Assembly: GCA_016875735.1 (NCBI GenBank)
Contig: VGOW01000013.1
Coordinates: 3,564 to 67,563, forward strand
Length of the DNA: 64,000 nt
Direction: 5' to 3'
Source of the DNA: Chloroflexota bacterium
GTDB taxonomy: Bacteria; Chloroflexota; Anaerolineae; Anaerolineales; VGOW01
Shown here piece after piece: positions 1-64,000 of the stretch. The notes under the pieces were generated by a model, which had not been told where the DNA came from, did not search any database, and saw nothing but the letters and a program-made list of their open reading frames with translations. The translations under genes were made by a program, and so were the position numbers. How positions within the stretch are numbered: the stretch's first letter is position 1; every line of letters begins with the position of its first letter.

Positions 1-64
1 TGGTTACCGCTTCCATTGCTTTACATCTCCTTATCGAACGGGAATCGTATGACGATTATACCAT

Positions 65-2413
65 TCACTCATACAAAAACTTCTGCATCTCATCCACCGC
101 CCTCAGCAACTGCGCCGCGCCGCCAAACAATTGGTAAATCTCATACGGCGAGCCATACTGGTCGAAGGGTGAAACCTGCAACACGCGCGCCAACTGGTCG
201 AACTCGCCAATGCCATAATCGGCATATTTCTCCAACAACGCGCTCAAAATCTCGCGGGCGGCAGGCGTGAAGGTGTTGAAGAAGTTGGTTTTCTTTTGGC
301 GCAGTTTCTCGGCCCGCTCGCGGCGGGTGACCAGCGGCGCGTTGTAGGCCACGTGCAACAACAAATCCAGCGCGTCGGCTTGCTCGTGATGAGTGACGCG
401 GGCGAGGTGATCGGGATCGATGCCGCGAGCGCGCAATTGATTCAAAATCTCGGCGCGCTGCTCGGGCAACGGCCACGTTTGCCGCAAATGGTCGGCGGTC
501 AAATTCAGGCGGCGGATGTTTTGGGTCACGTAATCGGTAAACTCAACCGTCTTCAACACAGCGCCGTTGGGGTCGAGCTCAAAAGCCTGCTCGCCCACAA
601 TATAAACTTGAACGCCATCCAGGTAATACTTGCGCGGCAGTTCGCCAACATGCGCCCCTTCTCCCTGTGGGAGAGGGCTGGGGTGAGGGCTTTCCAGCGT
701 CCCCTCTTCGCTATCCTGAATCTCCGTCTCCTTTCCGGAATCGTCAATCGTCGTCCTCGTCACCCGCGCCGGGTCGCCGTCGAAGGCCGGATCGTAAAAC
801 AGTTGGGTCGCGCCCACGTAATCGATGATCGTGAACCAGAACTTGCGGCGCTCTTCCGAAACGCGCGTCCCCCGCCCGATAATCTGCTTGAAATCGATCA
901 TCGAGTTGATCGGCTTGAACAAGACGACGTTGCGGCAGGTGGGCGCATCCACGCCGGTGGTCAGCATCTGCGAGGTGGTGAGGATGACGGGCGTCTCCCT
1001 TTCCGGGTCCTGAAAATCGTCCAGATGCCCGCGCCCCGTCGAGCCTTCGTCCGAAACCACGCGCTCCACGTAATGCAAATGGATGCGGGTCAAATCGGCG
1101 TTGGCGTTGTTCAGGGCCAGCCGCATATCCAAGGCGTGTTCCTGATCCACGCAGAAGACTATCGTCTTGTCGAAGCGATGGGTTCGTTTGAGATACTCGG
1201 TGAGATGGCGGGCCACAACTTCCGTGCGCGAGAGCAACGCCACCAGCCGCTCGAAATCTTTCGTGCCATACAGCCCCGGCGGAATCTCGCGCCCGAAGCG
1301 ATCCAGCACGCCGGGATCGATTTGTAGTCCGCTCGCGTCCACGTCGGGAATGACGCGATACACGCGATACGGCGCGAGGAAACCGTCGTCGATGCCCTGC
1401 CGCAAACTGTAGGTGTAAATCGGGTCGCCGAAATAGTCGTAGGTGTCAACATTGTCGTCGCGCTTGGGCGTGGCCGTCATGCCGATTTGCGCCGCCGAGT
1501 CGAAGTAATCCAGAATCTCTCGCCACCTGCCGTATTCATTGGCCGACCCGCGATGGCACTCGTCCACGATGATCAAGTCAAAGAAATCTCTTGGATACTT
1601 CTCATACAGGTTTTCGCCAGTGGCCGGGTTAGCCAATGCCTGATACAACGCAAAATACACCTCGCGGCTCTTCAGAGCCTCGCCTTGAATTTTGTGCAGG
1701 GCTTGCCCCATCGGCGAGAAGGTGCGGTCTTTCGCTTGATCGATCAGCACATTGCGGTCGGCCAGATACAGAATGCGTTTCTTGCGCTTCGACTTCCACA
1801 GCCGCCACGCGATCTGAAAGGCGACGAAAGTTTTTCCCGTGCCCGTTGCCATGGTGAGCAAGATTCGATCTTGACCTTCGATCACGGCGTTCACTGCTCT
1901 ATTGATGGCCGCCTGCTGATAGTAGCGCGGCGCTTTCCCGCCAATTTCTTGCCAATAGGCAAACAGCGAATCGGCTTCATCCCTTTCGGCAGGAAACTTG
2001 AACGTGCCTTTCAGTCTCCCCCACAATTCATCGGGCGGCGGAAACGAATCAACCTCTCGCTCCAGGCCGGTAATGAAGTCATGCTCCACAATTCCTTTGC
2101 CGTTGCTCGAAAAGGCAAACTTCACCTGCAACATCTCGGCGTATCGGATCGCTTGTTGCAATCCCGCCGCAGGCTCGCGATAGTCTGCTTTGGCTTCCAC
2201 GACGGCAATGGGAATATTCTGCCGGATGAACAGCACGTAATCAGGGCGCAATCCTTCCTTGCGCGTGTGCCTGTCGCCTATGGGCACTATGCGCCCGGGC
2301 GTCAAGACCATCTGCTCGGTGATGGTCTCATCCTCCCAGCCGGCAGACTTGAGTTTTGGCAAGATATAAGTTCGGCAAGTGTCGGCTTCGTTCATAGCGC
2401 CCCATTGTTTCAC
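65..2413 (-). CDS. hsdR: Type I restriction enzyme R subunit (HsdR, EcoEI/type IB-like)
   Basis: 782-aa ORF. HsdR_N-like N-terminus 'CRTYILPKLKSAGW', helicase motif I 'MATGTGKT', 'VDECHRG', helicase-C 'TTGVDAPTC..QIIGRGTR', and a C-terminal region resembling the EcoEI R C-terminal domain. No hsdM/hsdS to the right; the left side is off-window. Confidence 0.85.
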   Translation of the reverse strand: MKQWGAMNEADTCRTYILPKLKSAGWEDETITEQMVLTPGRIVPIGDRHTRKEGLRPDYVLFIRQNIPIAVVEAKADYREPAAGLQQAIRYAEMLQVKFAFSSNGKGIVEHDFITGLEREVDSFPPPDELWGRLKGTFKFPAERDEADSLFAYWQEIGGKAPRYYQQAAINRAVNAVIEGQDRILLTMATGTGKTFVAFQIAWRLWKSKRKKRILYLADRNVLIDQAKDRTFSPMGQALHKIQGEALKSREVYFALYQALANPATGENLYEKYPRDFFDLIIVDECHRGSANEYGRWREILDYFDSAAQIGMTATPKRDDNVDTYDYFGDPIYTYSLRQGIDDGFLAPYRVYRVIPDVDASGLQIDPGVLDRFGREIPPGLYGTKDFERLVALLSRTEVVARHLTEYLKRTHRFDKTIVFCVDQEHALDMRLALNNANADLTRIHLHYVERVVSDEGSTGRGHLDDFQDPERETPVILTTSQMLTTGVDAPTCRNVVLFKPINSMIDFKQIIGRGTRVSEERRKFWFTIIDYVGATQLFYDPAFDGDPARVTRTTIDDSGKETEIQDSEEGTLESPHPSPLPQGEGAHVGELPRKYYLDGVQVYIVGEQAFELDPNGAVLKTVEFTDYVTQNIRRLNLTADHLRQTWPLPEQRAEILNQLRARGIDPDHLARVTHHEQADALDLLLHVAYNAPLVTRRERAEKLRQKKTNFFNTFTPAAREILSALLEKYADYGIGEFDQLARVLQVSPFDQYGSPYEIYQLFGGAAQLLRAVDEMQKFLYE
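654..690. repeat. GC-rich palindromic element, partial copy, in-frame inside hsdR
   Basis: 'gccccttctccctgtgggagagggctggggtgagggc'. Its reverse complement aligns with the left arm and loop of the 17780-17828 element. Read as 'SPHPSPLPQGEGA' in HsdR. Confidence 0.6.
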
Positions 2414-2535
2414 AGCGGCTAAATCATCAACCGCCTAGCGGGGCAAGGCATGGAGATGGAGCGAAGGCTCTTCGGCTGATGACAGTGGACATGAGAGGTT
2501 AAGATAGCACATTCTCATAATTGAGCAAATGCGCA

Positions 2536-2544
2536 TGATAAAAT
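2536..2544 (+). promoter_or_regulatory. Candidate extended -10 box (TGATAAAAT) 9 nt upstream of the pcrA ATG
   Basis: 'tgataaaat' at 2536-2544, ATG at 2554. The same 9-mer recurs at 23030-23038. Confidence 0.35.
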
Positions 2545-2553
2545 CAACGCGCA

Positions 2554-4758
2554 ATGCCCGACCTCCTCTCCGGCCTCAACCCCCAACAACTCAACGCGGT
2601 CACCGCCGATCCCGGCCCCACCCTCATCGTGGCCGGCCCCGGCTCCGGCAAGACCCGCGTGCTCACCCACCGCATCGCCTATCTTGTGCAGGAGGGCACG
2701 CCGCCGTTTCGCATCATGGCCGTCACCTTCACCAACAAAGCCGCCCGCGAAATGCGCGAGCGCGTGGAGCGATTGCTCGGCGGCGCGCTCGGCGGACTCG
2801 CCATCGGCACCTTTCACGCCATCTGCGCCCGCTTCCTCCGCCGCGAGGCCGAACACACCCATGTCACCCGCGACTTCGTCATCTTCGACGACACCGATCA
2901 ACTCGCCCTCGTGAAACAGGCAATGGAGCGATTGCAGCTCGACGAGAAGCAATACCGCCCGCAGACTCTGCTCGGCGCGATCTCCAAAGCCAAAAACGAA
3001 CTCATCCCGCCCGATGAATATCAGGCCGGCACCTATTTTGCCGAGATCGCCGGGCGCGTTTACCTCGAATATCAAAAACTCTTGCGGGAGAACAACGCCT
3101 TCGACTTCGACGATCTGTTGGCTGAAGCGGTGTATCTCTTCCGCCATCACCCCGACGTGCTGACGAAGTATCAGCGCTCATACGATCACGTTCTCGTTGA
3201 CGAATTTCAAGACACGAACACCGCGCAATATGTGTTGCTCAAACTGCTCACGACCACGACGAGAAACCTGTACGTCGTGGGCGACCCCGATCAGTCGATT
3301 TACAAATGGCGCGGGGCCGACTATCGCAACGTCCGCCGCTTTCAGGACGACAACCCCGACGCGCAAACCATCCTCCTCGAACAGAACTACCGCTCCACTC
3401 AACTCATTCTCGACGCGGCCACCGCCGTGATCGACCGCAACAAGAATCGCACGCGCAAGCAGCTTTTCACCGAGCGCGGCGGCGGCGCGAAGATTCAGTT
3501 TCACGAAGCCTACAACGAGGAAGACGAAGCGCAGTACGTCATCCAAACCATCGCCGCGCTCGCCCGGCGCGACGATCTGAATCCCAGCGACGCGGCGATC
3601 ATGTACCGCACCAACGCGCAGTCGCGCGCCATCGAAGACGCCTTCGTGCGCGCCGGTCTGCCCTATCGCATCGTCGGCGCGCAGCGCTTTTATGGCCGCC
3701 GCGAAGTGAAAGACATCATCGCCTTCCTTCGCCTCACTCACAACCCCGCCGACAGCGTCAGCCTTCTGCGCGTGATCAATGTGCCCCCACGCGGCATCGG
3801 CGGCAAAACCATCGAAACCCTTCAAGCCGCCGCCGAACGGGCCGAGATTCCTATGTCGGTCATCGTCCGCGATCTCGGTTTGAATCGGCTCAACAGCAAA
3901 TATGCGGGCGAGTTCAAGGGAAAGGCCGGGGCGGCGCTCAGTGAGTTCGGAGAGATGCTCAATGGCTGGGTGGCGATTCGAGAGTCGGCGCCCGTCGCTA
4001 AATTGATCGATCAGATTCTCTCCGACACCGAATACCGCCGCTACATCAACGACGGCACTGAAGAGGGCGAAGACCGTTTAGAAAACGTGATGGAACTGCG
4101 CGGCGCCGCCGCCGAAGATGAAACCGTTTCGCTCTCGGCCTTCCTCGAGCAGGTGGCCCTCGTGGCCGACGCCGACACGAACACCGGCGCCAGCGGCCCC
4201 ACCCTGCTCACCCTGCACGCGGCCAAAGGGCTTGAGTTTCCGGTCGTGTTCATCACCGGCCTCGACGACGGCGTGCTTCCGCACCAACGCTCGTTCGAGG
4301 ACGCCGAAGAGATGGCCGAAGAGCGGCGGCTGATGTACGTGGGCATCACTCGCGCAAAGGATCGACTCTTCCTCACCCGCGCTCATCGCCGCGCGCTCTA
4401 CGGCAACTACGATGTGAGCAACCCTTCGAGATTTCTCGACGACATTCCCCGCCATTTGCTCACCGGGCAGATTGCGAAAAAGAAAAGCGGCGCCGAGTCT
4501 GCTTACGCCCGAATGATCTCGTGGGACGCCGATACACGATCCGGCAGGAGCGAGACCCGCTCCCCCAACCGCGAATCGATCCAAGCCGACTCTCGTTATC
4601 GAACCGGCCAACGAGTCAAACATTCCATGTTTGGCGAGGGCCTGATTATCGAAAGCAAAGGCGCGGGCGACGATGAAATCCTCGTCATCGCTTTCGAGGG
4701 CACGGGCATCAAACGTCTTGCAGCCAACATGGCAAACCTCACCCTGCTGAAAGGATAG
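2554..4758 (+). CDS. pcrA: UvrD/PcrA-family ATP-dependent DNA helicase
   Basis: 734 aa. Motifs 'AGPGSGKT', 'DEFQDTN', 'QNYRST', 'TLHAAKGLEF', 'YVGITRAK'. Confidence 0.9.
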   Translation: MPDLLSGLNPQQLNAVTADPGPTLIVAGPGSGKTRVLTHRIAYLVQEGTPPFRIMAVTFTNKAAREMRERVERLLGGALGGLAIGTFHAICARFLRREAEHTHVTRDFVIFDDTDQLALVKQAMERLQLDEKQYRPQTLLGAISKAKNELIPPDEYQAGTYFAEIAGRVYLEYQKLLRENNAFDFDDLLAEAVYLFRHHPDVLTKYQRSYDHVLVDEFQDTNTAQYVLLKLLTTTTRNLYVVGDPDQSIYKWRGADYRNVRRFQDDNPDAQTILLEQNYRSTQLILDAATAVIDRNKNRTRKQLFTERGGGAKIQFHEAYNEEDEAQYVIQTIAALARRDDLNPSDAAIMYRTNAQSRAIEDAFVRAGLPYRIVGAQRFYGRREVKDIIAFLRLTHNPADSVSLLRVINVPPRGIGGKTIETLQAAAERAEIPMSVIVRDLGLNRLNSKYAGEFKGKAGAALSEFGEMLNGWVAIRESAPVAKLIDQILSDTEYRRYINDGTEEGEDRLENVMELRGAAAEDETVSLSAFLEQVALVADADTNTGASGPTLLTLHAAKGLEFPVVFITGLDDGVLPHQRSFEDAEEMAEERRLMYVGITRAKDRLFLTRAHRRALYGNYDVSNPSRFLDDIPRHLLTGQIAKKKSGAESAYARMISWDADTRSGRSETRSPNRESIQADSRYRTGQRVKHSMFGEGLIIESKGAGDDEILVIAFEGTGIKRLAANMANLTLLKG

Positions 4759-4761
4759 ATA

Positions 4762-4853
4762 TCGGAAGTCAGAAGATAGAAGTCAGAAATCGGAAGTCAG
4801 AAGAGTCTTTCTGGCTTCTGACCTCTGACTTCCGACTTCTGACCTCTGACCTC
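4762..4853. repeat. Heptamer-word hairpin (word 'gaagtca/gaagata') between pcrA and galE
   Basis: Left arm 'tcggaag|tcagaag|atagaag|tcagaaa|tcggaag|tcagaag'. Right arm is its imperfect reverse complement 'cttctgacctctgacttccgacttctgacctctgacc'. Confidence 0.85.
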
Positions 4854-4855
4854 TC

Positions 4856-5863
4856 ATGAATCTCCTCGTCACCGGCGGCGCGGGCTACATTGGCTCGGCC
4901 ACCGCCGCCGAACTCATCGCCGCCGGGCACACCGTCACCGTCTTCGACAACCTCTCGCGCGGCCACCGCGCCGCCATCCCGCCCGAAGCCTGCTTCGTTC
5001 ACGGCGACATTGGCGACCGAATGGCGCTGGCCAAAGTGTTTGCCTCCGGCAACTTCGACGCCGTCCTCCATTTCGCCGCGCTCATCGAAGCCGGAGAATC
5101 GATGAAAGACCCCGGCCTCTTTTTTCGCAACAACGTGGCCTATTCGAACAACGTCATCGAGGCTGCCGTGAAAGCGGGCTGTCTCAAATTCGTGCTCTCC
5201 TCCACGGCCGCCATCTTTGCCGCCAGCGACGAGCCTCTGCGCGAAGACTCGACCATCGCCCCCGTCAACACCTATGGCGAAACCAAATTGATGATCGAGA
5301 CCATGCTCAAATGGTACGGCCAGGTTCACGGGTTGCGATACGCCTGCCTTCGCTACTTCAACGCCGCCGGAGCGGCTCCGAATCGCGGCGAGGCCCACCA
5401 CCCCGAAAGCCACCTCGTCCCGCGCGTCCTCCATGTGGCGCTCGGCCAAGCCGAGTCCGCCGCCATTTTCGGCGCAGATTATCCGACCCCCGACGGCACG
5501 TGCATCCGCGATTACATTCACATTGTTGATCTCGCGCAAGCGCATGTGCTGGCTGTGGAAGCGTTGAATGAAAAACCGACTCTCATTTACAATCTTGGCA
5601 ACGGGCAGGGCTATTCGGTGCGCGAAGTGATCGAGGCCGCGCGCGCCGTCACCGGCCACCCGCTCCCTGTCGTCGAACAGCCGCGCCGCCCCGGCGACGC
5701 GCCGCGCCTCGTCGCCTCCTCCGAAAAAATCCGCCGCGAACTCGGCTGGACTCCACGCCACCCCTCGCTTCACGACATCATCGCCAGCGCGTGGGAGTGG
5801 CATCGGGGGCACCCCAACGGCTATGAGCCTTCAGCGATCAGCACTCAGTCGTTAGGCCGCTGA
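4856..5863 (+). CDS. galE: UDP-glucose 4-epimerase
   Basis: 335 aa. 'VTGGAGYIGS' Rossmann motif, 'YGETK' catalytic YxxxK, full-length GalE-like. Confidence 0.9.
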   Translation: MNLLVTGGAGYIGSATAAELIAAGHTVTVFDNLSRGHRAAIPPEACFVHGDIGDRMALAKVFASGNFDAVLHFAALIEAGESMKDPGLFFRNNVAYSNNVIEAAVKAGCLKFVLSSTAAIFAASDEPLREDSTIAPVNTYGETKLMIETMLKWYGQVHGLRYACLRYFNAAGAAPNRGEAHHPESHLVPRVLHVALGQAESAAIFGADYPTPDGTCIRDYIHIVDLAQAHVLAVEALNEKPTLIYNLGNGQGYSVREVIEAARAVTGHPLPVVEQPRRPGDAPRLVASSEKIRRELGWTPRHPSLHDIIASAWEWHRGHPNGYEPSAISTQSLGR

Positions 5864-5889
5864 ACACTGATCGCTGATTGCTGACCGCT
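5829..5889. repeat. Word hairpin ('gatcagc' family) overlapping the galE 3' end
   Basis: 'cttcagcgatcagcactcagtc ... ctgaacactgatcgctgattgctgaccgct'. It encodes the last galE residues (..SAISTQSLGR). Confidence 0.7.
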
Positions 5890-7044
5890 ATGAAACTCGC
5901 CCTCAACGGCTGGTTCTACGATCAACCGCACACCGGCAGCGGCCAATATCTGCGCGGCCTGCTCGATCACCTCCCCCTCGCCGCGCCCGATATTGAGATC
6001 ACACTCATCGCGCCTCGGCCCATTCAACTCGAATCCAATCACGCCTCCCGCCTCCCGCTCCACGCCTCCCGCTCCACGCCCGACGCCGCGCGCTCGAACC
6101 TCTCCAAACTTAAATTCGAGCAGCTCGACTTCCCCGCCGCTTGCAAACGCATCAACGCCGATCTCGCCCACATCCCGTATTGGGCGCCGCCCCTCGCCTC
6201 CCCCGTTCCGTTCGTCGCCACCATTCACGATCTCATCCCCCTCCTCATCCCCGAATACAATCGCGCCCTCAAAGCCCGCTTCTACAACGCCCTCGTGTCG
6301 GCGGCCACACCCGGCGCGGCTCACCTCATCGCCGATTCCGACTCCTCGCGCAATGACATCATCCAGCGCCTCCGCGTTCCGCCGGAAAAAGTGACTGCCA
6401 TTCACCTCGCCGTCGGCCCCGAATACAAGCCCGCGCCCGACTCTCCCCGCGACGCCGTCATTCGACAAAAATACAATCTGCCCGACTCATACGTCCTCTA
6501 CCTCGGCGGATTCCAGCCGCACAAAAACGCGCGCAGCCTCCTCGCCGCGTGGACGTGGTGCGACGGCTCCATCGGCGAGCAATATCCGCTCGTCATCGCC
6601 GGAAAACTTCCCGCGCGCGGCGATCGTTTCCACGACGATCTTCCGGCTTACGCGAAACAACTCGGCATCGCCGAGAGTGTCCGCTTCATCGGCCCCGTCG
6701 CCGAAGAGGACAAGCCCGCGCTCTATCGCGGCGCGGCCTGTTTCGTTTTCCCGTCTCGATACGAAGGCTTCGGCCTTCCGCCGCTCGAAGCCCTTGCCTG
6801 CGGAGCGCCCGTTGTCACCACCGCTTTCGCTTCCATCCCCGAAGTGGTGGGCGAGGCCGCTTACCTCGTCCGCGATCCCGACGACACGCGCTCGCTCGGC
6901 GCGGCCATCCTCGCCGTCGTCGTCAACCCCGATGTGGTGGATCGACTCGCCACAGCCGCGCGCGCGCAAGCTCAAAAGTTCAGTTGGCAAAGGACTGCGG
7001 AAGAAACTGCCGCTGTTTACCGAAAAGCATTGCGGCGCGGATAG
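5890..7044 (+). CDS. Glycosyltransferase family 4 (GT-B)
   Basis: ATG at 5890; the track start at 5878 is a TTG inside the repeat. 'SRYEGFGLPPLEALACGAPVV' EX7E motif. Confidence 0.8.
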   Translation: MKLALNGWFYDQPHTGSGQYLRGLLDHLPLAAPDIEITLIAPRPIQLESNHASRLPLHASRSTPDAARSNLSKLKFEQLDFPAACKRINADLAHIPYWAPPLASPVPFVATIHDLIPLLIPEYNRALKARFYNALVSAATPGAAHLIADSDSSRNDIIQRLRVPPEKVTAIHLAVGPEYKPAPDSPRDAVIRQKYNLPDSYVLYLGGFQPHKNARSLLAAWTWCDGSIGEQYPLVIAGKLPARGDRFHDDLPAYAKQLGIAESVRFIGPVAEEDKPALYRGAACFVFPSRYEGFGLPPLEALACGAPVVTTAFASIPEVVGEAAYLVRDPDDTRSLGAAILAVVVNPDVVDRLATAARAQAQKFSWQRTAEETAAVYRKALRRG

Positions 7045-7082
7045 ATCGACACGGCCAAGCGAATCCGTGTACCATTGACTCA

Positions 7083-9692
7083 ATGTCTCCCGCCGCAAAC
7101 CCCACGCCGAAGATGGCAGATCGCTTTCTTTCCTTCATCACTCATCGCTCACGGCAAAGCCGTCCTTTAGGATCGCTCATCGTTACATTTCTCGCCTTCT
7201 TCGCCCTCTACGCCTTCACCCTCTCGCCCGGCCTCCTCCCCGCCGACTCTGGCGAGTTCCAAACCGTCGTTCCATTGCTCGGCGTCGCCCACCCGCCGGG
7301 CTTCTCGCTCTACATTCTGCTCGGCAAACTCTTCACCGGCCTCGTCCGCATTGGCAGCTACGCTTATCGCCTCAACCTCTTCTCTGCGTTCACCTCAGCC
7401 ATCACCCTCGCCCTCGTCACCCTCGTCGTCCAACGCCTCACTCGCCCCACTCCTCACGCCCCACTCCTCACGAATCTGCCCGGCTTCCTCGCCGCCTTCA
7501 TACTCGGCGTCTCCACCACCTTTTGGTCGCAAGCCACCACCGCCAACATTCGCAGTCTCATGGCCCTGCTCACCGCGCTGGCCGTGTGCGCCCTCATCGA
7601 ATACCAACTCAACCCCACCATCAACCGACTCGCCTTTCTCGCCTTCACCCTCTCCCTCGCCGTCGTTCATCACCTCTCCATTGCCTTCATCGCCATCACT
7701 CTCGCCGCCGCCGCCATCGTGTTCACCCCCTCACCCCGTCATCTTGTCACCCCAAAGATTCTCCTCAAACTCAGTGTGTCTATTGTTGCCCCTCTCGCCG
7801 TTCTCCTCTACCTCCCCATTCGCGGCGCGGCGGGCGCCTACCTTGCCCCGCCCGGCCTCAACACCCTCAACGGATTCCTGCAACACGCGCTCGGCCTCGG
7901 CTTCGGCGGCGACTTCTTTTACTTCGCCAACCTCTCCGCCCTCCCCGATCGCCTCGCCATCCTCCTCAACATCTTCCTCTTTCAATTCAACGCGCCGACT
8001 CTGATCCTCCTCGCCATCGGCCTCCTCCTCTTTTTCTTCCGCGATCCGAAACTTGCCGCCGCTCTCACCCTCGCTTTCGCCGTTCACTGCGTTGTCGCCA
8101 TCACCTACCGCGCCCCGCAAACCGTCGAATACCTTTTGCCCGCCTACGTCATCCTCGTCATCACCGCCCTCAGCGGTTGGCAATTCATCTTTGACCGTTG
8201 GCCTTCCCGCTTTGAAGTTTGGACTTTGAAGTTTGCCCTTTATTGTTCATTCTTCATTTCCTCATTGCTCATTCTGTTTCGCAACTACCCCGCCTACAAA
8301 ACCCTCTCCCACGACGACTCCACTCGCGCCCACGCCGAAGGCCTCCTCCTCGCCGCGCACCCCAACGCCCTCATCCTTGCCAACTGGCACTACGCCACGC
8401 CGCTCTGGTATCTGCAGCGCATCGAAGGCGTCCGCCCCGATGTCACCGTCGAATACGTTTTTCCGCAGGGCGCATCGCTCACCCAAAACTGGGTGGATCA
8501 GATCAACGCCAACGCCGCCGACCGCCCAACCATCGTCACCAATTTTTATCCGACAGAATACGCTTCACTGCCCCATCGCTTCCTCCCCATCCTCACCGCA
8601 TTGCCCGCATGGCAAGCCGCCACCGACCCCCTCACCGATCCGATCCCCGCCGCGCCCACTCACGAGGGTGGTTGGGCCTTTCTCAGCGGCGGCCCCATTT
8701 CACAGAGCCCGCTCACACAAAACGAATCCTTCACCGTCCAAATCTTTTGGCAAGCGCCCGAGTCACCCACCGATATTAACTTCTTCGTGCAGCTCATCGG
8801 CCCCGATGGATTGCTCTACGGCCAAGCCGACGTGTTCCACCCGGCGGGCAAACTCACGCCGCATGAAATCATTTCAGATCGACTCGCCCTCGCCGTCAAC
8901 GCCGATGCGCCCCTCGCCGACGGCTACTCGCTGGTCACCGGCGCGTATCTCCCCGATGGCCGCCGCCTCGCCCCCGACTTCACCGAGATCGCCGCACTCG
9001 CCGTCATCCCCTCGACCTCGGCTCCCTCCACCCTCCACCCTTCACTTCTCCCCAACCTCATCGCCGGATACGATTACGATCTCTCCATTCCCGACTCTCC
9101 CCGCCTCTACCTCCACTGGCGACTCGATGGGCAATCGCACAACCTCACCCTCGCCGATTCAACCGGCGCATTCACCCAGCCCATCGCCCTCCCGCCTCTC
9201 ACCGGTTATATCACCACCTCTCACGACCTCCCTCCCGGCTGGCAGACTACCACCCTCACCGCTGACGGCTTCTCATTCCGCATTCCGCATTCCGCATTCC
9301 GCATTACAGATCGCCGCCTCTCCTTCGGCCCGCTCACCCTCGTCGGCGCGGCCATCACCAAAGAAAGCGACGGCTCGTATCGGGTTGACCTCGACTGGAT
9401 GGCGAACGAGCCGATCATCAATGATCACATCGTCAAAGTTGATCTCGTCGGCGAAAATTATTCGTGGCGCGATCAGTCGGACTCCGTCCCCGCGGGTGGC
9501 GCAATCCCCACCCTCAAATGGATCCCCGGCATCCTCATTCACGACCGCCACCGATTGAGAATGCTTCAGCCCACGCTTGCCGCTTTTCAACTCGCCGTGT
9601 ACGATCACTTCACCCAACGCAACCTCCCCCTCCTCGATTCCCGCCTCGCCCTCCTCGGCCCCACTGTTCCCCTCGGCGTCGTTCAGCCATAA
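7083..9692 (+). CDS. DUF2723-type polytopic membrane protein (GT-C-like, putative glycosyltransferase) with C-terminal beta-rich modules
   Basis: In-frame ATG at 7083. The track ORF from 6549 is an Arg-rich read-through overlapping the GT4 gene. 'LLPADSGEFQ..GVAHPPGFSLY' and many TM segments. Confidence 0.7.
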   Translation: MSPAANPTPKMADRFLSFITHRSRQSRPLGSLIVTFLAFFALYAFTLSPGLLPADSGEFQTVVPLLGVAHPPGFSLYILLGKLFTGLVRIGSYAYRLNLFSAFTSAITLALVTLVVQRLTRPTPHAPLLTNLPGFLAAFILGVSTTFWSQATTANIRSLMALLTALAVCALIEYQLNPTINRLAFLAFTLSLAVVHHLSIAFIAITLAAAAIVFTPSPRHLVTPKILLKLSVSIVAPLAVLLYLPIRGAAGAYLAPPGLNTLNGFLQHALGLGFGGDFFYFANLSALPDRLAILLNIFLFQFNAPTLILLAIGLLLFFFRDPKLAAALTLAFAVHCVVAITYRAPQTVEYLLPAYVILVITALSGWQFIFDRWPSRFEVWTLKFALYCSFFISSLLILFRNYPAYKTLSHDDSTRAHAEGLLLAAHPNALILANWHYATPLWYLQRIEGVRPDVTVEYVFPQGASLTQNWVDQINANAADRPTIVTNFYPTEYASLPHRFLPILTALPAWQAATDPLTDPIPAAPTHEGGWAFLSGGPISQSPLTQNESFTVQIFWQAPESPTDINFFVQLIGPDGLLYGQADVFHPAGKLTPHEIISDRLALAVNADAPLADGYSLVTGAYLPDGRRLAPDFTEIAALAVIPSTSAPSTLHPSLLPNLIAGYDYDLSIPDSPRLYLHWRLDGQSHNLTLADSTGAFTQPIALPPLTGYITTSHDLPPGWQTTTLTADGFSFRIPHSAFRITDRRLSFGPLTLVGAAITKESDGSYRVDLDWMANEPIINDHIVKVDLVGENYSWRDQSDSVPAGGAIPTLKWIPGILIHDRHRLRMLQPTLAAFQLAVYDHFTQRNLPLLDSRLALLGPTVPLGVVQP
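7133..7185. repeat. Intragenic repeat with 34-nt core shared with 10393-10456
   Basis: 'tcacggcaaagccgtcctttaggatcgctcatcg' flanked by 'ctcatcg' words. Translated 'HRSRQSRPLGSLIV'. Confidence 0.75.
8211..8276. repeat. Intragenic heptamer words ('tttgaag/tttggac', then 'ttcattg' type)
   Basis: 'tttgaagtttggactttgaagtttg' shares 18 nt with the reverse complement of hairpin 28146-28200. Followed by 'ttattgttcattcttcatttcctcattgctcattctg'. Confidence 0.7.
9273..9307. repeat. Intragenic tandem heptamers 'gcattcc' x5
   Basis: 'tcattcc gcattcc gcattcc gcattcc gcattac', translated 'SFRIPHSAFRIT'. The same word occurs at 43568-43595. Confidence 0.85.
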
Positions 9693-9698
9693 CTTGCC

Positions 9699-12600
9699 AT
9701 GCGCGCCGCCTTTCGTCATTCGTCATTCGTCATTCGCCATTTGCCTCTCCTCGCTCTCGCCCTTCTCGCCATCTACCCTATCCTCGCCTCCGGCCTCCCC
9801 ACCACTGGCGACGGCCTAATTCACTACTATCGTTTCGCCGAACTCGATTGGCACATCCGCCATGGCGATCTCTACCCGCGCTGGTTCGACAACATGGGCT
9901 ACGGTTTCGGAATGCCCGTGCTCAACTTTTACGCGCCGCTCTCTTATTACATCCCCCTCCTCTTCCGACTCTTCAACCTATCCCTCGCCACATCACTGCA
10001 ACTCGGTTATGCCCTCGCCCTCGCCCTCGCCCTCCTCGGCGCGCACCAATGGGCCTCCGCCCTAACCACCCAACCACCGAACCACCGAACCACCCAACCA
10101 CCCAGCCACCTAACTGCCCTCCTCGCCGCCGCCGCGTACGGTCTCGCCCCCTACTTCTACTTCAACATCTTTCATCGCGGCGCATACCCCGAGACATGGG
10201 CGCTCGCCCTCGCCCCATGGCTCCTCTGGTCAGCGCACAAACTCGCCGAACAGCCGACCGCTCTTCGCTCCTCCCTCTTCACCGTTCTCCTCTCCGCCCT
10301 CATCCTCACCCATACCCTCTCTGCCCTCATCTTCATCCCGATCATCTCCGTTTACCTCATCGCCCTTTCCATCACTCATAACCTTGTTGCCCGTCGTTTG
10401 TCGTTCACGGCGAAGCCGTCCTTTAGGATCGTTCATCGCTCATCGCTCATCGTTTATCCCTTCGCCCTCTCCGCCTTCTTCATCCTCCCCCTCGCCTTCG
10501 AGTCGCAGTTCATCCAACTCTCTCGCGCCTTCTCCACCGGCGATCTCGATTACCATCGCAACTTCCTCAAACTCGCCGCCCTCCTCTCCTCGCCCCCCAA
10601 CTTCGATCCCCGCCTCGTCTTCAATGCCATACCCCCCAGCCTCGGTTGGCCGCAACTCCTGTTGGCGCTGTCAGCGGTTGGCGGTTGGCTGTTCGCCGCT
10701 CGCCGCAAATCACCGCTCGCCTCCCGCTCTCTCTTCATTGTTCATTGTTCATTGTTCATTCTTCTTTCCCTCCTCGCCCTCTCTATCACCGAGCCCCTCT
10801 GGAATCTTTTTCCCTTCGCCCGCTTCATCCAATTCCCATGGCGGCTCATCGGCCCCGCCTCCCTCTTCCTGGCCGCCCTCGCCAGCAATTCTCCAATCTC
10901 CAATCTCAACTCTCAAACATCAAAAACCCTCTTTCTCTCCGCCTCTATTGCCGCCTTCTTTTTCTTTTCCCTCCCTTGGACATATCACGCCGACTTCGCC
11001 CTCCACGCCCCACCCTCCACGCCCCACGCTCCAACCGACACCATCCGCTACGAAACCACCTCCGGCCAACTCGGCGCCGCCTCCACCGCCGAATACCTCC
11101 CCCGCTGGGTCGCCGCGATTCCCGATCCCAATACCCTCCTCCCACAATTCGCCGCCACCGAGACTCCCTCTCGACTCGCCCCGCTCCCCGAATCCGTTTC
11201 GCTCCACGCTTCACGCTTCACGCTTCACGCTCAAGAAATCATTTATGACTCCGCGTCCTCCTTCACCGCCGCCTTCAACCTCTTCTACTTTCCCGGCTGG
11301 GCGGCGACTCTCGACGGCGACCCGATCGGCATTCAACCCTCCTCGCCGCATGGGCTGATCACCGTTGCCCTGCCTGCCGGAACGCACACCCTGCGCCTCT
11401 CGCTCCAACCCACCGCGCCACAACGTATCGGCGTCCTTGTCTCCCTCGCCGCGCTGCTCATACTCATCCTTCGCCTCGTCCGCCGCCCCTCATCCACTGC
11501 TCACCGTTCACCGCCCGCCAATCGCCAATCACCAATCACCAATTACCAGCCACCGATCATTGTGTCATTGTTCATTGCCTCATTGCTCCTCGCCCGCGCC
11601 CTCTACTTCGACCGCGCCGAAACCATCTTCCACCACACCGACGTTATCCCCAATCCGCTCTCCGTCAACATCGAAGATCAACTCGAACTCCTCGGCTACG
11701 AATTTCCAAAAGGGACTCAATTCGCATCCGACTCCCAACTACCAATCACCCTCTACTGGCGGGCGCTCGCGCCGCTCACCACCGATTACTCCACCACCGT
11801 CCAACTCGCCGATCGCTTCGGCAACCGCTTCGGCCAATCCGACAGCCAGCATCCCAACGGCGTCCCCACCTCCCGCTGGGCGCTCAATCAATACGCTCGC
11901 GACTCGCACACACTCGTTCCCCTCATCGGCGCGCCCCCCGGCGTTTACAAATTACTGATCACCGTTTACGCCTCGCGCCCCCTCAGCATCCTTCAAGATT
12001 CTGCGCCCGCCGGAATCGAATATGAACTCGGCGCGGTGACCATCACTCGCGGCCAGCCCCAGCCGCCCGGCCCCCTCACGCTGACCGACTCTGATCTGGC
12101 AACCGACTCCGTTTCCGTCGGCGATCAGCTGGCCTTCACCCTCTTGTGGAACTCCGGCGACAAGCCCCTGCCCGTTCTCACCGCGCGAGTGTTGCTGGCC
12201 GACTCCGCCGATCAAACGATCTTCTCTGCCGACCTTCCTCCTTCCGGAGAAGATTACCCGACGAGCCAATGGGCGCTCAACGAACTCGTCCGCTTCCCAT
12301 TCAGTGTCGGCCTCCCGCCCGATCTGCCCGGCGGAGCGGCGCGAGTCCGCATCCTTCTGCTCGACGCCAACGGCATGATCTGGGCCGGGCCATTCGACAT
12401 CGGCATGATCACCATCGCCGTGCCGGAGCGCTCGTATATCATTCCGCCGATGCAGGTTCGAGTCGATCACGATTTTGCGAAAGCGATCCGTTTGCTGGGG
12501 TACGACCTTGCGCCCGACTCGATCACACTCTACTGGCAATCGCTCGCGCCAGTGGCGCAGAGGCTCACGGCCTTCGTGCATCGGCTCGACGACTCGGGCG

Positions 12601-12770
12601 CGTTCGTGGCCGGGCACGATGCCCCGCCGAGTCGGCCTGCCACCGGCTGGCTTCCCGGCGAAGTGGTGGCCGACTCGCATCCCATTTCTGCGGGCGAGCG
12701 TTTCGAAATTGGACTCTATGACCCAATGACAGGGGAAAGATTCGGTGAAGTTTTTGTAACACCCCGTTAA
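9699..12770 (+). CDS. PTPS-related-domain polytopic membrane protein (GT-C-like) with C-terminal beta-rich modules
   Basis: 1023 aa. 'YPRWFDNMGYGFGMPVLNFYAPLSYY'. Clear paralog of 38108-41074. Contains at least 7 word-repeat insertions. Confidence 0.65.
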   Translation: MRAAFRHSSFVIRHLPLLALALLAIYPILASGLPTTGDGLIHYYRFAELDWHIRHGDLYPRWFDNMGYGFGMPVLNFYAPLSYYIPLLFRLFNLSLATSLQLGYALALALALLGAHQWASALTTQPPNHRTTQPPSHLTALLAAAAYGLAPYFYFNIFHRGAYPETWALALAPWLLWSAHKLAEQPTALRSSLFTVLLSALILTHTLSALIFIPIISVYLIALSITHNLVARRLSFTAKPSFRIVHRSSLIVYPFALSAFFILPLAFESQFIQLSRAFSTGDLDYHRNFLKLAALLSSPPNFDPRLVFNAIPPSLGWPQLLLALSAVGGWLFAARRKSPLASRSLFIVHCSLFILLSLLALSITEPLWNLFPFARFIQFPWRLIGPASLFLAALASNSPISNLNSQTSKTLFLSASIAAFFFFSLPWTYHADFALHAPPSTPHAPTDTIRYETTSGQLGAASTAEYLPRWVAAIPDPNTLLPQFAATETPSRLAPLPESVSLHASRFTLHAQEIIYDSASSFTAAFNLFYFPGWAATLDGDPIGIQPSSPHGLITVALPAGTHTLRLSLQPTAPQRIGVLVSLAALLILILRLVRRPSSTAHRSPPANRQSPITNYQPPIIVSLFIASLLLARALYFDRAETIFHHTDVIPNPLSVNIEDQLELLGYEFPKGTQFASDSQLPITLYWRALAPLTTDYSTTVQLADRFGNRFGQSDSQHPNGVPTSRWALNQYARDSHTLVPLIGAPPGVYKLLITVYASRPLSILQDSAPAGIEYELGAVTITRGQPQPPGPLTLTDSDLATDSVSVGDQLAFTLLWNSGDKPLPVLTARVLLADSADQTIFSADLPPSGEDYPTSQWALNELVRFPFSVGLPPDLPGGAARVRILLLDANGMIWAGPFDIGMITIAVPERSYIIPPMQVRVDHDFAKAIRLLGYDLAPDSITLYWQSLAPVAQRLTAFVHRLDDSGAFVAGHDAPPSRPATGWLPGEVVADSHPISAGERFEIGLYDPMTGERFGEVFVTPR
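9714..9741. repeat. Intragenic tandem heptamers 'cgtcatt' x4
   Basis: 'cgtcatt cgtcatt cgtcatt cgccatt' at codons 6-14 (FRHSSFVIRH). Confidence 0.85.
10064..10114. repeat. Intragenic heptamer words ('ccaacca/ccgaacc' family)
   Basis: 'aaccacccaaccaccgaaccaccgaaccacccaaccacccagccacctaac' encodes 'TTQPPNHRTTQPPSHL', which is absent from the paralog. Confidence 0.8.
10393..10456. repeat. Intragenic repeat with 34-nt core shared with 7133-7185
   Basis: 'tcacggcgaagccgtcctttaggatcgttcatcg' plus 'ctcatcg' words. Translated in a different frame from the 7133 copy ('SFTAKPSFRIVHRSSLIV'). Confidence 0.75.
10733..10764. repeat. Intragenic tandem heptamers 'gttcatt' x4
   Basis: 'cttcatt gttcatt gttcatt gttcatt cttc' (SLFIVHCSLFIL). 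Confidence 0.85.
10886..10928. repeat. Intragenic heptamer words ('ccaatct' family)
   Basis: 'caattctccaatctccaatctcaactctcaaacatcaaaaacc'. The same word occurs in the 44999 hairpin and in acnA at 50133. Confidence 0.75.
11204..11233. repeat. Intragenic tandem heptamers 'acgcttc' x4
   Basis: 'ccacgcttcacgcttcacgcttcacgctca' (HASRFTLHAQ). The same word occurs in hairpin 26668-26750. Confidence 0.85.
11498..11588. repeat. Intragenic run of heptamer words ('caatcac' then 'cattgtt')
   Basis: 'ccaatcgccaatcaccaatcaccaattaccagccaccgatcattgtgtcattgttcattgcctcattgctc' with period 7 throughout. Confidence 0.8.
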
Positions 12771-12781
12771 TCTTCGCCGCC

Positions 12782-12787
12782 TATAAT
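12782..12787 (+). promoter_or_regulatory. Candidate -10 box TATAAT upstream of the CBM48 gene
   Basis: 'ctataatggagcgggagggcgcgATG'. A GGAG-rich stretch lies between the box and the ATG at 12804. Confidence 0.3.
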
Positions 12788-12803
12788 GGAGCGGGAGGGC
12801 GCG

Positions 12804-13151
12804 ATGATCAAAAAACGCAAGATGACCAACAACAAATACAGGGTGACGTTTTCGATGCCTGCGCTGGAAGGCGTGACGCAGCTGCACCTTGTCGGCGAGT
12901 TCAACGATTGGAGCGAAACCGCCACGCCGATGCAGAAGGCCGACGACGGCTCGTGGAGCGCGAAACTGACTCTGGAAGGCAACCGCGAGTATCAGTATCG
13001 CTACCTCGCCGACAACGGCCAATGGCACAACGATTGGGCCGCCGATGCCTATGTGCGTAACGAATTCGGGGCCGATAATTCGGTTGTGAGTCTGATCGCG
13101 GGAGAATCGCCGAGAAAGAAAATCGCGGCGAGGAAGAAGCTGTTGCTGTAG
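12804..13151 (+). CDS. Glycogen-binding / CBM48 (AMPK-beta-like early-set) domain protein
   Basis: 'LVGEFNDWS...MQKADDGSWSAKL...YQYRYL'. The ATG at 12804 follows a GGAG-rich stretch; an alternative ATG is at 12786. Confidence 0.7.
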   Translation: MIKKRKMTNNKYRVTFSMPALEGVTQLHLVGEFNDWSETATPMQKADDGSWSAKLTLEGNREYQYRYLADNGQWHNDWAADAYVRNEFGADNSVVSLIAGESPRKKIAARKKLLL

Positions 13152-13208
13152 CCGTCAGCGATCAGCAAAAGCACTTCACCGATGGCTGACTGCTGATCGC
13201 TGATCGCT
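13151..13208. repeat. Word hairpin ('gatcagc' family) between convergent genes
   Basis: 'gccgtcagcgatcagc ... gctgactgctgatcgctgatcgct'. Confidence 0.75.
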
Positions 13209-14496
13209 ACACTATCACCATTTGCTCGCGTTCCGGGCCGACGGAGACCATGCTGATTTTGAGCCCGGCGAGCGCCTCGATGCGGCTGAGGTAGTGGCGG
13301 GCCGCTTCCGGCAGATCGCTCAACGCGCGCGCGCCGCGCACATCTTCATCCCAACCCGGCGCGTCTTCGTAGATCGCTTCGAAGCCTTCGAGATGCGAAG
13401 GGCCGAGCGGTAGTTCGTTGAATTCTTTGCCCTCTTTGCGATAGCCCACACACAGCCGCACCCGACCCAACCCGGAGAGCACATCGAGTTTAGTGATGGC
13501 CAATTCGGTGAGGCCGTTGATGCGCGCCGAGTAGCGCAGCAGCACCAGATCGAGCCAGCCGCAGCGACGGGGCCGCCCGGTGGTGGTGCCGAATTCGTCC
13601 CACGGATTTTGGCCCGTGCCGCGCAGACACTCGGCCTCCGCGCCGAAGGTTTCGGTGGGGAAGGGGCCTTCGCCCACGCGAGTCTGAAAGGCTTTGGTCA
13701 CGCCGATGATGCGGCCCGCAAATTGCGGCCCGACTCCCAGCCCGGTGAACGCGCCGCCGCTGACGGGCGACGAGCTGGTGACGTAGGGGTACGTGCCGTG
13801 ATCAATATCGAGCAGGCCGCCCTGCGCGCCTTCGGCCAGCACCGTCATCCCCGCCTTCAACACTTGATGCAGATACATGCTTGTGTCGGCGATGTGAGGC
13901 GCGATGCGTTCGGCGTATGCGGCGAACTCGGCGGCGACCGCCTCCGCATCGAGCGGGGGCTGGCCATACACCCCTTGCAGAGAGGCGTTGGCTCGCGCGA
14001 TGTGCGCCTTCACCGAGTCAGCGGCCACGCGCGCATCGGCCAATGACTCGGCGCGCAAACCGCGCCGCGCAACTTTATCGGTGTACGCCGGGCCGATGCC
14101 CCGCCCGGTGGTGCCGATCTTCCCGCGCCCCAACGCGGCCTCGCTGGCTTTGTCCAGCGCGATGTGCGCGGGCGTGATCAGATGCGCCGCATACGAAATC
14201 TTCACCCGCTCCGACGACACATTCACGCCGCGCGCCGCAAGTTTATCCATCTCCTCGATGAAGCGCTGAGGGTTGATCACCATGCCGTTGCCCAGCACGC
14301 CCACCACGCCCGGATGAATGAGCCCCGAGGGGAGCAAATGCAGTTTGAAGATTTCACTGCCGACGGTGACGGTGTGCCCGGCGTTGTCGCCGCCGGAATA
14401 GCGGGCGGTCACCGCCGCCCGCTCGGCCAGCCGATCGGTGATGCGGCCTTTGCCTTCGTCTCCCCACTGCGCGCCGATGATAATGTCGAGGGGCAT
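13207..14496 (-). CDS. purA: Adenylosuccinate synthase
   Basis: 429 aa. 'GAQWGDEGKGRITD', 'GTTGRGIGPAY', full-length PurA. Confidence 0.95.
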   Translation of the reverse strand: MPLDIIIGAQWGDEGKGRITDRLAERAAVTARYSGGDNAGHTVTVGSEIFKLHLLPSGLIHPGVVGVLGNGMVINPQRFIEEMDKLAARGVNVSSERVKISYAAHLITPAHIALDKASEAALGRGKIGTTGRGIGPAYTDKVARRGLRAESLADARVAADSVKAHIARANASLQGVYGQPPLDAEAVAAEFAAYAERIAPHIADTSMYLHQVLKAGMTVLAEGAQGGLLDIDHGTYPYVTSSSPVSGGAFTGLGVGPQFAGRIIGVTKAFQTRVGEGPFPTETFGAEAECLRGTGQNPWDEFGTTTGRPRRCGWLDLVLLRYSARINGLTELAITKLDVLSGLGRVRLCVGYRKEGKEFNELPLGPSHLEGFEAIYEDAPGWDEDVRGARALSDLPEAARHYLSRIEALAGLKISMVSVGPEREQMVIV

Positions 14497-14571
14497 CGTT
14501 TGAAACGATGAACGATGAGCGATGAATGATGAACGACGAATTCATCGTTCATCGTTCCGCCTTCATCGTTC
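14497..14571. repeat. Heptamer-word hairpin ('gatgaac' family) filling the whole purA / sugar-transferase intergenic gap
   Basis: 'cgtttga|aacgatg|aacgatg|agcgatg|aatgatg|aacgacg|aattcat|cgttcat|cgttccg|ccttcat|cgttcc'. Confidence 0.85.
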
Positions 14572-14572
14572 C

Positions 14573-15988
14573 TCAATAGGCTCCATTCCCGAACAGCACG
14601 TGCGGGATCGTTCTCAGAATGATCGTCAAATCGAGCGAGAGCGACCAGTTTTCGATGTAGTAAATATCCAGCAAGCACATTTCGTCGAAGGTGAGATCGC
14701 TGCGGCCCGATATTTGCGGCAGGCCGGTGATGCCCTGCGGCGCGGACAGCCGCTCGCGCTGCCACGCTTCATACTTCTCCACTTCCGAAGGCAGAGCCGG
14801 GCGCGGCCCCACCAAACTCATTTCGCCGCGCAGAACGTTAATGAACTGCGGCAGTTCGTCGATGCTCGTGCGGCGGATGAAACGGCCCACCCGCGTGCGG
14901 CGCGGATCGTTTTTGATTTTAAACAGCGGGCCGCTGGCTTCGTTCATATCGCTCACTTCCGCCAGCGCTTCTTCCGCGCCCTGCTTCATCGAGCGAAACT
15001 TGATCACCTCGAACGGCTTGCGGTGCTGGCCGATGCGCCTCTGCCGGAAAAACACCGGGCCCGGCGAATCGAGTTTAATGGCGGCGGCCACCACGAGGAA
15101 TAACGGCCACAACACGGCGAACAGAACTGCCGTTAGAACCACGTCCATCGCGCGCTTCGTCAATCGAGCCGAGCCGGGCAGGGTGTGTTCCTTCACGCCA
15201 ATGAGCGGGATGCCGCCCAGATCGTCCACATCCACCCGGCTGAGGCTCAACTGAAAGATATCGGGCACCACGCGGGGGCGCACGCCCAATCGCTCGCATG
15301 CGCTCACCAGTCCCACAATTTTGCGCTGATACATCCATGGCAGGGTGACGAACACCTCATCCACGCGCTCGGTTTTGATGATCGACTCCACGCAATCCAA
15401 TCCGCCGAGAGCGCGGAAGCGGCCAATATCGGTTGCGCCTTTCACCGGGTCGTCGTCCACGAAGCCGACGACCGAATAGCCGAGATCGGGGCGGGCGACC
15501 ATCGTGCGCATCACCGTGCGCCCCACCTCGCCGGCCCCCACGATGAGCACGCGTTGGACGCCGACTCCGCGCTTCCGCAGCCGGGCCTCCACTTGCCGAC
15601 GAACGGCCCGCGCCGCGCCGAGCAATAGCACAATGAGCACGCCGTCGTAAAAGAATAGAAGGCGCGAATAGGCCAGCGGCCTGAGCCCGAAGGTGATGGC
15701 GACGACGATGACGATGCTGATGAGCGCGGCGTTGCCCACGCGCACGATCTCGGAGATGAGCGAACTGCCGCGCCGGGCGGTGTATCCGCCGTTGGCGGCG
15801 AAGGCGGCAAGGAAGATGGCGGTGAGCGCAGAGAACAGACTGAAGTATGACGAGAGCGGGTTGTAAAAGCCCGGCTCCACACTGCGGAAGAGTTCGGCCT
15901 CGTAACGCAGATACCACGCCAGCGCCGAGGCCAGCAGAATGAGCAGCGCATCCAACGCGGGCGAGGCCCAGCGCAGCGCGTGTTTCAT
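14573..15988 (-). CDS. Polyprenyl-phosphate glycosylphosphotransferase (bacterial sugar transferase, WbaP/EpsL-like)
   Basis: 'FFRQRRIG..FEVIKFRSM', 'DELPQFINVLRGEMSLVGPRP'. Start at 'MKHALRW' (15988), forming an ATGA overlap with the upstream GT4 stop. Confidence 0.85.
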   Translation of the reverse strand: MKHALRWASPALDALLILLASALAWYLRYEAELFRSVEPGFYNPLSSYFSLFSALTAIFLAAFAANGGYTARRGSSLISEIVRVGNAALISIVIVVAITFGLRPLAYSRLLFFYDGVLIVLLLGAARAVRRQVEARLRKRGVGVQRVLIVGAGEVGRTVMRTMVARPDLGYSVVGFVDDDPVKGATDIGRFRALGGLDCVESIIKTERVDEVFVTLPWMYQRKIVGLVSACERLGVRPRVVPDIFQLSLSRVDVDDLGGIPLIGVKEHTLPGSARLTKRAMDVVLTAVLFAVLWPLFLVVAAAIKLDSPGPVFFRQRRIGQHRKPFEVIKFRSMKQGAEEALAEVSDMNEASGPLFKIKNDPRRTRVGRFIRRTSIDELPQFINVLRGEMSLVGPRPALPSEVEKYEAWQRERLSAPQGITGLPQISGRSDLTFDEMCLLDIYYIENWSLSLDLTIILRTIPHVLFGNGAY

Positions 15989-17127
15989 GCCGACAGCCCC
16001 AGTGCGTGAGCGTACACGTTGGCCGTGCGCCTCGCCGCATCGGCCCAACTGAACCGCGCGGCCTGCGCCGGGCCGCGCGCGGCGAGGTCGGATTGCAGGG
16101 AGGGGTCGCCGAGCAGGCGGGCCAATGTGTCGGCCAGCGCCGCAGAGTCGTCGGGCGGGACGAGGAGGCCGGCCTCACCGGCGGCTTCGGGCAGGGAGGA
16201 GGCGTTGGTGGTGATCGTCGGCGCCCCGCAGGCCATGGCTTCGATCACCGGCAGTCCGAATCCCTCATACGCCGAGGGATACACAAACACGTCCGCCGCC
16301 GAATACCACAGCGGCAGATCGTCATCGGGCAAGAAGCCGGGAAAGATCACCTCGCGGCTGAGGCGCAGTTCTTCGACGGTCTGAAAGACATCTTGATACA
16401 TCCAGCCGCGGCCTCCGGCGCACACGAGTTTGATTCCGGCAGGGCGCACTTTGGCGTAAGCGCGGATGAGTGTGGAAAGATTTTTGCGCGGCTCGATGGT
16501 GCCGAGATAGAGGATGAATCGATCGGGCAGGCCGCGCGCTTCGCGGAACTCTTCGATGGCCTGCCGGCCGGGGCGTCGAAACTGCGGGTCGAGGCCGGAG
16601 TACACTACCTCCACTTTCTCTGCCGGGAGGCCATACACCGTCATCACATCTTCTTTGGTGTTCTGCGAGACGGCGATGACGCGGCTGGCTCGCCGCGTCG
16701 AAAGAGCGGTGAACAGTCGCAGGTAGGTTCGGTTGGCGAAGCGGAATCGTTCGGGGTTGCGGAGGAACGAAAGATCGTGCACGGTGACGACGGCGGGCTT
16801 GCGAGTGAGGATAGGTGAAACATAAGCCAGCCCGTGAAGCGCATGGCAGTGGCGAGCGACGGAGGGTTGAACGATTTGCTCCCAAAGGATTCGGATGAGC
16901 GAGCGCTCGGTGGCGAGGCTGGTGCGCTCCACTCGAAAAGACCGATCGGGCAGGGGCGCGGTTTCGCTGGTGAACACGGTGTACTCGAAGCGAGGGTCGG
17001 CGTCGGGAAGGTGCGCGAGGAGGCCGAGGATGTGCCGGTGGATTCCGGCGGAGCGGTACGAACGTTGGCCGGAGAGGAGCTGCGCGTTGAGGCCGACGCA
17101 ATAGGTTTTGGTTGAGGCGGACTGCAC
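15985..17127 (-). CDS. Glycosyltransferase family 4
   Basis: 'SAYEGFGLPVIEAMACGAPTITT'. The first 36 codons of the track ORF lie in the repeat. GTG at 17127 sits 7 nt after a TATAAT box. Confidence 0.75.
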   Translation of the reverse strand: MQSASTKTYCVGLNAQLLSGQRSYRSAGIHRHILGLLAHLPDADPRFEYTVFTSETAPLPDRSFRVERTSLATERSLIRILWEQIVQPSVARHCHALHGLAYVSPILTRKPAVVTVHDLSFLRNPERFRFANRTYLRLFTALSTRRASRVIAVSQNTKEDVMTVYGLPAEKVEVVYSGLDPQFRRPGRQAIEEFREARGLPDRFILYLGTIEPRKNLSTLIRAYAKVRPAGIKLVCAGGRGWMYQDVFQTVEELRLSREVIFPGFLPDDDLPLWYSAADVFVYPSAYEGFGLPVIEAMACGAPTITTNASSLPEAAGEAGLLVPPDDSAALADTLARLLGDPSLQSDLAARGPAQAARFSWADAARRTANVYAHALGLSA

Positions 17128-17140
17128 GGAGGGGATTATA
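17128..17140 (-). promoter_or_regulatory. TATAAT-N7-GTG: candidate leaderless promoter of the GT4 gene
   Basis: Minus strand reads 'tataat cccctcc GTG'. Confidence 0.4.
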
Positions 17141-17142
17141 CC

Positions 17143-17250
17143 GTGACAAGATGAAAGGATGACAAGATGACAGCATGGCACGATGACAGGATGCTCGAAG
17201 TGGTAGCCGATACAACCTGTCATCCTGTCACCCACTCATCGTGCCATCAT
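17143..17250. repeat. Octamer-word hairpin ('gacaagat' family)
   Basis: 'gacaagat|gaaaggat|gacaagat|gacagcat|ggcacgat|gacaggat' pairs with 'catcctgtcacccactcatcgtgccatcatg'. Related to 30815-30901. Confidence 0.8.
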
Positions 17251-18357
17251 GTTTCGATACACTTTCACTGTCTCATCGGCCACACGCTTTTGGGTGAACA
17301 GCGCCAGCATCCGCTCGCGGCCTTTGGCTCGCAGGTCGGCGCGGAGGGAGTCGCTCGATTGCAATTGGCGCAGGGCATCGGCGAGGGCGGGCGCGTTACC
17401 TTCGGGGACGATCAGCCCGGCATCGCCGATCACGTTCGGGATCTCACCGCAGGTGGAGCCGACGACAGGGACGCCGCAGGCCATCGCTTCGACGAGCACG
17501 CGGCCAAATTGCTCTTTCCAGTTCGGTTGAGTGATCGAAGGGAGAACGAGCGCGTCGATGGAGTGAAGGAAGTTTGGGAATTCGGTGGAGGGCATCCACG
17601 CGCGAACGCTGAGGCGGCTTCCCATGCCGCAATCGTTCGCGAGTTGGATCAAAGCCTCACGCCGGGGCCCACTGCCTACGAGAACGAGTCGAGCATGGTT
17701 GTCGAGTCCGGCAACGGCGCGAATCAAAATGTCCGCCCCTTTTTCGGGGACGAAGCGACCAGCGTAGGCGATGGTGAAACCCTCACCCCTTTCCCCTCTC
17801 CCAAAGGGAGAGGGGGACAGGGGGTGAGAGTACAAGTTTTCGTCCACGCCGAATTGCGGGATGACGGCGACCGGCCCGCGATAGCCTTTGGCCCGCCAAA
17901 CTTTTTCGGAATCGTGATTGCCGCAGATGGCGTAATCGGCGCGGCGGAGAACGCGCGACTCGATGGCGTTGAAGGGAAAGGGGTAGCGGCGGTTGAGGTT
18001 CTGCCACGAGAAGAAGAGGGCGCGGGCGCTGTGCTTGCGCGCCAGCCGAAGCGCGTGCCACGTGGCGAGGTTATACGGCTCTTCGTCGATGTGGGCAATG
18101 TCGGGTTGCACTTCAGCGAAACGCTTGGCGAGTCGCGGGTAGAAGTGAAGATGAAAGTTCCCATTGAGCGCCATCGGCTCCACGACGAGTCGGTAGCCCT
18201 TCGTGTACGAGCGTTCCAGTTTGAGTGCGCCGCGCTCGTCGCGCCATTCGGGCGGCACGATCACCGTCAGTTCGACATCCTCGTGGGCGGCCATCTCTTC
18301 CAGCTTGCGCTGGTACGCGCCGACGACGCAGGCTTTGGAAATCATAAGCACACGCAT
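17236..18357 (-). CDS. Glycosyltransferase family 4
   Basis: Start at 'MRVLMISKACVVGAY' (18357). 'EQFGRVLVEAMACGVPVVGS'. Contains an in-frame palindromic element. Confidence 0.8.
   Translation of the reverse strand: MRVLMISKACVVGAYQRKLEEMAAHEDVELTVIVPPEWRDERGALKLERSYTKGYRLVVEPMALNGNFHLHFYPRLAKRFAEVQPDIAHIDEEPYNLATWHALRLARKHSARALFFSWQNLNRRYPFPFNAIESRVLRRADYAICGNHDSEKVWRAKGYRGPVAVIPQFGVDENLYSHPLSPSPFGRGERGEGFTIAYAGRFVPEKGADILIRAVAGLDNHARLVLVGSGPRREALIQLANDCGMGSRLSVRAWMPSTEFPNFLHSIDALVLPSITQPNWKEQFGRVLVEAMACGVPVVGSTCGEIPNVIGDAGLIVPEGNAPALADALRQLQSSDSLRADLRAKGRERMLALFTQKRVADETVKVYRNMMAR
17780..17828. repeat. GC-rich palindromic element, full copy, in-frame inside the GT4 gene
   Basis: 'ccctcacccctttcccctctccc aaa gggagagggggacagggggtgag', translated 'HPLSPSPFGRGERGEG'. 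Confidence 0.8.
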
Positions 18358-18370
18358 GAGCAGGATTATA
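18358..18370 (-). promoter_or_regulatory. TATAAT-N7-ATG: candidate leaderless promoter of the GT4 gene
   Basis: Minus strand reads 'tataat cctgctc ATG'. Confidence 0.4.
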
Positions 18371-18372
18371 AA

Positions 18373-18440
18373 GTTCAAACTCCAAACTTCAAACTCCAAA
18401 CTTCAAACTCCCAATTTGAGGTTTGAAGTTTGGAGTTTGT
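18373..18440. repeat. Heptamer-word hairpin ('caaactc/caaactt' family) in a divergent promoter region
   Basis: 'gttcaaa|ctccaaa|cttcaaa|ctccaaa|cttcaaa|ctcccaa|tttgagg|tttgaag|tttggag|tttg'. Thirty-five nt are identical to the reverse complement of 28146-28200. Confidence 0.9.
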
Positions 18441-18452
18441 TGTTTTCGAGTC

Positions 18453-18458
18453 TATAAT
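18453..18458 (+). promoter_or_regulatory. Candidate -10 box TATAAT for the glycoside hydrolase gene (leadered, with SD)
   Basis: 'tctataatcctctgcaattcacaccGGAGGaaacccATG'. Confidence 0.4.
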
Positions 18459-18486
18459 CCTCTGCAATTCACACCGGAGGAAACCC

Positions 18487-20844
18487 ATGCCCAGCAAACT
18501 CGGCCCGCATTGTTTGAGACCCACGCGCTCGGCGCGCGAGATGATCGACGCCGGATGCCGGATCGTGAAATTAGTGGACGACTTTGGCCTTGCGCCGGAA
18601 TTGGCGAGCAAACCCGGCCTGACCCTCATTGGCCGAGTGTATGCTCATGACCCGCGCACCGCCGAAGAGCAGCGCGGCGAGGACCCTGAAGCCGCCGCCC
18701 GCCGCTTCGTCGATTCGCAAAAGGAAAAGTATCGGCTCAATCCGGCCATCAAAATTTGGGAAGGGCACAACGAGCCGGTGTGGGGAAGCCGCGAGGATAT
18801 GGAATGGTATGCGCGATTCGAAATCGCCCGGCTCAAAATTCTGGCCGACATGGGCCTGCGCGGAGTGATCGCCTGCTTTGCCACCGGCAGCCCGGGCGAC
18901 ATCGAACTGTGGAAGTGGTTCACCCCTGCCGTGCAGGCGGCCAAACAACAAAAGGGCATTCTGGGCCTGCACGAGTATTCCTCGCCGTGGGTGTGGTGGA
19001 TGTCCGGCAAGTTTCAAATGAATCCCAACGAAGACGCCCGCGATGAAGGCTGGACGACTCTGCGCTACCGCAAAATCATGCGCAACTACCTCAAGCCCGC
19101 CGGATGCGACGACGTGCCCATCGCCATCACCGAGTTCGGCCTCGACCGAGTCAGCCCGGTGCCGCAGGGCGCCTCCACCGGCAACTGGCGCACCAACGCC
19201 GATTGGTGGGGACAGTGGGACGGCTCGCGCGATCCGATTGACTATTGGCGCGGCGGCGGGCGCGACGCCGAGCAGTATTACGCCGAACAAATGATCTGGT
19301 ACGACAAAGAAATACGCAAAGACCCCAACGTGGTCGGCGCAACCATCTTCACCTTCGGATGGACAAACGATGCGTGGCGCGATTACGACATCGACGACAC
19401 GCGAGTCGCCTCGCACCTCAACGATTACATCCGCCGTGAAGCTAACGTGGCCGATAAAGCCGCCGCCGCGCCGACCCCGCCCGTCACCCAACCAACGAAC
19501 AACCAAATCACCCAACCACCCATCACCCCCCCCCAGCCCGTCATCATCGTCACCCCTCCGCCATCGGGGAGCGCCACCGTGGGCGGCAACCTCCTGCGCA
19601 ACGCAAACTTTGACGAAGGTCACTATCGCTGGCACGGCGTTCCCGAAATCGTCATCCCCAACGAATGGGATTTCTGGCACGCCGTCCATACCACCCCGCG
19701 CCTCGAACGGCAAGATCAAAACTTCGACCCGCCCGAATGCGTGGTGTGGCAGATCGCCGGAGCGCCCGCCGAAGAACGCTCACTCTTTTTCCTCAGCGGC
19801 GACTACTGCCTCAAAATCTTCAAAGGCTGGGGCGTAATCTGGTGGCGGCTCTTCCAAACCGTCAACGGCCTCACGCCCGGTCAACGCTACCGTTTCACCG
19901 CGCCCATCTATCCTGATCTGGTGATGGCCTATGAAGAGGGCAAAGGCAAAGTCTTCGCTGATGACCCGTTGGCCGGAGAAGTTCGATTGAGCGCGAAGAG
20001 CGGCGGCAAAGAAGTGGAGACGGGCTGGCTCGACGGAGCGAAATTCCCCTTCGGCAAATACACTCACTTCACCCTCGACTTCGTCGCCCAGAACGCCTCG
20101 GCCGAAGTCTCGCTCGAATGTCGGGGACGGTGGGGATTGATCAACAACGGCTGGTTCTGCGACTCGATGAAACTGGAAGCCATCGGCGCGGCCTCAACCC
20201 TTCAACCCGCCGGGACGCCGACACCACCGCGCTCCGGCAACCTTCTGCAAAACCCCGACTTCAGCGGCGGCACATTCCAGCCCAACTCGGCCATCCGCAA
20301 CATGGAAGCGCCCAACGGTTGGACGTTTTGGAACGCTACCGAGAACACGGCCAAAGTGGCCAAGCAAACCGAATCGTTCCGACCGCCGCGCGCCGGAGTG
20401 ATCACCCCGGCCAACGCGCAGGCCGACGATAAAGATGGACTCGTCGGCGGCATCCCGCGCGCCTATCGAGTCGTGGGCAATTGGCGCGCAGTGTGGTTCA
20501 GCCTCAGCCAAAAAGTGAGCGGGCTTGCGCCGGGCAAACGTTATCGCTTCACCGCGCAGATGATGCCCGACCCGGTGGAAAAATACGCGCCGCCGAACAA
20601 CGCCAAACAATTCGTGGCCGACCCCGACGGCGGCGAAGTGTGGCTTAAATCGCAGAGCAGTGGGCAGAAGACTGAAACGCACAAACGAGTCAACGCCGAC
20701 TTCAAGCCCGGCGGCTACGTCGCTTTCACTCACGAGTTCACTGCCGCCGCCGCCGAAGCCACCGTCACCCTCGAAGTCCGCGCCCGCTACGCCCTGACGC
20801 AGAACGCATGGTACATCGCCGAGGCAAGGGTGGAGGCGGTGTAG
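18487..20844 (+). CDS. Clan GH-A-like TIM-barrel glycoside hydrolase with Pro/Thr linker and two CBM4/9-like modules
   Basis: ATG at 18487 after GGAGG. 'WEGHNEP' and 'IAITEFG' resemble the clan GH-A acid/base and nucleophile motifs. Two roughly 190-aa modules start 'GNLLRNANFD' and 'GNLLQNPDFS'. No obvious signal peptide. Confidence 0.55.
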   Translation: MPSKLGPHCLRPTRSAREMIDAGCRIVKLVDDFGLAPELASKPGLTLIGRVYAHDPRTAEEQRGEDPEAAARRFVDSQKEKYRLNPAIKIWEGHNEPVWGSREDMEWYARFEIARLKILADMGLRGVIACFATGSPGDIELWKWFTPAVQAAKQQKGILGLHEYSSPWVWWMSGKFQMNPNEDARDEGWTTLRYRKIMRNYLKPAGCDDVPIAITEFGLDRVSPVPQGASTGNWRTNADWWGQWDGSRDPIDYWRGGGRDAEQYYAEQMIWYDKEIRKDPNVVGATIFTFGWTNDAWRDYDIDDTRVASHLNDYIRREANVADKAAAAPTPPVTQPTNNQITQPPITPPQPVIIVTPPPSGSATVGGNLLRNANFDEGHYRWHGVPEIVIPNEWDFWHAVHTTPRLERQDQNFDPPECVVWQIAGAPAEERSLFFLSGDYCLKIFKGWGVIWWRLFQTVNGLTPGQRYRFTAPIYPDLVMAYEEGKGKVFADDPLAGEVRLSAKSGGKEVETGWLDGAKFPFGKYTHFTLDFVAQNASAEVSLECRGRWGLINNGWFCDSMKLEAIGAASTLQPAGTPTPPRSGNLLQNPDFSGGTFQPNSAIRNMEAPNGWTFWNATENTAKVAKQTESFRPPRAGVITPANAQADDKDGLVGGIPRAYRVVGNWRAVWFSLSQKVSGLAPGKRYRFTAQMMPDPVEKYAPPNNAKQFVADPDGGEVWLKSQSSGQKTETHKRVNADFKPGGYVAFTHEFTAAAAEATVTLEVRARYALTQNAWYIAEARVEAV
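19485..19526. repeat. Heptamer-like words ('ccaacca' family) encoding the P/T/Q linker
   Basis: 'cacccaaccaacgaacaaccaaatcacccaaccacccatcac' (PVTQPTNNQITQPPIT). Confidence 0.5.
20778..20844 (+). repeat. 67-bp direct repeat, copy A (functional 3' end of the GH gene)
   Basis: 60/67 identity to 21443-21509. The first 34 nt are identical. Both copies end in TAG. Confidence 0.9.
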
Positions 20845-20890
20845 TTGCGACATCCCAACGCTCGAAGGCATTCGAGATATTAAGATTGCT

Positions 20891-21151
20891 ATGCCAACTA
20901 TCTGCATCTTTGACGGCATCAAAATCCTGATGTATTATCGTGATCACCTGCCGCCGCACTTTCACGCCGAGCGCGCAGACGAAGCCGCCGAAATCGGGAT
21001 CGACCCGATCATGATTTTGGAGGGCGAACTCGGGCGGGTCACTCGCGCAAAAGTGTTCGAGTGGGCGGCCATCCATCAGCCCGAGCTTCGCGCCAATTGG
21101 GAACTTGCCCGCGCTGGTTTACCGTTGCGACAAATCGAGCCGCTGGACTGA
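20891..21151 (+). CDS. DUF4160 family protein
   Basis: 86 aa. 'MPTICIFDGIKILMYYRDHLPPHFHAE...ELRANWELA' is a typical DUF4160 pattern. Confidence 0.8.
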   Translation: MPTICIFDGIKILMYYRDHLPPHFHAERADEAAEIGIDPIMILEGELGRVTRAKVFEWAAIHQPELRANWELARAGLPLRQIEPLD

Positions 21152-21165
21152 AGGGAATTGCTGCC

Positions 21166-21432
21166 ATGATCATTCACATCACCGAAGTCAAGGTCGTTGG
21201 CCCGTATTCGCTCGATTTGGCATTCGACAATGGCCTGCGTAGGCGAGTCAATCTGCGCCGAGAATTGTATGGCCCGATCTTTGAGCCTCTGCGCGACCCG
21301 GCTTACTTTGCTCAAGTGTTCGTTGACCCGACCTCGCGCACGATCTCTTGGCCCAACGGCGCGGACTTCGCCCCAGACTTTCTGAGTCAGATGGAGCCAG
21401 AGGAAACCTCTGCGGAGACGATTGCCCAATAA
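21166..21432 (+). CDS. DUF2442 family protein
   Basis: 88 aa from 'MIIHITEVKVVGPYSLDLAFDNG...ISWPNGADFAPDFL'. Usual partner of DUF4160. Confidence 0.8.
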   Translation: MIIHITEVKVVGPYSLDLAFDNGLRRRVNLRRELYGPIFEPLRDPAYFAQVFVDPTSRTISWPNGADFAPDFLSQMEPEETSAETIAQ

Positions 21433-21442
21433 CCACTGCACG

Positions 21443-21509
21443 CCGCGCCCGCTACGCCCTGACGCAGAACGCATGGCACATCGCCGAAGCGAGAGTGGAA
21501 GCGATCTAG
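21443..21509 (+). repeat. 67-bp direct repeat, copy B (orphan copy of the GH gene 3' end)
   Basis: Encodes 'ARYALTQNAWHIAEARVEAI*' versus the functional 'ARYALTQNAWYIAEARVEAV*'. Followed by a typical gene-end hairpin. Confidence 0.9.
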
Positions 21510-21521
21510 CGCATCGGAATG

Positions 21522-21592
21522 TTCTCACCGCAGAGACACAGAGAATGCAGAGAAAAATAGAATCTCTGTGGGCTCCGTGTCTCCGCGGTTAA
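21522..21592. repeat. Word hairpin ('gcagaga' family)
   Basis: 'ttctcaccgcagagacacagagaatgcagag ... ctctgtgggctccgtgtctccgcggttaa'. Confidence 0.75.
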
Positions 21593-21608
21593 TGTCCTCC
21601 CTTCAATC

Positions 21609-22961
21609 ATGATCACGATCAATCGCTCCCGCCTCCAAACTCTCCTCGCCCGCGAAAACGATCTCTTCACTCAGCAACATCCCAAATCGAAAGCCCTCTT
21701 CGAGCGCGCAACGGCCAGCCTGCTCAACGGCGTGCCCATGAATTGGATGGTGCGCTGGGCCGGGCCGTTCCCGGTGTTCGTCGACTCGGCATCGGGCGCG
21801 CACTTCACCGACGTGGACGGCAATCGTTATCTCGATCTGTGTCTCGGCGACACGGGGGCGATGACCGGCCACGCGCCGCCAGCCACAGTGGACGCCGTCA
21901 CTGCGCAAGCGCGCAACGGCCTCACGTACATGCTCCCCACCGAAGATGCGATCTGGGTGGGCGAAGAACTCAAGCGCCGCTTCGGCTTGCCGTATTGGCA
22001 GATTGCGATGACCGCCACCGACGCCAATCGTTTTTCGATCCGGCTCGCGCGGCAGATCACCGGGCGCAAATTGATCCTCGTTTACAACTGGTGTTATCAC
22101 GGCACGGTGGATGAAACTTTCGTCACGTTGAACGACGGCGTACCCGGCCCGCGCCCCGGCAACATCGGCCCGGCAGTGAACCCGGCGACGACGACGCGGG
22201 TGATCGAGTTCAACGACATCGCCGCCCTCGAAGCCGCGCTCGAACCGTGTGATGTGGCGTGCGTGCTGGCCGAACCGGCCATGACCAACATCGGCATCAT
22301 CCACCCTGACCCCGGCTATCACGAGGCCCTGCGCGAGATCACCCGGCGCACCGGCACATTGCTCATCATCGACGAGACGCACACCATTTGCGCCGGGCCG
22401 GGCGGCTACACCCGCGCCCACACCCTCCAGCCCGATATGCTCACCATCGGCAAGCCCATCGCGGGCGGCTTCCCGGCGGCGGCCTACGGCTTCAGCGACT
22501 CGGTGGCCGAACGCATCCGCGCCAACGAAGATCGCGAAAACGCCGACGTGGGCGGCATCGGCGGCACGCTGTCGGCGAATGCGCTGGCTCTGGCCGCCAT
22601 CCGCGCTACGCTCGGCAACGTCCTCACCGAGTCGGCTTACGAGAAAATGATCCCGCTCGCCGAGCGATTCGAATCAGGCGTGCAATCGGTGATTGACGAA
22701 TTTCAACTGCCATGGATCGTCAAACGACTTGGATGTCGGGCCGAATACTGGTTTCGTCCCGCGCCCCCGCGCAACGGCGGAGAGGCGGCCGCCGCCGCCG
22801 ATCCCGAACTCGACCGCTACATGCACCTCTTCGCTTTGAATCGCGGCATCCTCATGACCCCATTCCATAACATGGCCCTCATCGCCCCCGACACGACGGA
22901 CGCCGACATTGATTGCCACACCAGCGTGTTCCGCGCCGCGGTCCAAACCTTGATCGATTGA
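21609..22961 (+). CDS. Class III (GSA-aminomutase-like) PLP-dependent aminotransferase
   Basis: 450 aa. 'IIDETHT', 'TIGKPIAGGFP' (PLP lysine context). Confidence 0.8.
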   Translation: MITINRSRLQTLLARENDLFTQQHPKSKALFERATASLLNGVPMNWMVRWAGPFPVFVDSASGAHFTDVDGNRYLDLCLGDTGAMTGHAPPATVDAVTAQARNGLTYMLPTEDAIWVGEELKRRFGLPYWQIAMTATDANRFSIRLARQITGRKLILVYNWCYHGTVDETFVTLNDGVPGPRPGNIGPAVNPATTTRVIEFNDIAALEAALEPCDVACVLAEPAMTNIGIIHPDPGYHEALREITRRTGTLLIIDETHTICAGPGGYTRAHTLQPDMLTIGKPIAGGFPAAAYGFSDSVAERIRANEDRENADVGGIGGTLSANALALAAIRATLGNVLTESAYEKMIPLAERFESGVQSVIDEFQLPWIVKRLGCRAEYWFRPAPPRNGGEAAAAADPELDRYMHLFALNRGILMTPFHNMALIAPDTTDADIDCHTSVFRAAVQTLID

Positions 22962-22962
22962 T

Positions 22963-23033
22963 TTCACCGCAGAGATCGCCGAGCACGCAGAGATTCAAAT
23001 CACCTCCGCGATCTCTGCGCGCCCTGCGGTGAT
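22963..23033. repeat. Word hairpin ('gcagaga' family)
   Basis: 'ttcaccgcagagatcgccgagcacgcagagat ... gcgatctctgcgcgccctgcggtga'. Confidence 0.75.
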
Positions 23034-23038
23034 AAAAT
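23030..23038 (+). promoter_or_regulatory. Extended -10 (TGATAAAAT) 6 nt upstream of ATG: candidate leaderless promoter
   Basis: 'tgataaaat gttgcc ATG' with ATG at 23045. Confidence 0.4.
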
Positions 23039-23044
23039 GTTGCC

Positions 23045-23950
23045 ATGCCCTCGAAGCAACGCACCCCCAAACAGTTCCGCGAACGCGGCGTCGAGATACC
23101 GCTCGCGCCCATTTATGAAAAACTAGAACGCGACACGATCGACTCCATCGAGCCGCTGTGGAAGAAATACCCCAAAGCGTCAACGATGTGGGATTTGCTC
23201 GCCACTGATCCGGAGACTCGCGCCAACTTGGATATGGCGAACTACCTCACCGTGAGCAAGATGGCCTACAACGATCACGGCGAGACTCATGCGCGCATCG
23301 TGGCCGCCAACGGCTTGCTCATCTACGATTTGCTAGTCAGCGCGCGCATCGCCCCCGATGTGGCGCGTTCGGGCGCGGGCGACGAAGACGACGCTTGCGC
23401 GGTGATCGTGGCCGCCTGCTTTTTGCACGACATCGGCAATCAAGTGAACCGGCAGGGGCACGAACTGATGGGCGCAGTGATGGCCCGCCCCGTGCTCGAC
23501 CGCCTCATGCCGCAGCTCTACCCCGATGTGGAGCGCCGGGTCGAACTGCGGGCGTTCATTCTGCACGCCATCCACTCGCACGACCTCAACCCGCCGCCGC
23601 TCACCTTCGAGGGCGCGGTGGTGGCCCTCGCCGACGGCACCGACGTGACCAAAGGCCGCGGACGCGCCTCGTTCGATCTCGGCAAAGTGGACATTCATTC
23701 CGTGTCGGCGCTGGCCATTGACGAAGTGAAGATCGCTCGCGGCGAAAAGCGCCCGGTGGAGATCATCGTGACGCTGAACAACTCGGCCGGCATCTTTCAG
23801 ATCGAAGACACCCTCACCCGCCGGTTGCGGAACAGCCCCCTCGCCCCGCACGTCACCGTCGTCGCCGTCACCCACCCGGTGGAGGCCGACACCGACACGC
23901 GCATCCTCAAACGACTCTACTTCGAGAACGGCGAATTCCAGAATGAATAG
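23045..23950 (+). CDS. HD-domain phosphohydrolase
   Basis: 301 aa. 'HGETHARIV' ... 'ACFLHDIGN' HD signature. Confidence 0.7.
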   Translation: MPSKQRTPKQFRERGVEIPLAPIYEKLERDTIDSIEPLWKKYPKASTMWDLLATDPETRANLDMANYLTVSKMAYNDHGETHARIVAANGLLIYDLLVSARIAPDVARSGAGDEDDACAVIVAACFLHDIGNQVNRQGHELMGAVMARPVLDRLMPQLYPDVERRVELRAFILHAIHSHDLNPPPLTFEGAVVALADGTDVTKGRGRASFDLGKVDIHSVSALAIDEVKIARGEKRPVEIIVTLNNSAGIFQIEDTLTRRLRNSPLAPHVTVVAVTHPVEADTDTRILKRLYFENGEFQNE

Positions 23951-23990
23951 CGTTCAGCCGCTGAGTGCTGATGGCTGAACGCTGAACGCT
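23949..23990. repeat. Word hairpin ('gttcagc' type)
   Basis: 'agcgttcagcc gctgagtgctgat ggctgaacgctgaacgct'. Confidence 0.7.
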
Positions 23991-23993
23991 TCC

Positions 23994-24914
23994 ATGTTTG
24001 AAATCCTCTTCCTCGGCACCTCGGCCTCCGCGCCCTCCGTTCATCGCGGACTCTCGTCGCAAGTGATCATGCACAACGAGCACCGGTTCCTCGTGGATTG
24101 CGGCGAAGGCACCCAGCGGCAGATTCTCCAAAGTGGGGTGGGCTTCAAACGCCTCAACCGAATCCTGCTCACGCACGGGCATCTCGATCACATTCTCGGC
24201 CTCGCCGGATTGCTATCCACCTTCATGCGCTGGGAGACGATTGACTATCTGCAAATCTATGCTGGCAAGTCGGCGCTGGAACGCGTGCGCGATCTGTTGC
24301 ACAACATCGTTCTGCGCGGAGCCAAAGCGCCCATGCCCATCGAGTTTGTGGAACTGAAGCCCGGCCTGCTTTTCGACGAAGACGACTTCACCGTCACCGC
24401 CTTCCCCGTTCAGCATCGCGGCTCCGATTGCTACGGCTTCGCCTTCGAGGAAAAATCGCGCCGCCCGTTTCTCAACGATCGGGCCACGGAACTCGGCGTC
24501 CCTTTCGGCCCGGAGCGCAAACAGCTCGTTGGCGGCGGCTCGATCACGCTGGCTGATGGCCGCATCATTCACCCCGACGATGTGTTGGGCGAGACTCAGC
24601 GCGGTGTCAAGTTTGTCTTCATTGCCGACGCGGGGCGCACACACGATCTGTTGAGTGTGTGCCGCGACGCGGATGCGATGGTGATCGAGGCCACTTACCT
24701 CGACATGGAAGCCGACATGGCTCGCCAGTTTGGGCATCTCACTGCCAAACAAGCGGCCACGCTCGCTCGCGATGCCGGGGTGGGACACCTCTACCTGACC
24801 CATATCTCGCGGCGCTATCGTGAGCGCGATGTGATTGACGAAGCCCGCGCCGTGTTCCCCAACACCACCGTCGTGCGTGACTTCGACCATCACACTATTT
24901 CACGACAAAAGTAG
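23994..24914 (+). CDS. rnz: Ribonuclease Z
   Basis: 306 aa. 'MFEILFLGTSASAP', 'LTHGHLDHILGL' metallo-beta-lactamase motif. Confidence 0.9.
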   Translation: MFEILFLGTSASAPSVHRGLSSQVIMHNEHRFLVDCGEGTQRQILQSGVGFKRLNRILLTHGHLDHILGLAGLLSTFMRWETIDYLQIYAGKSALERVRDLLHNIVLRGAKAPMPIEFVELKPGLLFDEDDFTVTAFPVQHRGSDCYGFAFEEKSRRPFLNDRATELGVPFGPERKQLVGGGSITLADGRIIHPDDVLGETQRGVKFVFIADAGRTHDLLSVCRDADAMVIEATYLDMEADMARQFGHLTAKQAATLARDAGVGHLYLTHISRRYRERDVIDEARAVFPNTTVVRDFDHHTISRQK

Positions 24915-24989
24915 GCGCAATCGCGGGCAAGTTGCTATTCGATACATTTGCCTATTTACCCCTCGCCAAAAACAGCGTAAAGTGTTCGC

Positions 24990-25382
24990 ATGGCGCGACG
25001 GATATTGTTGGTGGACGATGAACCGGAAATGCTCATTTTGCTGGAACTGACTCTGAGCATTGCGGGATACGAGATCGCCAAAACTGACAAGGGAACGAAG
25101 ACCTGCGATCTCATTGCCGAGTTTGATCCTCACATCGTCATTCTCGACCTCATGATGCCCGACCTCTCTGGCATCGAAGTTCTGCGCGGCATCAAACAGC
25201 GTTTTGCCAACCCGCCGGAAGTGATCATCCTCTCGGCGCGCACCGGCTTCAGCGATATTGTGGCCGGCAGAGAGGCAGGCGCATTCACTTACATTTTCAA
25301 GCCAGTGACGCGGGGCAAACTGTTGGATGCCATCGAGTCGGCGATGATATACCGCTCACAGCAAGAGCAGAATGGCAAATGA
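24990..25382 (+). CDS. Stand-alone response-regulator receiver domain (CheY-like)
   Basis: 130 aa. 'ILLVDDEPE', 'ILDLMMPDLSG', 'IFKP'. Confidence 0.85.
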   Translation: MARRILLVDDEPEMLILLELTLSIAGYEIAKTDKGTKTCDLIAEFDPHIVILDLMMPDLSGIEVLRGIKQRFANPPEVIILSARTGFSDIVAGREAGAFTYIFKPVTRGKLLDAIESAMIYRSQQEQNGK

Positions 25383-25420
25383 AAGACGCTCCCACGGGAG
25401 CGTCTTTTCGTTCGACCCGG

Positions 25421-26650
25421 TCACCAACCTTTGCTCTTCAGCAGCCTTTCGATTCGCTCGCACACCGACTCGGCCACTTCGGCTTTGCTCATCAGCGGCA
25501 GTTCGCTTGCGCCCCCGCCCGCATCCACAATCGTCACCCGGTTCGTGTCCACAAAAAAACCGGCGTCGGCCGCCGACACATCGTTGGCGACAATGAGAGA
25601 GAGTTTCTTCTTGAAAACTTTCTCGCGCGCATTCTCGATCAAGCTTTGAGTCTCGGCGGCGAAGCCCACCGTGAGAGTCGGCTTCCCCGTGCGCTCTTTC
25701 TGCTCGGCCACCGCCATCAAAATATCCACCGTCTTCGTCAATCGCAAATCGTAGCCGTTCGACGCGCCGCGTTTGATCTTCTGCTCCGATTCGCTTTCGG
25801 GCTTAAAGTCGGCCACCGCCGCAGCCATGATCAGCGCATCGGCGTCGGCGCACGCTTTCAGCACCGCCTCGGCCATCTCGGCCGCGCTGCGCACATTCAC
25901 CGCCACTGCGCCCACCACCGGCGGCAGGCTGTTCGGCCCGGCGATCAATGTGACCTCTGCGCCGCGATCCAGCGCCGCTTGCGCGATGGCATACCCCTGC
26001 TTGCCCGATGAATGATTCGAGATGAAGCGCACCGGGTCGAGCGCCTCTTGCGTTCCCCCGGCGGTGACGACGACTCTGCGCCCGGCCAGCGGGCCGCCTC
26101 GGCCCAACGCCAACCGGATGTGCCCCAGCAGTTCATTCGGCTCCACCATCCGGCCTTTGCCCATCAGCCCGCTCGCCATTCGGCCCTCCGCCGGCCCGAT
26201 CACTGTCACGTCTCTTTCGATCAGCGTTCGCAGATTCGCTTGCGTGGCCGAATGCTCGAACATGCCGCCATCCATTGCCGGCGCGACGAGGATGGGGCAT
26301 CGCGCCGCCAGCGCGGTGAGCGTGAGCAGATCGTTCGCCAGCCCGTGCGCCATTTTGGCGATGGCGTCAGCAGTGGCTGGAGCGATCACCAGCAGTTCTG
26401 CCGACTCGCCCAGCCCAACGTGAATCACGTGCGCGTCGTCGCCCCACAGATCGGTGTGCGCCTTGCGCCCGGTGACGGATTGAAAGGTGAGGGGCGCGAT
26501 GAATTTCGTGGCCGACTCGGTGAGGATGACATCGACGTGCGCTCCGGCCTGCGCGAGTTTGCTGGCAAGGTCGGCGGCTTTGTAGGCGGCAATGGAGCCG
26601 GTAACGCCGAGCAGGAGTCGTTTGCCGCGAAGAATGGGGGCGGGGGTCAT
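25421..26650 (-). CDS. coaBC: Bifunctional phosphopantothenoylcysteine decarboxylase / phosphopantothenate-cysteine ligase
   Basis: 409 aa. 'GVTGSIAAYKA', 'ISNHSSGKQG'. Confidence 0.92.
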   Translation of the reverse strand: MTPAPILRGKRLLLGVTGSIAAYKAADLASKLAQAGAHVDVILTESATKFIAPLTFQSVTGRKAHTDLWGDDAHVIHVGLGESAELLVIAPATADAIAKMAHGLANDLLTLTALAARCPILVAPAMDGGMFEHSATQANLRTLIERDVTVIGPAEGRMASGLMGKGRMVEPNELLGHIRLALGRGGPLAGRRVVVTAGGTQEALDPVRFISNHSSGKQGYAIAQAALDRGAEVTLIAGPNSLPPVVGAVAVNVRSAAEMAEAVLKACADADALIMAAAVADFKPESESEQKIKRGASNGYDLRLTKTVDILMAVAEQKERTGKPTLTVGFAAETQSLIENAREKVFKKKLSLIVANDVSAADAGFFVDTNRVTIVDAGGGASELPLMSKAEVAESVCERIERLLKSKGW

Positions 26651-26667
26651 GTCGTAATGAGAAGAGC

Positions 26668-26750
26668 GTGGAGGGTGAGGCGTGGGGCGTGAAGCGAATC
26701 TATCGGGTTTCGCCCCACACCCGACGCTTCACGCATTACGCTTCACGCCT
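26668..26750. repeat. Word hairpin ('gcgtgaa' family) overlapping the methyltransferase stop
   Basis: 'gtgaggcgtggggcgtgaagcg ... cgccccacacccgacgcttcacgcattacgcttcacgcc'. Confidence 0.75.
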
Positions 26751-27373
26751 TTCGCCAACAGCGCCAGCCCGCCGCCAACTTTTTCCACGCACTCGAACTG
26801 AGTGAGCCCGGCGGCGGCGAACAATGCGCGCGCATCATCGGCGCTGAGGCGGCGATGCGATTCGGCGGCGCGCGCCCAATTGACGAGCGACACGCGGGCC
26901 ACGCCGTCGAGTTGGCGCTCATCGGCCAGCGACTCGGCGGCGGCGAGAGTGAGGTTCGGCGAAGGGTTGAGCATGACGACAATGCCGCCCGGTTTGATCA
27001 CGCGGGCCATTTCGCGCAGGCCCACCGCCGGATCGTGAATGAGGAAAAGGACGTTGGTCGCCAACGCCGCATCGAACGATCCATCCTCGAAGCGCAGTTT
27101 TTGGACGTTGCCGATCTCGAAAGTGACGCCGCCGATTCCGGTGGCGAGATACTGAGCGCGATCCACCATCAGCGGGTCGGCGTCAACGCCGATCACCGTG
27201 TGCCCGTCGCGCGCCAAGTGGCGGGCCAACGCGCCGGGGCCGCAACCCACATCGAGCGCGCGCGAATGCGGCGGCAGGGCGGCGAACCGGGCAAAGGATT
27301 GGAGAATGGCCTCCCAACCCGGAGTCGATTGCACTTGAGAGAAATAGTCGGCGAAGGATGGTTCACTGTTCAT
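26729..27373 (-). CDS. Class I SAM-dependent methyltransferase
   Basis: Start at 'MNSEPSF' (27373), forming an ATGA overlap with the coaX stop. 'ALDVGCGPGAL'. The track's 345-aa form overlaps coaX and is rejected. Confidence 0.75.
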   Translation of the reverse strand: MNSEPSFADYFSQVQSTPGWEAILQSFARFAALPPHSRALDVGCGPGALARHLARDGHTVIGVDADPLMVDRAQYLATGIGGVTFEIGNVQKLRFEDGSFDAALATNVLFLIHDPAVGLREMARVIKPGGIVVMLNPSPNLTLAAAESLADERQLDGVARVSLVNWARAAESHRRLSADDARALFAAAGLTQFECVEKVGGGLALLAKGVKRNA

Positions 27374-28140
27374 GGGTCGTTGTTCATTTCGTAAACGATT
27401 CTCAATCCGTCCAACGTGAGCCACGGGGCGATGATTTGAATCACGTCGGTTTCTTTGGCGATGAGTTCGGCCAGCCCGCCGGTGCCGATCACTTTCATGT
27501 TGGGACCGAGTTCGGCGCGGAAGCGGGCAACCATTCCTTCGACCAGCCCGACATAGCCGAACAGCAATCCGGATTGCATCGAGTGGACGGTGTTGCGCCC
27601 GATGGCCGTGGGCGGTCGGGCGAGATCGACGCGGGGAAGTTTGGAGGCGCGGTGGAAGAGGGCGTCGGCGGCGATGCCGATGCCGGGCGCGATGGCCCCG
27701 CCGAGGTATTCGCCCGTTTCGGAAATGGCGTCGAACGTGGTGGCGGTGCCAAAATCCACACTGCACGCCGGGCCGCCGTAAAGTTTGCAGATCGCCGCCG
27801 CGTCCACGATCCGATCCGCGCCGACTTGTTTGGGATCATCGTAGCGAACGCGCACGCCGGTTTTGACTCCGGCTTCGACGACGAGCGGGTCGCATTGGAG
27901 ATACTGTTTGCACACTTGCGCCCACGTTCCGGTGAGCGGCGGCACGACGGAGGCCATAGCGATGGCGGTCACGTCGCCGGATTGGAAGCCGCTGTGATTG
28001 AGCAGGCCGATGAGTTGGATGCCGTATTCGTCGGGCATGCGTTCGTGCACGGTGGCCAGCCGCCAGCGCGGCCCGAGCCGCTCGCCTTCGTAGAGGCCGA
28101 GCGTGATGTTGGTGTTGCCGATGTCGATGGCCAGAAGCAT
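27370..28140 (-). CDS. coaX: Type III pantothenate kinase
   Basis: 'MLLAIDIGNTNITLG', 'DFGTATTFD'. Confidence 0.9.
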   Translation of the reverse strand: MLLAIDIGNTNITLGLYEGERLGPRWRLATVHERMPDEYGIQLIGLLNHSGFQSGDVTAIAMASVVPPLTGTWAQVCKQYLQCDPLVVEAGVKTGVRVRYDDPKQVGADRIVDAAAICKLYGGPACSVDFGTATTFDAISETGEYLGGAIAPGIGIAADALFHRASKLPRVDLARPPTAIGRNTVHSMQSGLLFGYVGLVEGMVARFRAELGPNMKVIGTGGLAELIAKETDVIQIIAPWLTLDGLRIVYEMNNDP

Positions 28141-28145
28141 GATCA

Positions 28146-28200
28146 ACTCCAAACTTCAAAGTCCAAACCTCAAATTGGGAGTTTGAAGTTTGGAGTTTGG
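28146..28200. repeat. Heptamer-word hairpin ('caaactt' family), inverted copy of 18373-18440
   Basis: 'actccaaacttcaaagtccaaacctcaaattgggagtttgaagtttggagtttgg'. It encodes the panC C-terminal tail. Confidence 0.9.
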
Positions 28201-29037
28201 TGTTTCTGTGAGAAGAAAGTTGTCAATCAATCTCGTGTTCCCAATCCTCACCGCCAATGATAACAGCGCGCCGCGTTCGACGGTTTGCAGTTCGGCCAAT
28301 GTGTCGGGGTCGGCGGCGGAGACGTAATCGATTTGGGCCAGCGGCTCGACGGCGATGGCCGAGGCCATGATAGCGCGCAGTGAGTCGCCGCGGCGCTCGC
28401 CGCTGTCGTAAGCATGTTTTGCGGCGCAGAGGGCGCGATACAGCACGGCGGCGGTCTGCCGCTCTTGGGGGTTGAGGTATACGTTGCGGCTGCTCATCGC
28501 CAGCCCATCCGGTTCGCGCACGGTGGGGCAGACGACGATCTCCAGCGGGAAGTTGAGATCGGCGGCCATGCGTTTGACGACGACCACCTGCTGGGCATCT
28601 TTCTGCCCGAAGTAGGCGCGATGGGGCGTGAAGGCATTGAACAGTTTGGCGACGACGGTGGCGACTCCGCGAAAGTGGCCGGGGCGGCGTTCGCCCTCGA
28701 GGGGCCGCGCCACTTCTTCGACCGAAATGTAAGTTTGGTATCCGGGCGGATAGACGATGTCCGGTGTCGGCGTCCACACCAGATGGACGCCTTCGTTGTC
28801 GAGCAATTGCAGATCGCGTTCGAGGGAGTGGGGGTATTTGCTCAAGTCTTCGTTGGGATTGAACTGGGCCGGGTTCACGAAAATGCTCACGCCCACGTGA
28901 TCGTTTTCGGCTTTGGCCCGGCGCACGAGCGAGAGATGCCCCTCGTGAAGCGCGCCCATGGTGGGCACGAGGCCGAGCGTGCCCGATAAGGTTTGGCGTT
29001 CGCGGCGAAGATCGGTGACGGCGGATACGGTTTTCAT
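28156..29037 (-). CDS. panC: Pantoate-beta-alanine ligase
   Basis: 293 aa. 'PTMGALHEGHLSLV'. The C-terminal '..TPNSKLQTPNLRFGL' is encoded by the repeat. Confidence 0.92.
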   Translation of the reverse strand: MKTVSAVTDLRRERQTLSGTLGLVPTMGALHEGHLSLVRRAKAENDHVGVSIFVNPAQFNPNEDLSKYPHSLERDLQLLDNEGVHLVWTPTPDIVYPPGYQTYISVEEVARPLEGERRPGHFRGVATVVAKLFNAFTPHRAYFGQKDAQQVVVVKRMAADLNFPLEIVVCPTVREPDGLAMSSRNVYLNPQERQTAAVLYRALCAAKHAYDSGERRGDSLRAIMASAIAVEPLAQIDYVSAADPDTLAELQTVERGALLSLAVRIGNTRLIDNFLLTETPNSKLQTPNLRFGL

Positions 29038-29859
29038 TATTGGCCGGCAGGATCGATCAGCACCAGCGTCCCCAGTCGAATCGTGTTATCCACAACCGCT
29101 TGGCCGCCGGCGTCCACGACGTTGAGGCGCGCGAGTGACGGCCATTCATACAGGCCGGTGTAAACGTCGTACTGGCCCGGCGGCAAATCGCTGGGTAGTT
29201 CATCCATCAAATCGACTCCGCTCGGCCAATCGGACACGGGGAAGCCGCCGCCGAAGGGTTGCTGATCGTTTGTGTAAACGGCCTGCCCATTGCCAATGAG
29301 GTGCAGGAATTGAATGGGGTCGCTGGCAAATGCGTTGCTCTTGCGCCACCAGAATTTGAGATCCAACTCTCCGCCGGAGGCGGCTTGATTGGGCAATGAA
29401 TGTGCCCGCCGCCAGCATCAATCCCACCGAAGCATAAACTGCTTTGAATTGATCCAACCCTATCGCCACCGCGAGCGATTCGTGAAACATGAAGAAATCG
29501 TCCACGCCCAAGAAAAAGCAGACCGCGGCCAGCGCCCACCAATACGTCCGGTATCTCAACTTATAAGGCGCGCTATGAAAGCCAGCGAGTCCGGCGGCGA
29601 CGCTCAGCGCAATCAACTGGGCCGAAGAAAAGAGGGTCCCGGCGTTCAGTTCACCGTGCGTATAGAAGAACCACCCCCAGAATGCTCCCATGTATATCCG
29701 CCACACATCGCATAGGCCCAGCGCCGCTTCAACGGAAACAAGCGTGAGGAATGCGCGCCGCGCAAACAACGGCAGGGATTTGGAGGCGAACATGGAATTG
29801 GCCGCAAAAAACATTACGAACACGATGGAGGCGGCCACCGTAAATTGGGCGGGAGACAT
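29037..29859 (-). pseudogene. Membrane protein with extracytoplasmic beta-rich module, apparently split by a +1 frameshift near 29388
   Basis: ORF 29200-29859 gives about 155 aa of TM segments. ORF 29037-29396 (TTG start, no signal peptide) carries the module found at the C-termini of the GT-C proteins. Deleting one base would give '..GTFIAQ|QAASGGELDLKFWW..'. Confidence 0.4.
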
Positions 29860-29907
29860 CGGGGAATGGACTCCGGGTTCTCTTTGGGAAGTATGACGCC
29901 GAGTCGC

Positions 29908-30810
29908 TCAGGCCAATGTTGTTCTCAATGCGCGCACCAGCTTCCACAAAGTCTCGTTCACCGGCGCGTTCATTTTCACCGTCTGAGCCTCGCGCACGAC
30001 AGCGCCATTAATGGCATCGATCTCCGTTGGCGCACCGCGCAGTATATCCTGAAACATTGAAGAGCGATTGGAGGCGGTGGCACGGGCTACTTCGCGGGCG
30101 CGCGCCGCCGCATCGGGGAACGGGAGAGCGATACCCTTTGCGGCGGCGACGGCGGCAACTTCGCGCGCGGCGGCATCCATCACCGCCAGCGCATCGGGCC
30201 GGTTGAGCAGTTCGCCGTTGGGCACGCGCAGAATCGCCGTGAGCGGATTGATGGCGGCGTTGATGGCCAGTTTGCCCCACACGAGCGATTGAAGATCAGA
30301 AGGCGGCGAGGAGTGAATGTCAAAATTGGCGGCGCGCAGAAGATCAAACAGCGGCCCGAGTCGCGGATGCTCGGCGATGTGTGTTACCCCGCGACCGCCC
30401 TCGCGCGCGTGGCCGGGGCCAATAAGTGTTGCGCCCTGCGTGGTCACTCCGAGCGCCGCGCGCTCTGCGCCCAACTCGGCGGCCAGCGTTTCGAAATTGC
30501 CCAGCCCATTTTGCAGGGTGAGGGCGACTCCATCGGGCGCGAGAAATGTTTTGATCTGACTCGCCGCCTTCGCCGTCTGCCACGCTTTGACCAGCACAAT
30601 GGCGATACTCGCTCCGGCGCACTCAACGGGATTCGCGGTGGCGGCGACACGCACGGAGTCGGCGCCCGGCCCGGAGTCAACGTGGACGCCGTCTCGGTTG
30701 ATCGCGGTGACGGCGTCCATCCACGAGCCAAGCATCGTGATCGGCGCGAGACGCCCCAGCCGTGCGGCGACCAGAGTCGCCATCGCGCCCGTGCCAACGA
30801 CTGTGATCAT
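29908..30810 (-). CDS. panE: 2-dehydropantoate 2-reductase
   Basis: Start at 'MITVVGTGAMA' (30810). Ketopantoate reductase-like throughout. Confidence 0.85.
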   Translation of the reverse strand: MITVVGTGAMATLVAARLGRLAPITMLGSWMDAVTAINRDGVHVDSGPGADSVRVAATANPVECAGASIAIVLVKAWQTAKAASQIKTFLAPDGVALTLQNGLGNFETLAAELGAERAALGVTTQGATLIGPGHAREGGRGVTHIAEHPRLGPLFDLLRAANFDIHSSPPSDLQSLVWGKLAINAAINPLTAILRVPNGELLNRPDALAVMDAAAREVAAVAAAKGIALPFPDAAARAREVARATASNRSSMFQDILRGAPTEIDAINGAVVREAQTVKMNAPVNETLWKLVRALRTTLA

Positions 30811-30814
30811 GTTC

Positions 30815-30901
30815 CTGACAAGATGGCAGGGTGAGGGGATGACAAGATGATCAGGGTTGAAACGATCATCTTGCCATCGTGTCACCCATTCATCTTGTCA
30901 A
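30815..30901. repeat. Octamer-word hairpin ('gacaagat' family)
   Basis: 'ctgacaagatggcagggtgaggggatgacaagatgatcaggg ttgaaac gatcatcttgccatcgtgtcacccattcatcttgtcaac'. Confidence 0.8.
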
Positions 30902-31783
30902 CGGGAGTTCCATCTCGCCTTCGAGTTCAGCCAGCAACGCTTGCCACTCATCGTCGGGCATCGGGTAAACGTGCGCCTCGGCCGGGAAGCGCCGCGCGAT
31001 GACATCCGCTTTGTATTCGGCGAAGGCGCGCAGCATCTCGCCGTGCATGTCCGCATACTTCTTGACGAACTTCGGCGTGAAGCGGTCGAACAGCCCCAGC
31101 ATATCGTGGCTCACCAGCACCTGCCCATCGCACCCGGCCCCCGCGCCGATGCCGATGGTGGGGATGCTGAGTTTGCGCGAGATCAGCTCGGCCACCCGGT
31201 CGGGAATGGCTTCGAGCACAACGGCAAAGCATCCGGCGTCTTCGAGAATGAGCGCATCGTCGATGAGGCGATGCGCGGCGCGCGCCGTGCGCCCCTGCGC
31301 TTTGTATCCGCCGAGTTTGTGAACCGATTGCGGCGTGAGTCCGATATGGCCGAGCGCCGGGATGCCAACGTTGACGATGGCCTCTGCGGTGGAGGCCGCC
31401 TCGCGGCCCCCTTCCAATTTCACTGCGTCCATCCCGCCTTCAGCCAAGAAGCGCCCCGCGTTGCGAACCGCTTCCTGCGTCGAAACCTGATACGACATGA
31501 AGGGCATATCGCCGATGAGCAGAGGCGCTTTCGCGCCGCGCGCCACCGCTTTGCAGTGATGAAGCATATCCTCCATCGTCACCGACAGCGTGTTCTCGTA
31601 GCCCAGCACAACCATGCCGAGCGAATCGCCCACCAGCAGGCAATCGATCCCGGCGCGGTCGGCGGCCAGCGCGGTGGCATAATCGTAAGCAGTGAGCACC
31701 GTGACCGGCTCGCCCTGCTCTTTGCGCTGGCGAAACGTAAGAGTGGTTATTTTCTTGCGATCAGAAGTGGGTTGGGCAGACAT
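30890..31783 (-). CDS. panB: 3-methyl-2-oxobutanoate hydroxymethyltransferase
   Basis: Start at 'MSAQPTSD' (31783) after 'aaggagaag'. 'LLVGDSLGMVVLGY'. Confidence 0.92.
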   Translation of the reverse strand: MSAQPTSDRKKITTLTFRQRKEQGEPVTVLTAYDYATALAADRAGIDCLLVGDSLGMVVLGYENTLSVTMEDMLHHCKAVARGAKAPLLIGDMPFMSYQVSTQEAVRNAGRFLAEGGMDAVKLEGGREAASTAEAIVNVGIPALGHIGLTPQSVHKLGGYKAQGRTARAAHRLIDDALILEDAGCFAVVLEAIPDRVAELISRKLSIPTIGIGAGAGCDGQVLVSHDMLGLFDRFTPKFVKKYADMHGEMLRAFAEYKADVIARRFPAEAHVYPMPDDEWQALLAELEGEMELPLTR

Positions 31784-31903
31784 GGCTTTCTTCTCCTTTC
31801 GAGTAAGATGCCCGTTCGAGGATGGGTGGTTGAGTGTTGCTGTCGTCTCGTTCGCATGAAGCGATGCGAGCGACGCCCAAATTGTAGCACGAATAGATGC
31901 CTC

Positions 31904-31934
31904 TTGACTCTCCCCCTGCGGGAGGCTGTATAAC
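31904..31934 (+). promoter_or_regulatory. MerR-type promoter: TTGACT, 19-bp spacer with dyad, TATAAC
   Basis: 'ttgact ctccccctgcgggaggctg tataac'. The spacer contains 'ctccc..gggag'. It lies 24 nt upstream of the MerR-family gene. Confidence 0.55.
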
Positions 31935-31958
31935 AAGATCGATCCGCGGAGAACACAC

Positions 31959-32774
31959 ATGATCAGAATTGGAGACTTCTCAAAACTCAGTCAGGTAACG
32001 GTGAAGGCGCTCAGGCTTTACGATGAGAGAGGGTTGCTCAGGCCCGCTCGGGTTGACGACTTCACTGGCTACCGCTACTACTCGGCAGATCAACTGCCCC
32101 GACTCAACCGCATTCTCGCCCTCAAAGATTTGGGCTTCTCGCTGGAGCAGATCGCGCAGCTGCTGAAGGATGATCTGCTCGTTGAACAACTGCGCGGAAT
32201 GCTCAAGATGAAGCGGGCCGAGATCGAACAGCGGCTCGAAGATGAGCAGGAGCGGTTGGCGCGAGTGGAAGCGCGGTTGAGGCAAATAGAAAGAGAGAAC
32301 GAAATGTCCAACTATGAGATCGTCATCAAGAAAATCGAGCCGGTGCGGGTCGCCGCCGTCCGCGACACGATTCCCGCATACAGCCAGCAAGGCGGCCTGT
32401 GGAACGAACTTTACGCGCAAGTCGGCCAATACGGCGCCCAATTTGCCGGGCCGGCCCTCACCGTCTACTACGATGAAGAGTACAAGGAGCGCGATGTGGA
32501 TGTCGAAGTGTGCCAGCCCATTCACGGCTCAACGCCTGCGCACGGGCGGGTGAAGGTGCACGATCTGCCCGGCGGCGCGATGGCGTCCGCGGTGCACAAT
32601 GGAGCGTACAACCGCATCGGTCAGGCCTACGAAGCGATAACCCGCTGGGTCGAAGCCAACGGCTACAAGATCGCTGGCCCTATCCGCGAGCTATACCTGC
32701 GCGCCAGCCAGCCCGTTCGCCAAGACGACGAATCGTGCGTAACCGAGATCCAATTCCCGGTAGAGAAGGTGTGA
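31959..32774 (+). CDS. MerR-family transcriptional regulator with GyrI-like effector-binding domain
   Basis: 271 aa. HTH 'IGDFSKLSQVTVKALRLYDERGLL', a coiled-coil, and a GyrI-like C-terminus. Confidence 0.85.
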   Translation: MIRIGDFSKLSQVTVKALRLYDERGLLRPARVDDFTGYRYYSADQLPRLNRILALKDLGFSLEQIAQLLKDDLLVEQLRGMLKMKRAEIEQRLEDEQERLARVEARLRQIERENEMSNYEIVIKKIEPVRVAAVRDTIPAYSQQGGLWNELYAQVGQYGAQFAGPALTVYYDEEYKERDVDVEVCQPIHGSTPAHGRVKVHDLPGGAMASAVHNGAYNRIGQAYEAITRWVEANGYKIAGPIRELYLRASQPVRQDDESCVTEIQFPVEKV

Positions 32775-32850
32775 TTGCCCTGCAGGCTCTCCATGCAGTT
32801 TGGAAAGCCCGCATCGTGGAAGTGGGCAACAGCCTAAAAAGGATCAGGCC

Positions 32851-33075
32851 ATGAGCAGAAGAATAAAGATCACACTCGGCGCCATCGCTATTGGAGTTGT
32901 TCTGATCGCCGCTGCCGCTGGCGTTCTCTGGTATGTGATGGGGCAGCCGTTGTACAAGCCGGGCATGGTGCGCGCCGGAGAAAACCTGAGTGCGCCGTTG
33001 GCCCCGCCGCCGCAGTCATCCAGCGAATCGCTCTGGATAGTGGAAAGCGGCATCCAATTGCATCATTGTCTGTAA
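32851..33075 (+). pseudogene. N-terminal fragment of a membrane-anchored protein, cut off at the IS200 insertion
   Basis: 74-aa ORF with a TM anchor that ends 5 nt before the IS left-end hairpin. Identity of the original gene is not established. Confidence 0.35.
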
Positions 33076-33077
33076 AT

Positions 33078-33640
33078 TGGGTTGAAACCCCTGCCTTTAG
33101 GCAGGCCGTTTTCAACCCCCCGCTGGGCTTCGGTTAGAATTCTGGCATGAGTTATCGAAAAACTTCCCATGCCGTCTATGACTTGAAGTATCACGTGGTC
33201 TGGATTACCAAGTATCGCAAACCAGTCTTGCGAGGCGCGATCGGCAAACGCCTGCGCGAATTGATTCGCCAGACGTGTGACTCGCTGGAGGTCTACATTG
33301 AGAAAGGCCACATCGCCACTGACCATATTCACCTGTTGGTCTCGGTTCCGCCGCAGATTTCGGTCAGCGACCTGATGCAGCGCTTGAAGGGTCGCAGTAG
33401 TCGGCGGATGCTGGATGAGTTTGGCGAACTGAAGAAACAGTTTTGGGGTCAGCATCTGTGGGCGCGGGGCTACTTTGCGGCCAGTTCGGGGAACGTGACC
33501 GATGAGATTATCCGGCAGCACATTGAGTCGCAAGGTGAAACATTCCTTCGGATGACAGCGATTTTCGGGTTGGCGAACTTTAGGCGCGTTTCACGCGCAG
33601 TTTGAAGCCACCCGCTTTAGTGGGTGGTCCGTTGACTTTG
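33078..33640 (+). mobile_element. IS200/IS605-family insertion sequence (tnpA only)
   Basis: Y1 transposase flanked by subterminal hairpins 'gttgaaacccctgcctttaggcaggccgttttcaac' (33081-33117) and 'ccacccgctttagtgggtgg' (33608-33628). Exact ends are not determined. Confidence 0.8.
33147..33605 (+). CDS. tnpA: IS200-type HUH/Y1 transposase
   Basis: 152 aa. 'YDLKYHVVWITKYR', HUH 'HIHLLVSVPP', catalytic Tyr context 'RGYFAASSG'. Confidence 0.9.
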   Translation: MSYRKTSHAVYDLKYHVVWITKYRKPVLRGAIGKRLRELIRQTCDSLEVYIEKGHIATDHIHLLVSVPPQISVSDLMQRLKGRSSRRMLDEFGELKKQFWGQHLWARGYFAASSGNVTDEIIRQHIESQGETFLRMTAIFGLANFRRVSRAV

Positions 33641-33699
33641 TCATTCCGCATCGCGGGTTGCGTCAACGGCTTGAACAACCGCAACCGACGAACGGACCC

Positions 33700-33819
33700 A
33701 AAGGTTCACCGAAAAAGTGGATTGAACGGACACCCGCGATGGCCGCCGGTCTCACCGACCACATTTGGACGATGGATGAGTTGTTGAGTTTTCGTGTGCC
33801 GCCCAAATCCATGTGGTGA
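33700..33819 (+). pseudogene. C-terminal remnant of a second, unrelated transposase
   Basis: The frame ending at 33819 reads '..PKKWIERTPAMAAGLTDHIWTMDELLSFRVPPKSMW*'. This tail motif is common to several DDE transposase families. No upstream ORF. Confidence 0.5.
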
Positions 33820-33912
33820 AATCACTGAAATGTTCTCCGACCCGTTATAGGGACACTACCGTCACGCCGTTCATCCGGCAATTCTTCCGGAGATGCAAGT
33901 GTTCAACGCGCT

Positions 33913-34190
33913 GAGCGCCGGGAGTGATTCTGATGGACGAGCCGTGTTCGGCGCTCGATCCCATCGCCACGCTGAAGATCGAAGATTTGATGCGCGAGTT
34001 GAAAGAGCGTTACACGATCATCATCGTCACTCACAACATGCAGCAGGCCGCGCGCGTGTCCGATCTCACGGCCATGATGATGCTCACCGAAGATCGCAAG
34101 TCCGGAACGATCATCGAAGTGGGAGACACCCATGCCATGTTTACCCGGCCCAAAAACAAGCGAACGGAAGATTACGTGACCGATGCGTGA
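33913..34190 (+). pseudogene. pstB: pstB remnant (C-terminal third of the phosphate ABC ATPase)
   Basis: '[47 protein letters not shown]..' contains Walker B, D-loop and H-loop only. Walker A and the signature motif are missing. Confidence 0.8.
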
Positions 34191-34669
34191 AGGTTATCGC
34201 TACCCAACAACCGATGGCCACCGACCTGCGCACCATCGTCGCCGCGATGAACATTGTGAGCGACATCGAACGCATGGCCGATCACGCCGCCGGGATCGCC
34301 AAAGTGGTGGTGAAAATGGGCGGCGAGCCGCTGTTGAAGCCGCTCATCGACATCCCGCGCATGGCCGACGAATGCCGGGTGATGATCACCCGCGCTCTCG
34401 ACGCCTATGTTGCGCGGGACGCCGACTCGGCTCACGACGTTGCCGCCCGCGACGATGAGATCGACGAGCTGTATCAGCAGATATTCCGCGAACTGGTCAC
34501 CTTCATGCTCGAAGATCCGCGCGCGGTGTCGCGCGCGCTGTATTTGCTGTTCGCCGCGCACAACCTCGAGCGCATCGGCGACCGGGCGGTGAACATTGCC
34601 GAGCGGGTGATCTTCCTCACCAGCGGGGAGATGAAGGAACTCAATGCCGGGCCATTCGCGCCCATGTAA
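34187..34669 (+). pseudogene. phoU: phoU remnant lacking about the first 65 codons
   Basis: Homology begins at '[18 protein letters not shown]', which corresponds to about residue 65 of E. coli PhoU. It is joined out of frame to the pstB 3' end at 'gaccg'. Confidence 0.7.
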
Positions 34670-34719
34670 CTTTGCAACCCCACTGGCGCGCGCGCCGTAT
34701 TCAAGGTAAAGTATCCGGC

Positions 34720-36501
34720 ATGAGCGCGCAAACCCGCAATCGCATCCTCTTCACCGTTTACACGCTGTTCAGCGTCTGCGTTTTTGTGGCCGCGCTGGCC
34801 TATCCGCCCGTGCGCCCGCTGGCCCCTGCGCCCCTGCGCGACTGGCTCGGCGCGCAAACCTCCGCGCTCGTCAGTTCGTTCAATCTTCCCGCCGTGTTCG
34901 CCGGAAGGGTGACGATTGAAATCTCGTCGTCGAACACAAAAGAAGATTGGATGAACGCCGTCGCCGAGAAGTTCAACGCCGAACAGCACGCCATCGCTTC
35001 GGGCCAAATCATCGAAGTGAAAGTGGCGCACGTCACCTCGGGCGGATCGCAGAAGGCTATCCTCGACGGCAAGAGCACTCCCACCGTGTGGAGTCCGGGC
35101 GACCAGAGTTGGGTGGATGGCGCGAATGAAGTGTGGGTGGATCGAACCGGCCGCCCCCTCGTGCCCGATCTGTGCCCGCCCACCGTGCTGGCCCCCATCG
35201 GATTCTCCATGTGGAGGCCGATGGCCGAAACACTCGGCTGGCCCGATACCCCGATCAGTTGGGATGACATCGCCCGACTCTCCGCCGACCCCGAAGGCTG
35301 GGCGGCGCTCGGCCACCCCGAATGGGGCACGTTCAAGTTCGGCCATACCCATCCCGATTATTCCAACGTGGGCTTGCTGATGATGACCGCCCTCGCCTAT
35401 TCCATCGAGGGCAAAACCAGCGGCCTCACCGCCGACGAAGTCTATTCCGCCGATGTCACCGAAGCCTTCGCGGCAGTTGAGCTCAACACCTATCACTACG
35501 GCGTCCAAAACCGGCCGCTCATGCAAGTGCTGGCCCAGCGCGGGCCGCAATACCTGCATGCCGTCACCAGCAGCGAAGCCGAAACGCTAAAGACCAACGC
35601 TGAATTCGCCGACACAATGCGCTTCCCGCTCGTCTTCATTTTCCCCGCCAAAGGCACGTATTGGAGCGAACAGCCCTATTGCCTCCTCGACGCTGATTGG
35701 GTGACGCCCGAGCAACGGGAAGCCGCCGCCATCTTCCGCGACTATTTGCTCGCGCCCGATCAACAATCGTTGGCGGTTGACAATTATGTGCGCCCCATCG
35801 ATCAGAGCATTTCACTGCGCGCCCCGCTTTCGTTGGAGAACGGCGCCGATCCCCGTGTCACGCGCGACAGCGTGCCCGCCCTCGCAAGCCCCACTGCCGA
35901 AGTGGCCTCGGCGGTGAAAGACGTTTTCCATCAAACGAAAAGGAAGGCCACCGTGATGCTGGTGATCGACACCTCGGGAAGTATGGAAGGCGAGAAGATC
36001 AGAAACGCCATTACCAGTTCGGTGAACTTTGTGAAGCGGCTGCATCCCGACGACGAGATTTACGCCTTCGGATTCGGCTTTCCCGAATTTGTGGATTTGG
36101 GCGGCGGGCGCGCGGGTGACATCAGCGAAGGGCTGATCGACTCGCTCAACGGCATGTTCGCCAACGGCAACACGCCGCTGTACGATGCCGTGTGCGAGGC
36201 CACCAGCCGCATGAATCAACTGAAGGCCGACGACGAGGCCGATGGCGAGCGGCGGCTGTACGGCATCGTCCTGCTCTCCGATGGCGCCGACACCTCCAGC
36301 GCGCGTTCCGAGAATCAAATGTTCGATTGTTTGCCCAGCGGCGAAGACGCGGCCGGGATCAAAATCTTCACCATTGCCTACGGCGACGACGCCAACAAAG
36401 ACGTGCTCCTGCGCATCGCCAACCGCACCAACGGCAAAAACTTTGCCGGAGACCCGGAGACCATCGAGAGCGTTTACAATTCCATCTCGGCAGAACAGTG
36501 A
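34720..36501 (+). CDS. Membrane-anchored solute-binding-like domain plus von Willebrand factor A domain protein
   Basis: Start at 'MSAQTRNRILF'. C-terminal MIDAS 'VMLVIDTSGSMEG'. Confidence 0.7.
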   Translation: MSAQTRNRILFTVYTLFSVCVFVAALAYPPVRPLAPAPLRDWLGAQTSALVSSFNLPAVFAGRVTIEISSSNTKEDWMNAVAEKFNAEQHAIASGQIIEVKVAHVTSGGSQKAILDGKSTPTVWSPGDQSWVDGANEVWVDRTGRPLVPDLCPPTVLAPIGFSMWRPMAETLGWPDTPISWDDIARLSADPEGWAALGHPEWGTFKFGHTHPDYSNVGLLMMTALAYSIEGKTSGLTADEVYSADVTEAFAAVELNTYHYGVQNRPLMQVLAQRGPQYLHAVTSSEAETLKTNAEFADTMRFPLVFIFPAKGTYWSEQPYCLLDADWVTPEQREAAAIFRDYLLAPDQQSLAVDNYVRPIDQSISLRAPLSLENGADPRVTRDSVPALASPTAEVASAVKDVFHQTKRKATVMLVIDTSGSMEGEKIRNAITSSVNFVKRLHPDDEIYAFGFGFPEFVDLGGGRAGDISEGLIDSLNGMFANGNTPLYDAVCEATSRMNQLKADDEADGERRLYGIVLLSDGADTSSARSENQMFDCLPSGEDAAGIKIFTIAYGDDANKDVLLRIANRTNGKNFAGDPETIESVYNSISAEQ

Positions 36502-36504
36502 TGC

Positions 36505-36553
36505 AGTTTGAGTTTGAGTTATCAACTCAAACTCAAACCCCCAACTCCAACTC
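36505..36553. repeat. Heptamer-word hairpin ('caaactc' family)
   Basis: 'agtttgagtttgagttatcaactcaaactcaaacccccaactccaactc'. Confidence 0.8.
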
Positions 36554-36554
36554 T

Positions 36555-37280
36555 ATGCGCTCACCATACCTCACGGCCCTCTTCAACCCGCTCAACATTG
36601 CTACGCTCATGCTCGCTGTCGCCGCCGGGTTGTGCGCCGCGTGGTGGCTCTTCCCCCTCGGGCTGATCGTTTGGGGGGTGATGGTGTACGGCATCGCCTC
36701 CGATCCTTCTCTGCGGCGGATGCAAATGATGCAGGCCCGCGCGCCGATGGCCCAACGCTTCCAACCGCTCTTCGACCGCATCGAGCGGGCGCAGGCTTCC
36801 ATTTACAACACCGTCTCCGATTCGCACCGCCGTGTGCAGCCGATATTGGAGCCATTGCGCGACGAAGTAGATGCGCTGGTGGAGCGCGCATATCAACTGT
36901 GTCAGCGGATGACGGTGCTGGAAAACTACCGCTCGGTGCAGGCCGTCAACGACAACTCGCAAGCGGAACTCTTTCGCATTGACACCCAACTGGCCGAAGC
37001 CACCGACCCGCTGGTGAAACGCGAATACGAAGAGGCGCGGAGGGCAGTGCAAAAACGCATCGACGCTCTACAGGCCATCGGCACGCAATCGGCTCGTGTG
37101 GAAGCGCAGTTGTCGAGCATGATCGCCGCCCTGTCGGGTGTGCAAGCAGAGCTGGTGCGCCTGCACGCGCTGGGCCCCGAACTTGCCGGGCAGCTCGTGC
37201 CCGCGCAGCAGCGCGTCCTGCGCGAACTCTCCTCTCAACTCTCACAGTTCGAGCAGGAAGTTGCGCGGCTGTCGTTGTAG
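36555..37280 (+). CDS. Hypothetical membrane / coiled-coil protein
   Basis: Start at 'MRSPYLTALF'; the earlier ATG at 36501 lies in the hairpin. Two TM segments, then a long helical region. Directly follows the VWA gene. Confidence 0.5.
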   Translation: MRSPYLTALFNPLNIATLMLAVAAGLCAAWWLFPLGLIVWGVMVYGIASDPSLRRMQMMQARAPMAQRFQPLFDRIERAQASIYNTVSDSHRRVQPILEPLRDEVDALVERAYQLCQRMTVLENYRSVQAVNDNSQAELFRIDTQLAEATDPLVKREYEEARRAVQKRIDALQAIGTQSARVEAQLSSMIAALSGVQAELVRLHALGPELAGQLVPAQQRVLRELSSQLSQFEQEVARLSL

Positions 37281-37348
37281 AGTCGGCGCCCCTTCAACGG
37301 CCTCGCCAATCCGGCGAGGCTGTTTTATTTTCCTCGCCGCCCCCGTTG

Positions 37349-37354
37349 TATAAT
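37349..37354 (+). promoter_or_regulatory. Candidate -10 box TATAAT with a heptamer-word 5' leader
   Basis: 'gttgtataatcccccc', followed by the 37367-37404 word array and the ATG at 37405. Confidence 0.3.
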
Positions 37355-37366
37355 CCCCCCGTTCCC

Positions 37367-37404
37367 CAACCACCCAACCACCTAACCACCTAACTACCTA
37401 ACCA
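37367..37404. repeat. Tandem heptamer words ('ccaacca/cctaacc'), no inverted partner
   Basis: 'ccccaaccacccaaccacctaaccacctaactacctaacca', immediately before the ATG. Confidence 0.8.
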
Positions 37405-38106
37405 ATGCTCTCTTCCCTCCGATTCTCTCGCATTGTCTTCATCGCCTCCTTCGCCGCCGCCGCAACAAACATTGCCTCATACGCTCTGTGGATCAACGCC
37501 GGAGTGACTCTCAGCATCAGCATTCGCGCCTCGCTCATGCTGGCCGCCGATCATCCCGGCCTGTGGGGCGTCGGCTATCTTTTGCAGGCATTCGCTTTCA
37601 TTCTGTGGGCGCTCATCCCCTTTGCCATCGGCAACAAGTTTCGCGGCCTCGCGCCCGGCCTCAGCCAACTCGTTGTCGTCGTCGGCGGGTTTGGGTTTGC
37701 GTGGCGCGCGCTCACCGACTTTGCCCGCGCCGGAAGCATCGAATATCTTGGGCAAATGTACGCCTCGAACGATCCGTTGCTGCGCGCGCTGGCCGAACAA
37801 ATGGCCGCGTGGACTCAGTTGTGGACGTTTGGCGCGGTGTGGGAATTCATGGGCAACGGACTCGCCTTCGGCGCCTTTCCGCTCATCGTCGGACTCTTGT
37901 TCGTTGCGGCGCGCAAACGCGCGCTCGGCTGGACCGTGGCCCTGCTCGGCGGGCTGTCCATGCTCAGTTTCGTCGGCACGGCGTTCTATTACATCTCCGG
38001 CATCCGCTCCGGCATCGATCTGATTCTCACTCCCGGCATCGTCGCCATCGCCGCCGCGCCGTTGTGGCTGGCGTTGTTCGCGTGGCTGGCCGATCGGGAA
38101 TCGTGA
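37405..38106 (+). CDS. Hypothetical polytopic membrane protein
   Basis: 233 aa with about 6 predicted hydrophobic segments. No family recognised. Confidence 0.55.
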   Translation: MLSSLRFSRIVFIASFAAAATNIASYALWINAGVTLSISIRASLMLAADHPGLWGVGYLLQAFAFILWALIPFAIGNKFRGLAPGLSQLVVVVGGFGFAWRALTDFARAGSIEYLGQMYASNDPLLRALAEQMAAWTQLWTFGAVWEFMGNGLAFGAFPLIVGLLFVAARKRALGWTVALLGGLSMLSFVGTAFYYISGIRSGIDLILTPGIVAIAAAPLWLALFAWLADRES

Positions 38107-38107
38107 T

Positions 38108-41074
38108 TCATCGATTCGCCGCGAACGGTTCGCCGACTCTGTCACCTGTGGCGGGGTCATAGAGTCCGACCTCGAAACGCTCGCCAACTGCATACTGTCG
38201 AACGTCCGCGATGACCTCACCGGGTAGCCAACTGGTGGTGGGGCGGGGCGGCGGCGCATCCTGCCCGCCGACGAAGTTGCCCCCCTCGTCGAAAGTGTGA
38301 AGGAACACCGTGTAGCGCACCGCCACCGGCTGAAGCGATTGCCAATAGAGCGTGATTGCCTCCGACCCCACCTCGTAGCCCAACAACCGAATGACCCCGC
38401 CGAAATCGTGGTTCACGCGATGCGCCATCGGCGGAACGTCGAAAGAACGCTCCGGCACGGTGATGGTCACCTCTCCCAACGCGAACGTCTCTGATGCGGG
38501 CGAGCCATCGGCGCGAGAGAAGGTGAGCGCGAGCCGCGCCGGGCCTGCGGGCAAGTCGGGCGGCAAGTCGAGGCGGTGAGGATAACGAATCAATTCGTTG
38601 GCTGACCACAGCGACGACGGATAATCGGGGCCCGCAGGTGGGAACGATTGACTCAATAGCACATCGCCATGGGCCGATGTGAGGGTGACGGAGGCGGCCA
38701 ATCCGTCAATTGGCTCGTTGCCCGATGACCACAGCAGGGTGAAGGGGAGCGGGTCACCCACAGAGAATGCGCCCCCCGCGATGTCGGAATCAATGAGCCG
38801 GAGCGGGCCCGGGGGCAGGGGCTGACCGCGCGAGAGAGTGACCGTGCCCAACTCGAACTCGACACCGGAAGGGACGCCGTCACTCATCACACTGAGGGGC
38901 GAGTCGGCATAGACGATGAGAAGCACTCGATACGCGCCGGGGGGCGTGCCGGGCAGAGCGGGGAGGAGATGAGCATCGCGGGCGTATTGGTCGGTGCGCC
39001 AGCGGGGGGTGGGGATGCCCGCGGGGTGTTGGTGGTCGGACTGGCCGAAGCGCTGGCCGAGGGGGTTGGCGAGTTGGATAGAGGTGTGATACTCGACGGT
39101 GAGAGGTGTGACGGCTTGCCAAAAGAGCGTGACGGGGAGCGATGAACCGGAAGAGAGAGACGTACCGCGTGGGAAATCGAAGCCGAGGAGGCGGAGATGG
39201 TTGCCGAAGTGGGTGGCGGAGGGGTTGGGGAGATGGTCGATGAGGGAGCGGTTGAAGGGCGACTGGATGAAGTCGAGAGCGATGCGAGTGATGAGCAGGC
39301 TGATGAGTAGGAGAGGGAAGGCGAGCGGGAGTGCGGGCGAGGGGAGGATAGGAGGATTGAAGGAGCGCGAGGCGAGAGGGAGGGGGATGAGTAGGGCCAG
39401 GAGGGCGACAATCGAGATGAGGGTGCCGACGATTTGAGGGGGGGTGGGCTGGAGGGAGAGGTGCAGGGTGTGCCGTCCGGGGGGGAGGGGGAGGGTGATG
39501 AGGCCGTGGGGCGATGACACGGTGATGGGCAGGGGCTCCCCATCCAGTCTCGCTTCCCAGCCCGGAAAGTAAAAGATGTTGTAGGTGGCTGTGAATGAGT
39601 CGAAGGACTCATAGGTGAGAGTATGAGCGGTGAGCGAAGTTCGTTCTTCGATGAGCGTGACATTGGAATCAAGCGGAGCGAGGCGCGAGGGGATGTCGCT
39701 CTTGGCGTAACGAGGCAGAGTCGTGTCCGGCGAGGGGAGTTCGGCTACCCAACGGGGCAAAAACTCCTGTAAGTTGGTTGTGCCCAGCCGAGTCGGGTGA
39801 GCGATTTCATCGCGGATAATGTCCGGCGGGCGAATGATATCCGGGAAGTGGTCGAACGGCGCGTGGAATGTCCAGGTGAGAGTAAAGAAAAAGATGGAGG
39901 CGACCGAAGCGAGCGCAACAAATCGATGGCGCGATGGTGCGGCGAAGAGGCTGATGCACGCCCCGCACAGCCAGGCAAGGAGAAGCATAGCCGGGCCAAG
40001 CAAACGAAACGGGAATTGTATTTGCTTCGCGATTGGCAGAACATTCCACAACGGCAGTGAGGCGCGCAGGTTCATGAAGATCAGCAAACTGGCGAGCAAA
40101 AGAAAGGCAATAGCGGCGGGCCGCCACTCGCGGCGCAAGCGGCGGAAGAAAATAGCAACGGTGGTCGCGAAGGCCAATGCCAGTTGCGGCCATGGCACAC
40201 TGATGGGGCGGATGTTGACGACGTGGTGCGGGTCGAACGGCACGGGGGCAGAGAAAAGATCGGCGGCTGTGCCGAAGTTGGCGGCGTAATCGTAGGCGCT
40301 GGTGCGTTCAAGTTGAATGTTCGGCGACTCGGCGATGAAGGGGATCAAAAAGAATGCGGCGATGCCGACGGCTTGCGCGAAACTCCCGCCGAGGGGGATG
40401 AGCCTCTGCAATCTGTTTGCGCCGCGCTCTGCCGGGGCGATCAGCGCGCCGTAGAGGAGCAGGATAGGCGTGAGAAGGAGAGCCGAAAGGTTATGAGTGA
40501 GAAGGAAGGCGGCGCACATCAATGTGAAAGCGATACGCGCCGCGCGCGACGGCTGACGGATCAATCGCAGAGCCAGCCAGAAAAGCCAAGGGGCCAGCGC
40601 CAGGCCCCACATCTCCGGGTATGCGCTCCGATCCAAGATGCTGAAATATACGTACGGCGTGAGTGTGTAAGCCGCGCCGGCAACCATCCCGGCGGTGGGC
40701 GATTCGAATTGATCGCGCGCCCAAAGGAACATGCCGACGACAGCGACGGGCATGGAGAGGGCGAATCCCCACATGAACGCCAGCGGGAACGAGGGCACGA
40801 ATGTGTGGACGGCAAGCAAAATGTAATATGACAGCGGCGCGTAAAAGTTGAGCACCGGAGCGCCGAAGCCGAAGTGAAGATCGGCGAACCAACGCGGAAA
40901 GAGATCGCCGTGCCGCATATGCCAATCGAGCAAAGCGAATCGGTAGAGATGATTGGGGCCGTCGGTGATGGCTTCGGCCTGTAGCGGCGGGCCGTAACGC
41001 AATAGCGGCCACGCGGCGATGAGCGAGAGCGCGGCGAGCGCGGCGAGGGTTGTAAGTCGGTTTCGCAGTGGCAC
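38108..41074 (-). CDS. PTPS-related-domain polytopic membrane protein (GT-C-like), paralog of 9699-12770
   Basis: 988 aa. 'FPRWFADLHFGFGAPVLNFYAPLSYY'. Colinear with 9699-12770, including the C-terminal modules. Confidence 0.65.
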   Translation of the reverse strand: MPLRNRLTTLAALAALSLIAAWPLLRYGPPLQAEAITDGPNHLYRFALLDWHMRHGDLFPRWFADLHFGFGAPVLNFYAPLSYYILLAVHTFVPSFPLAFMWGFALSMPVAVVGMFLWARDQFESPTAGMVAGAAYTLTPYVYFSILDRSAYPEMWGLALAPWLFWLALRLIRQPSRAARIAFTLMCAAFLLTHNLSALLLTPILLLYGALIAPAERGANRLQRLIPLGGSFAQAVGIAAFFLIPFIAESPNIQLERTSAYDYAANFGTAADLFSAPVPFDPHHVVNIRPISVPWPQLALAFATTVAIFFRRLRREWRPAAIAFLLLASLLIFMNLRASLPLWNVLPIAKQIQFPFRLLGPAMLLLAWLCGACISLFAAPSRHRFVALASVASIFFFTLTWTFHAPFDHFPDIIRPPDIIRDEIAHPTRLGTTNLQEFLPRWVAELPSPDTTLPRYAKSDIPSRLAPLDSNVTLIEERTSLTAHTLTYESFDSFTATYNIFYFPGWEARLDGEPLPITVSSPHGLITLPLPPGRHTLHLSLQPTPPQIVGTLISIVALLALLIPLPLASRSFNPPILPSPALPLAFPLLLISLLITRIALDFIQSPFNRSLIDHLPNPSATHFGNHLRLLGFDFPRGTSLSSGSSLPVTLFWQAVTPLTVEYHTSIQLANPLGQRFGQSDHQHPAGIPTPRWRTDQYARDAHLLPALPGTPPGAYRVLLIVYADSPLSVMSDGVPSGVEFELGTVTLSRGQPLPPGPLRLIDSDIAGGAFSVGDPLPFTLLWSSGNEPIDGLAASVTLTSAHGDVLLSQSFPPAGPDYPSSLWSANELIRYPHRLDLPPDLPAGPARLALTFSRADGSPASETFALGEVTITVPERSFDVPPMAHRVNHDFGGVIRLLGYEVGSEAITLYWQSLQPVAVRYTVFLHTFDEGGNFVGGQDAPPPRPTTSWLPGEVIADVRQYAVGERFEVGLYDPATGDRVGEPFAANR

Positions 41075-41133
41075 AGGATGCTGAGAAGGAATGATGGCTT
41101 GATTATATCTGACTCGTCTGCCAAAATAGCCGC

Positions 41134-43098
41134 ATGAAATTGATTCGCGGCGAGTTTGCGGTTCGCGCTATTGCCGGTGTGGCTGTGTTCGCCGTGTGCC
41201 TCTTGGTCGGCGGTGGGCACTTCCACACCATTGACGAAGTCTCGATGTTCGTCACCGCCGCCAATGTTGTCAATCGCGGCGAACTGCACACCAATCAATT
41301 GGGCTGGGCGCAGTGGGCCAACCGCCCCGGCGAAGAGCAAGGCTTGCTCTCCGAAAGCGGCGACCTTTATTCCAAAAAGAGTCCGGCTGTGATCGCGCTC
41401 ATGATTCCGCTGGCGGTCATTGGGCGGATCATCCCATCGCTCGGCATGATCGGCGGCGTGCTGTTGCTTGGGCCGATCCGCACGGCGCTCACCGCCGTGC
41501 TTCTGTTTTCCACAGCGCGCGATCTGGGATACAACCGCGCCATCGCCGCGCTCGCTACTGCCGCATTCGCGCTGGGCACAATGGCACTGCCGTATTCGCG
41601 GCTGGCCATGGGCGAGCCGGTGGCGAGTCTGGGGTTGGTGCTTTCGCTGTGGGCATGGCAAAAACCAACTCAACTGCACACCACCGTTCTCTGCGGCGCG
41701 GGACTCGCGCTCGCCATCGGCGCCAACGCCGTGTACGCCGGATTCGTTTTCATCTTTGCCATCGCCCTCATTCTGCCCCAATGGAAAAGCAAATCACTGC
41801 GCGAACACGCCTCTCAACTTTCGCTCTTCGCCTTGCCCATTGCCGCCATCGGCGCGGCGCTGGCTGCATATAACTTCGCTCGCTTCGGCAGTGTTCTGCA
41901 AACAGGCTATCACTTTGCAGCCGGGCAAGAGGGGTTCAGCACACCGCTGTGGTGGGGCGCTCTCGGCCTCACCATCAGCCCGGCGCGCGGATTGCTTTGG
42001 TACAGTCCGCCCGCACTCCTCACCCTCGTCGCATGGCCGCGCTTTCTCTTGCCCATCACCGCGCCGCTTCTCATTGTGTGCCTTCCACTTTTTGAATCCA
42101 AAACGATGCGTTCGCGCATTGGAGTCGGCGCAATTCTGTGCGCGGGCTTCGCCGTGCAAATCGTCGGCCTCGCAACCGATTTCAACATCTACGAGGGCGA
42201 ACTCGAAAGCCAATTCCCGGTGGACAAATCGAAACCGCTTCTCTATCATCACGATCCGTCGTTGGTGTACGACGCGCGTCGGTCACCGATAGTCATCCAT
42301 TTCCAACGAGTGGCGGCTTCCCGGCCGGACATCGCTTGGTGGCCGGGGGGCCGACAACCAACACCCATCCCCGAAATCCTGTCGACGATTCAGACTCAGC
42401 AGACTGCGGACGATGCCCTCGTGTATCTCGTCCCCGAAATCATCGACCCGTTGGTGGAAACCGCCAACCTGCCGCCGACCTTTGGCCTGCCGGTGAACGT
42501 GCGCCCCGACGATGCGCTCGCCAACCGACTCTTCGACCGCACGCGGCGCGACGCGATACGCGTGTGGATGATCACGTGGTACGGCGCGAGCGACCCCGGC
42601 AACTGGTACGAGGCGCGATTGCGAGAGCATTGGGCAAGCGTGAGCGAGCAAGCCCTCGACGGCTATCGCGTGATTCTGTTTGCGCGCCCGCCGATGGAGT
42701 CGGTCACAGTACCCGCAGACGCAACCTTCGGCTCTCTGCGATTGATCGCTTACGCGACTGACATTGACTCCGCAACGCTGTTCGTCGAATTGCATTGGGG
42801 CGCAACCGAGCTGCCTGCCGGAGATTACACCGCATTCGTTCACGTCGTCGGCGCGGATGGCGCATTGATCGCCGGGCAAGATCGCCAGCCGCTCGGCGGC
42901 TACCGGCGCACGAGCATGTGGCGACTCGGCGAAACCGTTGTGGATCGATTTGCGTTCGCGCTCGCGCCCGACCAACTCGACGACGCGCATGTCGAAGTCG
43001 GCTGGTATTCGTGGCCCTCACTGCAACGCCTGCCCCTCACCGACTCGTCGGGGAGCCGAGTCGAAACCGACAGCCTCACCCTTCCAATCAACCGTTAA
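41134..43098 (+). CDS. GT-C-fold membrane glycosyltransferase-like protein (ArnT/PMT-like) with C-terminal beta-rich module
   Basis: 654 aa, multi-TM. C-terminus 'LHWGATELPAGDYTAFVHVVGADGALIAGQD..' is the same module as in the other GT-C proteins. Confidence 0.6.
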   Translation: MKLIRGEFAVRAIAGVAVFAVCLLVGGGHFHTIDEVSMFVTAANVVNRGELHTNQLGWAQWANRPGEEQGLLSESGDLYSKKSPAVIALMIPLAVIGRIIPSLGMIGGVLLLGPIRTALTAVLLFSTARDLGYNRAIAALATAAFALGTMALPYSRLAMGEPVASLGLVLSLWAWQKPTQLHTTVLCGAGLALAIGANAVYAGFVFIFAIALILPQWKSKSLREHASQLSLFALPIAAIGAALAAYNFARFGSVLQTGYHFAAGQEGFSTPLWWGALGLTISPARGLLWYSPPALLTLVAWPRFLLPITAPLLIVCLPLFESKTMRSRIGVGAILCAGFAVQIVGLATDFNIYEGELESQFPVDKSKPLLYHHDPSLVYDARRSPIVIHFQRVAASRPDIAWWPGGRQPTPIPEILSTIQTQQTADDALVYLVPEIIDPLVETANLPPTFGLPVNVRPDDALANRLFDRTRRDAIRVWMITWYGASDPGNWYEARLREHWASVSEQALDGYRVILFARPPMESVTVPADATFGSLRLIAYATDIDSATLFVELHWGATELPAGDYTAFVHVVGADGALIAGQDRQPLGGYRRTSMWRLGETVVDRFAFALAPDQLDDAHVEVGWYSWPSLQRLPLTDSSGSRVETDSLTLPINR

Positions 43099-43112
43099 TC
43101 GTCAACCCTGTC

Positions 43113-43943
43113 ATGCAAACCACAAACCCCTTTCGCCCGCTCGTCACCCTCATGGCAAAAACGCTCGGCTGGACTCCTTCGAGCTACTTCATGCTCAGCG
43201 TGTTCTTCATTCTGCTGTTTGTCATCGGCGTAGTGTGGTGGCCATTGGTGGAGGCCAACCTGGCCATCATCGACTGGAGCCAGCCGTTGTGGATCGAAAT
43301 CATTCGCAAGATGGATTGGTTGCTGCTGTTCGACTTCGTAGTGATGACTCTGCTGATCATGGCTCGCGCCGATCTCAAATCCGATGCGCTCATTGTCGCC
43401 GTCGGCTTCGCGGGCGGCCTCGTCATCGAATCGTGGGGGACGCAGACTCACCTGTGGAACTATTTCACTCTCGAGCGCCCGCCGCTGTGGATTATTCCGG
43501 CGTGGCCCATCGCCAGCCTCTCCATTGATCGCCTCTACCGCTTCCTCGACCGACTCCGCATATTCAACATTCCGTATTCCGCATTCCGCATTCTCTATTG
43601 GCTTCTCTTCCTTTCCTTCTACGCCCTCATGCTTCGTTTCGTGTGGCCCACGCTCGACAAGTCGCTCACCCTCGCCGCGCTCGCCCTCTGCGCTCTGCTC
43701 ATCCTCAGCCCCACCGATCACCGCGCCGCCGTGCTCACCTTCGTTGCCGGTTCGAGTCTCGGCTACTTTCTCGAACTGTGGGGCACCACTCGCGCTTGCT
43801 GGATCTATTACACCTTCGAGACTCCGCCGCTGTTCGCCGTGCTCGCACACGGCATGGCCGCCGTCGCCTTTTGGAGAGTGGTGTTGTTGACGAAGGCGTG
43901 GACGCAACGAATTGTGAATCCGCCTTCCACCTCTCGTTCATAA
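43113..43943 (+). CDS. Hypothetical polytopic membrane protein
   Basis: Start at 'MQTTNPFRPL' (43113). The track ORF from 42795 overlaps the previous gene. About 8 hydrophobic segments. Confidence 0.5.
   Translation: MQTTNPFRPLVTLMAKTLGWTPSSYFMLSVFFILLFVIGVVWWPLVEANLAIIDWSQPLWIEIIRKMDWLLLFDFVVMTLLIMARADLKSDALIVAVGFAGGLVIESWGTQTHLWNYFTLERPPLWIIPAWPIASLSIDRLYRFLDRLRIFNIPYSAFRILYWLLFLSFYALMLRFVWPTLDKSLTLAALALCALLILSPTDHRAAVLTFVAGSSLGYFLELWGTTRACWIYYTFETPPLFAVLAHGMAAVAFWRVVLLTKAWTQRIVNPPSTSRS
43568..43595. repeat. Intragenic tandem heptamers 'gcattcc'
   Basis: 'cattccgtattccgcattccgcattctc' (IPYSAFRIL). Same word as 9273-9307. Confidence 0.8.
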
Positions 43944-43993
43944 TTCATTCACAATCTTTTCGCATACTCCTGTTCAATAAAGGAGAAAACGTC

Positions 43994-44170
43994 ATGAACA
44001 GGAATATCATCGTTTCAATACTTGTGGCGCTTGCGCTGATTGCCGGCGTGGCCGGCGTCGGCGCGGTTGCCTTTCGAGCCGGAGTCACTTACGGCATTGC
44101 CCAGAGCGGCGAAGTGGCCGCCGCCATCGAAAACGGCAAACCGTTTGCCGACGGCATCCCCTATGGTTGA
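43994..44170 (+). CDS. Small membrane-anchored protein
   Basis: 58 aa. Strong SD 'aaaggagaaaacgtcATG'. One TM segment. Confidence 0.45.
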   Translation: MNRNIIVSILVALALIAGVAGVGAVAFRAGVTYGIAQSGEVAAAIENGKPFADGIPYG

Positions 44171-44312
44171 GGAATGGCACAAACGGATGCACGGCGAGAC
44201 TCCGACTCCGCAATCCGACAATCCGCCACCGAGCAACGGGTAACGCTCACGAGGCCGCAACCGGGGGATGCGGCCTTTTCGATTCGACCGTTTGCGGTTA
44301 AACTCTCTGGCA

Positions 44313-44996
44313 ATGAAAACCATTCTCGTCGTTGACGACGAGCCGCAGATCACCCAACTCGCTCGGGCTTACCTTGAGCAAGCGGGCTACCGTGTGCTCA
44401 TTGCCCGCGACGGCAAAGCCGCGCTGGCCAATGTTCGCGCCGAGAAGCCCGACCTCATCGTGCTCGATCTCGGCCTGCCGGGATTGGACGGCCTCGACGT
44501 GACTCGCGCCGTGCGCAAAGAGTCGAACGTGCCCATTGTCATGCTCACTGCGCGCGGAGACGAAAGCGACAAACTGATCGGACTCGAACTCGGCGCGGAC
44601 GATTACATCGTCAAACCGTTCAGCCCGAAAGAACTGGTGGCGCGTGTGCGCGCTGTCCTCCGCCGCGCCGAGTCCGGTTCCCAACCCAACGCCGAGATCA
44701 TCCGCGCCGCTGACCTCACACTCGACACGGCGCGGTTGCGTGTGACAGCGGGCGGCGCGGCGGTGGAAGTGACGGCGACCGAGTTTCAACTCCTCGCCAC
44801 CCTCGCCGCCCAGCCGCGCCGTATTTTCACTCGCGCCCAACTGCTCGACGCGGCACACGGAGTTGCCTTCGAGTCGTACGAGCGCGCGATAGACGCGCAC
44901 ATCAAAAACATCCGCCGCAAAATCGAACCCAACCCGCGCCAGCCCAAATACATCCTCACTGTGTATAGAGTGGGGTATATGTTTGCGGATGAGTAA
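44313..44996 (+). CDS. OmpR-family response regulator
   Basis: 227 aa. 'ILVVDDEPQI', 'LDLGLPGLDG', winged-helix C-terminus. Confidence 0.9.
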   Translation: MKTILVVDDEPQITQLARAYLEQAGYRVLIARDGKAALANVRAEKPDLIVLDLGLPGLDGLDVTRAVRKESNVPIVMLTARGDESDKLIGLELGADDYIVKPFSPKELVARVRAVLRRAESGSQPNAEIIRAADLTLDTARLRVTAGGAAVEVTATEFQLLATLAAQPRRIFTRAQLLDAAHGVAFESYERAIDAHIKNIRRKIEPNPRQPKYILTVYRVGYMFADE

Positions 44997-44998
44997 TT

Positions 44999-45050
44999 CT
45001 CCAATTCTCTGATCCTCTAATCTCAGAATTAGAGGATCAGAGAATTGGAG
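44999..45050. repeat. Perfect 23-bp-stem hairpin ('ccaattc/ccaatct' family) between the response-regulator and kinase genes
   Basis: 'ctccaattctctgatcctctaat ctcaga attagaggatcagagaattggag'. Confidence 0.9.
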
Positions 45051-45061
45051 ATTTGAGATCG

Positions 45062-46156
45062 ATGCCCCCTCCCCATCGCCCCCCCTGGTGGCCCGCCAAC
45101 GAACCCTGGCCCCCGGCCCGCCCGCCGTGGCGGCGCGGCTGGCGGAACGGCCATCGATTCTTTTTTTGGCGCGTCGCCGCCATGTTCGCGCTCATGACTC
45201 TCTTCATGATGAGCGGATGCGCGTTGGCGATGTGGCTGGCGCTCATCGGGTTCTCGAATCTACCTTCGGGGGCGATGCCCTTTTTGTTGTTCAGTGGATT
45301 CGTGATTGCGGTGGTAGGGATGATGCTCATCGGGCGCGCGTTCCGGCGCATCGCCGCGCCGATGGGCGATTTGATGGAGGCCGCCTCTCGCGTGGAACGC
45401 GGCGACTATTCGGCGCGAGTGATCGAGCGCGGCCCGCGCGAGGTGCGCGATCTCGCCCGCGCTTTCAACGCCATGGCCGGGCGTTTGCAAAAAGATGAGG
45501 AACAGCGGCGCAAGTTACTGGCCGATGTGACTCACGAATTGCGCACGCCGCTGACGGTGATGCAGGGAAACATCGAAGCTCTGCTCGACGGTGTGTACCC
45601 GCGCGACGATGATCACCTCGCGCCGATGCTCGAAGAGACGCGCGTCCTCTCGCGGCTCGTCGAAGACCTGCGCACGATGGCCCTCGCCGAGAGCGGCGCG
45701 TTGAAACTGCACCGCGAGCCCACCGATCTTGGCGTGCTGATCGAGGAAACGCTGGCCTCGTTCCACGCTCAAAGCGACTCGGCAGGGGTGGCGCTGGCCG
45801 CGCGCATCCCGAACGACGTTCCATTGATGGACATCGATCCCGTTCGCATCCGCGAGGTGTTGGCGAATCTACTTGCCAATGCTTTGCGGCACACGCCGCG
45901 CGGCGGCGCGGTGGAAGTAGCCGTTTCGATTGGCGGCCGCGCCGTGACTGTTTCGGTGGCGGACACCGGGATCGGCATTCCGCCGGAAGACTTGCCGCGT
46001 GTCTTCGACCGTTTTTACAAATCGGAGCAGAGTCGGGGGACGGGACTCGGGCTGGCGATTGCCAAAAATCTGGTGGCGGCGCACGGCGGGGAGATCGTGG
46101 CCGAGAGTCCGCCGGGCGGCGGCGCGACGATTCGATTTGCCCTGCCAATAGTATGA
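45062..46156 (+). CDS. Sensor histidine kinase (HAMP-HisKA-HATPase)
   Basis: 'ADVTHELRTPLT', 'DTGIGIP', 'GTGLGLAIAK'. Pro/Trp-rich N-terminus. An alternative TTG start is at 45053. Confidence 0.88.
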   Translation: MPPPHRPPWWPANEPWPPARPPWRRGWRNGHRFFFWRVAAMFALMTLFMMSGCALAMWLALIGFSNLPSGAMPFLLFSGFVIAVVGMMLIGRAFRRIAAPMGDLMEAASRVERGDYSARVIERGPREVRDLARAFNAMAGRLQKDEEQRRKLLADVTHELRTPLTVMQGNIEALLDGVYPRDDDHLAPMLEETRVLSRLVEDLRTMALAESGALKLHREPTDLGVLIEETLASFHAQSDSAGVALAARIPNDVPLMDIDPVRIREVLANLLANALRHTPRGGAVEVAVSIGGRAVTVSVADTGIGIPPEDLPRVFDRFYKSEQSRGTGLGLAIAKNLVAAHGGEIVAESPPGGGATIRFALPIV

Positions 46157-46209
46157 AACCCTCGGCATCGTTTGGTAAAATTTACGGCGCACACCCAAGG
46201 AGGAGAGTC

Positions 46210-47490
46210 ATGTCACAAACAAAAAGCACCATCACTTGCGATCTCGAAGGCCGCATCGAGACGTACAATCAAGGCGCGGAAGAAATTTTCGGCTACCGGC
46301 CCGAGGAGGTCATCGGCAAGAAGCGCGTGTCGCTTTTTTCGCCGGGGCTGATCGTGCTGGGGCACGTCGGCGCGTGGCTGAAGACGGCGCGCGAGCAGGG
46401 CGAGTACGAAGGCCGCACAGTGTTTGTGGGCAAAGATGGCAAACCCTTCGCCGCTGAGATTCGAATCACGCCGACGTTCAGAGACGGGCAGCAGATCGGT
46501 TATTGCGGGGTGACGACGCCGCTGGATGCGCCAGCGGAAAGCGTGATGCCGGAAAGCAGCTTCATGACCCAAGTGTTTGCGTGGCTGGTGATCATGCGCC
46601 TGCCGTTCCTCACGGCGACTTTGGTGCCGGTGCTCATCGGCGCGGCGTGGGTGGCGGCCAAAGGACTCGCGTCGCCGTTCCCGTGGCTGCTGTTCGCGCT
46701 CACGATGGTGGGCGCGTGCGCTCTGCACGTTGCGGCCAACACATTCAACGATTACTTCGATTGGACGAGCGGCACAGACAAAGTGAACAACGCTTACTTC
46801 CAGCCCTATTCGGGCGGCAGCCGCTCAATGGAACTGGGCTTGATTTCCGAGCGAGGGATGCTGACCGTGGGGCTGGTGTCGCTGGCGATTGCCAGCGCGA
46901 TGGGGCTGGTGGTGATGTCCCTCATCCGCCAACCGGCGCTCGTGCTGTTCGGCGCGGCGGGCGCGTTCTCGGCCTTCTTTTACACTGCGCCTCCTCTGCG
47001 ATTGGCCGCGCGCAAAGGTTTGGGTGAGTTGTTCATCGGGCTGAACTTTGGGCCGTTGATCACGGCAGGCACGGTGATGGCGCTGACGGGGCGCGTGGCG
47101 TGGCAGGATTTTGTGATCGGCCTGCCGGTGGGACTCCTCACTACCGCCATTCTGTGGATCAACCAATTCCCCGATGAGGACTCGGATCGGGTGAGCGGCA
47201 AGCATAATTTGGTGGTGGTGCTGGGCAAAGAACGGGCGCGGTGGGGGTATGTGGCGCTGATGGCCGCCGCCTTCGGAATCGGCGCGGCGGGCGCGGTGAT
47301 GGGCGTGTTCCCGTTGGGAGCGCTGGCAATTTTGGGCGGCCTGCCTTTGGCCGTCTCGGCTTCGCGCACCCTCTTCCGCCATTACGCCGATCGCGAATTG
47401 GTGTCGGCCAACGCCGCGACGATCAATCTGCAGCTTGTCGCCGGAATGCTGATGGCGGCGGGGATTCTTGCGAGCAAGTGGGCGGGGTAA
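46210..47490 (+). CDS. PAS domain fused to a UbiA-superfamily (MenA-like) prenyltransferase
   Basis: ATG after 'aaggaggagagtc'. Residues 1-105 are PAS-like ('ITCDLEGRIETYNQGAEEIFGYRPEEVIGK'). These are followed by 8-9 TM segments with 'NTFNDYFDWTSGTD'. Confidence 0.75.
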   Translation: MSQTKSTITCDLEGRIETYNQGAEEIFGYRPEEVIGKKRVSLFSPGLIVLGHVGAWLKTAREQGEYEGRTVFVGKDGKPFAAEIRITPTFRDGQQIGYCGVTTPLDAPAESVMPESSFMTQVFAWLVIMRLPFLTATLVPVLIGAAWVAAKGLASPFPWLLFALTMVGACALHVAANTFNDYFDWTSGTDKVNNAYFQPYSGGSRSMELGLISERGMLTVGLVSLAIASAMGLVVMSLIRQPALVLFGAAGAFSAFFYTAPPLRLAARKGLGELFIGLNFGPLITAGTVMALTGRVAWQDFVIGLPVGLLTTAILWINQFPDEDSDRVSGKHNLVVVLGKERARWGYVALMAAAFGIGAAGAVMGVFPLGALAILGGLPLAVSASRTLFRHYADRELVSANAATINLQLVAGMLMAAGILASKWAG

Positions 47491-47520
47491 AGATTCGGCT
47501 CGCTGATGGGGAAAATCAAC

Positions 47521-47555
47521 CGCGCCGACTCAACCGAGTCGGCGAGATCGTTTTG
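47521..47555 (+). terminator. Possible intrinsic terminator after the PAS-prenyltransferase gene
   Basis: 'cgccgactc aacc gagtcggcg', followed after 7 nt by 'gtttt'. Confidence 0.35.
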
Positions 47556-47564
47556 CCGATTGAC

Positions 47565-48308
47565 TCACCGTGCCGCAGTGAAATCGGCGAACGTTTTGCC
47601 TTGGAGAAAATCGGGAAAAGTGTAAATGCCGTTGAGTTGCAGAAAACATCTGCCGGGAAATTTGGCCCAGCCGCGAGAGAGGCCGATGCGCAGATAAACG
47701 TCTTTGCGCTTGAGCAGTTTGGTCAGGTCGGCGGCAATTTGTGGCGGGGTGCGCTCCTCGGTGCGTTGCGAAGAACAGAAATAGTTCCATGTAAGGTCGG
47801 TGATTTTCAGCCGATAGTATTGGTCTTCGCTGTCGAAGAACCCGAGTCGATAGTTCCATGCATTGTCTTCGCCCTGCTCGTAGAATACTTGACGGATCGC
47901 TTTGGGCCGAATGGCGCCAACCGAGCGCGGACCCTCGCCGTCGTTGACGTAGAAGCCGGGGTTGCGCTGAATGGGCTGCTCGAAGATTTCGGCCACGCTG
48001 CCGAAGCATGATCTGTCGAGTAGACGGCGTTTCTGTTCATCATTGAGCGCGCGCACGAACCGAACCGACGCGGGATCGTAAACATGATCCTCCGAATGCG
48101 GCGGTTTGGGGGTGTGCCGAATCAACTCAAACTCAACAGCCGCGAATGGAAAAATGATCGCTTTGCCGCCCGCTTTCAGCGCGCGCTCGGGGATGCCGGG
48201 CGGAGGCAGAACCGGGCGGATGCAATTCCCTTCGCCGTCGTATCCGGCGATGCACACTGCGCCGCGCTGCATCCGAGTCAGATCGGTGATGGCCAGCAGT
48301 TTCTTCAT
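47565..48308 (-). CDS. Hypothetical protein, third gene of the DUF488 operon
   Basis: 247 aa from 'MKKLLAITDLTRMQRGAVCIAGYDGEGNCIRPVLPP'. ATGA overlap with the upstream DUF488 stop. I could not place it in any family. Confidence 0.6.
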   Translation of the reverse strand: MKKLLAITDLTRMQRGAVCIAGYDGEGNCIRPVLPPPGIPERALKAGGKAIIFPFAAVEFELIRHTPKPPHSEDHVYDPASVRFVRALNDEQKRRLLDRSCFGSVAEIFEQPIQRNPGFYVNDGEGPRSVGAIRPKAIRQVFYEQGEDNAWNYRLGFFDSEDQYYRLKITDLTWNYFCSSQRTEERTPPQIAADLTKLLKRKDVYLRIGLSRGWAKFPGRCFLQLNGIYTFPDFLQGKTFADFTAAR

Positions 48309-48745
48309 AGATGAAAGATTTCCACATTCGGCCAATGAGTTGCAATACGCTCGGCGACCAGTCGGCGGTGGCACTGTTCGGGCGTGGCTTCACTGCACAG
48401 CAGGCACGACGGCATCGATTCGAAGCGGGAGCGATCCAGCGAGTCGGGCATGCCGCGCTCATCCATCAACTGCTCAAACCGCATCACGTAACGCGGCCAG
48501 TCGCCGTCGGCGCGATAATCTTTGAGAATCTCTTTTGTTGGGGCGAGGAGGGGGAGATGGATATACTCGCAACGGTCAGCCAACTCCCGAAGCAAGTAGG
48601 GCAGATCATCCTGCTTGGCAAAACCGGAGAGCTGTCCGCCAGGATTGACGCGAATATCCACCAACCGCCGGACGCCATTCCGGTGCAACAACGTAAAGAA
48701 TGACTCGGCTGTTTTCTGAGTGAAACCTATCGTGTAGAGTTTCAT
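48305..48745 (-). CDS. DUF488 family protein
   Basis: 146 aa. 'MKLYTIGFT', 'LVDIRVNP', 'CSEATPEQCHRRLVAERI'. Confidence 0.8.
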   Translation of the reverse strand: MKLYTIGFTQKTAESFFTLLHRNGVRRLVDIRVNPGGQLSGFAKQDDLPYLLRELADRCEYIHLPLLAPTKEILKDYRADGDWPRYVMRFEQLMDERGMPDSLDRSRFESMPSCLLCSEATPEQCHRRLVAERIATHWPNVEIFHL

Positions 48746-48754
48746 CGCGCCCCG

Positions 48755-49300
48755 CTAAAACAACGATGGCTGTTCTGCCTCTTCCTGTCTGTCCACCGAA
48801 TCGAGAATAGATGCCGATCCAATGACATTGCCGTCGCCTCGGATGTGCCGAACATTCACGTCGGGGTGCTCCCGCATAATGTGCTTGGCAATGAGGTGAT
48901 GTCGGTGGCATTGAGCCGGGTTCTCCTCACTGCACATGATCGCCGTCGTCTGCTCGTCCGCCATTTCAATCAAGCGCTGAACACCCTTGATAAACCATTC
49001 GCGCTTCATCACTTCGGAGTAATCCACCTCATGGAGGTAATCTGCGCCTTCAGGGGGCAGCGCCCGGCTCTTGTAACAGCTGGGGTCGGGGGGACGCCCG
49101 CCGAGAAACTTTCCGGCGAACGCGTATTGAATGCCGCGCTGGGACAATGCTTGCTCAACATTCTCTTTATTGAACTGCGGATTGTGGCGGCTGAAGGGCG
49201 CGGTGCGCACGTCCACCAATGTCATCACGCCGTTGTCCTCAAGCAGGCGTATGAACTTCTCGATTGAGTGATTGCTATGGCCAATGGTGAGAAGTTTCAT
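48755..49300 (-). CDS. DUF488 family protein
   Basis: Start at 'MKLLTIGHSNHS' (49300). 'LVDVRTAPFSRHNPQF', 'CSEENPAQCHRHHLIAKHI'. Confidence 0.8.
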   Translation of the reverse strand: MKLLTIGHSNHSIEKFIRLLEDNGVMTLVDVRTAPFSRHNPQFNKENVEQALSQRGIQYAFAGKFLGGRPPDPSCYKSRALPPEGADYLHEVDYSEVMKREWFIKGVQRLIEMADEQTTAIMCSEENPAQCHRHHLIAKHIMREHPDVNVRHIRGDGNVIGSASILDSVDRQEEAEQPSLF

Positions 49301-49312
49301 GCGGGCATTGTA
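49301..49312 (-). promoter_or_regulatory. TACAAT-N6-ATG: candidate leaderless promoter of the DUF488 operon
   Basis: Minus strand reads 'ttggat tacaat gcccgc ATG'. Confidence 0.35.
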
Positions 49313-49342
49313 ATCCAACAAGACCGAAACACACAACGCCAA

Positions 49343-49376
49343 AGACCGACGCGATCTTTGAAAACCGCGCCGGTCT
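49343..49376 (-). terminator. Possible terminator hairpin downstream of acnA
   Basis: 'agaccgacgcg atctttgaaaac cgcgccggtct'. Eleven-bp stem with one mismatch and a weak U-tract. Confidence 0.35.
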
Positions 49377-49388
49377 CTCTTTGCGCCC

Positions 49389-52142
<2,754 letters not shown>

Positions 52143-52222
52143 GGGGATTATCCTTTCGAGCCACACAGGGGCCCTTGAGATATGAGTGGCGAGATTATAG
52201 CACTCATCGGAGATCGCTTGGC

Positions 52223-52606
52223 GTGACGAAATTCATTCTCATCGGCGTCGGCGGATTTGTCGGCGCATTGCTTCGCTATTACGTCAGCGGCTGGATTCAG
52301 CAAATGGCGAAGGATGTCGGTTTCCTGTGGGGCACGTTGATCGTCAACCTCAGCGGGTGCCTCGCCATCGGCCTCTTCTCGTATTTGGCCGACGCGCGCG
52401 GCGTGTTCACCGCCGAGTCTCGCGCCTTTGTTTTCATCGGCGTCATGGGCGCATACACAACCTTCTCGACTTTCGGCAACGAGACGATGGCGCTGTTCCG
52501 CGACGGCGAAAACGGGTTGGCGCTGGCGAATGCGGGCGCGCATGTGCTGTTGGGGTTGGGCGCGGTGTGGGCCGGGCGCGCGTTGGCAAATCTGATCTGG
52601 AGTTGA
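52223..52606 (+). CDS. crcB: Fluoride channel CrcB
   Basis: GTG at 52223. '[12 protein letters not shown]', 'GAYTTFSTF'. Confidence 0.85.
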
Positions 52607-52610
52607 GGCA

Positions 52611-52949
52611 ATGGTGCTACCCGAAGAAAGTTATCTTTTGCGAATCTTCATCGGCGACAGTGACCGGCACGAAGGGCGGCCCCTGTACGAGTGGATTGTG
52701 ATGGAGGCTCGCCGGAGCGGGCTGGCCGGAGCCACCGTGTTGAGGGGCATGATGGGCTTCGGCGCGCACAGCCGCATCCACACGGCCAAGATCGAACGAC
52801 TCTCGGATGATCTGCCCGTCGTCGTCGAAATCGTGGACGCGCGCGAGAAACTAGAAGCCTTCCTCGACGGAATCGACGGCGCGATTCACGAAGGCGTGGC
52901 GACGATGGAAAAAGCGCAAGTGAAGTTCTATCGAAGCGGGAAGAAGTGA
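52611..52949 (+). CDS. DUF190 family protein (frequent crcB neighbour)
   Basis: 112 aa. 'LLRIFIGDSDRHEGRPLYEWIV..ARRSGLAGATVLRGMMGFG'. Confidence 0.8.
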   Translation: MVLPEESYLLRIFIGDSDRHEGRPLYEWIVMEARRSGLAGATVLRGMMGFGAHSRIHTAKIERLSDDLPVVVEIVDAREKLEAFLDGIDGAIHEGVATMEKAQVKFYRSGKK

Positions 52950-53447
52950 ATGACTCGCAAAATCAGCATGGCCGAGGGGTCAAAGGTTGCCGAACGCGCT
53001 TCCATCGAGATCGAGGCGTGGTTGCGCGAGTGGCCCGGCACGGTGAACGTGGAAAACGTGGAAGGCGACCCGGAGTATCAAGCCAAAGACATTGATTTGC
53101 TGTGGGCGACGGTCAGCCGTGATTACACCATCGAGATCAAAGCCGACCGCTGGCACGGCACGGGCAACTTTTTCTTCGAGACGATGAGCAACAAAGAGAA
53201 GGGCACGCCCGGCTGTTTTCTGTACACTGAAGCCGATTTTCTTTTCTACTATTTCACCGAGCCGCGCACGCTCTACATCCTGCCCATGCCTCGCGCCCGG
53301 CAGTGGTTTGAGGCGAACATCGAGCGGTTTGCCGAACGGGAGACGACCACGCCCGCTGGCAGTGAGCATTACACGACGGTGGGGCGGCTGGTGCCGATTG
53401 AGACAGTGCTGAAAGAGGTAAGAGGGGTGAAGGTGAAGCAGTTGTAA
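52950..53447 (+). CDS. Hypothetical protein with a PD-(D/E)xK-like nuclease motif
   Basis: 165 aa. 'KDIDLLW...YTIEIKADRW' fits D..(E)xK. The start abuts the DUF190 stop (TGAATG). Confidence 0.45.
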   Translation: MTRKISMAEGSKVAERASIEIEAWLREWPGTVNVENVEGDPEYQAKDIDLLWATVSRDYTIEIKADRWHGTGNFFFETMSNKEKGTPGCFLYTEADFLFYYFTEPRTLYILPMPRARQWFEANIERFAERETTTPAGSEHYTTVGRLVPIETVLKEVRGVKVKQL

Positions 53448-53626
53448 TGACGGCGGGGTGGGAAGGTCGCAAGGATGTTGTACAAAACAGTCGAAGAGCA
53501 ATTACGGTCGTCGTTGTACGCAACCCTTCTGTAACAAGATGGATGAATTGTATATTTTGTATCTTGCCAAACGGAGAACTCTCAGCTACACTGTAGCCAC
53601 ATTACCTTCAACATGAGGCCTGCCCC

Positions 53627-54604
53627 ATGAACCAGATTTACCATCACTCGTGCGAAAATATGCGCGAGGTAAAAAATGACTCTGTTGCGTTGACTGTCAC
53701 CTCGCCGCCGTACTGGAATGCGATAGATTACGATATTCATGCTTCGGACAAGAGTCAATACTACCGGACTCGGAATTATGCCAGCGGCTACTCAGAATAC
53801 TCCGAGTATCTTTCGTGGTTGGAGAAGGTTTTTGGAGAAGTCCATCGCGTCACCGTGCCGGGCGGTTTCTGCGCAATCGTCATAGGAACAGTGTTATTGG
53901 ACGGCGCACATCACCCCGTTCCATTCGACGTCACCTCTCGACTGTCCCAAAAGGGCTGGGTATTTCATCAAGACATTATTTGGCACAAATGCACGGCTGG
54001 CGTAAAGCGGGCGGGGGTCACTATCCAGAAGCCGTATCCTGGCTACTACTACCCCAACATCATGACCGAGTACATTCTGGTCTTTCGAAAGCCGGGAGCG
54101 CCCATTTACAAAGATCGTTCAGCAGAGGAGAAAGACGCGGCAGCCTATCCCATCAATCACCTATTTACGATGGACACCGCCAACAACATCTGGCATATAG
54201 CCCCGGTGCCTCCCGACGTGATTGACCACCCTTGTCCCTTCCCCGAGGAAATACCCTATCGCCTCGTTCAAATGTACTCTTACCCCGGCGATGTCGTTCT
54301 TGATCCGTTCGCGGGTTCGGGCCAAACGACTAAAGTAGCCAAACACCTTCACAGGAAATTTGTGGGGTACGAGACAATAGCAAAGTACGTGACGCTGGCA
54401 GAGAAGCGTCTCAAGGAGCCGCTCTCGATACGTCCCAAACAGTTGATCGCGACTTTCGAGAAAATCGCCTTTGACGAGCCTTCAGGAGCGGAAAGCAAAA
54501 CCGAAGGCGCAGCCCGCAAAAACGGCAAGAAGCGCAGTGCTGAAGAACCCGCGCAAGGCCGCTTATTCGAGAGAAGAGCTATTTATACGAAGACAAAATC
54601 TTGA
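53627..54604 (+). CDS. Beta-class amino DNA methyltransferase (N6_N4_Mtase family; SPPY motif suggests m4C)
   Basis: 325 aa. Motif IV 'TSPPYW' near the N-terminus and motif I 'DPFAGSGQT' near the C-terminus. Basic C-terminal tail. Confidence 0.85.
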   Translation: MNQIYHHSCENMREVKNDSVALTVTSPPYWNAIDYDIHASDKSQYYRTRNYASGYSEYSEYLSWLEKVFGEVHRVTVPGGFCAIVIGTVLLDGAHHPVPFDVTSRLSQKGWVFHQDIIWHKCTAGVKRAGVTIQKPYPGYYYPNIMTEYILVFRKPGAPIYKDRSAEEKDAAAYPINHLFTMDTANNIWHIAPVPPDVIDHPCPFPEEIPYRLVQMYSYPGDVVLDPFAGSGQTTKVAKHLHRKFVGYETIAKYVTLAEKRLKEPLSIRPKQLIATFEKIAFDEPSGAESKTEGAARKNGKKRSAEEPAQGRLFERRAIYTKTKS

Positions 54605-55217
54605 ATTCCGGGCGGCTCAGAATTTCCGATGCGATGAGCGCGCTCGCCACCTTTGTCTTTACCAAATCGCCGGACTTGTGAGGAATAGCGAGCGATATAA
54701 AGTAATGAGGCTGTTTCTTTCGCAGTGAGTTAAGCGGCCCCCATTGCAGAACGAGGGCGTCGCCGCTCGACTTGGTTGCATTGGGCAACAAATCAGGATC
54801 AGCGTAGACAATACCGATTCCCGACAATACGAACAGCGTCGCCTCGTTCCAACCCCGCTTGTCAGCACTACCCAGCGAATTAATCAATCTGATCTGTCCC
54901 TTTTTCTCCGCGAATACACCCTTCACGGAAAATCCGTCGCAGCCGGGCAGTTGAATATCAATCCGGCGGTTTACTGCTCCAGTGTTTTTTGCGGGGAACC
55001 TCAATGCCCGAAAAGCGGCGCCCAAGATGTATTCGCTCACCCCGCCGACAACAAACCTGTTTTCGTAAACAGTCGTGTTGTACTCGTCCAACAGCAGGCC
55101 AAAGGCTCGCTCGATCTCCAGCCTGACATCTGGCGTGCTATCCATCTTCTCTTTGAGTGAAAAGAAAATCTGTCTTTGCTGTTCGAAGTGGCTTTTGGGC
55201 ACAATACCGTCCTCCAT
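54579..55217 (-). CDS. Putative type II restriction endonuclease, cognate to the adjacent methyltransferase
   Basis: 212 aa from 'MEDGIVPKSHF'. The longer track form runs antisense into gatC. Possible 'IDIQL..FSVKG' nuclease core. Convergent with the methyltransferase, with a 26-bp 3' overlap. Confidence 0.45.
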   Translation of the reverse strand: MEDGIVPKSHFEQQRQIFFSLKEKMDSTPDVRLEIERAFGLLLDEYNTTVYENRFVVGGVSEYILGAAFRALRFPAKNTGAVNRRIDIQLPGCDGFSVKGVFAEKKGQIRLINSLGSADKRGWNEATLFVLSGIGIVYADPDLLPNATKSSGDALVLQWGPLNSLRKKQPHYFISLAIPHKSGDLVKTKVASALIASEILSRPEFKILSSYK

Positions 55218-55252
55218 GCTTGCGTCGCGAGTTCCCGCTATCGGTTGTAGAT

Positions 55253-55258
55253 TATAAT
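55253..55258 (+). promoter_or_regulatory. TATAAT-N7-GTG: candidate leaderless promoter of gatC
   Basis: 'gattataat tccattc GTG' with GTG at 55266. Confidence 0.4.
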
Positions 55259-55265
55259 TCCATTC

Positions 55266-55553
55266 GTGCCCCTCACCCTCGCCGAAGTCCAACATATTGC
55301 CGAGCTGGCGCGGCTCGAACTTGCCGAAGAAGAACTGACTCATTTCCGCGAGCAATTGTCGTCGGTGCTCGATTACGCGGCGCAGCTGCGCGCGGTGGAC
55401 ACCTCGGCTATTCCGCCCACGGCCACCGTCCTGCCGCTTCGCACCGTTCTGCGCGAAGATGCGGCCCAGCCCTCACTGCCGCGCGAGGCGCTGTTGGCGA
55501 ACGCCGCCGAATCGGAAGCGGGGTGCTTCAAAGTGCCTCCAGTGCTGGATTGA
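55266..55553 (+). CDS. gatC: Glu/Asp-tRNA amidotransferase subunit C
   Basis: 95 aa. 'VQHIAELARLELAEEEL..F..QL..VLDY'. Confidence 0.9.
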   Translation: MPLTLAEVQHIAELARLELAEEELTHFREQLSSVLDYAAQLRAVDTSAIPPTATVLPLRTVLREDAAQPSLPREALLANAAESEAGCFKVPPVLD

Positions 55554-55560
55554 AAATCTG

Positions 55561-55606
55561 CTGACCACCGATCACCGATCACTGACTACTGACCACTGGC
55601 TACTCT
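55561..55606. repeat. Tandem heptamer words ('ctgacca/ccgatca') between gatC and gatA
   Basis: 'ctgacca ccgatca ccgatca ctgacta ctgacca ctggcta'. Confidence 0.8.
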
Positions 55607-57070
55607 TTGGAACTCCACACCCTCACCCTCACCGAAGCCGCCGCGAAATTGCACAGCGGCGAAGTCACCAGCGTGGCGCTCACCGAAGCCATGCTCCAAC
55701 GCATCGAAGCGCATAACCCGGCGCTCAACGCTTTCCTCAGCGTGACCGCCGACGCCGCGCTCGAATCGGCGAGGCAGGCCGATGCGCGGATCCGATCAGG
55801 GGCGGCGTCACCGTTGACGGGTGTGCCCATCGCCCTCAAAGATGTCATCTGCGTGAAAGGCCTGCCCACCACCGCCGGGTCGCTCATCCTCAAAGGCTAC
55901 CGCCCGCCATACAACGCCGCCGTCGTCGAAAAACTTTCGTCGGCGGGCGCAGTGATTCTCGGCAAGACAAACCTCGATGAATTTGCGATGGGCTCATCCA
56001 CCGAGAACTCGGCCTACGGCCCGACCCGCAATCCGTGGGACATGAGCCGGGTGCCCGGCGGATCGTCGGGCGGGAGCGCGGCGGCGGTGGCGGCGCGTTT
56101 GGCGTTCGGCGCATTGGGCACCGACACCGGCGGCAGTGTTCGGCAGCCAGCGGCGCTGTGCGGAGTCGTCGGCCTCAAACCCTCGTATGGCCGCGTGTCG
56201 CGTTATGGATTGATCGCCTTCGGATCATCGCTCGATCAGATCGGAGTCTTCGGGCGCACGGCTGAAGATGCGGCGGTGCTGATCGAAACGATTGCCGGAC
56301 ACGATCCGCGCGACGGCACGAGCATGCCGACTCCGGTTCCGAACTATCGCGCCGTATTGAGCCGCCCTCTGCATGGACTCCGAGTCGGCTTGCCCAAAGA
56401 ATACTTTGTGAGCGGTGTGCAGGCCGACGTGAGCGCGGGGGTGAACGCGGCGGTGAAGGTGTTGGAGAGTCTCGGCGCGACGGCGCGCGAAGTGACTCTG
56501 CCGCACACCGATCTCGCGCTCTCGACATACTACATCATTGCGCCCGCCGAGGCCTCGGCCAACTTGGCGCGGTTCGACGGGGTGCGGTTCGGCCCACGCG
56601 CCGAAGCCGACTCGATGTGGGATGAATATCGGCGCACTCGCGGCGCGGGCTTCGGCCCGGAAGTGAAACGGCGGATCATGCTCGGCGCGTATGCGCTCTC
56701 CACTGGCTACTACGATGCGTACTACTTGCAAGCGCAAAAGGTGCGCACGCTGATCAAAGCCGACTTCGATGCGGCGTTCAACGATGTGGATGTGATCGCC
56801 TGCCCCACTTCGCCGACGACCGCTTTCAAGATTGGCGAGAAGGTGGATGACCCGCTGGCGATGTATTTGGCCGACGTGTTCACCCTGCCCGGAAGTTTGG
56901 CGGGCATCGCCGGTCTCTCGGTCAATTGCGGCTTCGACGGCGATGGCCTGCCCATTGGCCTGCAACTGCTCGGCCCGGCCTTCACCGAAGAGCGATTACT
57001 GCGCGTAGCGCATCAATATCAGCAGGCCACCGAGTGGCATAAGAGACAGCCGCCAGCCTTTAGCCATTAG
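55607..57070 (+). CDS. gatA: Glu/Asp-tRNA amidotransferase subunit A
   Basis: 487 aa (TTG start). Amidase signature 'GGSSGGSAAAVA'. Confidence 0.93.
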   Translation: MELHTLTLTEAAAKLHSGEVTSVALTEAMLQRIEAHNPALNAFLSVTADAALESARQADARIRSGAASPLTGVPIALKDVICVKGLPTTAGSLILKGYRPPYNAAVVEKLSSAGAVILGKTNLDEFAMGSSTENSAYGPTRNPWDMSRVPGGSSGGSAAAVAARLAFGALGTDTGGSVRQPAALCGVVGLKPSYGRVSRYGLIAFGSSLDQIGVFGRTAEDAAVLIETIAGHDPRDGTSMPTPVPNYRAVLSRPLHGLRVGLPKEYFVSGVQADVSAGVNAAVKVLESLGATAREVTLPHTDLALSTYYIIAPAEASANLARFDGVRFGPRAEADSMWDEYRRTRGAGFGPEVKRRIMLGAYALSTGYYDAYYLQAQKVRTLIKADFDAAFNDVDVIACPTSPTTAFKIGEKVDDPLAMYLADVFTLPGSLAGIAGLSVNCGFDGDGLPIGLQLLGPAFTEERLLRVAHQYQQATEWHKRQPPAFSH

Positions 57071-57114
57071 CCCGACACACAGACTCCGCTAATCGCTAAT
57101 CGCTTATCGTTAGG
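57058..57114. repeat. Heptamer-word hairpin ('gctaatc') overlapping the gatA stop
   Basis: 'ctttagccattagcc ... gctaatcgctaatcgcttatcgttagg'. Confidence 0.7.
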
Positions 57115-57121
57115 AGCATTC

Positions 57122-58111
57122 ATGAAAGTCGTCATCCCTCTCGCCGGGTTCGGCACACGATTGCGCCCGCACACCTTCACCAAACCCAAACCGCTGATCA
57201 ATGTCGCCGGCAAGCCGGTGCTCGGCCACGTGCTCGATATGTTCAAGAGCCTCGACGTGGACGAATTCATTTTTATCGTCGGCTATTTGGGCGATCAGAT
57301 CGAGCAGTACGTGGGCAAGCATTATCCTCACCTCAAGGCCTCGTATTTCGAGCAAAAGGAGTTGAACGGCCAATCCACCGCTGTCTATCTGGCGAAGGAT
57401 CGGTTGAGCGGCCCAATGCTGATTGTCTTTGTGGACACGATTGTGGAAGCCGATCTCTCGGGGCTGGCGAATGAGAAGGCGGACGCGGTGGCGTGGGTGA
57501 AGCAGGTGGAAGACCCGCGCCGGTTTGGGGTGGCGATTGTGGGTTCGGACGGCTACGTGACGAAACTGATCGAGAAGCCGACGGATGTAAAAGATAATCT
57601 CGTGGTTGTCGGCTTTTATTATCTCAAAGACTCGCAGGCATTCATTCGCGCCATCGAGGAGCAACTGGCCAAAAACATCAAAACAAAGAACGAGTATTTT
57701 CTCGCCGACGCATTGCAGTTGATGCTCGACAGGGGCATGAAGATGCGCGTACAGCCGGTGGAGGTGTGGGAGGACTGCGGCAAGCCGGAAACGGTTCTGC
57801 ACACCAATCGGTATTTGCTCGATCACGGCCACGACAACAGCGCCGACGTGAAGGCCGACGGCAACATCATCATCCCGCCGGTGCATATCGACCCCACTGC
57901 CAAACTCAGTCACTCGGTCATCGGCCCGCACGTGACCATTGCCGCCGGGTGCAAAGTGGAGAACTCCATTCTGCGAGACTCGATCATTGACGAAGGCGCG
58001 ACGATTCAGAATGCGATGCTGGCGCAGTCGCTCATCGGCAAAGATGCCCGCGTGGGCGGAAAGTTCCGCACCTTCAATGTGGGCGATTCGAGCGAGGTGG
58101 GTTTCGAGTAA
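57122..58111 (+). CDS. Sugar-phosphate nucleotidyltransferase with C-terminal left-handed beta-helix
   Basis: 329 aa. 'VIPLAGFGTRLRPHTFTKPKPL'. Confidence 0.8.
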   Translation: MKVVIPLAGFGTRLRPHTFTKPKPLINVAGKPVLGHVLDMFKSLDVDEFIFIVGYLGDQIEQYVGKHYPHLKASYFEQKELNGQSTAVYLAKDRLSGPMLIVFVDTIVEADLSGLANEKADAVAWVKQVEDPRRFGVAIVGSDGYVTKLIEKPTDVKDNLVVVGFYYLKDSQAFIRAIEEQLAKNIKTKNEYFLADALQLMLDRGMKMRVQPVEVWEDCGKPETVLHTNRYLLDHGHDNSADVKADGNIIIPPVHIDPTAKLSHSVIGPHVTIAAGCKVENSILRDSIIDEGATIQNAMLAQSLIGKDARVGGKFRTFNVGDSSEVGFE

Positions 58112-58183
58112 GCTGTTAGCGCTCAGCGATCAGCGGGTTGCTGGCGTTGCGCTGAGGGCTAATTGCTGATCGTTGATGGCTGA
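58112..58183. repeat. Imperfect word hairpin ('gatcagc' family)
   Basis: 'gctgttagcgctcagcgatcagc ... gcgctgagggctaattgctgatcgttgatggctga'. Confidence 0.6.
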
Positions 58184-58403
58184 AATCGTTAAATGCCACT
58201 CCGGGCACGAATATGCCGAGCGCCCCACCGCGCTGTTTTGGGAAGAGGCATGGCTGGAGATCGAGGCGGTCGAAAAGCAGTGGCGTATTCCCGGCGGCAA
58301 ATGTTTTCGCGTGCGAACAACAAGCGGGCTTGTGTTCGAGTTGATGTACGGCGAGTTATACGATGAATGGAGAATCAATCCATCAGCGGATGAAACGGAT
58401 TGA
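58176..58403 (+). CDS. Small hypothetical protein
   Basis: 75 aa, 'MAEIVKCHSGHEYAERPTALFWEE..'. No family recognised. Confidence 0.4.
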   Translation: MAEIVKCHSGHEYAERPTALFWEEAWLEIEAVEKQWRIPGGKCFRVRTTSGLVFELMYGELYDEWRINPSADETD

Positions 58404-58447
58404 ACGGATTTCGATTTGCATCCGATCCATCCGTTCAATCCGTTGAC
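58386..58447. repeat. Word hairpin ('aacggat')
   Basis: 'gcggatgaaacggattgaacggatt tcgatttgc atccgatccatccgttcaatccgttgac'. Confidence 0.75.
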
Positions 58448-58464
58448 GACAAAGAGAGAAACCC

Positions 58465-59622
58465 ATGCGCAAATTTGTCTCCCAACGAGTCGACTCTGTC
58501 CCTCCCTCCGGCATCCGCCGATTCTTCGACATTGCCGCGACGATGAAAAATGTGATCTCGCTCGGCATCGGCGAGCCGGACTTCGTGACGCCGGAACGAA
58601 TCCTCAACGCCGGTGTGGCCTCGCTTCAGCGCGGCGAAACGCAGTACACATCCAACTCCGGCGTTCTGCAGTTGCGGCAGAGCATTGCCGCGCACCTCGC
58701 CAAACTTTACGGCGTGACATACGACCCCGAAGAGCTGCTGATCACCGTCGGCGTGTCGGAGGCGTTGTATCTCGCCCTCACCGCCGTGCTCGATCCGGGC
58801 GATGAAGTGATCGTGCCTCAGCCGTGCTTCGTGGCTTACACGCCCGAAGTGACGTTCGCCGGAGGGAATCCGGTGACTATTGGCACATCGGTCGAAAACG
58901 ATTTTCAAGTGACGGCTTCCGAGATCGAGGCGGCCATCACGCCGAAGACCAAAGCCCTGCTCATCGGTTACCCCAACAATCCCACCGGGGCGGTCGTCAC
59001 TCGCGAACGGCTGATCGAGATCGCGCAGGTGGCCGAGACATATGATCTGCTGGTGATCTCCGATGAGATTTATGATCGGCTTGTGTACGGCTTTGAGCAT
59101 GTGTGCTTTGCTTCATTGCCGAAGATGCGCGAGCGCACAATCACATTGGGCGGCTTCTCGAAAGATTACGCGATGACCGGCTGGCGCATTGGGTATGCGG
59201 GCGGGCCGGCGGAGATTATCGGGGCGATGCGGAAGATACATCAGTACACGATCATGTCGGCGCCCACCACCGCGCAGATGGCCGCATTGGAGGCGGTGTC
59301 CACCGGAGAAGAATATGTTCAACAGATGGTGGGCGAATACAATCGGCGGCGGCAGTTGATCGTCGGCGGGTTGAATACGCTCGGGCTGGACTGCTTCGAG
59401 CCGCGCGGCGCGTTCTATGCCTTTCCGTCGGTGGCGCGCAGTGGGATGGGCGACAACGAATTTGCCGAGCGGCTTTTGCAGGAGGAGCAGGTGGCCGTCG
59501 TTCCGGGCCATGCTTTCGGCGAGAGCGGCAAAGGGTTTGTGCGCATGTGTTATGCGACGGCGCACGAAAAGATCGAAGAGGCGTTGAATCGAATGGAGCG
59601 ATTCATGCGCCGCCACGGATGA
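58465..59622 (+). CDS. Class I/II PLP-dependent aminotransferase (aspartate aminotransferase-like)
   Basis: 385 aa. 'GYPNNPTG', 'FSKDYAMTGWRIGY'. Confidence 0.88.
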   Translation: MRKFVSQRVDSVPPSGIRRFFDIAATMKNVISLGIGEPDFVTPERILNAGVASLQRGETQYTSNSGVLQLRQSIAAHLAKLYGVTYDPEELLITVGVSEALYLALTAVLDPGDEVIVPQPCFVAYTPEVTFAGGNPVTIGTSVENDFQVTASEIEAAITPKTKALLIGYPNNPTGAVVTRERLIEIAQVAETYDLLVISDEIYDRLVYGFEHVCFASLPKMRERTITLGGFSKDYAMTGWRIGYAGGPAEIIGAMRKIHQYTIMSAPTTAQMAALEAVSTGEEYVQQMVGEYNRRRQLIVGGLNTLGLDCFEPRGAFYAFPSVARSGMGDNEFAERLLQEEQVAVVPGHAFGESGKGFVRMCYATAHEKIEEALNRMERFMRRHG

Positions 59623-59712
59623 AACGCACGATGGCCGTGTGAGACTCGGCACTAGCCACGCCGATTTGGGCGTGGAAAAATGAGGGCGCAACCCAAATCA
59701 TAGGAGACTTAT

Positions 59713-61002
59713 ATGCCTGTCAACTATCTCAATGCGTTCGAAATGGCCCAGCATCAGTTCGATGCGATTGCGGCGAAAACCAATATCGATTCAGAAGTTC
59801 GAGAGGTGCTTCGTTATCCGGAGCGAGAATTCCGATTCCAAATCCCTGTCCGAATGGACAACGGCAAAATCAGAGTCTTCTTTGGCTTTCGCGTTCAGCA
59901 CAACGACGCCCGCGGCCCGGCCAAAGGCGGCATTCGTTTTGCGGCGAACGAAACGCTCGACACGGTGCGGGCGCTGGCGATGTGGATGACGTGGAAAACG
60001 GCGGTGGCCGACATTCCGCTCGGCGGCGGCAAAGGCGGGGTGGTGGTCGATCCGTCCACGCTATCGGTTGGCGAGAAGGAGCGCTTGTGTCGGGGTTGGA
60101 TCGATCAGGTGTGGCACGACATCGGCCCGCGCGTGGATGTGCCCGCGCCCGATGTGGGCACGACTCCGCAGATGATGGCTTGGATGATGGACGAGTATTC
60201 TAAACTTGCCGGGCACTACAGCCCCAGCGCCATCACCGGCAAACCGCTGGGCGTGGGCGGCTCGTTGGGCCGCACCGAAGCCACCGGCTACGGCGTGGTG
60301 GATTGCATCCGCGAAGCGATGAGACACTTGCGCCTCAAACCCGAAAACAGCACGGCGGCCATTCAAGGCTTTGGCAACGTGGCGCAGTATGCGGCTATCG
60401 CCTTCAAGAAGAATCTGGGCGGCAAAGTGATTTGCGTATCATGTTACGACGGCAACGACAAAGAGTCGCACACCTTCTCGCGCAAAGAGGGCATCGACGC
60501 CGAGTTCCTCCAAAGCATCACCGATCAATATGGCGCCATCGACAAAACCGAAGCCAAAGAGGCCGGATACGCCATTGAAGATGGCAACGCCTGGCTCGCC
60601 AAAAAAGTGGACGTGCTGATCCCGGCGGCATTGGAGGGGCAGATCACCGGCGACAACGCCCACAACATTGATCCGCAAGTGCGGATCATCGCCGAGGGCG
60701 CCAACGGCCCCACCACGCCCGAAGCCGACGCCGTGCTCATGCAGCGCGGCATCTTCAACATCCCCGACTTTCTGTGCAACTCCGGCGGCGTGATCTGTTC
60801 GTACTTCGAAGGCGTGCAGAACGATATGAACTACTATTGGGATCACGATGCCGTGCTTCGCCGCCTCGACCAGAAAATCACCAAAGCCTTTCACGGCGTA
60901 TTGGAAACCGCCACTAAAAAAGACATGCACATGCGCGACGCCGCTTACACCATCGCCATTGGGCGCGTGGTGGAGGCGATGGAACTGCGCGGCTGGATAT
61001 AG
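59713..61002 (+). CDS. gdhA: Glutamate dehydrogenase (Glu/Leu/Phe/Val dehydrogenase family)
   Basis: 429 aa. 'PLGGGKGGV', SD 'aggag'. Confidence 0.92.
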
Positions 61003-61018
61003 CGCGCCCCGGCCCCCT

Positions 61019-62470
61019 ATGCCTTTCGAATCCGTCATCGGCCTCGAGGTCCACGCCGAGCTGCTCACGCAGTCCAAAATGTTCTGCGGCTGCGCCGTCG
61101 TCGATTCGACTACCGCCGAACCGAACCGGCATGTTTGCCCGGTGTGCACCGGCCAGCCGGGCGCGCTCCCCGTCGTCAACAAACGCGCCGTCGAATTCGC
61201 TATCCGAGTCGGCCTCGCGTTGAATTGCGCGGTGAACCGTGTCAGCGTCTTCGCCCGCAAAAACTATTTCTATCCCGATCTCCCGAAGGGCTATCAGATC
61301 TCACAATACGAACTGCCGCTCGCCTCGAACGGCTGGATTCTGATCGACACACCCGACGGCGCGAAAAAGATTCGCGTGCGCCGCGTGCATCTCGAAGAGG
61401 ACACCGGCAAACTCACTCACGCCGACGGCTACTCCCTCGTTGACCTCAACCGCGCCGGAGTGCCTCTGCTCGAAATTGTCAGCGAGCCGGACTTGCGCTC
61501 GGTGGAGGACGTGAAAGCCTACGCCGCCAAACTGCGAACCATTCTGCGCTATCTCGGCGTGAACAACGGCGATATGGAAAAGGGCGTCATCCGGTTCGAG
61601 GCCAACGTGTCGGTGCGCGAAACGGGAACCGAGGCCCTCAACACCCGAACCGAGATCAAGAATCTCAATTCGTTCCGCGCGCTGGTCAACGCCAGCGCGT
61701 ACGAGATTGCTCGGCAGATCAAAGTGTACGAACGCGGCGGCGCGGTGGCGCAAGAGACGCTGGGCTGGAATGAGGCAAGCGGAAAGACCGTGTCTCAGCG
61801 AAGCAAAGAGCACGCCCACGACTATCGCTATTTTCCGGAGCCGGACATTCCGCCGCTCGAACTCGATCCGGCATGGGTGGAAGAAATTCGCTCCAACCTC
61901 GCCGAACTGCCCGACGCGAAGCGCGAGCGGTTTCTCGCCTTCGGCCTCACGCCGTACGATGCGGGCGTGATGGTGGCCGAGAGCCATGTGGCCGACTATT
62001 TCGACGAGGCGGCCAAGTTCGCGCAGTCGTTGAAGATCGAGCCGAAGGCAGTGGCGAACTGGATCCTCTCGCAGTTGTTCGGGCTGTTGAACGAATCGGG
62101 GCAGGAGATCGATCAGTGCCGGGCGACGCCGGAGCGATTGGTTGGGCTGATCAAAATGGTGGCCGACGGCGTGATCAATATCAACACCGGCAAGAGTGTG
62201 CTGTCCGAGATGTTCGTCGGCGGGCAATCGGCGGAGGAGATTGTGCGAGCCAAAGGGCTGGCGCAGGTGAGCGACGAGAGCGCGATTGTGGCGGCCATTG
62301 AAAAAGCCATCGCCGATAACCCCGATCAACTCGCGGCCTATCTCGGCGGCAAAGAGACGCTGGCGAAATGGTTCTTCGGGCAGGTGATGAGGGCGATGGG
62401 CGGCAAGGCCAACCCGGCGGTGATTCAGAAAAAGCTGGATGAGAAGTTTGTGGAGTTGAAGCGGGGATAA
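61019..62470 (+). CDS. gatB: Glu/Asp-tRNA amidotransferase subunit B
   Basis: Start at '[15 protein letters not shown]' (61019). The track ORF from 60848 overlaps gdh. Confidence 0.93.
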
Positions 62471-62489
62471 CGGGAGCGGCGGACAAAAC

Positions 62490-62527
62490 AAAAGACGGAG
62501 GCTTCTGCGAGAGGCCTCCGTCTTTTT
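62490..62527. terminator. Bidirectional intrinsic terminator
   Basis: 'aaaagacggaggc ttctgcgaga gcctccgtcttttt', flanked by A/T runs, between convergent genes. Confidence 0.7.
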
Positions 62528-62540
62528 GTTCGAGTCGGCG

Positions 62541-63518
62541 TTACCACCAGGGGAGGAACGACGTTCGCGTGCGGGCGGTGATGCCTCCGTAGGTCACCAG
62601 CACGTCTATGGCCACAAAACTGCCCGCGTGGGTCTGCCCGCCGAGAAGGTTGAATTTGGTGATGCCGCGCGGGTCGGTGTTGGGCAGGGGGATGGTTTGA
62701 TTGCCCGACGAATACTTGATGGTGATGGTGACGACTGCGCCATCGAGGGCGTTGTTGTGCTGATCTTTGACAACGACGAAAACGGTTTGCGGGCTCGCGC
62801 GGCCAGTGACTGGGGTGGACACCGAGGCGCGCACGTTGAGCCGGGTGACGACGCGCGGCTGGCCGGGCTGAGGCTTAGGATCCTTGAGAGAGGAGTCGAG
62901 GCCGAGCGCGTTGAAGGCGGGTTCGCCTACGAGCGTGAGCTGCACTTTTTGGCTGGCCGGTTTTTCGGAATGCCACTCCATCCGCCCGTTCTCGAAAGCC
63001 TGCACCATCCGATCCTTTTCGATGTAGATTTCGCTGATCGGGTAGCCGAAAACGTCAACGCCGCCGCGAGCGCGGAAGTAGTCGAGGAAAGCGTAGCACA
63101 CCGCATGGCCGGTTTCCGAAAAGTAAGCGCAGTAGGGGTTGCCGGCGGCGGGTATTTGATCGGAGGAGATGGAGGGTTGAGTGTAACCGAGTTCGACGCC
63201 GAGTCGCCCGAGCTGCACTTGCGAGCCTTCCGGGTTCTCCGGATGCCATTCGAAGCGCGCATACTGGAAGTATTGCACGACCAGCCCGGTGCTTTCGTCT
63301 CTGAAGTCGTCGGTGATGGGGTAACCGAAAACGGCGAGGCCGCCGTGAGAATCGAAATACGCCAAGAGCGCTCCGCGCACCGTGTGGCCGGTGTCGTCAA
63401 AGTAGCGTTCCGTTTCGCTCTGCGCCGAAGCCGCGCCGACGGCGACAACGACTGCCACGATCGCCAATGTGAGCATCGCGGCTTGCAGTGTCGATTTTGA
63501 GTTGCTTTCCTGTTTCAT
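62541..63518 (-). CDS. Secreted/anchored protein with two tandem repeat domains and a C-terminal Ig-like region
   Basis: 325 aa. N-terminal TM/signal segment. The repeat 'F..TGH.V...F..YF...GG....GYPI' occurs twice. Confidence 0.55.
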   Translation of the reverse strand: MKQESNSKSTLQAAMLTLAIVAVVVAVGAASAQSETERYFDDTGHTVRGALLAYFDSHGGLAVFGYPITDDFRDESTGLVVQYFQYARFEWHPENPEGSQVQLGRLGVELGYTQPSISSDQIPAAGNPYCAYFSETGHAVCYAFLDYFRARGGVDVFGYPISEIYIEKDRMVQAFENGRMEWHSEKPASQKVQLTLVGEPAFNALGLDSSLKDPKPQPGQPRVVTRLNVRASVSTPVTGRASPQTVFVVVKDQHNNALDGAVVTITIKYSSGNQTIPLPNTDPRGITKFNLLGGQTHAGSFVAIDVLVTYGGITARTRTSFLPWW

Positions 63519-63608
63519 GCGCCTCCCAACCCAACGCTTGCATTATAAGCGCAATGGCTTTGCGGCACAAGCGCCCCCTGAACTTTCCACAGATGTTTGT
63601 CGTGAATC

Positions 63609-64000
63609 TTATGCTGCTTGCCCCAGCCGAATGTTAGTGTAACTCTCGTATCGCCGCCGGTTGACGGCTCCGCGATCCACCGCCTTGCGCACGGCGCACC
63701 CGCTTTCGACGGTGTGCGTGCAGTCACTAAAGTTGCACTGATCCACAAATGGGCGAATGTCGGGGAAATAGCCATCCAATTCATAGGGGTCGATGTCGTG
63801 CAGAGCGAGGGCGCGAATTCCGGGGGTGTCGGCCACCCACCCGCCGCCGTCGAGGGGGATGAGTTCGGGATGCACGGTGGTGTGCCGTCCCTTTTGTGTT
63901 GCGCCGCTCACCGAACGCACGGCAATCCCCAAGCCCGGCTGAATGGCGTTGAGCAGCGATGATTTGCCCACGCCGCTGGGGCCGGCCAGCGCCGAGAGCC
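63609..64000 (-). CDS. rsgA: Ribosome small-subunit-dependent GTPase A (C-terminal part; gene continues off-window)
   Basis: 'GPSGVGKSSLLNA', 'DTPGIRAL', zinc knuckle 'CNFSDCTHTVESGCAV'. Confidence 0.85.
   Translation of the reverse strand, partial: LSALAGPSGVGKSSLLNAIQPGLGIAVRSVSGATQKGRHTTVHPELIPLDGGGWVADTPGIRALALHDIDPYELDGYFPDIRPFVDQCNFSDCTHTVESGCAVRKAVDRGAVNRRRYESYTNIRLGQAA

Follow-up and report, generated by a model that had tools for sequence, protein, structure and literature searches.

Hairpins of inverted heptanucleotide arrays at gene boundaries in an uncultured Chloroflexota genome

Introduction

In filamentous cyanobacteria, STRR hairpins are found in the hupS-hupL interval and 5' of hoxW, and roles in transcript stability, translational coupling or termination have been proposed for them (PMC2670836). 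Heptameric simple sequence repeats (SSRs) are generally over-represented in bacteria; the Xanthomonas word is GGGAATC and that of Nostoc GGGGAYT, and their origin has been attributed to polymerase slippage tied to the footprint of the active site (PMC4692102). Chloroflexus aurantiacus carries (GATAGRA)n heptamer satellites (PMC6749651). REP/BIME and REPIN sequences are multi-copy, extragenic, imperfect palindromes located at gene ends and in operons, with a presumed protective role for the 3' ends of mRNAs (PMC3116915).

The DNA considered here is a 64-kb stretch (64,000 nt; the window) of an uncultured freshwater Chloroflexota MAG, which carries tandem words of 7-8 nt. A first-pass annotation described hairpins at its gene boundaries whose arms are arrays of such words, and regarded this arrangement as undescribed. 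That went too far, as inverted heptamer-array hairpins have been published for filamentous cyanobacteria (PMC2670836) and for Xanthomonas and Nostoc (PMC4692102); judged by sequence, the window hairpins appear to be a non-cyanobacterial counterpart of the STRR hairpins. The genome is indeed non-cyanobacterial, as had been supposed: its PurA bears the name 'MAG: Chloroflexi bacterium', and Anaerolineales supply the best genome matches, at 58-62% identity. The MAG probably belongs to an Anaerolineae-like group of Chloroflexota.

Tandem words and hairpins in the window

Tandem-repeat, autocorrelation, folding and independent-assembly checks had been proposed with the annotation, and each came out in favour of the signal. 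TRF finds 34 period-7, 14 period-8 and 11 period-14 arrays in the window, against means of 2.3, 2.05 and 0.25 in 20 dinucleotide shuffles, which for period 7 is a 15-fold excess. Intergenic identity at lag 7 is 0.311 versus 0.254 (z=7.9), with further signals at lag 14 (z=5.0), lag 21 (z=4.4) and lag 8 (z=3.4). When the 19 sites listed as hairpins were folded against 100 dinucleotide shuffles per site, 15 gave z-scores of -3.2 to -9.3; a sixteenth, at 17143, has z=-2.0 on the + strand and reaches -47.9 kcal/mol on its sense (-) strand. Random 75-nt controls had a mean z of -0.37, with 2% below -3. Sixteen of the listed hairpins thus fold far better than shuffles, while those at 37367 and 55561 proved to be one-sided and that at 57058 weak (z=-2.2). 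TRF and folding together confirm STRR-like arrays of period 7 or 8 in inverted arrangement. Their presence at nearly every gene boundary was, however, an overstatement: arrays or hairpins are found at 18 of 53 boundaries, about one in three, and at roughly every second boundary whose gap is 20 nt or longer.

Sites 13151, 14497 and 17143 recur at 99.9-100% identity in four assemblies (JGI and three Logan runs), and a fifth independent assembly matches over 21,290 nt, gap-free and 99.887% identical. Chance or an assembly artefact, for which nothing speaks except that the sequence is a metagenome assembly, is refuted by the excess over shuffles and by identical sequence from five independent assemblies made from different samples with different assemblers; the trait also appears in related contigs of ENA, JGI and Logan, and this explanation can be given practically no weight.

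Boundary elements and their word families

Several word families recur in the window, in line with the earlier description of some elements as multi-copy. The GATCAGC family has members at 5829, 13151 and 58112, and a related element lies at 23949. The first member (GATCAGC/CGCTGAT, 5826-5890; z=-5.6, family alignment) encloses the GalE stop codon (5861-5863) and ends at the ATG of GT4 (5890). The second (13147-13211; z=-7.9, orthologue series) separates the convergent CBM48 and PurA genes, and at the foot of its stem the two stop codons, TAG and CTA, base-pair together. The third (58112-58185, + strand; z=-4.3, family alignment) begins 1 nt past an NTP-transferase stop codon. The relative, a short hairpin or array of CGCTGAA x4.6 (23949-23990, +; TRF, z=-3.2), extends from the stop codon of an HD-domain gene to 4 nt 5' of the ATG (23994) of an RNase Z-like gene.

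Within the 64 kb there are two to three copies of the CAAACTC family and two each of the GACAAGAT and GCAGAGA families. The CAAACTC/CAAACTT hairpin at 18370-18446 (z=-6.1, orthologues) is flanked by divergent -10 boxes at 18363-18370 (-) and 18453-18460 (+); lying upstream of both promoters, it should be transcribed from neither. Its identity to the reverse complement of the element at 28146, noted earlier, is confirmed over 35-36 nt, loop included. The latter (28143-28208, -; z=-5.1; L092 has this word family at its orthologous boundary) encodes the final ~17 codons of PanC (stop 28156-28158), and the CoaX ATG (28140) lies 4 nt beyond its foot. A hairpin with period-6/7 arms, AGTTTG/CAAACTC (36503-36556, +; TRF, z=-8.8), stands 4 nt past the SBP-VWA stop and is followed by a CAACTC array.

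The 8-mer words of the GACAAGAT family form a hairpin at 17143-17255 (-; -47.9 kcal/mol on that strand), separating the GT4b stop (17236-17238) from the TATAATCC -10 box (17133-17140) of GT4a, a leaderless gene with its GTG at 17127; the L089 orthologue of this element is a one-sided array. Its paralogue (30815-30901, -; z=-9.0) contains the PanB stop (30890-30892), with the PanE ATG (30811) 4 nt beyond the foot. The two GCAGAGA-family hairpins, 75% in the paralogue alignment, lie 3' of DUF2442 and 5' of a class-III aminotransferase gene (21522-21595, +; z=-4.8) and between the stop codon of the latter (22959-22961) and the ATG (23045) of the HD-domain gene (22963-23035, +; z=-4.3).

Other words build the remaining hairpins. 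GAAGTCA/TTCTGAC, at about six copies per arm (4752-4866; z=-6.8), fills the interval from the UvrD stop (4756-4758) to the GalE ATG (4856). GATGAAC/TTCATCG (14500-14575, -; z=-6.2), which has a homologous, 83% identical hairpin in L172, separates the Bac_transf stop (14573-14575) from the PurA start (14496), and GCGTGRR/ACGCTTC (26653-26750, -; z=-5.3) includes a methyltransferase stop (26729-26731) and ends before the CoaBC start (26650). A near-perfect hairpin of 8-mer words, with 27-nt arms that are 96% complementary (44993-45056, +; z=-9.3), spans the interval from a response-regulator stop (44994-44996) to a histidine-kinase start; an AACGGAT hairpin with 16-nt, 100% complementary arms (58386-58447, +; z=-4.6) is found 20 nt 5' of an aminotransferase ATG (58465). 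The two one-sided elements, which form no hairpin, are the 8-mer array AACCACCT x4.6 (37367-37405, +; TRF, fold E=0), between a TATAATCC box (37349) and an ATG at 37405, and the heptamer arrays CACCGAT and ACTGACT (55561-55606, +; TRF, z=0.0) directly 5' of GatA. The weak hairpin or array CGCTAAT x3.3 (57058-57112, +; TRF) overlaps the GatA stop (57068-57070). That some gene ends are repeat-encoded was correctly recognized, the stop codons of GalE, PanC, PanB, GatA and the methyltransferase all lying inside hairpin arms.

Arrays inside coding sequence

The phenomenon had been taken to be intergenic, but tolerant stretches of coding sequence are permeated by this periodicity too, and about 29 one-sided, deep-coding arrays had been overlooked. 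About 18 one-sided period-7/8 arrays (7199-11585, +; TRF, orthologue indels), among them CATTCCG x4.6, AACCACCC x6.4 and CCAATCA x6, lie in two genes for GT-C-like membrane glycosyltransferases (7083-9692 and 9699-12770), where they encode variable loops and tails with 7-aa and other indels relative to orthologues. Further one-sided arrays detected by TRF are the 8-mer CACCCAAC x4.8 in an 804-aa gene (19485-19522, +), CATTCCG x3.7 in a 382-aa ORF (43568-43593, +), a word also present at 9274, and a heptamer array reading AGCAATC x5 in the sense direction in a variable surface loop of aconitase (50844-50878, -). Such intragenic arrays fall in variable segments, with indels of 21 nt (7 aa) between orthologues, and some are conserved, as with CGCTTCA at 11200 and GTGAAGC in L085. 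Inverted pairing is seen in 14 of 22 boundary arrays versus 1 of 29 deep-coding arrays (p=3e-6).

Altogether, 112 arrays comprise 76 different canonical words. TGA/TCA occurs in 56 of the 112 words, compared with about 19 expected, and TAG/CTA is depleted (4).

Relatives and orthologous boundaries

Period-7/14 arrays number 0.70 per kb in the window; the median over 84 loci (80 from diverse phyla and four same-population contigs) is 0.05 per kb. Relatives with ~80% PurA identity have 13-19 period-7 arrays per 20-21 kb and a 72% relative has four; PanC relatives (63-73% identity) have 0.5-2 arrays per kb. On these sequence comparisons, the trait is clade-specific.

In relatives whose proteins are 73-84% identical, hairpins stand at the same boundaries, with words that are the same, related or different. 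At the PurA/CBM48 boundary, L087 has a canonical A-run/GC-stem/T-run terminator alone, L172 and L173 have a terminator core with inverted heptamer arrays on both flanks, and the window has arrays without the core; the words, one nucleotide apart, change stepwise (ACCAATC, ACCGATC, AGCGATC). At the Bac_transf/PurA boundary, L172 shares the word family (83% alignment), the hairpins of L173 and L089 are built from other words, the L087 array is one-sided and L085 has a 6-nt gap. In the divergent promoter region, L173 holds a single CTCAAACTTGG 'seed' and no array, and L087 and L089 carry AAATCCC/AAAATCCC hairpins between the same two -10 boxes. CAAACTY words mark the PanC/CoaX boundary in L092 too; other relatives have other words, one-sided arrays or plain hairpins there. 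In L122, arms are nested in layers of two different words. The 99.887% identical strain shows zero indels, and none of its 24 SNPs falls in a hairpin; the arrays are thus not hypervariable, and slippage would have to be slow or episodic.

Origin of the hairpins

The sequence data are best read, with moderate confidence, as the outcome of in-place slippage amplification together with palindrome extension nucleated on existing hairpins, and among the roles offered earlier 'slippage plus template switch' fits best. The arrays would then more probably be STRR-like simple sequence with a 7-nt, sometimes 8-nt, unit in an uncultured Anaerolineae-like clade than either a dedicated regulatory device or a transposon. 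The lineage amplifies short local sequence into tandem 7-8-nt arrays wherever this is tolerated, in intergenic DNA and in low-constraint protein loops and tails, where only frame-preserving changes such as 21 nt (7 aa) survive. The orthologue series shows that at gene boundaries the arrays flank a hairpin or palindrome on both sides and lengthen its stem outward, sometimes in layers of different words. The flanked structure, for instance a canonical bidirectional terminator or a palindrome that divergent promoters enclose, would be the older one, and its core may later decay to leave a hairpin of arrays only. Copying at the DNA level would keep the arms complementary, likely by intrastrand template switching (quasipalindrome correction or extension) acting together with slippage and, from time to time, with ectopic conversion among arrays that resemble each other; no selection at the RNA level would be required, and the palindromes are strand-symmetric at the DNA level. 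Both the template-switch step and the terminator-to-array direction are drawn from a few orthologous sites, compared on an unrooted footing. More tentatively, hairpins transcribed within operons and filling the stop-to-start interval might serve as 3'-exonuclease barriers, weak terminators or insulators, and their folding might hold the upstream stop and downstream start adjacent, making expansion tolerable between coupled genes. Function of this kind (RNA 3'-end protection, insulation, stop/start juxtaposition) is putative and would be secondary. The TGA/TCA excess and TAG/CTA depletion count against this explanation. So does the recurrence of several word families at non-orthologous sites, which pure local seeding does not predict and which calls for ectopic conversion, for a marked preference for certain words or for genuine mobility.

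The hairpins might instead be selected structural elements of RNA or DNA, the words being merely the easiest route to a long stem. They would act as terminators or insulators lacking U-tracts, as stabilisers of the 3' ends of upstream cistrons, by analogy with REP/BIME in E. coli operons and the role proposed for STRRs between hupS and hupL, or in translational coupling through stop-start juxtaposition. Consistent with this, hairpins start no more than ~20 nt from the upstream stop and leave 0-20 nt to the following start, that at 17143 fits precisely into the interval from a stop codon to the -10 box of the next gene, and in some cases (28146, L091, L092) the 3' arm holds the downstream GGAG Shine-Dalgarno motif; moreover, the PurA/CBM48 heptamer hairpin stands where relatives keep canonical terminators, and five of six related lineages have arrays or hairpins at the same boundaries despite differing words. 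The terminator or RNA-stability role suggested in the first-pass annotation nevertheless gains no positive support. No U-tract was found 3' of the array hairpins, none of which is picked up by a simple terminator scan, and for most the start codon of a co-directional gene follows within 0-20 nt. Of 22 hairpins, only 6 fold more stably on the sense strand (mean strand difference ~0), with no G·U advantage, whereas L090, an array-poor relative, has a plain hairpin in which the sense strand is favoured by 14 kcal/mol. The hairpin position between divergent -10 boxes, upstream of both, is conserved, relatives cope with a 6-nt gap or gene overlap at the same junctions, and one-sided arrays occupy the same boundaries in L087, L122 and L128. 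Nor can hairpin function account for the intragenic periodicity. Selection as the primary cause is considered unlikely. A somewhat poorer prospect still is that of miniature non-autonomous elements (REPIN-, MITE- or SDR-like, internally periodic palindromes) inserted at boundaries by an enzyme acting in trans; Elhai et al. reportedly proposed in 2008 that very small hairpin elements within heptamer arrays are mobile in Nostoc. The multi-copy families in 64 kb, with shared ends TAGC..TCAGCGATCAGC...GCTGATCGCTGA..GCTA, the 36 nt common to 18373 and 28146, loop included, the breaks of independent assemblies at or near elements (17086 and 18403) and the genome-specific exact multi-word strings would all suit mobility. 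They are set against the sheer number of canonical words, loops and unit counts that vary among family members, related words kept at orthologous sites (73-84% protein identity) with stepwise word changes, and same-period arrays that are one-sided or lie within genes. No terminal inverted repeats apart from the words were seen, nor any target-site duplication at the single boundary compared (array-free L085 versus the window). No transposase link was found in the window: the sole Y1 transposase encoded there, an ordinary IS200 TnpA (157 bits), scores 34.7 against a RAYT cut-off of 80, and it has no arrays at its ends. Rfam gave zero matches.

Comparison with known systems

Quasipalindrome template switching, as in the Ripley model and the E. 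coli studies of Lovett and colleagues, is a DNA-level mutational mechanism of point and short-tract changes that makes imperfect inverted repeats more perfect and can copy sequence from one arm or flank to the other; the strand-symmetric arms and outward growth of the window hairpins match this. It is not known as a builder of genome-wide arrays, and its operation in this lineage is putative. With REP/BIME and REPIN the window elements share multi-copy families of extragenic, imperfect palindromes at gene ends and in operons; REPs, however, have one conserved 20-40-nt sequence per family, no 7-nt periodicity and a dependence on RAYT, in contrast to the diverse, periodic words seen here. The satellites of Chloroflexus aurantiacus share the phylum and multi-copy, heptamer-derived arrays, but a single word family is reported, with no hairpin organisation described, and GATAGRA is not arrayed in the window.

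The SSRs of Xanthomonas and Nostoc are likewise intergenic heptamers near start and stop codons, some of them inverted pairs with stem-loop or cruciform potential; at conserved positions, their length and sequence differ from one related species to the next. Each of those genomes has essentially a single word, G-rich and G-quadruplex-prone, whereas the window has many words that are not G-rich, and inverted pairing, the exception there, is the rule at window boundaries.

None of the published STRR words (for STRR1-3, the consensus words reportedly given by Mazel et al. in 1990) is arrayed in the window. Common to the two are the heptanucleotide unit, tandem amplification, many dispersed and mostly intergenic loci, and frequent inverted arrays with potential hairpins between co-transcribed genes or beside 3' ends; STRRs also reportedly extend a helix within RNase P RNA (Vioque 1997). 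Unlike the STRRs, the window arrays belong to Chloroflexota, use far more words (76 among 112 arrays), commonly have octamer units and are often intragenic, and their orthologue series includes arrays that flank terminator cores.

Host and genomic context

The window is a compact bacterial chromosome segment of 61% GC carrying housekeeping genes, among them those for UvrD, GalE, glycosyltransferases, PurA, CoaBC/CoaX/PanBCE, aconitase and GatA. Its PurA matches NCBI entry MBM4422913.1 ('MAG: Chloroflexi bacterium') at 100% identity, as it does genes from contigs of JGI lake metagenomes, and the species-level genomes nearest by PurA, among the matches listed, are Anaerolineales/Chloroflexota MAGs at 58-62% identity. 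The host is thus not a cyanobacterium, as the first-pass annotation had supposed. Contig scans of genomes and metagenomes returned relatives 58-73% identical among the matches listed, closer relatives being reached through protein look-ups.

Occurrence of the arrays

Tandem Repeats Finder (TRF) reports 34 arrays of period 7, 14 of period 8 and 11 of period 14 in the window, against dinucleotide-shuffle expectations of 2.3, 2.05 and 0.25, respectively. At lag 7, intergenic identity reaches 0.311 against 0.254 (z=7.9); the periodicity recurs at lags 14 and 21, and lag 8 gives a weaker signal. The autocorrelation check proposed earlier therefore returned an enrichment. The same is true of folding energy. 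Fifteen of the 19 sites listed as intergenic hairpins are more stable than their own shuffles (z from -3.2 to -9.3; mean of random windows, -0.37), and the site at 17143 folds strongly on its sense strand (-47.9 kcal/mol). Sixteen of the 19 hairpins are thereby confirmed, while the sites at 37367 and 55561 turn out to be one-sided arrays without a hairpin and that at 57058 is a weak hairpin. The description of such elements at nearly every gene boundary was too broad: arrays or hairpins are found at 18 of 53 boundaries, only about half of those with a real gap. Array density is 3.1/kb at boundaries, compared with 0.51/kb deep in genes.

The arrays are not an assembly artefact, as five independent assemblies agree in sequence (99.887-100% identity). 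Four of these are 99.9-100% identical across three hairpins, and the fifth is 99.887% identical over 21.3 kb with no gaps. Two contigs of these assemblies end at 18403, within a hairpin, and two more stop at 17086, some 57 nt ahead of another, the kind of break that repeated palindromes would be expected to cause in short-read data. In practice, the elements interrupt such assemblies and misdirect gene callers, which then report ORFs running through hairpin arms, spurious N-termini and repeat-encoded C-termini.

Anatomy of the gene boundaries

The hairpins occupy the interval between stop and start codons. Stop codons of the upstream genes fall at the 5' foot or within it, with the result that the last residues of GalE, PanC, PanB, GatA and a methyltransferase are repeat-encoded, as had been noticed from the sequence, and those of the glycosyltransferase GT4b likewise. 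The downstream start codon follows 0-20 nt past the 3' foot. At the convergent CBM48/PurA boundary, the two stop codons base-pair with each other.

Four TATAATCC boxes are present where 0.16 are expected, and each abuts or lies near an array. Two of these boxes, on the minus strand, form a TATAAT(CC) motif that stands exactly 7 nt ahead of a GTG (17127) or an ATG (18357), the stretches from box to start codon spanning 17125-17140 and 18355-18370. This spacing is kept in three related loci (L087, L089 and L173), which implies that the two GT4 genes would be transcribed as leaderless mRNAs. Starts placed by ORF calling at 17235/17223 and 18399 make the genes extend through hairpin arms and are probably incorrect. 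Two divergent -10 boxes flank the hairpin at 18370-18446 and put it upstream of both promoters. Mimicry of a -35 element by the words TTGTCA and TTGAAG beside the four TATAATCC boxes is suggestive as a minor possibility, but the spacing is inconsistent and most hairpins are not close to promoters.

A separate palindrome at 51903-51946, built on C7/G7 runs (CCCCCCCTCTGTCCCCCCCGC / GCGGGGGGGACGTAAGGGGGG), falls within the annotated N-terminal extension of aconitase. As the Pfam match of this protein begins at residue 91, translation may in fact begin further downstream, which could place the palindrome in the leader.

Arrays within coding sequence

About 29 period-7/8 arrays lie deep in coding sequence, and were overlooked in the first-pass annotation. 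Eighteen are in two genes for GT-C-type membrane glycosyltransferases; others are in aconitase, an 804-aa gene and a 382-aa ORF. An inverted partner accompanies 14 of 22 boundary arrays but only one of 29 deep-coding arrays (Fisher p=3e-6). Even this single case is really the PanC C-terminal hairpin, and intragenic arrays are otherwise always one-sided. In a four-way protein alignment the array-encoded segments correspond to a variable N-terminal tail and loops, and their indels include an exact 7-aa (21-nt) insertion, FRIVHRSSLIVYP. The aconitase array lies in a variable surface loop. A few intragenic arrays, such as that encoding LHASRFTLHA, are kept across orthologues.

Across both GT-C genes (6001-12000) GC skew is very strongly negative (-0.35 to -0.47). 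Their sense strand is rich in C and T, a composition shared by the words of the intragenic arrays and consistent with seeding from local sequence. A census of 112 period-7 arrays from the window and 10 related loci found TGA/TCA in 56 words, against about 19 expected at this GC content, and TAG/CTA in just four; within genes, it is TCA that appears on the sense strand. GATC occurs inside nine of the 112 words, and the window contains a GATCAGC family. Restriction-modification genes are present at the left end of the window (65-2413, a type I HsdR-like helicase) and at 53627-55355 (an N6/N4 DNA methylase overlapping a convergent 258-aa ORF).

Comparison with relatives

The comparison draws on 64 kb and roughly twelve related loci that were informative. 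Where PurA is 79-84% identical, the relatives share synteny with the window and match its richness in period-7 arrays, and relatives identified through PanC (63-73% identity) are array-enriched too; a relative at 72% PurA identity and the Anaerolineales at 58-62% are poor in them. Array density is 0.70/kb in the window against a median of 0.05/kb across 84 loci, 80 of them from diverse phyla. [quoted passage not shown]

Four orthologous boundaries were compared, and relatives proved to show graded states, not simple presence or absence. At PurA|CBM48 (13147-13211 in the window), L087 has a textbook bidirectional terminator alone. In L172 and L173 a terminator core carries inverted heptamer arrays on its flanks, lengthening the stem, and the window has only arrays and what remains of the core. 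At this boundary the words (ACCAATC, ACCGATC and AGCGATC) differ by single steps, in both arms. At Bac_transf|PurA (14500-14575), the L172 hairpin is homologous (83% identity), sharing the GAACGAT words but differing in loop and number of units; hairpins made from other words occur in L173 and L089, one-sided arrays in L087 and a gap of 6 nt in L085. In the divergent promoter region, L087 and L089 have hairpins built from AAATCCC/AAAATCCC words and set between the same -10 boxes; L173 is without an array, having a single CTCAAACTTGG that matches the word of the window. PanC|CoaX (28143-28208) has the same CAAACTY family in L092 as in the window, AAATCCC hairpins in L091 and L093, GTGTCAA hairpins in L094, long one-sided arrays in L122 and L128, a plain hairpin in L095 and overlapping genes in L097. 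L122 also has nested hairpins, in which inner octamer arms are enclosed by outer heptamer arms.

A strain at 99.887% identity shows no change in unit number, no indels and none of its 24 SNPs in hairpins, which rules out hypervariable contingency loci at the strain level; another locus, L083, has six SNPs, all outside arrays.

In L089, the arms of the divergent-promoter hairpin (5629-5671) are TTTTGGGG/TTTGGGG arrays, which are ciliate-telomere-like and could form G-quadruplexes. Its GT4b|GT4a spacer (6785-7245; 17143-17255 is the window's counterpart) holds a palindromic element of about 270 nt (GGCGGATTAGAGCG...CGCTCTAATCCGCC), MITE-like in appearance, beside a long one-sided CCTTGTCA-type octamer array directly upstream of the conserved -10 box.

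Transcription termination and RNA structure

An intrinsic, Rho-independent terminator has a short GC-rich stem, a 3-8-nt loop and a U-tract. No array hairpin is followed by a T-run, and this identity was rejected. A terminator scan of 44-64 kb called a canonical site at 47523-47544, array hairpins not being among its calls; a second terminator-like palindrome (62490-62526) came from the inverted-repeat list. Rfam covariance models gave zero matches at the gathering threshold over 64 kb on both strands.

Selection on stems at the RNA level predicts G·U pairs that favour the sense strand. This signal is absent from 22 hairpins of known orientation (14 in the window and eight in relatives): just six fold more stably on the sense strand and the mean difference is approximately zero, so the palindromes are symmetric at the DNA level. 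Unlike the array hairpins, with their strand symmetry, the plain hairpin that the array-poor 72% relative L090 has at Bac_transf|PurA (9920-9995) gains 14 kcal/mol in stability on the sense strand, and may exemplify a hairpin selected in RNA at this boundary.

Origin of the arrays

The simplest account of the arrays is amplification in place. The lineage would be prone to 7-8-nt duplications, which slippage would amplify where they arose, with selection filtering array growth inside genes. Boundary arrays may have been nucleated on earlier palindromes, either terminators or the site between divergent promoters, and copying at the DNA level would then maintain or extend the complementarity of the arms. 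Quasipalindrome template switching is a known mechanism with this effect, and we infer that it has acted in the lineage of the window. The evolutionary series from terminator to array is drawn from few orthologous boundaries and its direction is unrooted. These few already show array-flanked terminator cores and single-base word turnover in both arms together, and 21-nt in-frame expansions create 7-aa repeats in membrane-protein loops.

The main tension for amplification in place is that word families recur at non-orthologous sites within 64 kb, one pair sharing 36 identical nt, loop included, for which ectopic conversion or real mobility is needed. Classical mobility of the hairpins would explain such recurrence, but members of a family have words in common without agreeing in loop or in the order and number of units, and the orthologous boundaries are graded. 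REP/REPIN elements, in which each family has one conserved palindrome in many near-identical copies, are a poor match to the 76 canonical words among 112 arrays over 64 kb and 10 related loci. MITEs, with terminal inverted repeats, target-site duplications and clean empty sites, are a poor match too: at the sole boundary set against an array-free relative (Bac_transf|PurA, with the 6-nt gap of L085) there is no target duplication, and at the few sites compared relatives are graded. No RAYT is present within the 64-kb window. Its only Y1 transposase (33147-33605) scores 157 bits to IS200 TnpA (NF033573) and 34.7 bits to the RAYT model (cut-off 80), and belongs to an ordinary IS200-family element (33075-33630) whose own flanking hairpins (33075-33120 and 33606-33630) are unrelated to the heptamer arrays, so that no REPIN link can be made through it.

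A 61-nt direct repeat (20778-20838 and 21443-21503; 92% identical), copying the 3' end of the 804-aa gene, brackets a DUF4160/DUF2442 pair (20891-21151 and 21166-21432, with names taken from JGI calls for L171, an identical contig). Relatives have HNH and Amphi-Trp, TumE and HEPN/NTP_transf, or a DpnII-like restriction-modification pair at this spot, which looks like a variable-cassette insertion site.

A secondary function for arrays amplified in place, as a 3'-exonuclease barrier, in stop-to-promoter insulation or in stop/start adjacency, is possible but unsupported by the tests run. A bolder proposal, to which we give little credence, is that inverted arrays act as 'operon splints', permitting reinitiation across a folded spacer, while a hairpin-nucleated engine of palindrome growth operates alongside them. 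Were this true, long self-folding spacers would place the upstream stop and downstream start at the two feet of one stem, and terminating ribosomes could reinitiate over 60-110 nt in a shunt-like translational coupling. The proposal would account for the persistence between coupled genes of self-complementary arrays only, and for start codons 0-12 nt from the 3' foot that often lack a Shine-Dalgarno motif. The engine would combine lineage-specific 7-nt slippage with template switching, gradually replacing canonical terminators.

Relationship to known heptamer repeats

To our knowledge, STRR-type heptamer arrays have been recognized since 1990 with their origin and function unexplained, and have been regarded as a cyanobacterial peculiarity. 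Their consensus words are CCCCAGT (STRR1), TTGGTCA (STRR2) and CAACAGT (STRR3), of which no tandem dimers occur within the window. Nostoc SDR elements, attributed to Elhai et al. 2008, are reportedly hairpins of 21-27 nt that lie within heptamer arrays and show evidence of having moved recently. In filamentous cyanobacteria, hairpin-forming heptamer arrays are 'not unusual'; sites include hupS-hupL and the region upstream of hoxW, with proposed roles in stability, coupling or termination (PMC2670836). Inverted heptamer pairs in Xanthomonas and Nostoc show fast turnover of length and sequence at conserved intergenic positions, and polymerase slippage is held responsible for heptamer over-representation in general (PMC4692102). 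Chloroflexus has (GATAGRA)n satellites (PMC6749651). None of the published STRR, Xanthomonas, Nostoc or Chloroflexus words is arrayed in the window, and the literature search found no paper joining heptamer repeats with Chloroflexota or Anaerolineae. The view that inverted arrays of this form had not been described was overstated, STRR hairpins being published for filamentous cyanobacteria (PMC2670836).

The elements are accordingly filed as STRR-like arrays of an Anaerolineae-like Chloroflexota clade. Array-flanked terminator cores, concerted word turnover in both arms and abundant in-frame protein arrays are added observations worth following up, and because many metagenomic relatives exist at graded distances, the question of origin can be tested by comparison. 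Like STRRs, the window elements have a tandemly amplified 7-nt unit (34 period-7 arrays against 2.3 expected) with period-14 super-units, and are dispersed over many, predominantly intergenic loci where inverted arrays form hairpins. They differ in including octamers (14 against 2 expected) and in their host, which is a member of the Chloroflexota and not a heterocystous or filamentous cyanobacterium. The window thus displays the STRR architecture, including its hairpin form, at comparable or higher density in a phylum that is unrelated to the cyanobacteria and probably filamentous as well.

Follow-up and report, generated by a model that had tools for sequence, protein, structure and literature searches.

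Lineage-specific heptanucleotide arrays, probably tolerated passengers, at permissive sites of a GT-C-type membrane protein gene in an Anaerolineales genome

The gene studied here (positions 9699-12770, + strand) lies in a stretch of 64 kb from a Chloroflexi/Anaerolineales MAG, the part of that genome available for analysis and referred to below as the window. Its 1023-aa product is a GT-C-type membrane protein, PTPS-related and TMEM260-like, whose model (AF2, pLDDT 86) contains 13 transmembrane (TM) helices and, on the outside, a beta domain at residues 429-572 as well as a large beta-rich domain at the C-terminus (residues 638-1023). The in/out topology of its loops was derived from the AF2 helices and the positive-inside rule, the inside loops holding 12 K/R and no D/E. 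The protein has 169 homologues at E<=1e-20, and across 36 homologues residues D38, H42 and R45 do not vary. It scores 16.0 bits against PF10131 (PTPS_related), under the gathering threshold of 26.4; a colinear paralogue in the window (38108-41074) scores 33.5 bits, PF10131 is precomputed on many homologues, and the sole GT-C structural match is a weak one to AftD (6w98_A, TMq 0.28). The surroundings show conserved synteny, with genes for UvrD, GT4, TMEM260-like, PTPS-related, CBM48, purA, a sugar transferase and GT4. With function read from sequence, ORF 9699-12770 is best regarded as a real, conserved gene for a GT-C membrane glycosyltransferase within a conserved glycan-synthesis cluster.

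Table 1. Repeat arrays and related features of the window; cytoplasmic locations are predicted (pred.)
Feature	Position	Strand	Translation or property	Location
Inverted array pair, (GAAGTCA)n then (TTCTGAC)n	4757-4854		hairpin, -54 kcal/mol	intergenic
Array, 7-, 14- and 21-nt periods	6040-6095	+	HASRLPLHASRSTPDAARS, aa 55-73	GT4 glycosyltransferase gene 5878-7044
TMEM260-like GT-C gene	7083-9692	+	PF11028, E 6e-23	directly upstream of 9699-12770
TTCGTCA x4.3, 95% matches	9707/9712-9741	+	AAFRHSSFVIRHL, aa 3-15	N-terminal tail (pred. cytoplasmic), before TM1
AACCACCC x6.4, 8-bp unit	10064-10114	+	LTTQPPNHRTTQPPSHLT, aa 122-139	TM2-TM3 loop (pred. cytoplasmic)
Composite: 2x GTCGTT(T/C), small hairpin ACGGCGAAGCCGT, ATCGCTC x3.6 (10428-10452)	10393-10452	+	SFTAKPSFRIVHRSSLIV	loop and start of TM7
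GCGGTTG x2.9, weak	10674-10693	+	AVGGWLF	end of TM8
TTCATTG x4.4	10734-10764	+	FIVHCSLFILL, aa 346-356	within TM helix 340-359
CAAATCT/CCAATCT x4.6	10886-10917	+	aa 396-407	TM10-TM11 loop (pred. cytoplasmic)
14-mer CCCTCCACGCCCCA x2.5	10999-11033	+	ALHAPPSTPHAP, aa 434-445	outside loop after TM11
CGCTTCA x4.6	11200-11231	+	SLHASRFTLHA, aa 501-511	beta hairpin of outside domain
CCAATCA x6, abuts next array	11518-11559	+		linker 595-616 (pred. cytoplasmic)
TCATTGTG x3.8	11557-11585	+		start of TM13, 617-637
Further inverted array pairs	14504-14574, 17144-17252, 18376-18445, 26665-26756, 28145-28205, 36505-36553, 44995-45054			intergenic
Colinear paralogue	38108-41074	-	988 aa, 46% identical	
CATTCCG x3.7	43568-43593	+	NIPYSAFRIL	small membrane protein gene 43113-43943
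Copy of 10886 array, 33 nt	50139-50171	+	LRLEIGEL	antisense in aconitase gene 49389-52166 (-)
Second aconitase array, sense word AGCAATC x5	50844-50878			aconitase gene

Tandem Repeats Finder detected 9-10 tandem arrays of 7-8 bp units in ORF 9699-12770 (Table 1), accounting for ~11% of its residues. The initial annotation had described repeated heptamer words at these places, and the program found arrays there; the translations it quoted are all right, and the arrays it listed in neighbouring genes (8210-8275, 9274-9305 and 43568-43593) are real. Most of its start coordinates hold, those at 10393 and 11498 marking weak runs of two units a little before the arrays detected by the program, and its heptamer unit applies to most arrays, that of the 10064 array being 8 bp. 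Placed on the AlphaFold model, the arrays fall in the N-terminal tail, five loops or linkers, two TM helices and one beta hairpin; a non-triplet DNA repeat can thus lie inside a working gene, its translation forming tails and loops and, in places, membrane helices.

Arrays are strongly enriched in the window. Those of period 7 number 34, against 2.15 in dinucleotide shuffles (a ~16-fold excess), with corresponding figures of 14 against 1.4 for period 8 and 11 against 0.35 for period 14. After merging, 47 arrays remain, those of period 7 with 3-6.6 copies each, and 28 of the 47 lie inside genes. The two neighbouring GT-C genes, 10% of the coding sequence, contain more than half of these genic arrays (15/28; binomial p = 9e-9), and the density in gene 9699-12770, 2.9 per kb, equals that of intergenic DNA. 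The GC3 of this gene is 0.55 inside arrays versus 0.76 elsewhere, and 0.27-0.57 for most arrays. Eight words were checked by hand: six are stop-free in the sense orientation only, and CATTCCG and AACCACCC in both.

The claim that the same words recur holds for most arrays, as judged by matches to other arrays within the window. The TMEM260-like gene carries six arrays (7443-7472, 7723-7741, 8210-8275, 8561-8591, 9024-9045 and 9274-9305), the last of which consists of 4.6 copies of CATTCCG with 100% matches and has its word in common with the 43568-43593 array; orthologous GT4 genes have arrays at about the same position as 6040-6095. The word of the 10064 array recurs at 19485 and 37364, the 11200 array matches the hairpin arm 26724-26748, the 10999 array is related to 6058-6086 and to the hairpin arm 26666-26685, and the 8210 array matches the arms of intergenic hairpins at 18383 and 28150 (96%). 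The antisense copy in the aconitase gene is 97% identical to the 10886 array over 33 nt, with its variant units in identical order. Likewise, ~40 nt at 10402-10441 are ~90% identical to 7146-7185, and this array-plus-flank, shared by genes 7083-9692 and 9699-12770, is read there in different frames (KPSFRIVH against SRPLGSLI). Array-plus-flank segments have thus been copied between sites and genes, in other frames and orientations, and the arrays are not purely local products.

Structure distinguishes the intergenic copies from the genic ones. The eight intergenic inverted pairs give hairpin z-scores of -2.6 to -7.6 (seven of them at z <= -3.8, the remaining one, 17140-17256, at -2.6), and 18368-18447 and 28140-28210 are near-identical hairpins, loop included. 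The arrays in gene 9699-12770 are single-armed, a search for inverted partners having found none, and they are unstructured (z >= 0) except for 10725-10775 (z -2.3, MFE -0.7 kcal/mol).

Alignment of paralogues and orthologues revealed array residues to be poorly conserved and rich in indels: homologues match the residue of the 9699-12770 protein (P0001) at a fraction of 0.18 of array versus 0.52 of non-array positions (p = 3e-22), and the gap fraction is 0.22 versus 0.03. No period-7 or period-8 array was detected by Tandem Repeats Finder in the paralogue 38108-41074, which reads WARDQFESPTAGMVAG opposite the 11-residue-longer segment TTQPPNHRTTQPPSHL. This paralogue had been proposed as an internal control, and it is indeed colinear and array-free; however, orthologues (55-62% identity) and two other paralogue groups have arrays at shared sites with different words, and it therefore controls for one paralogue group only. 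The low conservation, the indels and the AlphaFold mapping support the proposal that loops or TM segments tolerate the arrays as insertions or replacements. One qualification is that, against the paralogue, no array but that at 10064 is clearly a net insertion; most of the others replace sequence at unchanged length.

Among 16 clade homologues the sites are shared and the words differ. N-terminal arrays are present in 11 of the 16, the 10734 site has an array in 13 (in our gene its GC3 is 0.27, and model confidence there is high), and 12 have arrays at the site of the abutting pair 11518-11585, which together read ANRQSPITNYQPPIIVSLFIASL. GGTTGGC-type arrays occupy the 10674 site in the homologous loci L008, L009 and L039, orthologues carry the related words TTCACGT and ACGTTTG at the 11200 site, and the site of the 10064 array is RDQFDS without insert in most homologues. 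The array sites are old. The 242 arrays of 20 related loci reduce to 89 canonical words common to several sites and genomes, CATTGTT alone occurring 21 times over 11 loci. Where the homologue is >=40% identical, a locus has 0.6-2.8 arrays per kb. Of the more distant loci, most have 0-0.1 per kb and the rest reach 0.5, or 0.77 in the case of L058; five other Anaerolineales loci in this distant set contained no arrays. Equivalent residues in distant taxa would have pointed to ancestral sequence; this does not apply, because at these sites the homologues from other lineages (<=37% identity) lack arrays and have unrelated residues. The GC3 drop, the antisense and other-frame copies and the array-free distant homologues indicate that the arrays are primarily DNA elements.

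Closer relatives reveal how arrays change. Between L008 and L039 (92% aa identity) there are indels of 21, 18, 69 and 27 nt, every one adjoining arrays, and L010 and L011 differ by a 21-nt indel, which equals three units of CAGTTAT. No indels separate L042 and L043, an array-free control pair that is also 92% identical. A 120-nt composite of array, unique spacer and array stands at two sites of the L039 gene and is absent from one of them in L008. Indels between 89-92% identical relatives are multiples of 3 with one exception, a paired 1-nt/4-nt offset within the L010/L011 linker arrays that may be an alignment artefact. Six of seven comparisons at >=99% identity lack indels, the seventh having an in-frame 15-nt (5-aa) deletion at an array, and the four at 95-97% identity have none. 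Split or partial alleles that were found break outside arrays, and no array-located frameshift was seen among the cluster members examined, a small sample.

We consider it likely that at least nine permissive sites of gene 9699-12770 have been colonised by lineage-specific, genome-wide heptanucleotide arrays of the STRR/LSSR type. The arrays are most likely tolerated passengers, neutral or slightly deleterious and without function for the protein. They would belong to a family of short tandem arrays (20-70 bp, 7-8 bp units) dispersed genome-wide, whose inverted pairs would fold into long hairpins in intergenic spacers and of which one arm alone would survive in genes. As three heptamers make 21 nt, all three phases are read and a seven-residue peptide repeat, such as SLFIVHC or HASRFTL, arises whatever the entry frame. 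Selection would retain arrays only in places that tolerate a peptide of low information content, namely in the N-terminal tail, short (predicted cytoplasmic) loops, linkers and TM helices that fit a hydrophobic heptad, and would pass frame-preserving changes only, those observed being three-unit (21 nt) steps and other multiple-of-three indels. Arrays are long-lived at a site and their words turn over, a process that we infer from the sequence comparisons to run by slippage, by the take-over of mutated units and by ectopic, gene-conversion-like copying of array-plus-flank between sites with a common word. On the other side of the account, the paralogue group of 38108-41074 is equally polytopic and no better conserved (within-group identity 0.53 versus 0.60), and permissiveness alone leaves its freedom from arrays unexplained. 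Also against the explanation, the persistence of sites across groups 43-51% identical and the small shared vocabulary could reflect a selected function.

The copying itself invites the proposal that arrays and hairpins are non-autonomous mini-elements, copy-pasted by a putative clade-specific enzyme (a RAYT/IS200-like single-strand transposase or a template-switching activity), coding copies being translated insertions. The identical order of variant units in unrelated genes, the near-identical whole hairpins, the de novo appearance of the 120-nt composite at the second L039 site, the restricted vocabulary common to several genomes and the sharp clade distribution all fit such elements, but we hold them to be unlikely: target-site duplications and defined element ends were not seen, the partly annotated window yielded no transposase or other candidate enzyme, many different words occur instead of a single conserved element, and the new copy in L039 is attached to an array of the same word that was already there, as homology-driven conversion predicts. 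Quite improbable, in our estimate, is a contingency locus, in which a gain or loss of one unit (7 nt) would switch the glycosyltransferase ON or OFF or re-phase the segments between arrays and so vary surface glycan, for instance as phage escape. Heptamer SSR phase variation is known from Haemophilus, the genes sit in a glycan-synthesis cluster, and the nearly perfect array at codons 3-15 (codons 5-14 for 9712-9741) has the classical 5' location at a length that is short for a hypermutable tract, N-terminal arrays being the commonest and most length-variable across orthologues; moreover, the three forward frames of the gene are unusually stop-poor (1.5-3.6 stops per kb), whereas in other genes frame +1 mostly has 5-16 per kb and frame +2 has 0-14. 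Nevertheless, with 3-6 units the arrays are short, most of them are imperfect, and a switch has no need of nine arrays per gene. No frameshifted allele was seen at an array among the cluster members examined, which argues against classical phase variation, and the indels among close relatives described above tell against it likewise. Six of the eight non-TM array sites lie in predicted cytoplasmic loops rather than where the product would be surface-exposed, and in-frame changes in most loop arrays would therefore leave exposed epitopes unaltered.

A function under selection would require either the peptides, as heptad-periodic TM helices or cytoplasmic motifs, or the mRNA segments, a variant being that clusters of rare AT-rich codons pause translation and aid co-translational membrane insertion. 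Sites do persist across orthologues and paralogue groups, array codons are AT-rich and atypical of the gene, arrays stand right at the boundaries of cytoplasmic loops and TM helices, and a 7-aa period would fit a helical heptad. We nonetheless give this explanation very little credence, as at a given site the words give way to unrelated ones that encode unrelated peptides, the same DNA is read in other frames elsewhere, arrays recur in intergenic hairpins and, in antisense, in the aconitase gene, and an array-free paralogue group and all distant homologues do without them.

Colonisation of permissive sites by passenger arrays, the reading that we favour, can be set against known systems. The protein, as opposed to its repeats, appears to resemble GT-C glycosyltransferases (PF10131, PF11028, AftD) in its polytopic N-terminal domain, the invariant Asp in the first outside loop and the large outside carbohydrate-module-like beta domains; unlike those families, it falls below Pfam thresholds and is in part repeat-coded. 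Non-triplet SSRs in or beside glycan-biosynthesis genes, one of them 5', recall the phase-variable surface-glycan and adhesin genes of Haemophilus and Neisseria, but here there are many short imperfect arrays per gene, no frameshifting length variants seen among close strains, loops that are mostly predicted to be cytoplasmic, and sites conserved over deep divergence. With REP/BIME/REPIN elements the window shares intergenic inverted arrays that fill spacers and fold into long hairpins, among them dispersed near-identical imperfect palindromes (18368-18447 and 28140-28210). Unlike in those elements, the arms are 7-nt periodic and of many unrelated word families, single arms are translated in genes, and no RAYT-type transposase was identified in the partly annotated 64 kb. 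TAACTGA direct repeats occur in marine Beggiatoaceae and some cyanobacteria; the forward word gives stops in all three frames, the reverse is translatable in ORFs as LSVISYQ, and a mobile origin has been discussed (MacGregor 2015, PMC4679880). Its reverse word, CAGTTAT, forms an array in the homologue L010. In Beggiatoaceae a single word dominates, mostly in 5' UTRs, and ORF copies are at protein ends (PMC4679880), whereas here dozens of words occupy sites within the protein, TM helices and a beta hairpin among them, stably across orthologues. The closest likeness in type is to heptanucleotide LSSR (Mrazek et al. 2007, as cited in PMC4679880 and PMC4692102) and to the STRR heptamers of cyanobacteria (Calothrix PCC 7601). 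These consist of 7-nt units in head-to-tail tandem, are strongly over-represented, form several word families in a genome and have a patchy phylogenetic distribution and a proposed slippage origin; the window arrays are likewise tandem 7-nt units beyond chance, dispersed in several word families. Among LSSR, heptanucleotides make up the commonest class, and translation of heptamer repeats is possible in the stop-free orientation alone (PMC4679880, PMC4692102). Strictly, the term STRR belongs to repeats of heterocystous cyanobacteria; the host here is of the Anaerolineales, and the arrays are therefore filed under the general LSSR class. We found no literature account of such arrays in an Anaerolineales (Chloroflexota) subclade. 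In the literature, units other than multiples of three are reported to be rare in ORFs, in contrast to the 28/47 genic arrays here, and the intergenic copies differ further in being arranged as inverted pairs. In our judgement, the arrays represent a new variant of the known heptanucleotide repeats (LSSR/STRR).

In the window, tandem arrays of short units (words) greatly exceed expectation at period 7 (34 observed vs 2.15 expected), period 8 (14 vs 1.4) and period 14 (11 vs 0.35). After merging, 47 arrays remained, 19 of them intergenic or at gene edges (6.6 kb) and 28 intragenic; 15 of the latter fall in the adjacent GT-C genes 7083-9692 and 9699-12770, which make up 10% of the coding DNA (p = 9e-9). 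Within the polytopic enzyme encoded by gene 9699, array density equals that of intergenic DNA. TRF returned nine to ten arrays in this ORF, at or beside every position at which the initial annotation had placed one, and the peptides quoted there were exact on translation. Its description of the words as heptamers held for most arrays but not for that at 10064, whose unit is 8 bp. The colinear paralogue 38108-41074, proposed as an array-free control, indeed contains none. As to insertion or replacement, the 10064 array is the only clear net insertion (+11 aa), the others replacing sequence of similar length.

The 1023-aa product of ORF 9699-12770 corresponds to FJ030_05895, on a 68.7-kb contig of a Chloroflexi MAG to which the window is a 100% match, and one record, L001, is identical to the window over 8078 nt (100%) and probably represents the same data; related loci from species-representative genomes carry the label Anaerolineales. 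Homologues at E<=1e-20 number 169 in the database, three orthologous loci keep the order UvrD, GT4, TMEM260-like, gene 9699, CBM48, purA, sugar transferase, GT4, and D38, H42 and R45 in the first loop on the outside do not vary; this is a genuine gene under selection. A confident AlphaFold model (36 homologues as input; pLDDT 86, pTM 0.82) predicts 13 TM helices and, on the outside, a beta domain (429-572) together with a large C-terminal domain. Foldseek matches in the PDB were mostly Ig- and macroglobulin-like and aligned to C-terminal beta domains, the GT-C enzyme AftD being the sole full-length-type match and the sole support for a GT-C fold. NCBIfam gave no matches for any of the four proteins queried, and the Pfam matches of the window protein, TMEM260-like and PTPS_related, were weak and under threshold. 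The arrays lower Pfam scores: the gathering threshold of PF10131 is reached by the array-free paralogue (minus strand, 46% identity) but not by the array-bearing protein. The UvrD-like helicase orthologue of the related locus L004 (2164-5526, 1120 aa) contains intein (Hint / Intein_splicing) domains that are not present in the window UvrD (2554-4758, 734 aa).

Placed on the model, the array-coded residues occupy the tail, loops, a linker, TM helices and a beta hairpin (see table), in agreement with the proposal that arrays are tolerated in loops or TM segments. The 116 residues concerned are weakly conserved (identity 0.18, against 0.52 across the remaining membrane domain; p = 3e-22) and gap-rich (0.22 vs 0.03). 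Since the presumed inside loops, counted over alternating loops, hold 12 K/R and 0 D/E, six of the eight non-TM sites would be cytoplasmic in the modelled topology. In each of the four syntenic genomes, the soluble GT4 glycosyltransferase encoded upstream has arrays at roughly the same N-terminal position (near aa 43-73), with differing words.

Positions of translated arrays in the protein of ORF 9699-12770 and in the upstream GT4 gene, with the number of clade homologues sharing each hot spot
Feature	Position	Coordinates	Homologues with array
Array site, N-terminal tail (AlphaFold model)		window aa
Array site, loop (AlphaFold model)	124-136	window aa
Array site, loop and start of TM7 (AlphaFold model)	235-240 (loop)	window aa
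Array site, TM helix (AlphaFold model)	340-359	window aa
Array site, loop (AlphaFold model)	397-405	window aa
Array site, loop (AlphaFold model)	429-444	window aa
Array site, beta hairpin (AlphaFold model)	500-518	window aa
Array site, linker (AlphaFold model)	595-616	window aa
Array site, TM helix (AlphaFold model)	617-637	window aa
Hot spot	N-terminus	window aa	11/16
Hot spot	237-258	window aa	12/16
Hot spot	320-357	window aa	13/16
Hot spot	396-421	window aa	11/16
Hot spot	501-511	window aa	7/16
Hot spot	594-633	window aa	12/16
Hot spot	677-686	window aa	6/16
GT4 array	6040-6095	window nt
GT4 array	6322-6384	L002 nt
GT4 array	6331-6386	L003 nt
GT4 array	6255-6282	L004 nt

Four lines of evidence indicate that the arrays are DNA elements and not peptide motifs: their period of 7 nt and their GC3 (0.55 inside vs 0.76 outside, 0.27 in the TTCATTG array), a copy read in another frame, partners at ectopic positions, and restriction to a clade. 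The copy in another frame involves a segment of about 40 nt (10402-10441), composed of array units, a small hairpin ACGGC-GAA-GCCGT and CCTTTAGG, which matches 7146-7185 of the adjacent gene at about 90% identity and is translated as KPSFRIVH in one frame and SRPLGSLI in the other. A 33-nt copy of the 10886 array, with identical order of variant units, lies antisense in the aconitase gene at 50139-50171, where it reads LRLEIGEL; the 8210 array corresponds to one arm of two intergenic hairpins (18383 and 28150), and counterparts of those at 10064, 10999, 11200 and 9274 likewise occur at other places in the window. Array density is 0.6-2.8 per kb in loci whose homologue is at least 40% identical and mostly 0-0.1 per kb, up to 0.5, in those at 37% or below, with L058 as an exception; five other Anaerolineales loci (L042, L043, L045, L046, L048) have zero arrays. 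Because distant and other Anaerolineales loci are mostly without arrays, the search for distant orthologues with equivalent residues and no periodicity, which would have pointed to ancestral sequence, was decided in favour of the initial annotation. The aconitase gene (49389-52166, minus strand), which encodes a highly conserved soluble enzyme, holds a further translated array at 50844-50878 (AGCAATC x5, in a variable loop); a net insertion was rejected here, as the alignment to the variable loop of IRP1 is gapless. The TCA/TGA content of the words was likewise discarded as a mechanistic signature, being only about 2-fold enriched, less than the AT-rich AAT and CAA.

Between genes, the arrays form inverted pairs that take up almost the entire spacer and fold into long hairpins (-19 to -54 kcal/mol, z mostly -3.8 to -7.6). 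The hairpins 18368-18447 and 28140-28210 consist of (CAAACTC/CAAACTT)n with its complement and are near-identical, the loop CCCAATTTGAGG not excepted; a whole hairpin element thus exists in dispersed copies, and one of its arms reappears in gene 7083-9692 at 8210-8241. The coding arrays are not intact hairpin elements: a search for inverted partners of the gene 9699 arrays found none, and their RNA folds are unstructured, no better than shuffled sequence except at 10725-10775 (z -2.3, -0.7 kcal/mol). Six of eight hand-checked words are stop-free in the sense orientation only, and the TGA in their complements accounts for the single orientation and for part of the C-rich skew. A 37-nt inverted repeat with 81% complementarity (TGACAAGATGGCAGGG..., 30816-30900), located where genes 29908-30885 and 30890-31960 adjoin, has the 8-mer vocabulary TGACAAGA/TGACAGGA in common with hairpin 17144-17252, and the syntenic spacers of L003 and L004 contain ACAGGGAA/GACAAGGT arrays. 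In L058, from the Acidobacteriaceae MAG CAWJXJ010000002.1, dense heptamer arrays lie outside the homologous gene (1008-1306 and 4500-4579), with AGCTGAC-type words and GCACTTG/CTAAGTG as an inverted pair; this distant-phylum locus suggests that the heptamer-hairpin phenomenon recurs in unrelated lineages.

When TRF arrays were placed on an alignment of 16 clade homologues, hot spots proved common to the orthologues, which are 55-62% identical to the window protein, and to two further groups of paralogues at 43-51%. Words at one site differ among homologues, sometimes by one or two bases (TTCACGC, TTCACGT and TTGACGT at 501-511) and sometimes entirely (CATTGTT vs TTTGGGA), all drawn from a small shared vocabulary: 89 canonical words from 242 arrays, with CATTGTT occurring 21 times in 11 loci. 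Between the homologous loci L008 and L039 (92% identity) there are indels of 21, 18, 69 and 27 nt, every one adjoining arrays, whereas L042/L043, an array-free control pair of equal divergence, shows none; L010 and L011 differ by exactly three CAGTTAT units (21 nt, L010 CDS nt ~677, aa ~225). Relative to the sequence outside, substitutions inside arrays are enriched about 2-fold for the two closest pairs (1.35-fold in L010/L011). A 120-nt composite in L039 (AATACCC array, 35-nt unique spacer, TCATTGT array) is found twice in the gene, the copies being 89% identical, and L008 lacks it at one of the two sites; it represents an ectopic copy for which a shared array served as anchor. L004, L009 and L038 hold similar copies of an array plus flank.

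An assembly artefact is unlikely, as more than 15 independent assemblies carry comparable arrays at homologous sites with all ORFs intact. As to phase variation, the pattern in our small sample of members of 90%-identity clusters, a test at strain level, is unlike that of hypermutable switches: of seven comparisons at >=99% identity, which include P0001, the window protein, vs its strain variant P0152, six were without indel and one showed a 5-aa in-frame deletion at a TTTGGGA array, four at 95-97% had none, those at 92-94% showed indels at the linker arrays, and the breaks in split or partial alleles fall outside arrays. Metagenome contigs scanned for near-identical strains yielded nothing closer than 59% identity. 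P0001 and P0152 (99.5% identical) show paired neighbouring differences at residues 296/298 (LLSSPP vs LRSPPP) and 409/410 (SKTLF vs STPLF), the second just 3' of the 10886-10917 array, that resemble short compensated frameshifts or homopolymer sequencing errors.

Gene specificity calls for more than permissiveness. At least four GT-C paralogue groups exist in the clade, three with arrays at shared sites; in the fourth (38108-41074, P0024-P0030, P0035) the DNA of the window paralogue is array-free, and the other members, judged on protein alignment, have ordinary peptides. Stronger constraint on this fourth group was rejected, its within-group identity (0.53) not exceeding that of the array-bearing group (0.60); because it is no more conserved, permissiveness alone fails to explain the specificity. 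No other genes of the window have as strong a synonymous C-over-G bias as 7083-9692 and 9699-12770 (C3/(C3+G3) 0.82 and 0.77), in which alternative-frame stops are also very scarce, all three forward frames being nearly stop-free. A regional C-over-G run spans 2554-12770 on the plus strand, with C3/(C3+G3) climbing from 0.69 to 0.82 and GC skew reaching -0.47; elsewhere the ratio is 0.42-0.66 in most genes and 0.70 and 0.67 in two.

A tentative reading, which we consider rather improbable as a whole, is that in this Anaerolineales subclade an active copy-and-paste process, enzyme-driven or a specialised template-switching repair, spreads heptamer-array cassettes with unit order intact into spacers, where they would pair as hairpins, and into coding sequence, whatever the frame or orientation; there, as mini mobile elements that are translated, they would remodel GT-C loops and even whole TM helices time and again at fixed hot spots. 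Simple repeats with non-triplet units are commonly taken to be excluded from genes or to serve as on/off switches. In the present case, a 7-nt repeat system makes up about 11% of a conserved enzyme, including parts of two TM helices and a beta hairpin, and its sites are kept across proteins diverged to 43-62% identity while words are swapped. The system amounts to a natural experiment on the quantity of sequence information that membrane helices and loops really require. It also shows that a DNA repeat, when translated in all three frames, gives a heptad peptide independent of frame, and it suggests that short intragenic repeats evolve in concert through ectopic copying. The arrays could also mislead annotation, alignment and MAG assembly in this widespread freshwater and groundwater lineage.

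The literature searched held no description of such arrays in Chloroflexi or Anaerolineae. Heptanucleotide LSSRs are the commonest long-SSR class in repeat-rich bacteria, and non-triplet units are rare in ORFs, according to Mrazek 2007 as cited in PMC4679880 and PMC4692102. A comparable repeat already described is the heptamer TAACTGA of Beggiatoaceae and cyanobacteria, which in reverse orientation is translated as a seven-residue repeat at protein ends (MacGregor 2015, PMC4679880) and for which the same stop-codon orientation argument has been made (PMC4679880); the L010 word CAGTTAT is its rotated reverse complement and encodes a SYQLSVI-type peptide. New in the present system are the host lineage, a subclade of Anaerolineales; the multi-word vocabulary with inverted intergenic pairs; an intragenic density equal to the intergenic one within a polytopic enzyme, TM helices and beta hairpin included; and the persistence of sites while words turn over, together with ectopic copying.

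Follow-up and report, generated by a model that had tools for sequence, protein, structure and literature searches.

A DhiT/DhiA-family cassette between two copies of a hydrolase gene end in Anaerolineales: a candidate case of recombinase-free gene-end displacement

Introduction

One pair of DUF4160 and DUF2442 proteins, DhiT/DhiA of Dickeya dadantii 3937, has been tested experimentally. The toxin inhibits growth, both of D. dadantii and of E. coli, and is neutralised by the antitoxin; the DhiT/DhiA complex represses its own promoter (PMC8198452). The sequence-only reading of the DNA discussed here had described such pairs as poorly characterised, which the Dickeya work contradicts. Additionally, DUF4160 serves as an effector domain in the NsnC proteins of the Menshen system (PMC12065111).

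Three described systems are close to the arrangement considered here. At E. coli icd, a housekeeping gene that e14 or phage 21 enters at the 3' end, the gene is kept whole by a replacement end adjoining the element, and the displaced C-terminal fragment, icdC, lies on the far side. Most differences between the two ends are silent or conservative, and a chimeric gene is restored when they recombine (PMC13626634). Insertion with long target duplication, described for restriction-modification units, involves a unit of <20 kb that has no mobility genes and is flanked by repeats of >30 bp aligning to a single sequence at the empty site, and some of these repeats overlap gene 3' ends (PMC2853133). 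In the C-terminal displacement of Rhs, CDI and T6SS genes, homologous recombination in the conserved part of the gene is combined with an illegitimate join downstream. [quoted passage not shown]

In this study, a toxin-antitoxin cassette inserted at the 3' end of a hydrolase gene will be compared with these systems. The gene lies in a 64-kb stretch of an Anaerolineales contig, referred to as the window. We will examine the duplicated gene end, the cassette, the same locus in related genomes and the relatives of the cassette at other genes.

The hydrolase gene and its duplicated end

The host gene (18487-20844, plus strand) encodes a secreted-type hydrolase of 785 aa, with orthologues that are 68-83% identical and begin at MPSKLG. 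A TTG at 18430 was considered as the start and rejected; the true start is the ATG at 18487. The gene had been labelled a glycoside hydrolase, and this label is supported by the predicted structure and not by sequence: no match was found in Pfam, NCBIfam or PDB, whereas the AF2 model (pLDDT 87; an N-terminal (beta/alpha)8 barrel followed by two CBM-like beta-sandwich domains) was matched by Foldseek to GH-A-type hydrolases and to CBM22/61/16 modules. The NEP motif and the second Glu (E216) are conserved, and the product is predicted, from a confident model, to be a GH-A-like hydrolase.

The last 67 nt of this gene (20778-20844) recur at 21443-21509 as a direct repeat. The copies are identical at 60 of the 67 positions, including the first 34 nt, and a TAG terminates each. 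The seven differences comprise TAC/CAC (Y/H), GAG/GAA twice, GCA/GCG, AGG/AGA, and GTG/ATC (V/I, two bases), so that four are synonymous; in all these respects the comparison agreed with the sequence-only reading. The 3' limit of the repeat is the stop codon and its 5' limit is 20778/21443. The 34-nt head occurs just twice in the 64-kb window (chance expectation 0) and the repeat is the sole long two-copy repeat of such kind in the window, which disposes of a generic repeat. The 598 nt between the copies hold both cassette genes, and the inserted unit amounts to 665 bp. The earlier reading had noted no integrase, and we found no recombinase in it; there are also no conserved termini. The insert contains the two small toxin-antitoxin ORFs only.

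The proximal copy (20778-20844, plus strand) is the working 3' end of the hydrolase, comprising its last 22 codons and the TAG. The peptide that it encodes, RARYALTQNAWYIAEARVEAV, matches the end of the orthologue P0001 exactly, keeps an invariant Tyr, and forms the final beta-strand of the C-terminal sandwich (strand 772-784 in the predicted model). The distal copy (21443-21509, plus strand) is a displaced, non-coding relic of the same end: no credible ORF among the window ORFs includes it, and it runs directly into the native hairpin on its 3' side. Comparison with the orthologues places six of the seven differences as derived in the distal copy, including the loss of the Tyr that is invariant in 11 orthologues. 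Four of these six changes are G-to-A, which a mutational bias could account for. With two copies of its last 22 codons at the locus, the hydrolase gene remains whole.

The toxin-antitoxin cassette and its surroundings

The first cassette gene (20891-21151, plus strand) encodes a DUF4160, DhiT-like protein of 86 aa that covers the full Pfam profile PF13711 (positions 1-65; E 1.8e-16, 60.5 bits, cut-off 23). The second (21166-21432, plus strand) encodes a DUF2442, DhiA-like protein of 88 aa matched by PF10387 (E 3.4e-11, 43.6 bits, cut-off 23.9). Pfam therefore confirms that these two families lie between the repeat copies, as had been read from the sequence. The NCBIfam scores are far below the equivalog cut-offs (toxin_DhiT, 52.7 bits vs 100; antoxin_DhiA, 18.9 bits vs 200, covering only profile positions 2-69 of 160), and for this reason the pair is assigned from its sequence to the DhiT/DhiA type II toxin-antitoxin family as a member and not as an orthologue. 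Between the window and the related genome L088, identity at codon positions 1, 2 and 3 is 94/98/71% for the toxin gene and 91/95/59% for the antitoxin gene, which indicates purifying selection on both.

The cassette resembles DhiT/DhiA in having both Pfam families, in the unusual toxin-first order and in the tight linkage of two small, co-oriented genes. Unlike DhiT/DhiA, the genes are separated by a 14-nt gap where dhiTA overlap, and the antitoxin is a short form of 88 aa in which nothing corresponds to the C-terminal half of the DhiA profile (160 positions). The toxicity of the window pair is one that we infer from the DhiT/DhiA family.

A 46-nt leader (20845-20890, plus strand) separates the hydrolase stop from the toxin start. 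Comparison of upstream regions showed the leader to be only ~61-63% identical between genomes and therefore near-neutral. The block directly before the toxin ATG, TAAGATTGCT, is fully conserved in the related genome L001 and occurs as a one-base variant, CAAGATTGCT, in L088. A TTGACA/TTGATA box lies upstream in L088/L001 and is missing from the window, where no sigma-70-like site was predicted upstream of the toxin ATG.

The right junction, a 10-nt segment from the antitoxin stop to the distal copy (21433-21442, plus strand), is common to L001 and L088. It reads TAA-CCACTGCACG in the window, TAG-GCCGCTGCG in L001 and TGATAG-ACCGCTGCA in L088, with CCGCGCC next in each. No inverted repeat of the integron attC type was found in these 10 nt, nor is there a 3' end common to the cassette relatives as would be seen with integron gene cassettes.

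Beyond the distal copy lies a long imperfect hairpin without a U-tract (21527-21589, plus strand; arms 21527-21553 and 21563-21589). The hairpin had been pointed out before and it is real, with a folding energy of -38.2 kcal/mol and a z of -3.8. It belongs to a family found after gene ends in this genome: comparable hairpins lie 3' of the neighbouring gene ends at 17144, 18376 and 22964, and the stem base TCACCGCAGAGA is common to the 21527 hairpin and the one after the stop of the aminotransferase gene (22964-23032). This class-III aminotransferase gene (21609-22961, plus strand; PF00202, E 1.1e-40) forms the downstream flank, which is syntenic in L001 and L003.

The locus in related genomes

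The cassette is found at the same hydrolase junction in three related Anaerolineales genomes: that of the window, L001 and L088. L088 has both the cassette and the two repeat copies. In L003 and L004 the hydrolase gene has a single 67-nt copy and the DhiTA cassette is absent. L088 and L003 are near-conspecific (99-100% identical across ~1,400 nt of the hydrolase gene), and because L003 has the 67 nt once and no cassette, the structure is an insertion accompanied by a duplicated gene end. The empty site that the sequence-only reading proposed to look for thus exists, and the comparison of L003 with L088 supports its suggestion of an insertion into the 3' end of a gene. A cassette-free conspecific was found neither for the window nor for L086, a locus discussed below.

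L088 and L003 differ at 44 sites in two short patches, neither of them more than ~430 nt from the cassette, and also in the stop codon; the sequences are identical elsewhere. Such mosaic patches are, as read from the alignment, a signature of exchange by homologous recombination in either direction. The tail of L003, which has no cassette, matches the proximal copy of L088 (SAK) and not its distal copy (EAR). This does not fit a distal copy that is the recipient's own end, and it seems that L088 either imported or retained the structure as a whole, together with the relic.

The cassettes of the window, L001 and L088 are 82-86% identical and the flanks 81-83%. The cassette has diverged like its flanks, and the structure therefore predates the split of the three lineages and is not a recent integration; the origin event at the window locus is ancient. 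The distal copy of L088 is frameshifted and that of L001 is nearly gone, with ~20 nt left. Since the orthologous distal copies are decaying, the distal copy at the window locus is an old relic. It had been suggested that the distal copy may be the original 3' end, which is not demonstrable here.

Other insertions at this hotspot (BrnTA, TumE pairs, MNT/HEPN, and a restriction-modification unit) are without gene-end duplication; the restriction-modification unit lies upstream in L001-L004 and has no flanking duplication. A parallel case is found in L003, where a cassette with a 182-aa ORF lies beside a duplicated 5' end of the aminotransferase gene.

Recurrence at other genes

Repeats bracket the cassette at 10 of 97 DUF4160 loci compared with 4 of 256 offset control positions (Fisher P = 6e-4). 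Several of the repeats duplicate the coding end of a conserved neighbour: rsmG, purF, an aldo-keto reductase (5' end), an ABC transporter and a TPR protein. Their length varies from ~43 nt to at least 127 nt, and they derive from the 3' or the 5' end of the gene. Cassettes without the duplication, which had been put forward as an observation that would count against the pattern, were seen in L001, in L006 and at ~90% of the family loci. They do not overturn it, because a non-functional relic decays and most cassettes have no duplication. Close relatives of the cassette elsewhere have only the two ORFs in common, with no terminal repeats, att-like ends or conserved 3' end, and their upstream and downstream sequences are locus-specific.

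Among five duplications, the differences between the copies (n=36) are distributed over codon positions 1, 2 and 3 as 10/0/26, and the copies of these codon-patterned duplications differ by 10-14%. At L086, all eight differences are synonymous, including a TAA/TAG change of the stop codon, where neutral expectation is ~8-12 non-synonymous changes (P < 5e-5, reached by no simulation). The synonymous-only difference pattern at L087 has a P of 6e-4. The analogous loci, with no second-position difference among 36, thus support the earlier suggestion that the two copies evolved under coding constraint, whereas the pattern in the window itself is weak (P = 0.019). Alternatively, the L086 pattern could have arisen if, following a conversion event, another allele replaced the working copy.

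The similarity ends at the stop codon in the window, L086, L133 and L087 and begins at the ATG in L007 and L003, and at L086 and L087 the homology stops exactly where the distal copy ends. Within the L086 repeat, runs of identity do not exceed 11 nt. At L133 the junction lies inside the antitoxin ORF, creating an in-frame fusion to the purF tail, and it looks illegitimate rather than site-specific. The repeats at L133 (~50 nt) and L153 (127 nt) are perfect; these fit a true target duplication equally well and are uninformative.

Origin of the duplicated gene end

The reading that we prefer, at about even confidence and from sequence comparison, is a displacement of the gene end without a recombinase, anchored by homology in the neighbouring gene. 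The incoming DNA would have carried a hydrolase allele's 3' part, stop codon included, and the cassette behind it. Homologous recombination within the hydrolase would have joined it on the gene side, and a short-homology or illegitimate join on the other side, 67 nt before the stop codon of the resident gene. The end brought in would then have become the working gene end (the proximal copy), and the resident end would have been shifted downstream as a non-coding relic (the distal copy) with the native hairpin still attached. No element-encoded recombinase would be involved. We infer both the illegitimate join at the right junction and the parental assignment of each copy. A two-step mechanism has likewise been proposed for the orphaned 3' ends at T6SS and Rhs loci (PMC5361080), and the locus in L088, compared with L003, resembles these in having a tract of polymorphism in the homologous gene beside the insert. 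Unlike Rhs displacement, in which the ends are different toxin tips and there is selection for diversity, the two ends in the window code for one and the same peptide, and the enzyme is an ordinary one; the displacement would be a by-product and the toxin-antitoxin cassette the passenger.

Insertion with long target duplication, which Nobusato (2000) reportedly also described, would have duplicated 67 nt of the target, leaving two copies that were identical at first and of which the spare decays with occasional gene conversion. The locus agrees with the description of Furuta, Abe and Kobayashi (2010; PMC2853133) in being a small addiction-type unit without mobility genes, with repeats of >30 bp that are single copy at the empty site. 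The perfect repeats at L133 and L153 and the decay of the distal copies in L088 and L001 agree with it as well. Additionally, both copies share lineage-specific states within each genome (AAC GCA in the window, AAT GCG in L088), and the distal copies of the window and L088 are 78% conserved compared with 61% for neutral spacer, which is consistent with conversion. However, the 10/0/26 spectrum and the eight synonymous differences at L086 are at odds with a simple target duplication whose spare copy decays neutrally, and conversion cannot yield the synonymous bias because it removes synonymous and non-synonymous differences alike. Most edges lie exactly at a stop or start codon, which is unexpected for a random staggered target. 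The published restriction-modification repeats are near-identical to each other, unlike the codon-patterned copies described here, and their cargo is a restriction-modification unit and not a toxin-antitoxin pair. For these loci we consider target duplication rather unlikely.

The anatomy of icd/icdC flanking e14, with its mostly silent differences (PMC13626634), is also that of the window: an element in the 3' end of a gene that is kept whole, the displaced end beyond it, and a single-copy empty site. An element, or the remnant of one, that carried a surrogate gene end in its attP could have integrated site-specifically by means of an integrase that acted in trans or has since been deleted, and the crossover core could lie in the identical 34-nt head. 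This head is simply the part of the gene that is most conserved among the hydrolase orthologues, however. The e14 prophage is 15 kb long, encodes its integrase and has a defined att core, whereas the insert of 0.66 kb has neither a recombinase nor conserved ends, and given the synteny with L001 and L003 there is no space for a larger element. The analogy with integrative elements drawn in the sequence-only reading therefore fails on its defining feature, the integrase and conserved att-like ends. The relatives of the cassette lie at varied targets (the hydrolase, rsmG, purF and others) with varied repeat lengths and no conserved terminal sequence; the L133 junction inside the antitoxin ORF and the short identical runs at L086 also argue against site-specific integration, which we regard as improbable. 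It is still less probable that a small circle, containing the cassette and one copy of the gene end and derived from an earlier looping-out in another genome, was integrated by a single RecA crossover of the Campbell type. Such a crossover would account for direct repeats of two functional alleles and for a repeat that stops at the stop codon. The identical head in the window, at 34 nt, is long enough for it, and the repeats would permit precise loss, which fits cassette-free conspecifics. The chimera is nevertheless reversed in L088 relative to the empty L003, with a resident-type proximal tail and a foreign-type distal tail; the identity of the L086 repeat is insufficient for RecA, a circle of 0.66 kb, in which homology is limited to 67 nt at 90%, would be a very poor substrate, and loss of an addiction module should be counter-selected. 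Finally, the distal copy could be no insertion scar but what is left of a third CBM-like domain in the tandem, or of a tandem paralogue, after deletion or replacement of the body. The two tandem CBM-like domains do show DNA-level repeats (D2, D3) and some orthologues (P0004, P0007, P0011) have an extra C-terminal domain. The similarity is confined to the exact last 67 nt including the stop, though, the antitoxin gene lies directly upstream of the distal copy, and the first CBM domain has a quite different ending (…GWFCDSMKLEAI). The single copy in the near-conspecific genome and the same pattern at rsmG, purF and other unrelated genes effectively refute such a remnant, to which we give almost no credence.

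Persistence of the cassette

Following the gene-end displacement proposed here, the structure would have been inherited, and homologous recombination in the flanking genes would also have passed it between related Anaerolineales. The relic would either decay or be repaired by conversion, with the working copy as the template. The cassette itself, judging by its family, would persist because it is probably an addiction module.

The duplicated gene end and the cassette

A 67-nt direct repeat is present at 20778-20844 and 21443-21509 of the window, and the two copies are identical at 60 of 67 positions. The opening 34 nt are the same in both copies, TAG terminates each copy, and the similarity is bounded on the 3' side by this stop codon and on the 5' side by 20778/21443. 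The proximal copy is the working 3' end of the upstream hydrolase gene (18487-20844), and between the two copies lie 598 nt with two genes, DUF4160 (20891-21151) and DUF2442 (21166-21432), each of which scores above the Pfam cut-offs. The sequence-only reading had described this arrangement correctly, and the hairpin that it placed after the distal copy is real: a strong hairpin is found at 21527-21589 (-38.2 kcal/mol, z -3.8) 3' of the distal copy, and none is found 3' of the proximal copy. Resembling hairpins stand after neighbouring gene ends, and that of the downstream aminotransferase gene (21609-22961) has an identical stem base. Long, imperfect hairpins that lack a U-tract are found after gene ends across the region (17144-17252, 18376-18445, 21527-21589 and 22964-23032); two of these four have the stem base TCACCGCAGAGA in common, and the 18376 type (CAAACTCCAAACTTCAAAC) is found in L091-L093, loci fetched from other genomes, as well. 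The gene-end hairpins of this region may be a REP-like family.

The possibility that the repeat is a generic one was ruled out, as the 34-nt head occurs in the 64 kb only in the two repeat copies with none expected by chance. No further repeats like the 67-nt pair were found across the 64 kb. A 38-nt repeat at 7145/10401 was considered as a second example and is actually the conserved N-terminal region of two tandem paralogues. These paralogous ORFs of ~1,000 aa each (6549-9692 and 9699-12770), which have the 38-nt stretch in common near their starts, also contain several CT-rich low-complexity repeat families.

The two cassette genes match the NCBIfam models of the DhiT toxin and the DhiA antitoxin with scores far under the equivalog cut-offs. 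Experiments have validated DhiTA of Dickeya dadantii as a type II toxin-antitoxin system, and the pair in the window matches it in both the domain pair and the toxin-first order (PMC8198452). The antitoxin in the window is a short form relative to DhiA. DUF4160 is also the effector domain in Menshen systems and has no known structural homologue (PMC12065111). When the window is compared with L088, the same locus in a related genome, identities at codon positions one, two and three are 94/98/71% for the toxin gene and 91/95/59% for the antitoxin gene, which indicates purifying selection on both. PADLOC assigned neither the toxin, the antitoxin, the hydrolase nor a 182-aa ORF of the related locus L003 to a defence system, and a PHROGs search returned families of unknown function only. 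Integron or transposon-like ends were sought and none was found; relatives of the cassette have only the ORFs in common.

The hydrolase

The hydrolase has no sequence match in Pfam, NCBIfam or PDB, and the 'glycoside hydrolase' label that it had been given therefore required testing. A confident structure model built from 26 homologues (pLDDT 87) predicts a (beta/alpha)8 barrel in residues 1-320 and two beta-sandwich domains. Foldseek matched the model to GH-A-type hydrolases (PslG, GH30, GH5, GH2) and to CBM22/61/16 modules, and the NEP motif and a second glutamate are conserved, so the label is supported at the level of the predicted fold. The true start is the ATG at 18487, which is the same in all orthologues, and the product of the duplicated 22 codons is the last beta-strand. 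The two CBM-like domains are an internal tandem duplication (19584-20097 vs 20235-20793) of which a DNA-level signal persists, with a spacing of 651-696 nt between the repeats D2 and D3. The orthologous proteins P0004, P0007 and P0011 have a further C-terminal domain beyond the point where this hydrolase stops.

The locus in related genomes

The names of the closest proteins identify the window organism as an Anaerolineales bacterium. In the related loci L001 and L002, whose hydrolase is 83% identical, the cassette occupies the identical position and no more than ~20 nt can still be recognised as distal copy. L088 has the cassette and both repeat copies, the distal one with a Tyr-to-Cys change and a frame-shifting 5-nt insertion. 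The sequence-only reading had proposed a search for the empty site, and this is found in L003 and L004, which have a single 67-nt copy and no DhiTA cassette. The right junction is common to the window, L001 and L088 (the antitoxin stop, 9-12 nt, then CCGCGCC). Among these three, the divergence figures of the cassette equal those of the flanking genes (82-86% vs 81-83%), so the cassette-plus-duplication structure at this locus is, by this comparison, old. In L001 (~7605-7640) and L002 one nucleotide is missing from the toxin gene ten codons short of its end, and the reading frame continues into the antitoxin gene; either the toxin is decaying or the two assemblies, which come from one study, have an error in common.

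The hydrolase genes of L088 and L003 are 99-100% identical across ~1,400 nt, and on this basis the two genomes are judged near-conspecific. They differ at 44 sites in two short patches that reach no more than ~430 nt from the cassette site, plus the stop codon. Judged from these alignments, L088 and L003 are a filled and an empty site in one species, with a mosaic tract of the sort that results when diverged DNA recombines homologously. At the 44 sites the outgroup states are mixed and compatible with either genome as the recipient of foreign DNA. No cassette-free conspecific of the window genome was found, as no contig is recorded for the sole 100%-identical protein (P0010) and identity drops to 83% for the next orthologue.

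The 3' flank of the hydrolase gene differs in nearly every relative and the upstream glycosyltransferase genes remain syntenic. The flank holds BrnT/BrnA and a TumE pair in L166 (4226-5474), a TumE pair and HEPN/MNT in L005 (7381-9338), MNT in L167 (6517-6819), and unrelated genes in L169-L172. In L001-L004 an R-M unit is located between the GT4 glycosyltransferase gene and the hydrolase gene (L001 2335-4976, L003 2338-4976) and consists of an N6_N4 methyltransferase with an HNH repeat and a DpnII/BanI-like endonuclease. The window is without this unit and has only a hairpin at the corresponding site (18400-18486). A gene-end duplication was sought at the BrnTA, TumE, MNT/HEPN and R-M inserts and none was found.

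L003 and L004 have, between the hydrolase and aminotransferase genes and on the opposite strand, a 182-aa ORF (L003 7436-7984, minus strand) that has no match in Pfam, NCBIfam, PHROGs or PADLOC. The ORF lies between the aminotransferase 5' end and a diverged second copy of that end (L003 7375-8253; also in L004). The spare 5' end in L003 (7375-7432) has its own ATG 20 nt past the hydrolase stop, the real start is at 8192, and the copies differ by 2/0/4 changes at codon positions one, two and three. Like scars have therefore arisen twice at this intergenic site, one from a 3' end and one from a 5' end, with different cargo.

Recurrence in the DUF4160 family

A total of 160 DUF4160 loci were fetched and the 800 nt upstream of each pair were aligned to the 800 nt downstream. 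Bracketing repeats with a score of at least 24 were found at 10 of the 97 loci with full flanks compared to 4 of 256 offset controls from the same loci (Fisher P = 6e-4), and the control matches are generic repeats or tandem paralogues. No bracketing repeat is seen at ~90% of DUF4160 loci. The positives are mixed; some are non-coding repeats and several are coding-end duplications of a neighbour. The latter include the 3' end of rsmG (L086 and L087, with weaker relics in L098 and L089 and none in L006), a near-perfect ~50 nt of the 3' end of purF fused in frame to the antitoxin (L133), a perfect 127-nt repeat ending in TGA (L153), the 3' region of a TPR-protein gene (L143), the 3' end of a convergent ABC-transporter gene (L040), and the 5' end of an aldo-keto reductase gene (L007). 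The survey suggests that roughly a tenth of DUF4160/DUF2442 loci carry a comparable scar, often from the coding end of a core gene.

At L133 (2182-2466) the antitoxin closes with the last ~16 PurF residues and uses the purF stop codon. In L105 a whole ~80-aa gene of unknown family, rather than a gene end, lies on both sides of the pair (1024-1266 and 1972-2211; 186 nt, 85% identical, differences mostly at third positions). A coding-looking 47-nt repeat (…KLDKLIWANLED…) at a control position of L084 (1354-1400 and 2513-2559), near two neighbouring ORF ends, could be another gene-end duplication flanking an unrelated insert. Close relatives of the cassette (72-93% amino-acid identity) adjoin different genes; at different loci they have only the two ORFs in common, with locus-specific promoters, leaders and downstream sequences, and no terminal repeats were found among them.

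Divergence of the two copies

Target duplication predicts that the spare copy diverges neutrally. In five duplications (window, L086, L087, L007 and L003) 36 differences fall 10/0/26 on codon positions one, two and three, and the lack of second-position differences has P ~0.001 even with only half of the changes neutral. All eight differences in L086 are synonymous, including TAA/TAG, and none of 20,000 simulations did as well; the codon pattern of L087 has P = 6e-4. L143 has two synonymous changes and one second-position change. In the window the seven differences, read in the hydrolase frame, are TAC/CAC (Y/H), GAG/GAA twice, GCA/GCG, AGG/AGA and GTG/ATC (V/I). The earlier claim that both copies evolved as coding sequence is thus borne out by the pooled pattern and by L086, and only weakly by the window itself (P = 0.019).

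Gene conversion removes synonymous and non-synonymous differences equally and therefore cannot generate the codon bias. The simplest reading is that the copies in the well-preserved cases would be two functional alleles joined by recombination, since the repeat edges at stop or start codons point the same way as the codon bias and the homology that L086 has with L087 (77.6%) spans rsmG, the cassette and the distal copy, with its limit exactly at the end of the latter. No cassette-free conspecific of L086 was found, the next RsmG being only 80% identical.

Relative to orthologues, the distal copy in the window holds six of the seven changes, one of which removes an invariant Tyr; four of the six are G-to-A. 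All differences cluster in the last 33 nt (P = 0.005 for the clustering), which are the variable part of the gene, and the 34-nt head is nearly invariant among orthologues. The identical head is not needed as a crossover core, being the most conserved segment of the gene. The distal copies of the window and L088 have the states GCG AGA in common and are 78% identical, vs 61% for the neutral leader, and the two copies within each genome have lineage-specific synonymous states in common, which suggests occasional conversion of the distal copy from the working copy. The proximal copy of L088 ends in a tail of the resident (L003) type, and its distal copy in a tail of the window type. The suggestion that the distal copy is the original 3' end does not fit that genome, and at the hydrolase locus the distal copy is therefore an old relic travelling with the cassette. 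The window has the best-preserved version of this relic; that of L088 carries a frameshift and that of L001 has almost disappeared.

Possible mechanisms

We favour homology-anchored displacement, to which we give about an even chance. Incoming DNA would recombine inside the neighbouring gene and deliver a complete gene end together with the cassette, its other end would be joined, through short homology or by an illegitimate event, at a point 5' of the resident stop codon, and the resident gene end would be left as an orphan beyond the cassette. No element-encoded enzyme would be required. Such displacement would explain the variety of target genes, repeat lengths and repeat ends, the irregular L133 junction, the codon spectrum and the L088/L003 tracts. 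It matches a two-step process that has been put forward to explain orphaned 3' ends at T6SS and Rhs loci (PMC5361080). Long target duplication, as in R-M units (PMC2853133), accounts for the perfect repeats and for the decay; it does not account for the codon spectrum or the repeat edges, and is considered unlikely. The resemblance to integrative elements noted in the sequence-only reading is sound as regards anatomy, which equals that of e14 at icd (PMC13626634), but neither an integrase nor conserved ends were found and site-specific integration is improbable. Campbell integration of a small circle by RecA is quite improbable, as the L088 tails are arranged opposite to the prediction of such a crossover, and a paralogue remnant has almost no probability; a remnant of a third CBM domain or of a tandem paralogue was rejected as the origin of the distal copy.

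A further proposal, which we put forward tentatively as a possibility, is that DhiTA-type cassettes spread as recombinase-free, gene-end-targeted cassettes in which the duplicated end is a portable homology arm; perhaps other small addiction modules spread likewise. A conserved neighbour's coding end, once duplicated, would be a built-in second arm, so that a unit of gene 3' part, cassette and gene-end copy could enter any genome with an orthologous gene by recombination wholly inside the target gene, independent of the downstream content, with the resident end displaced at each entry. This would explain the synonymous-only differences, the repeat edges at stop or start codons, and the fact that L086/L087 homology reaches no further than the distal copy.

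Implications for toxin-antitoxin mobility

Chromosomal toxin-antitoxin modules have a patchy distribution, are located in hotspots, and are usually without mobility genes; to our knowledge, how they move between genomes is poorly understood. The hydrolase locus is a concrete, dissectable case, with empty and filled sites in genomes that are almost identical, recombination tracts that can be made out, and a relic that has decayed to three different degrees. The toxin-antitoxin family, surrogate or displaced gene ends, long duplications at addiction modules, and recombination hotspots are each already known separately. In the literature searched, two points appear to be new: that a toxin-antitoxin cassette family is associated, without a recombinase, with diverged duplicates of the coding ends of its neighbours, and the evidence that the copies are functional alleles. 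Short orphan gene-end fragments beside small cassettes offer a way of dating and tracing such insertions in metagenome-assembled genomes. If true, the proposal would connect three observations that are at present considered apart: the surrogate gene ends of prophages, the long target duplications known for R-M units, and the C-terminal displacement seen at toxin loci. If the duplicated end aids the spread of the cassette, this would be a minimal form of mobility for which host recombination is sufficient, and spread by homology arms would be a distinct, unrecognised mode of mobility for toxin-antitoxin modules.
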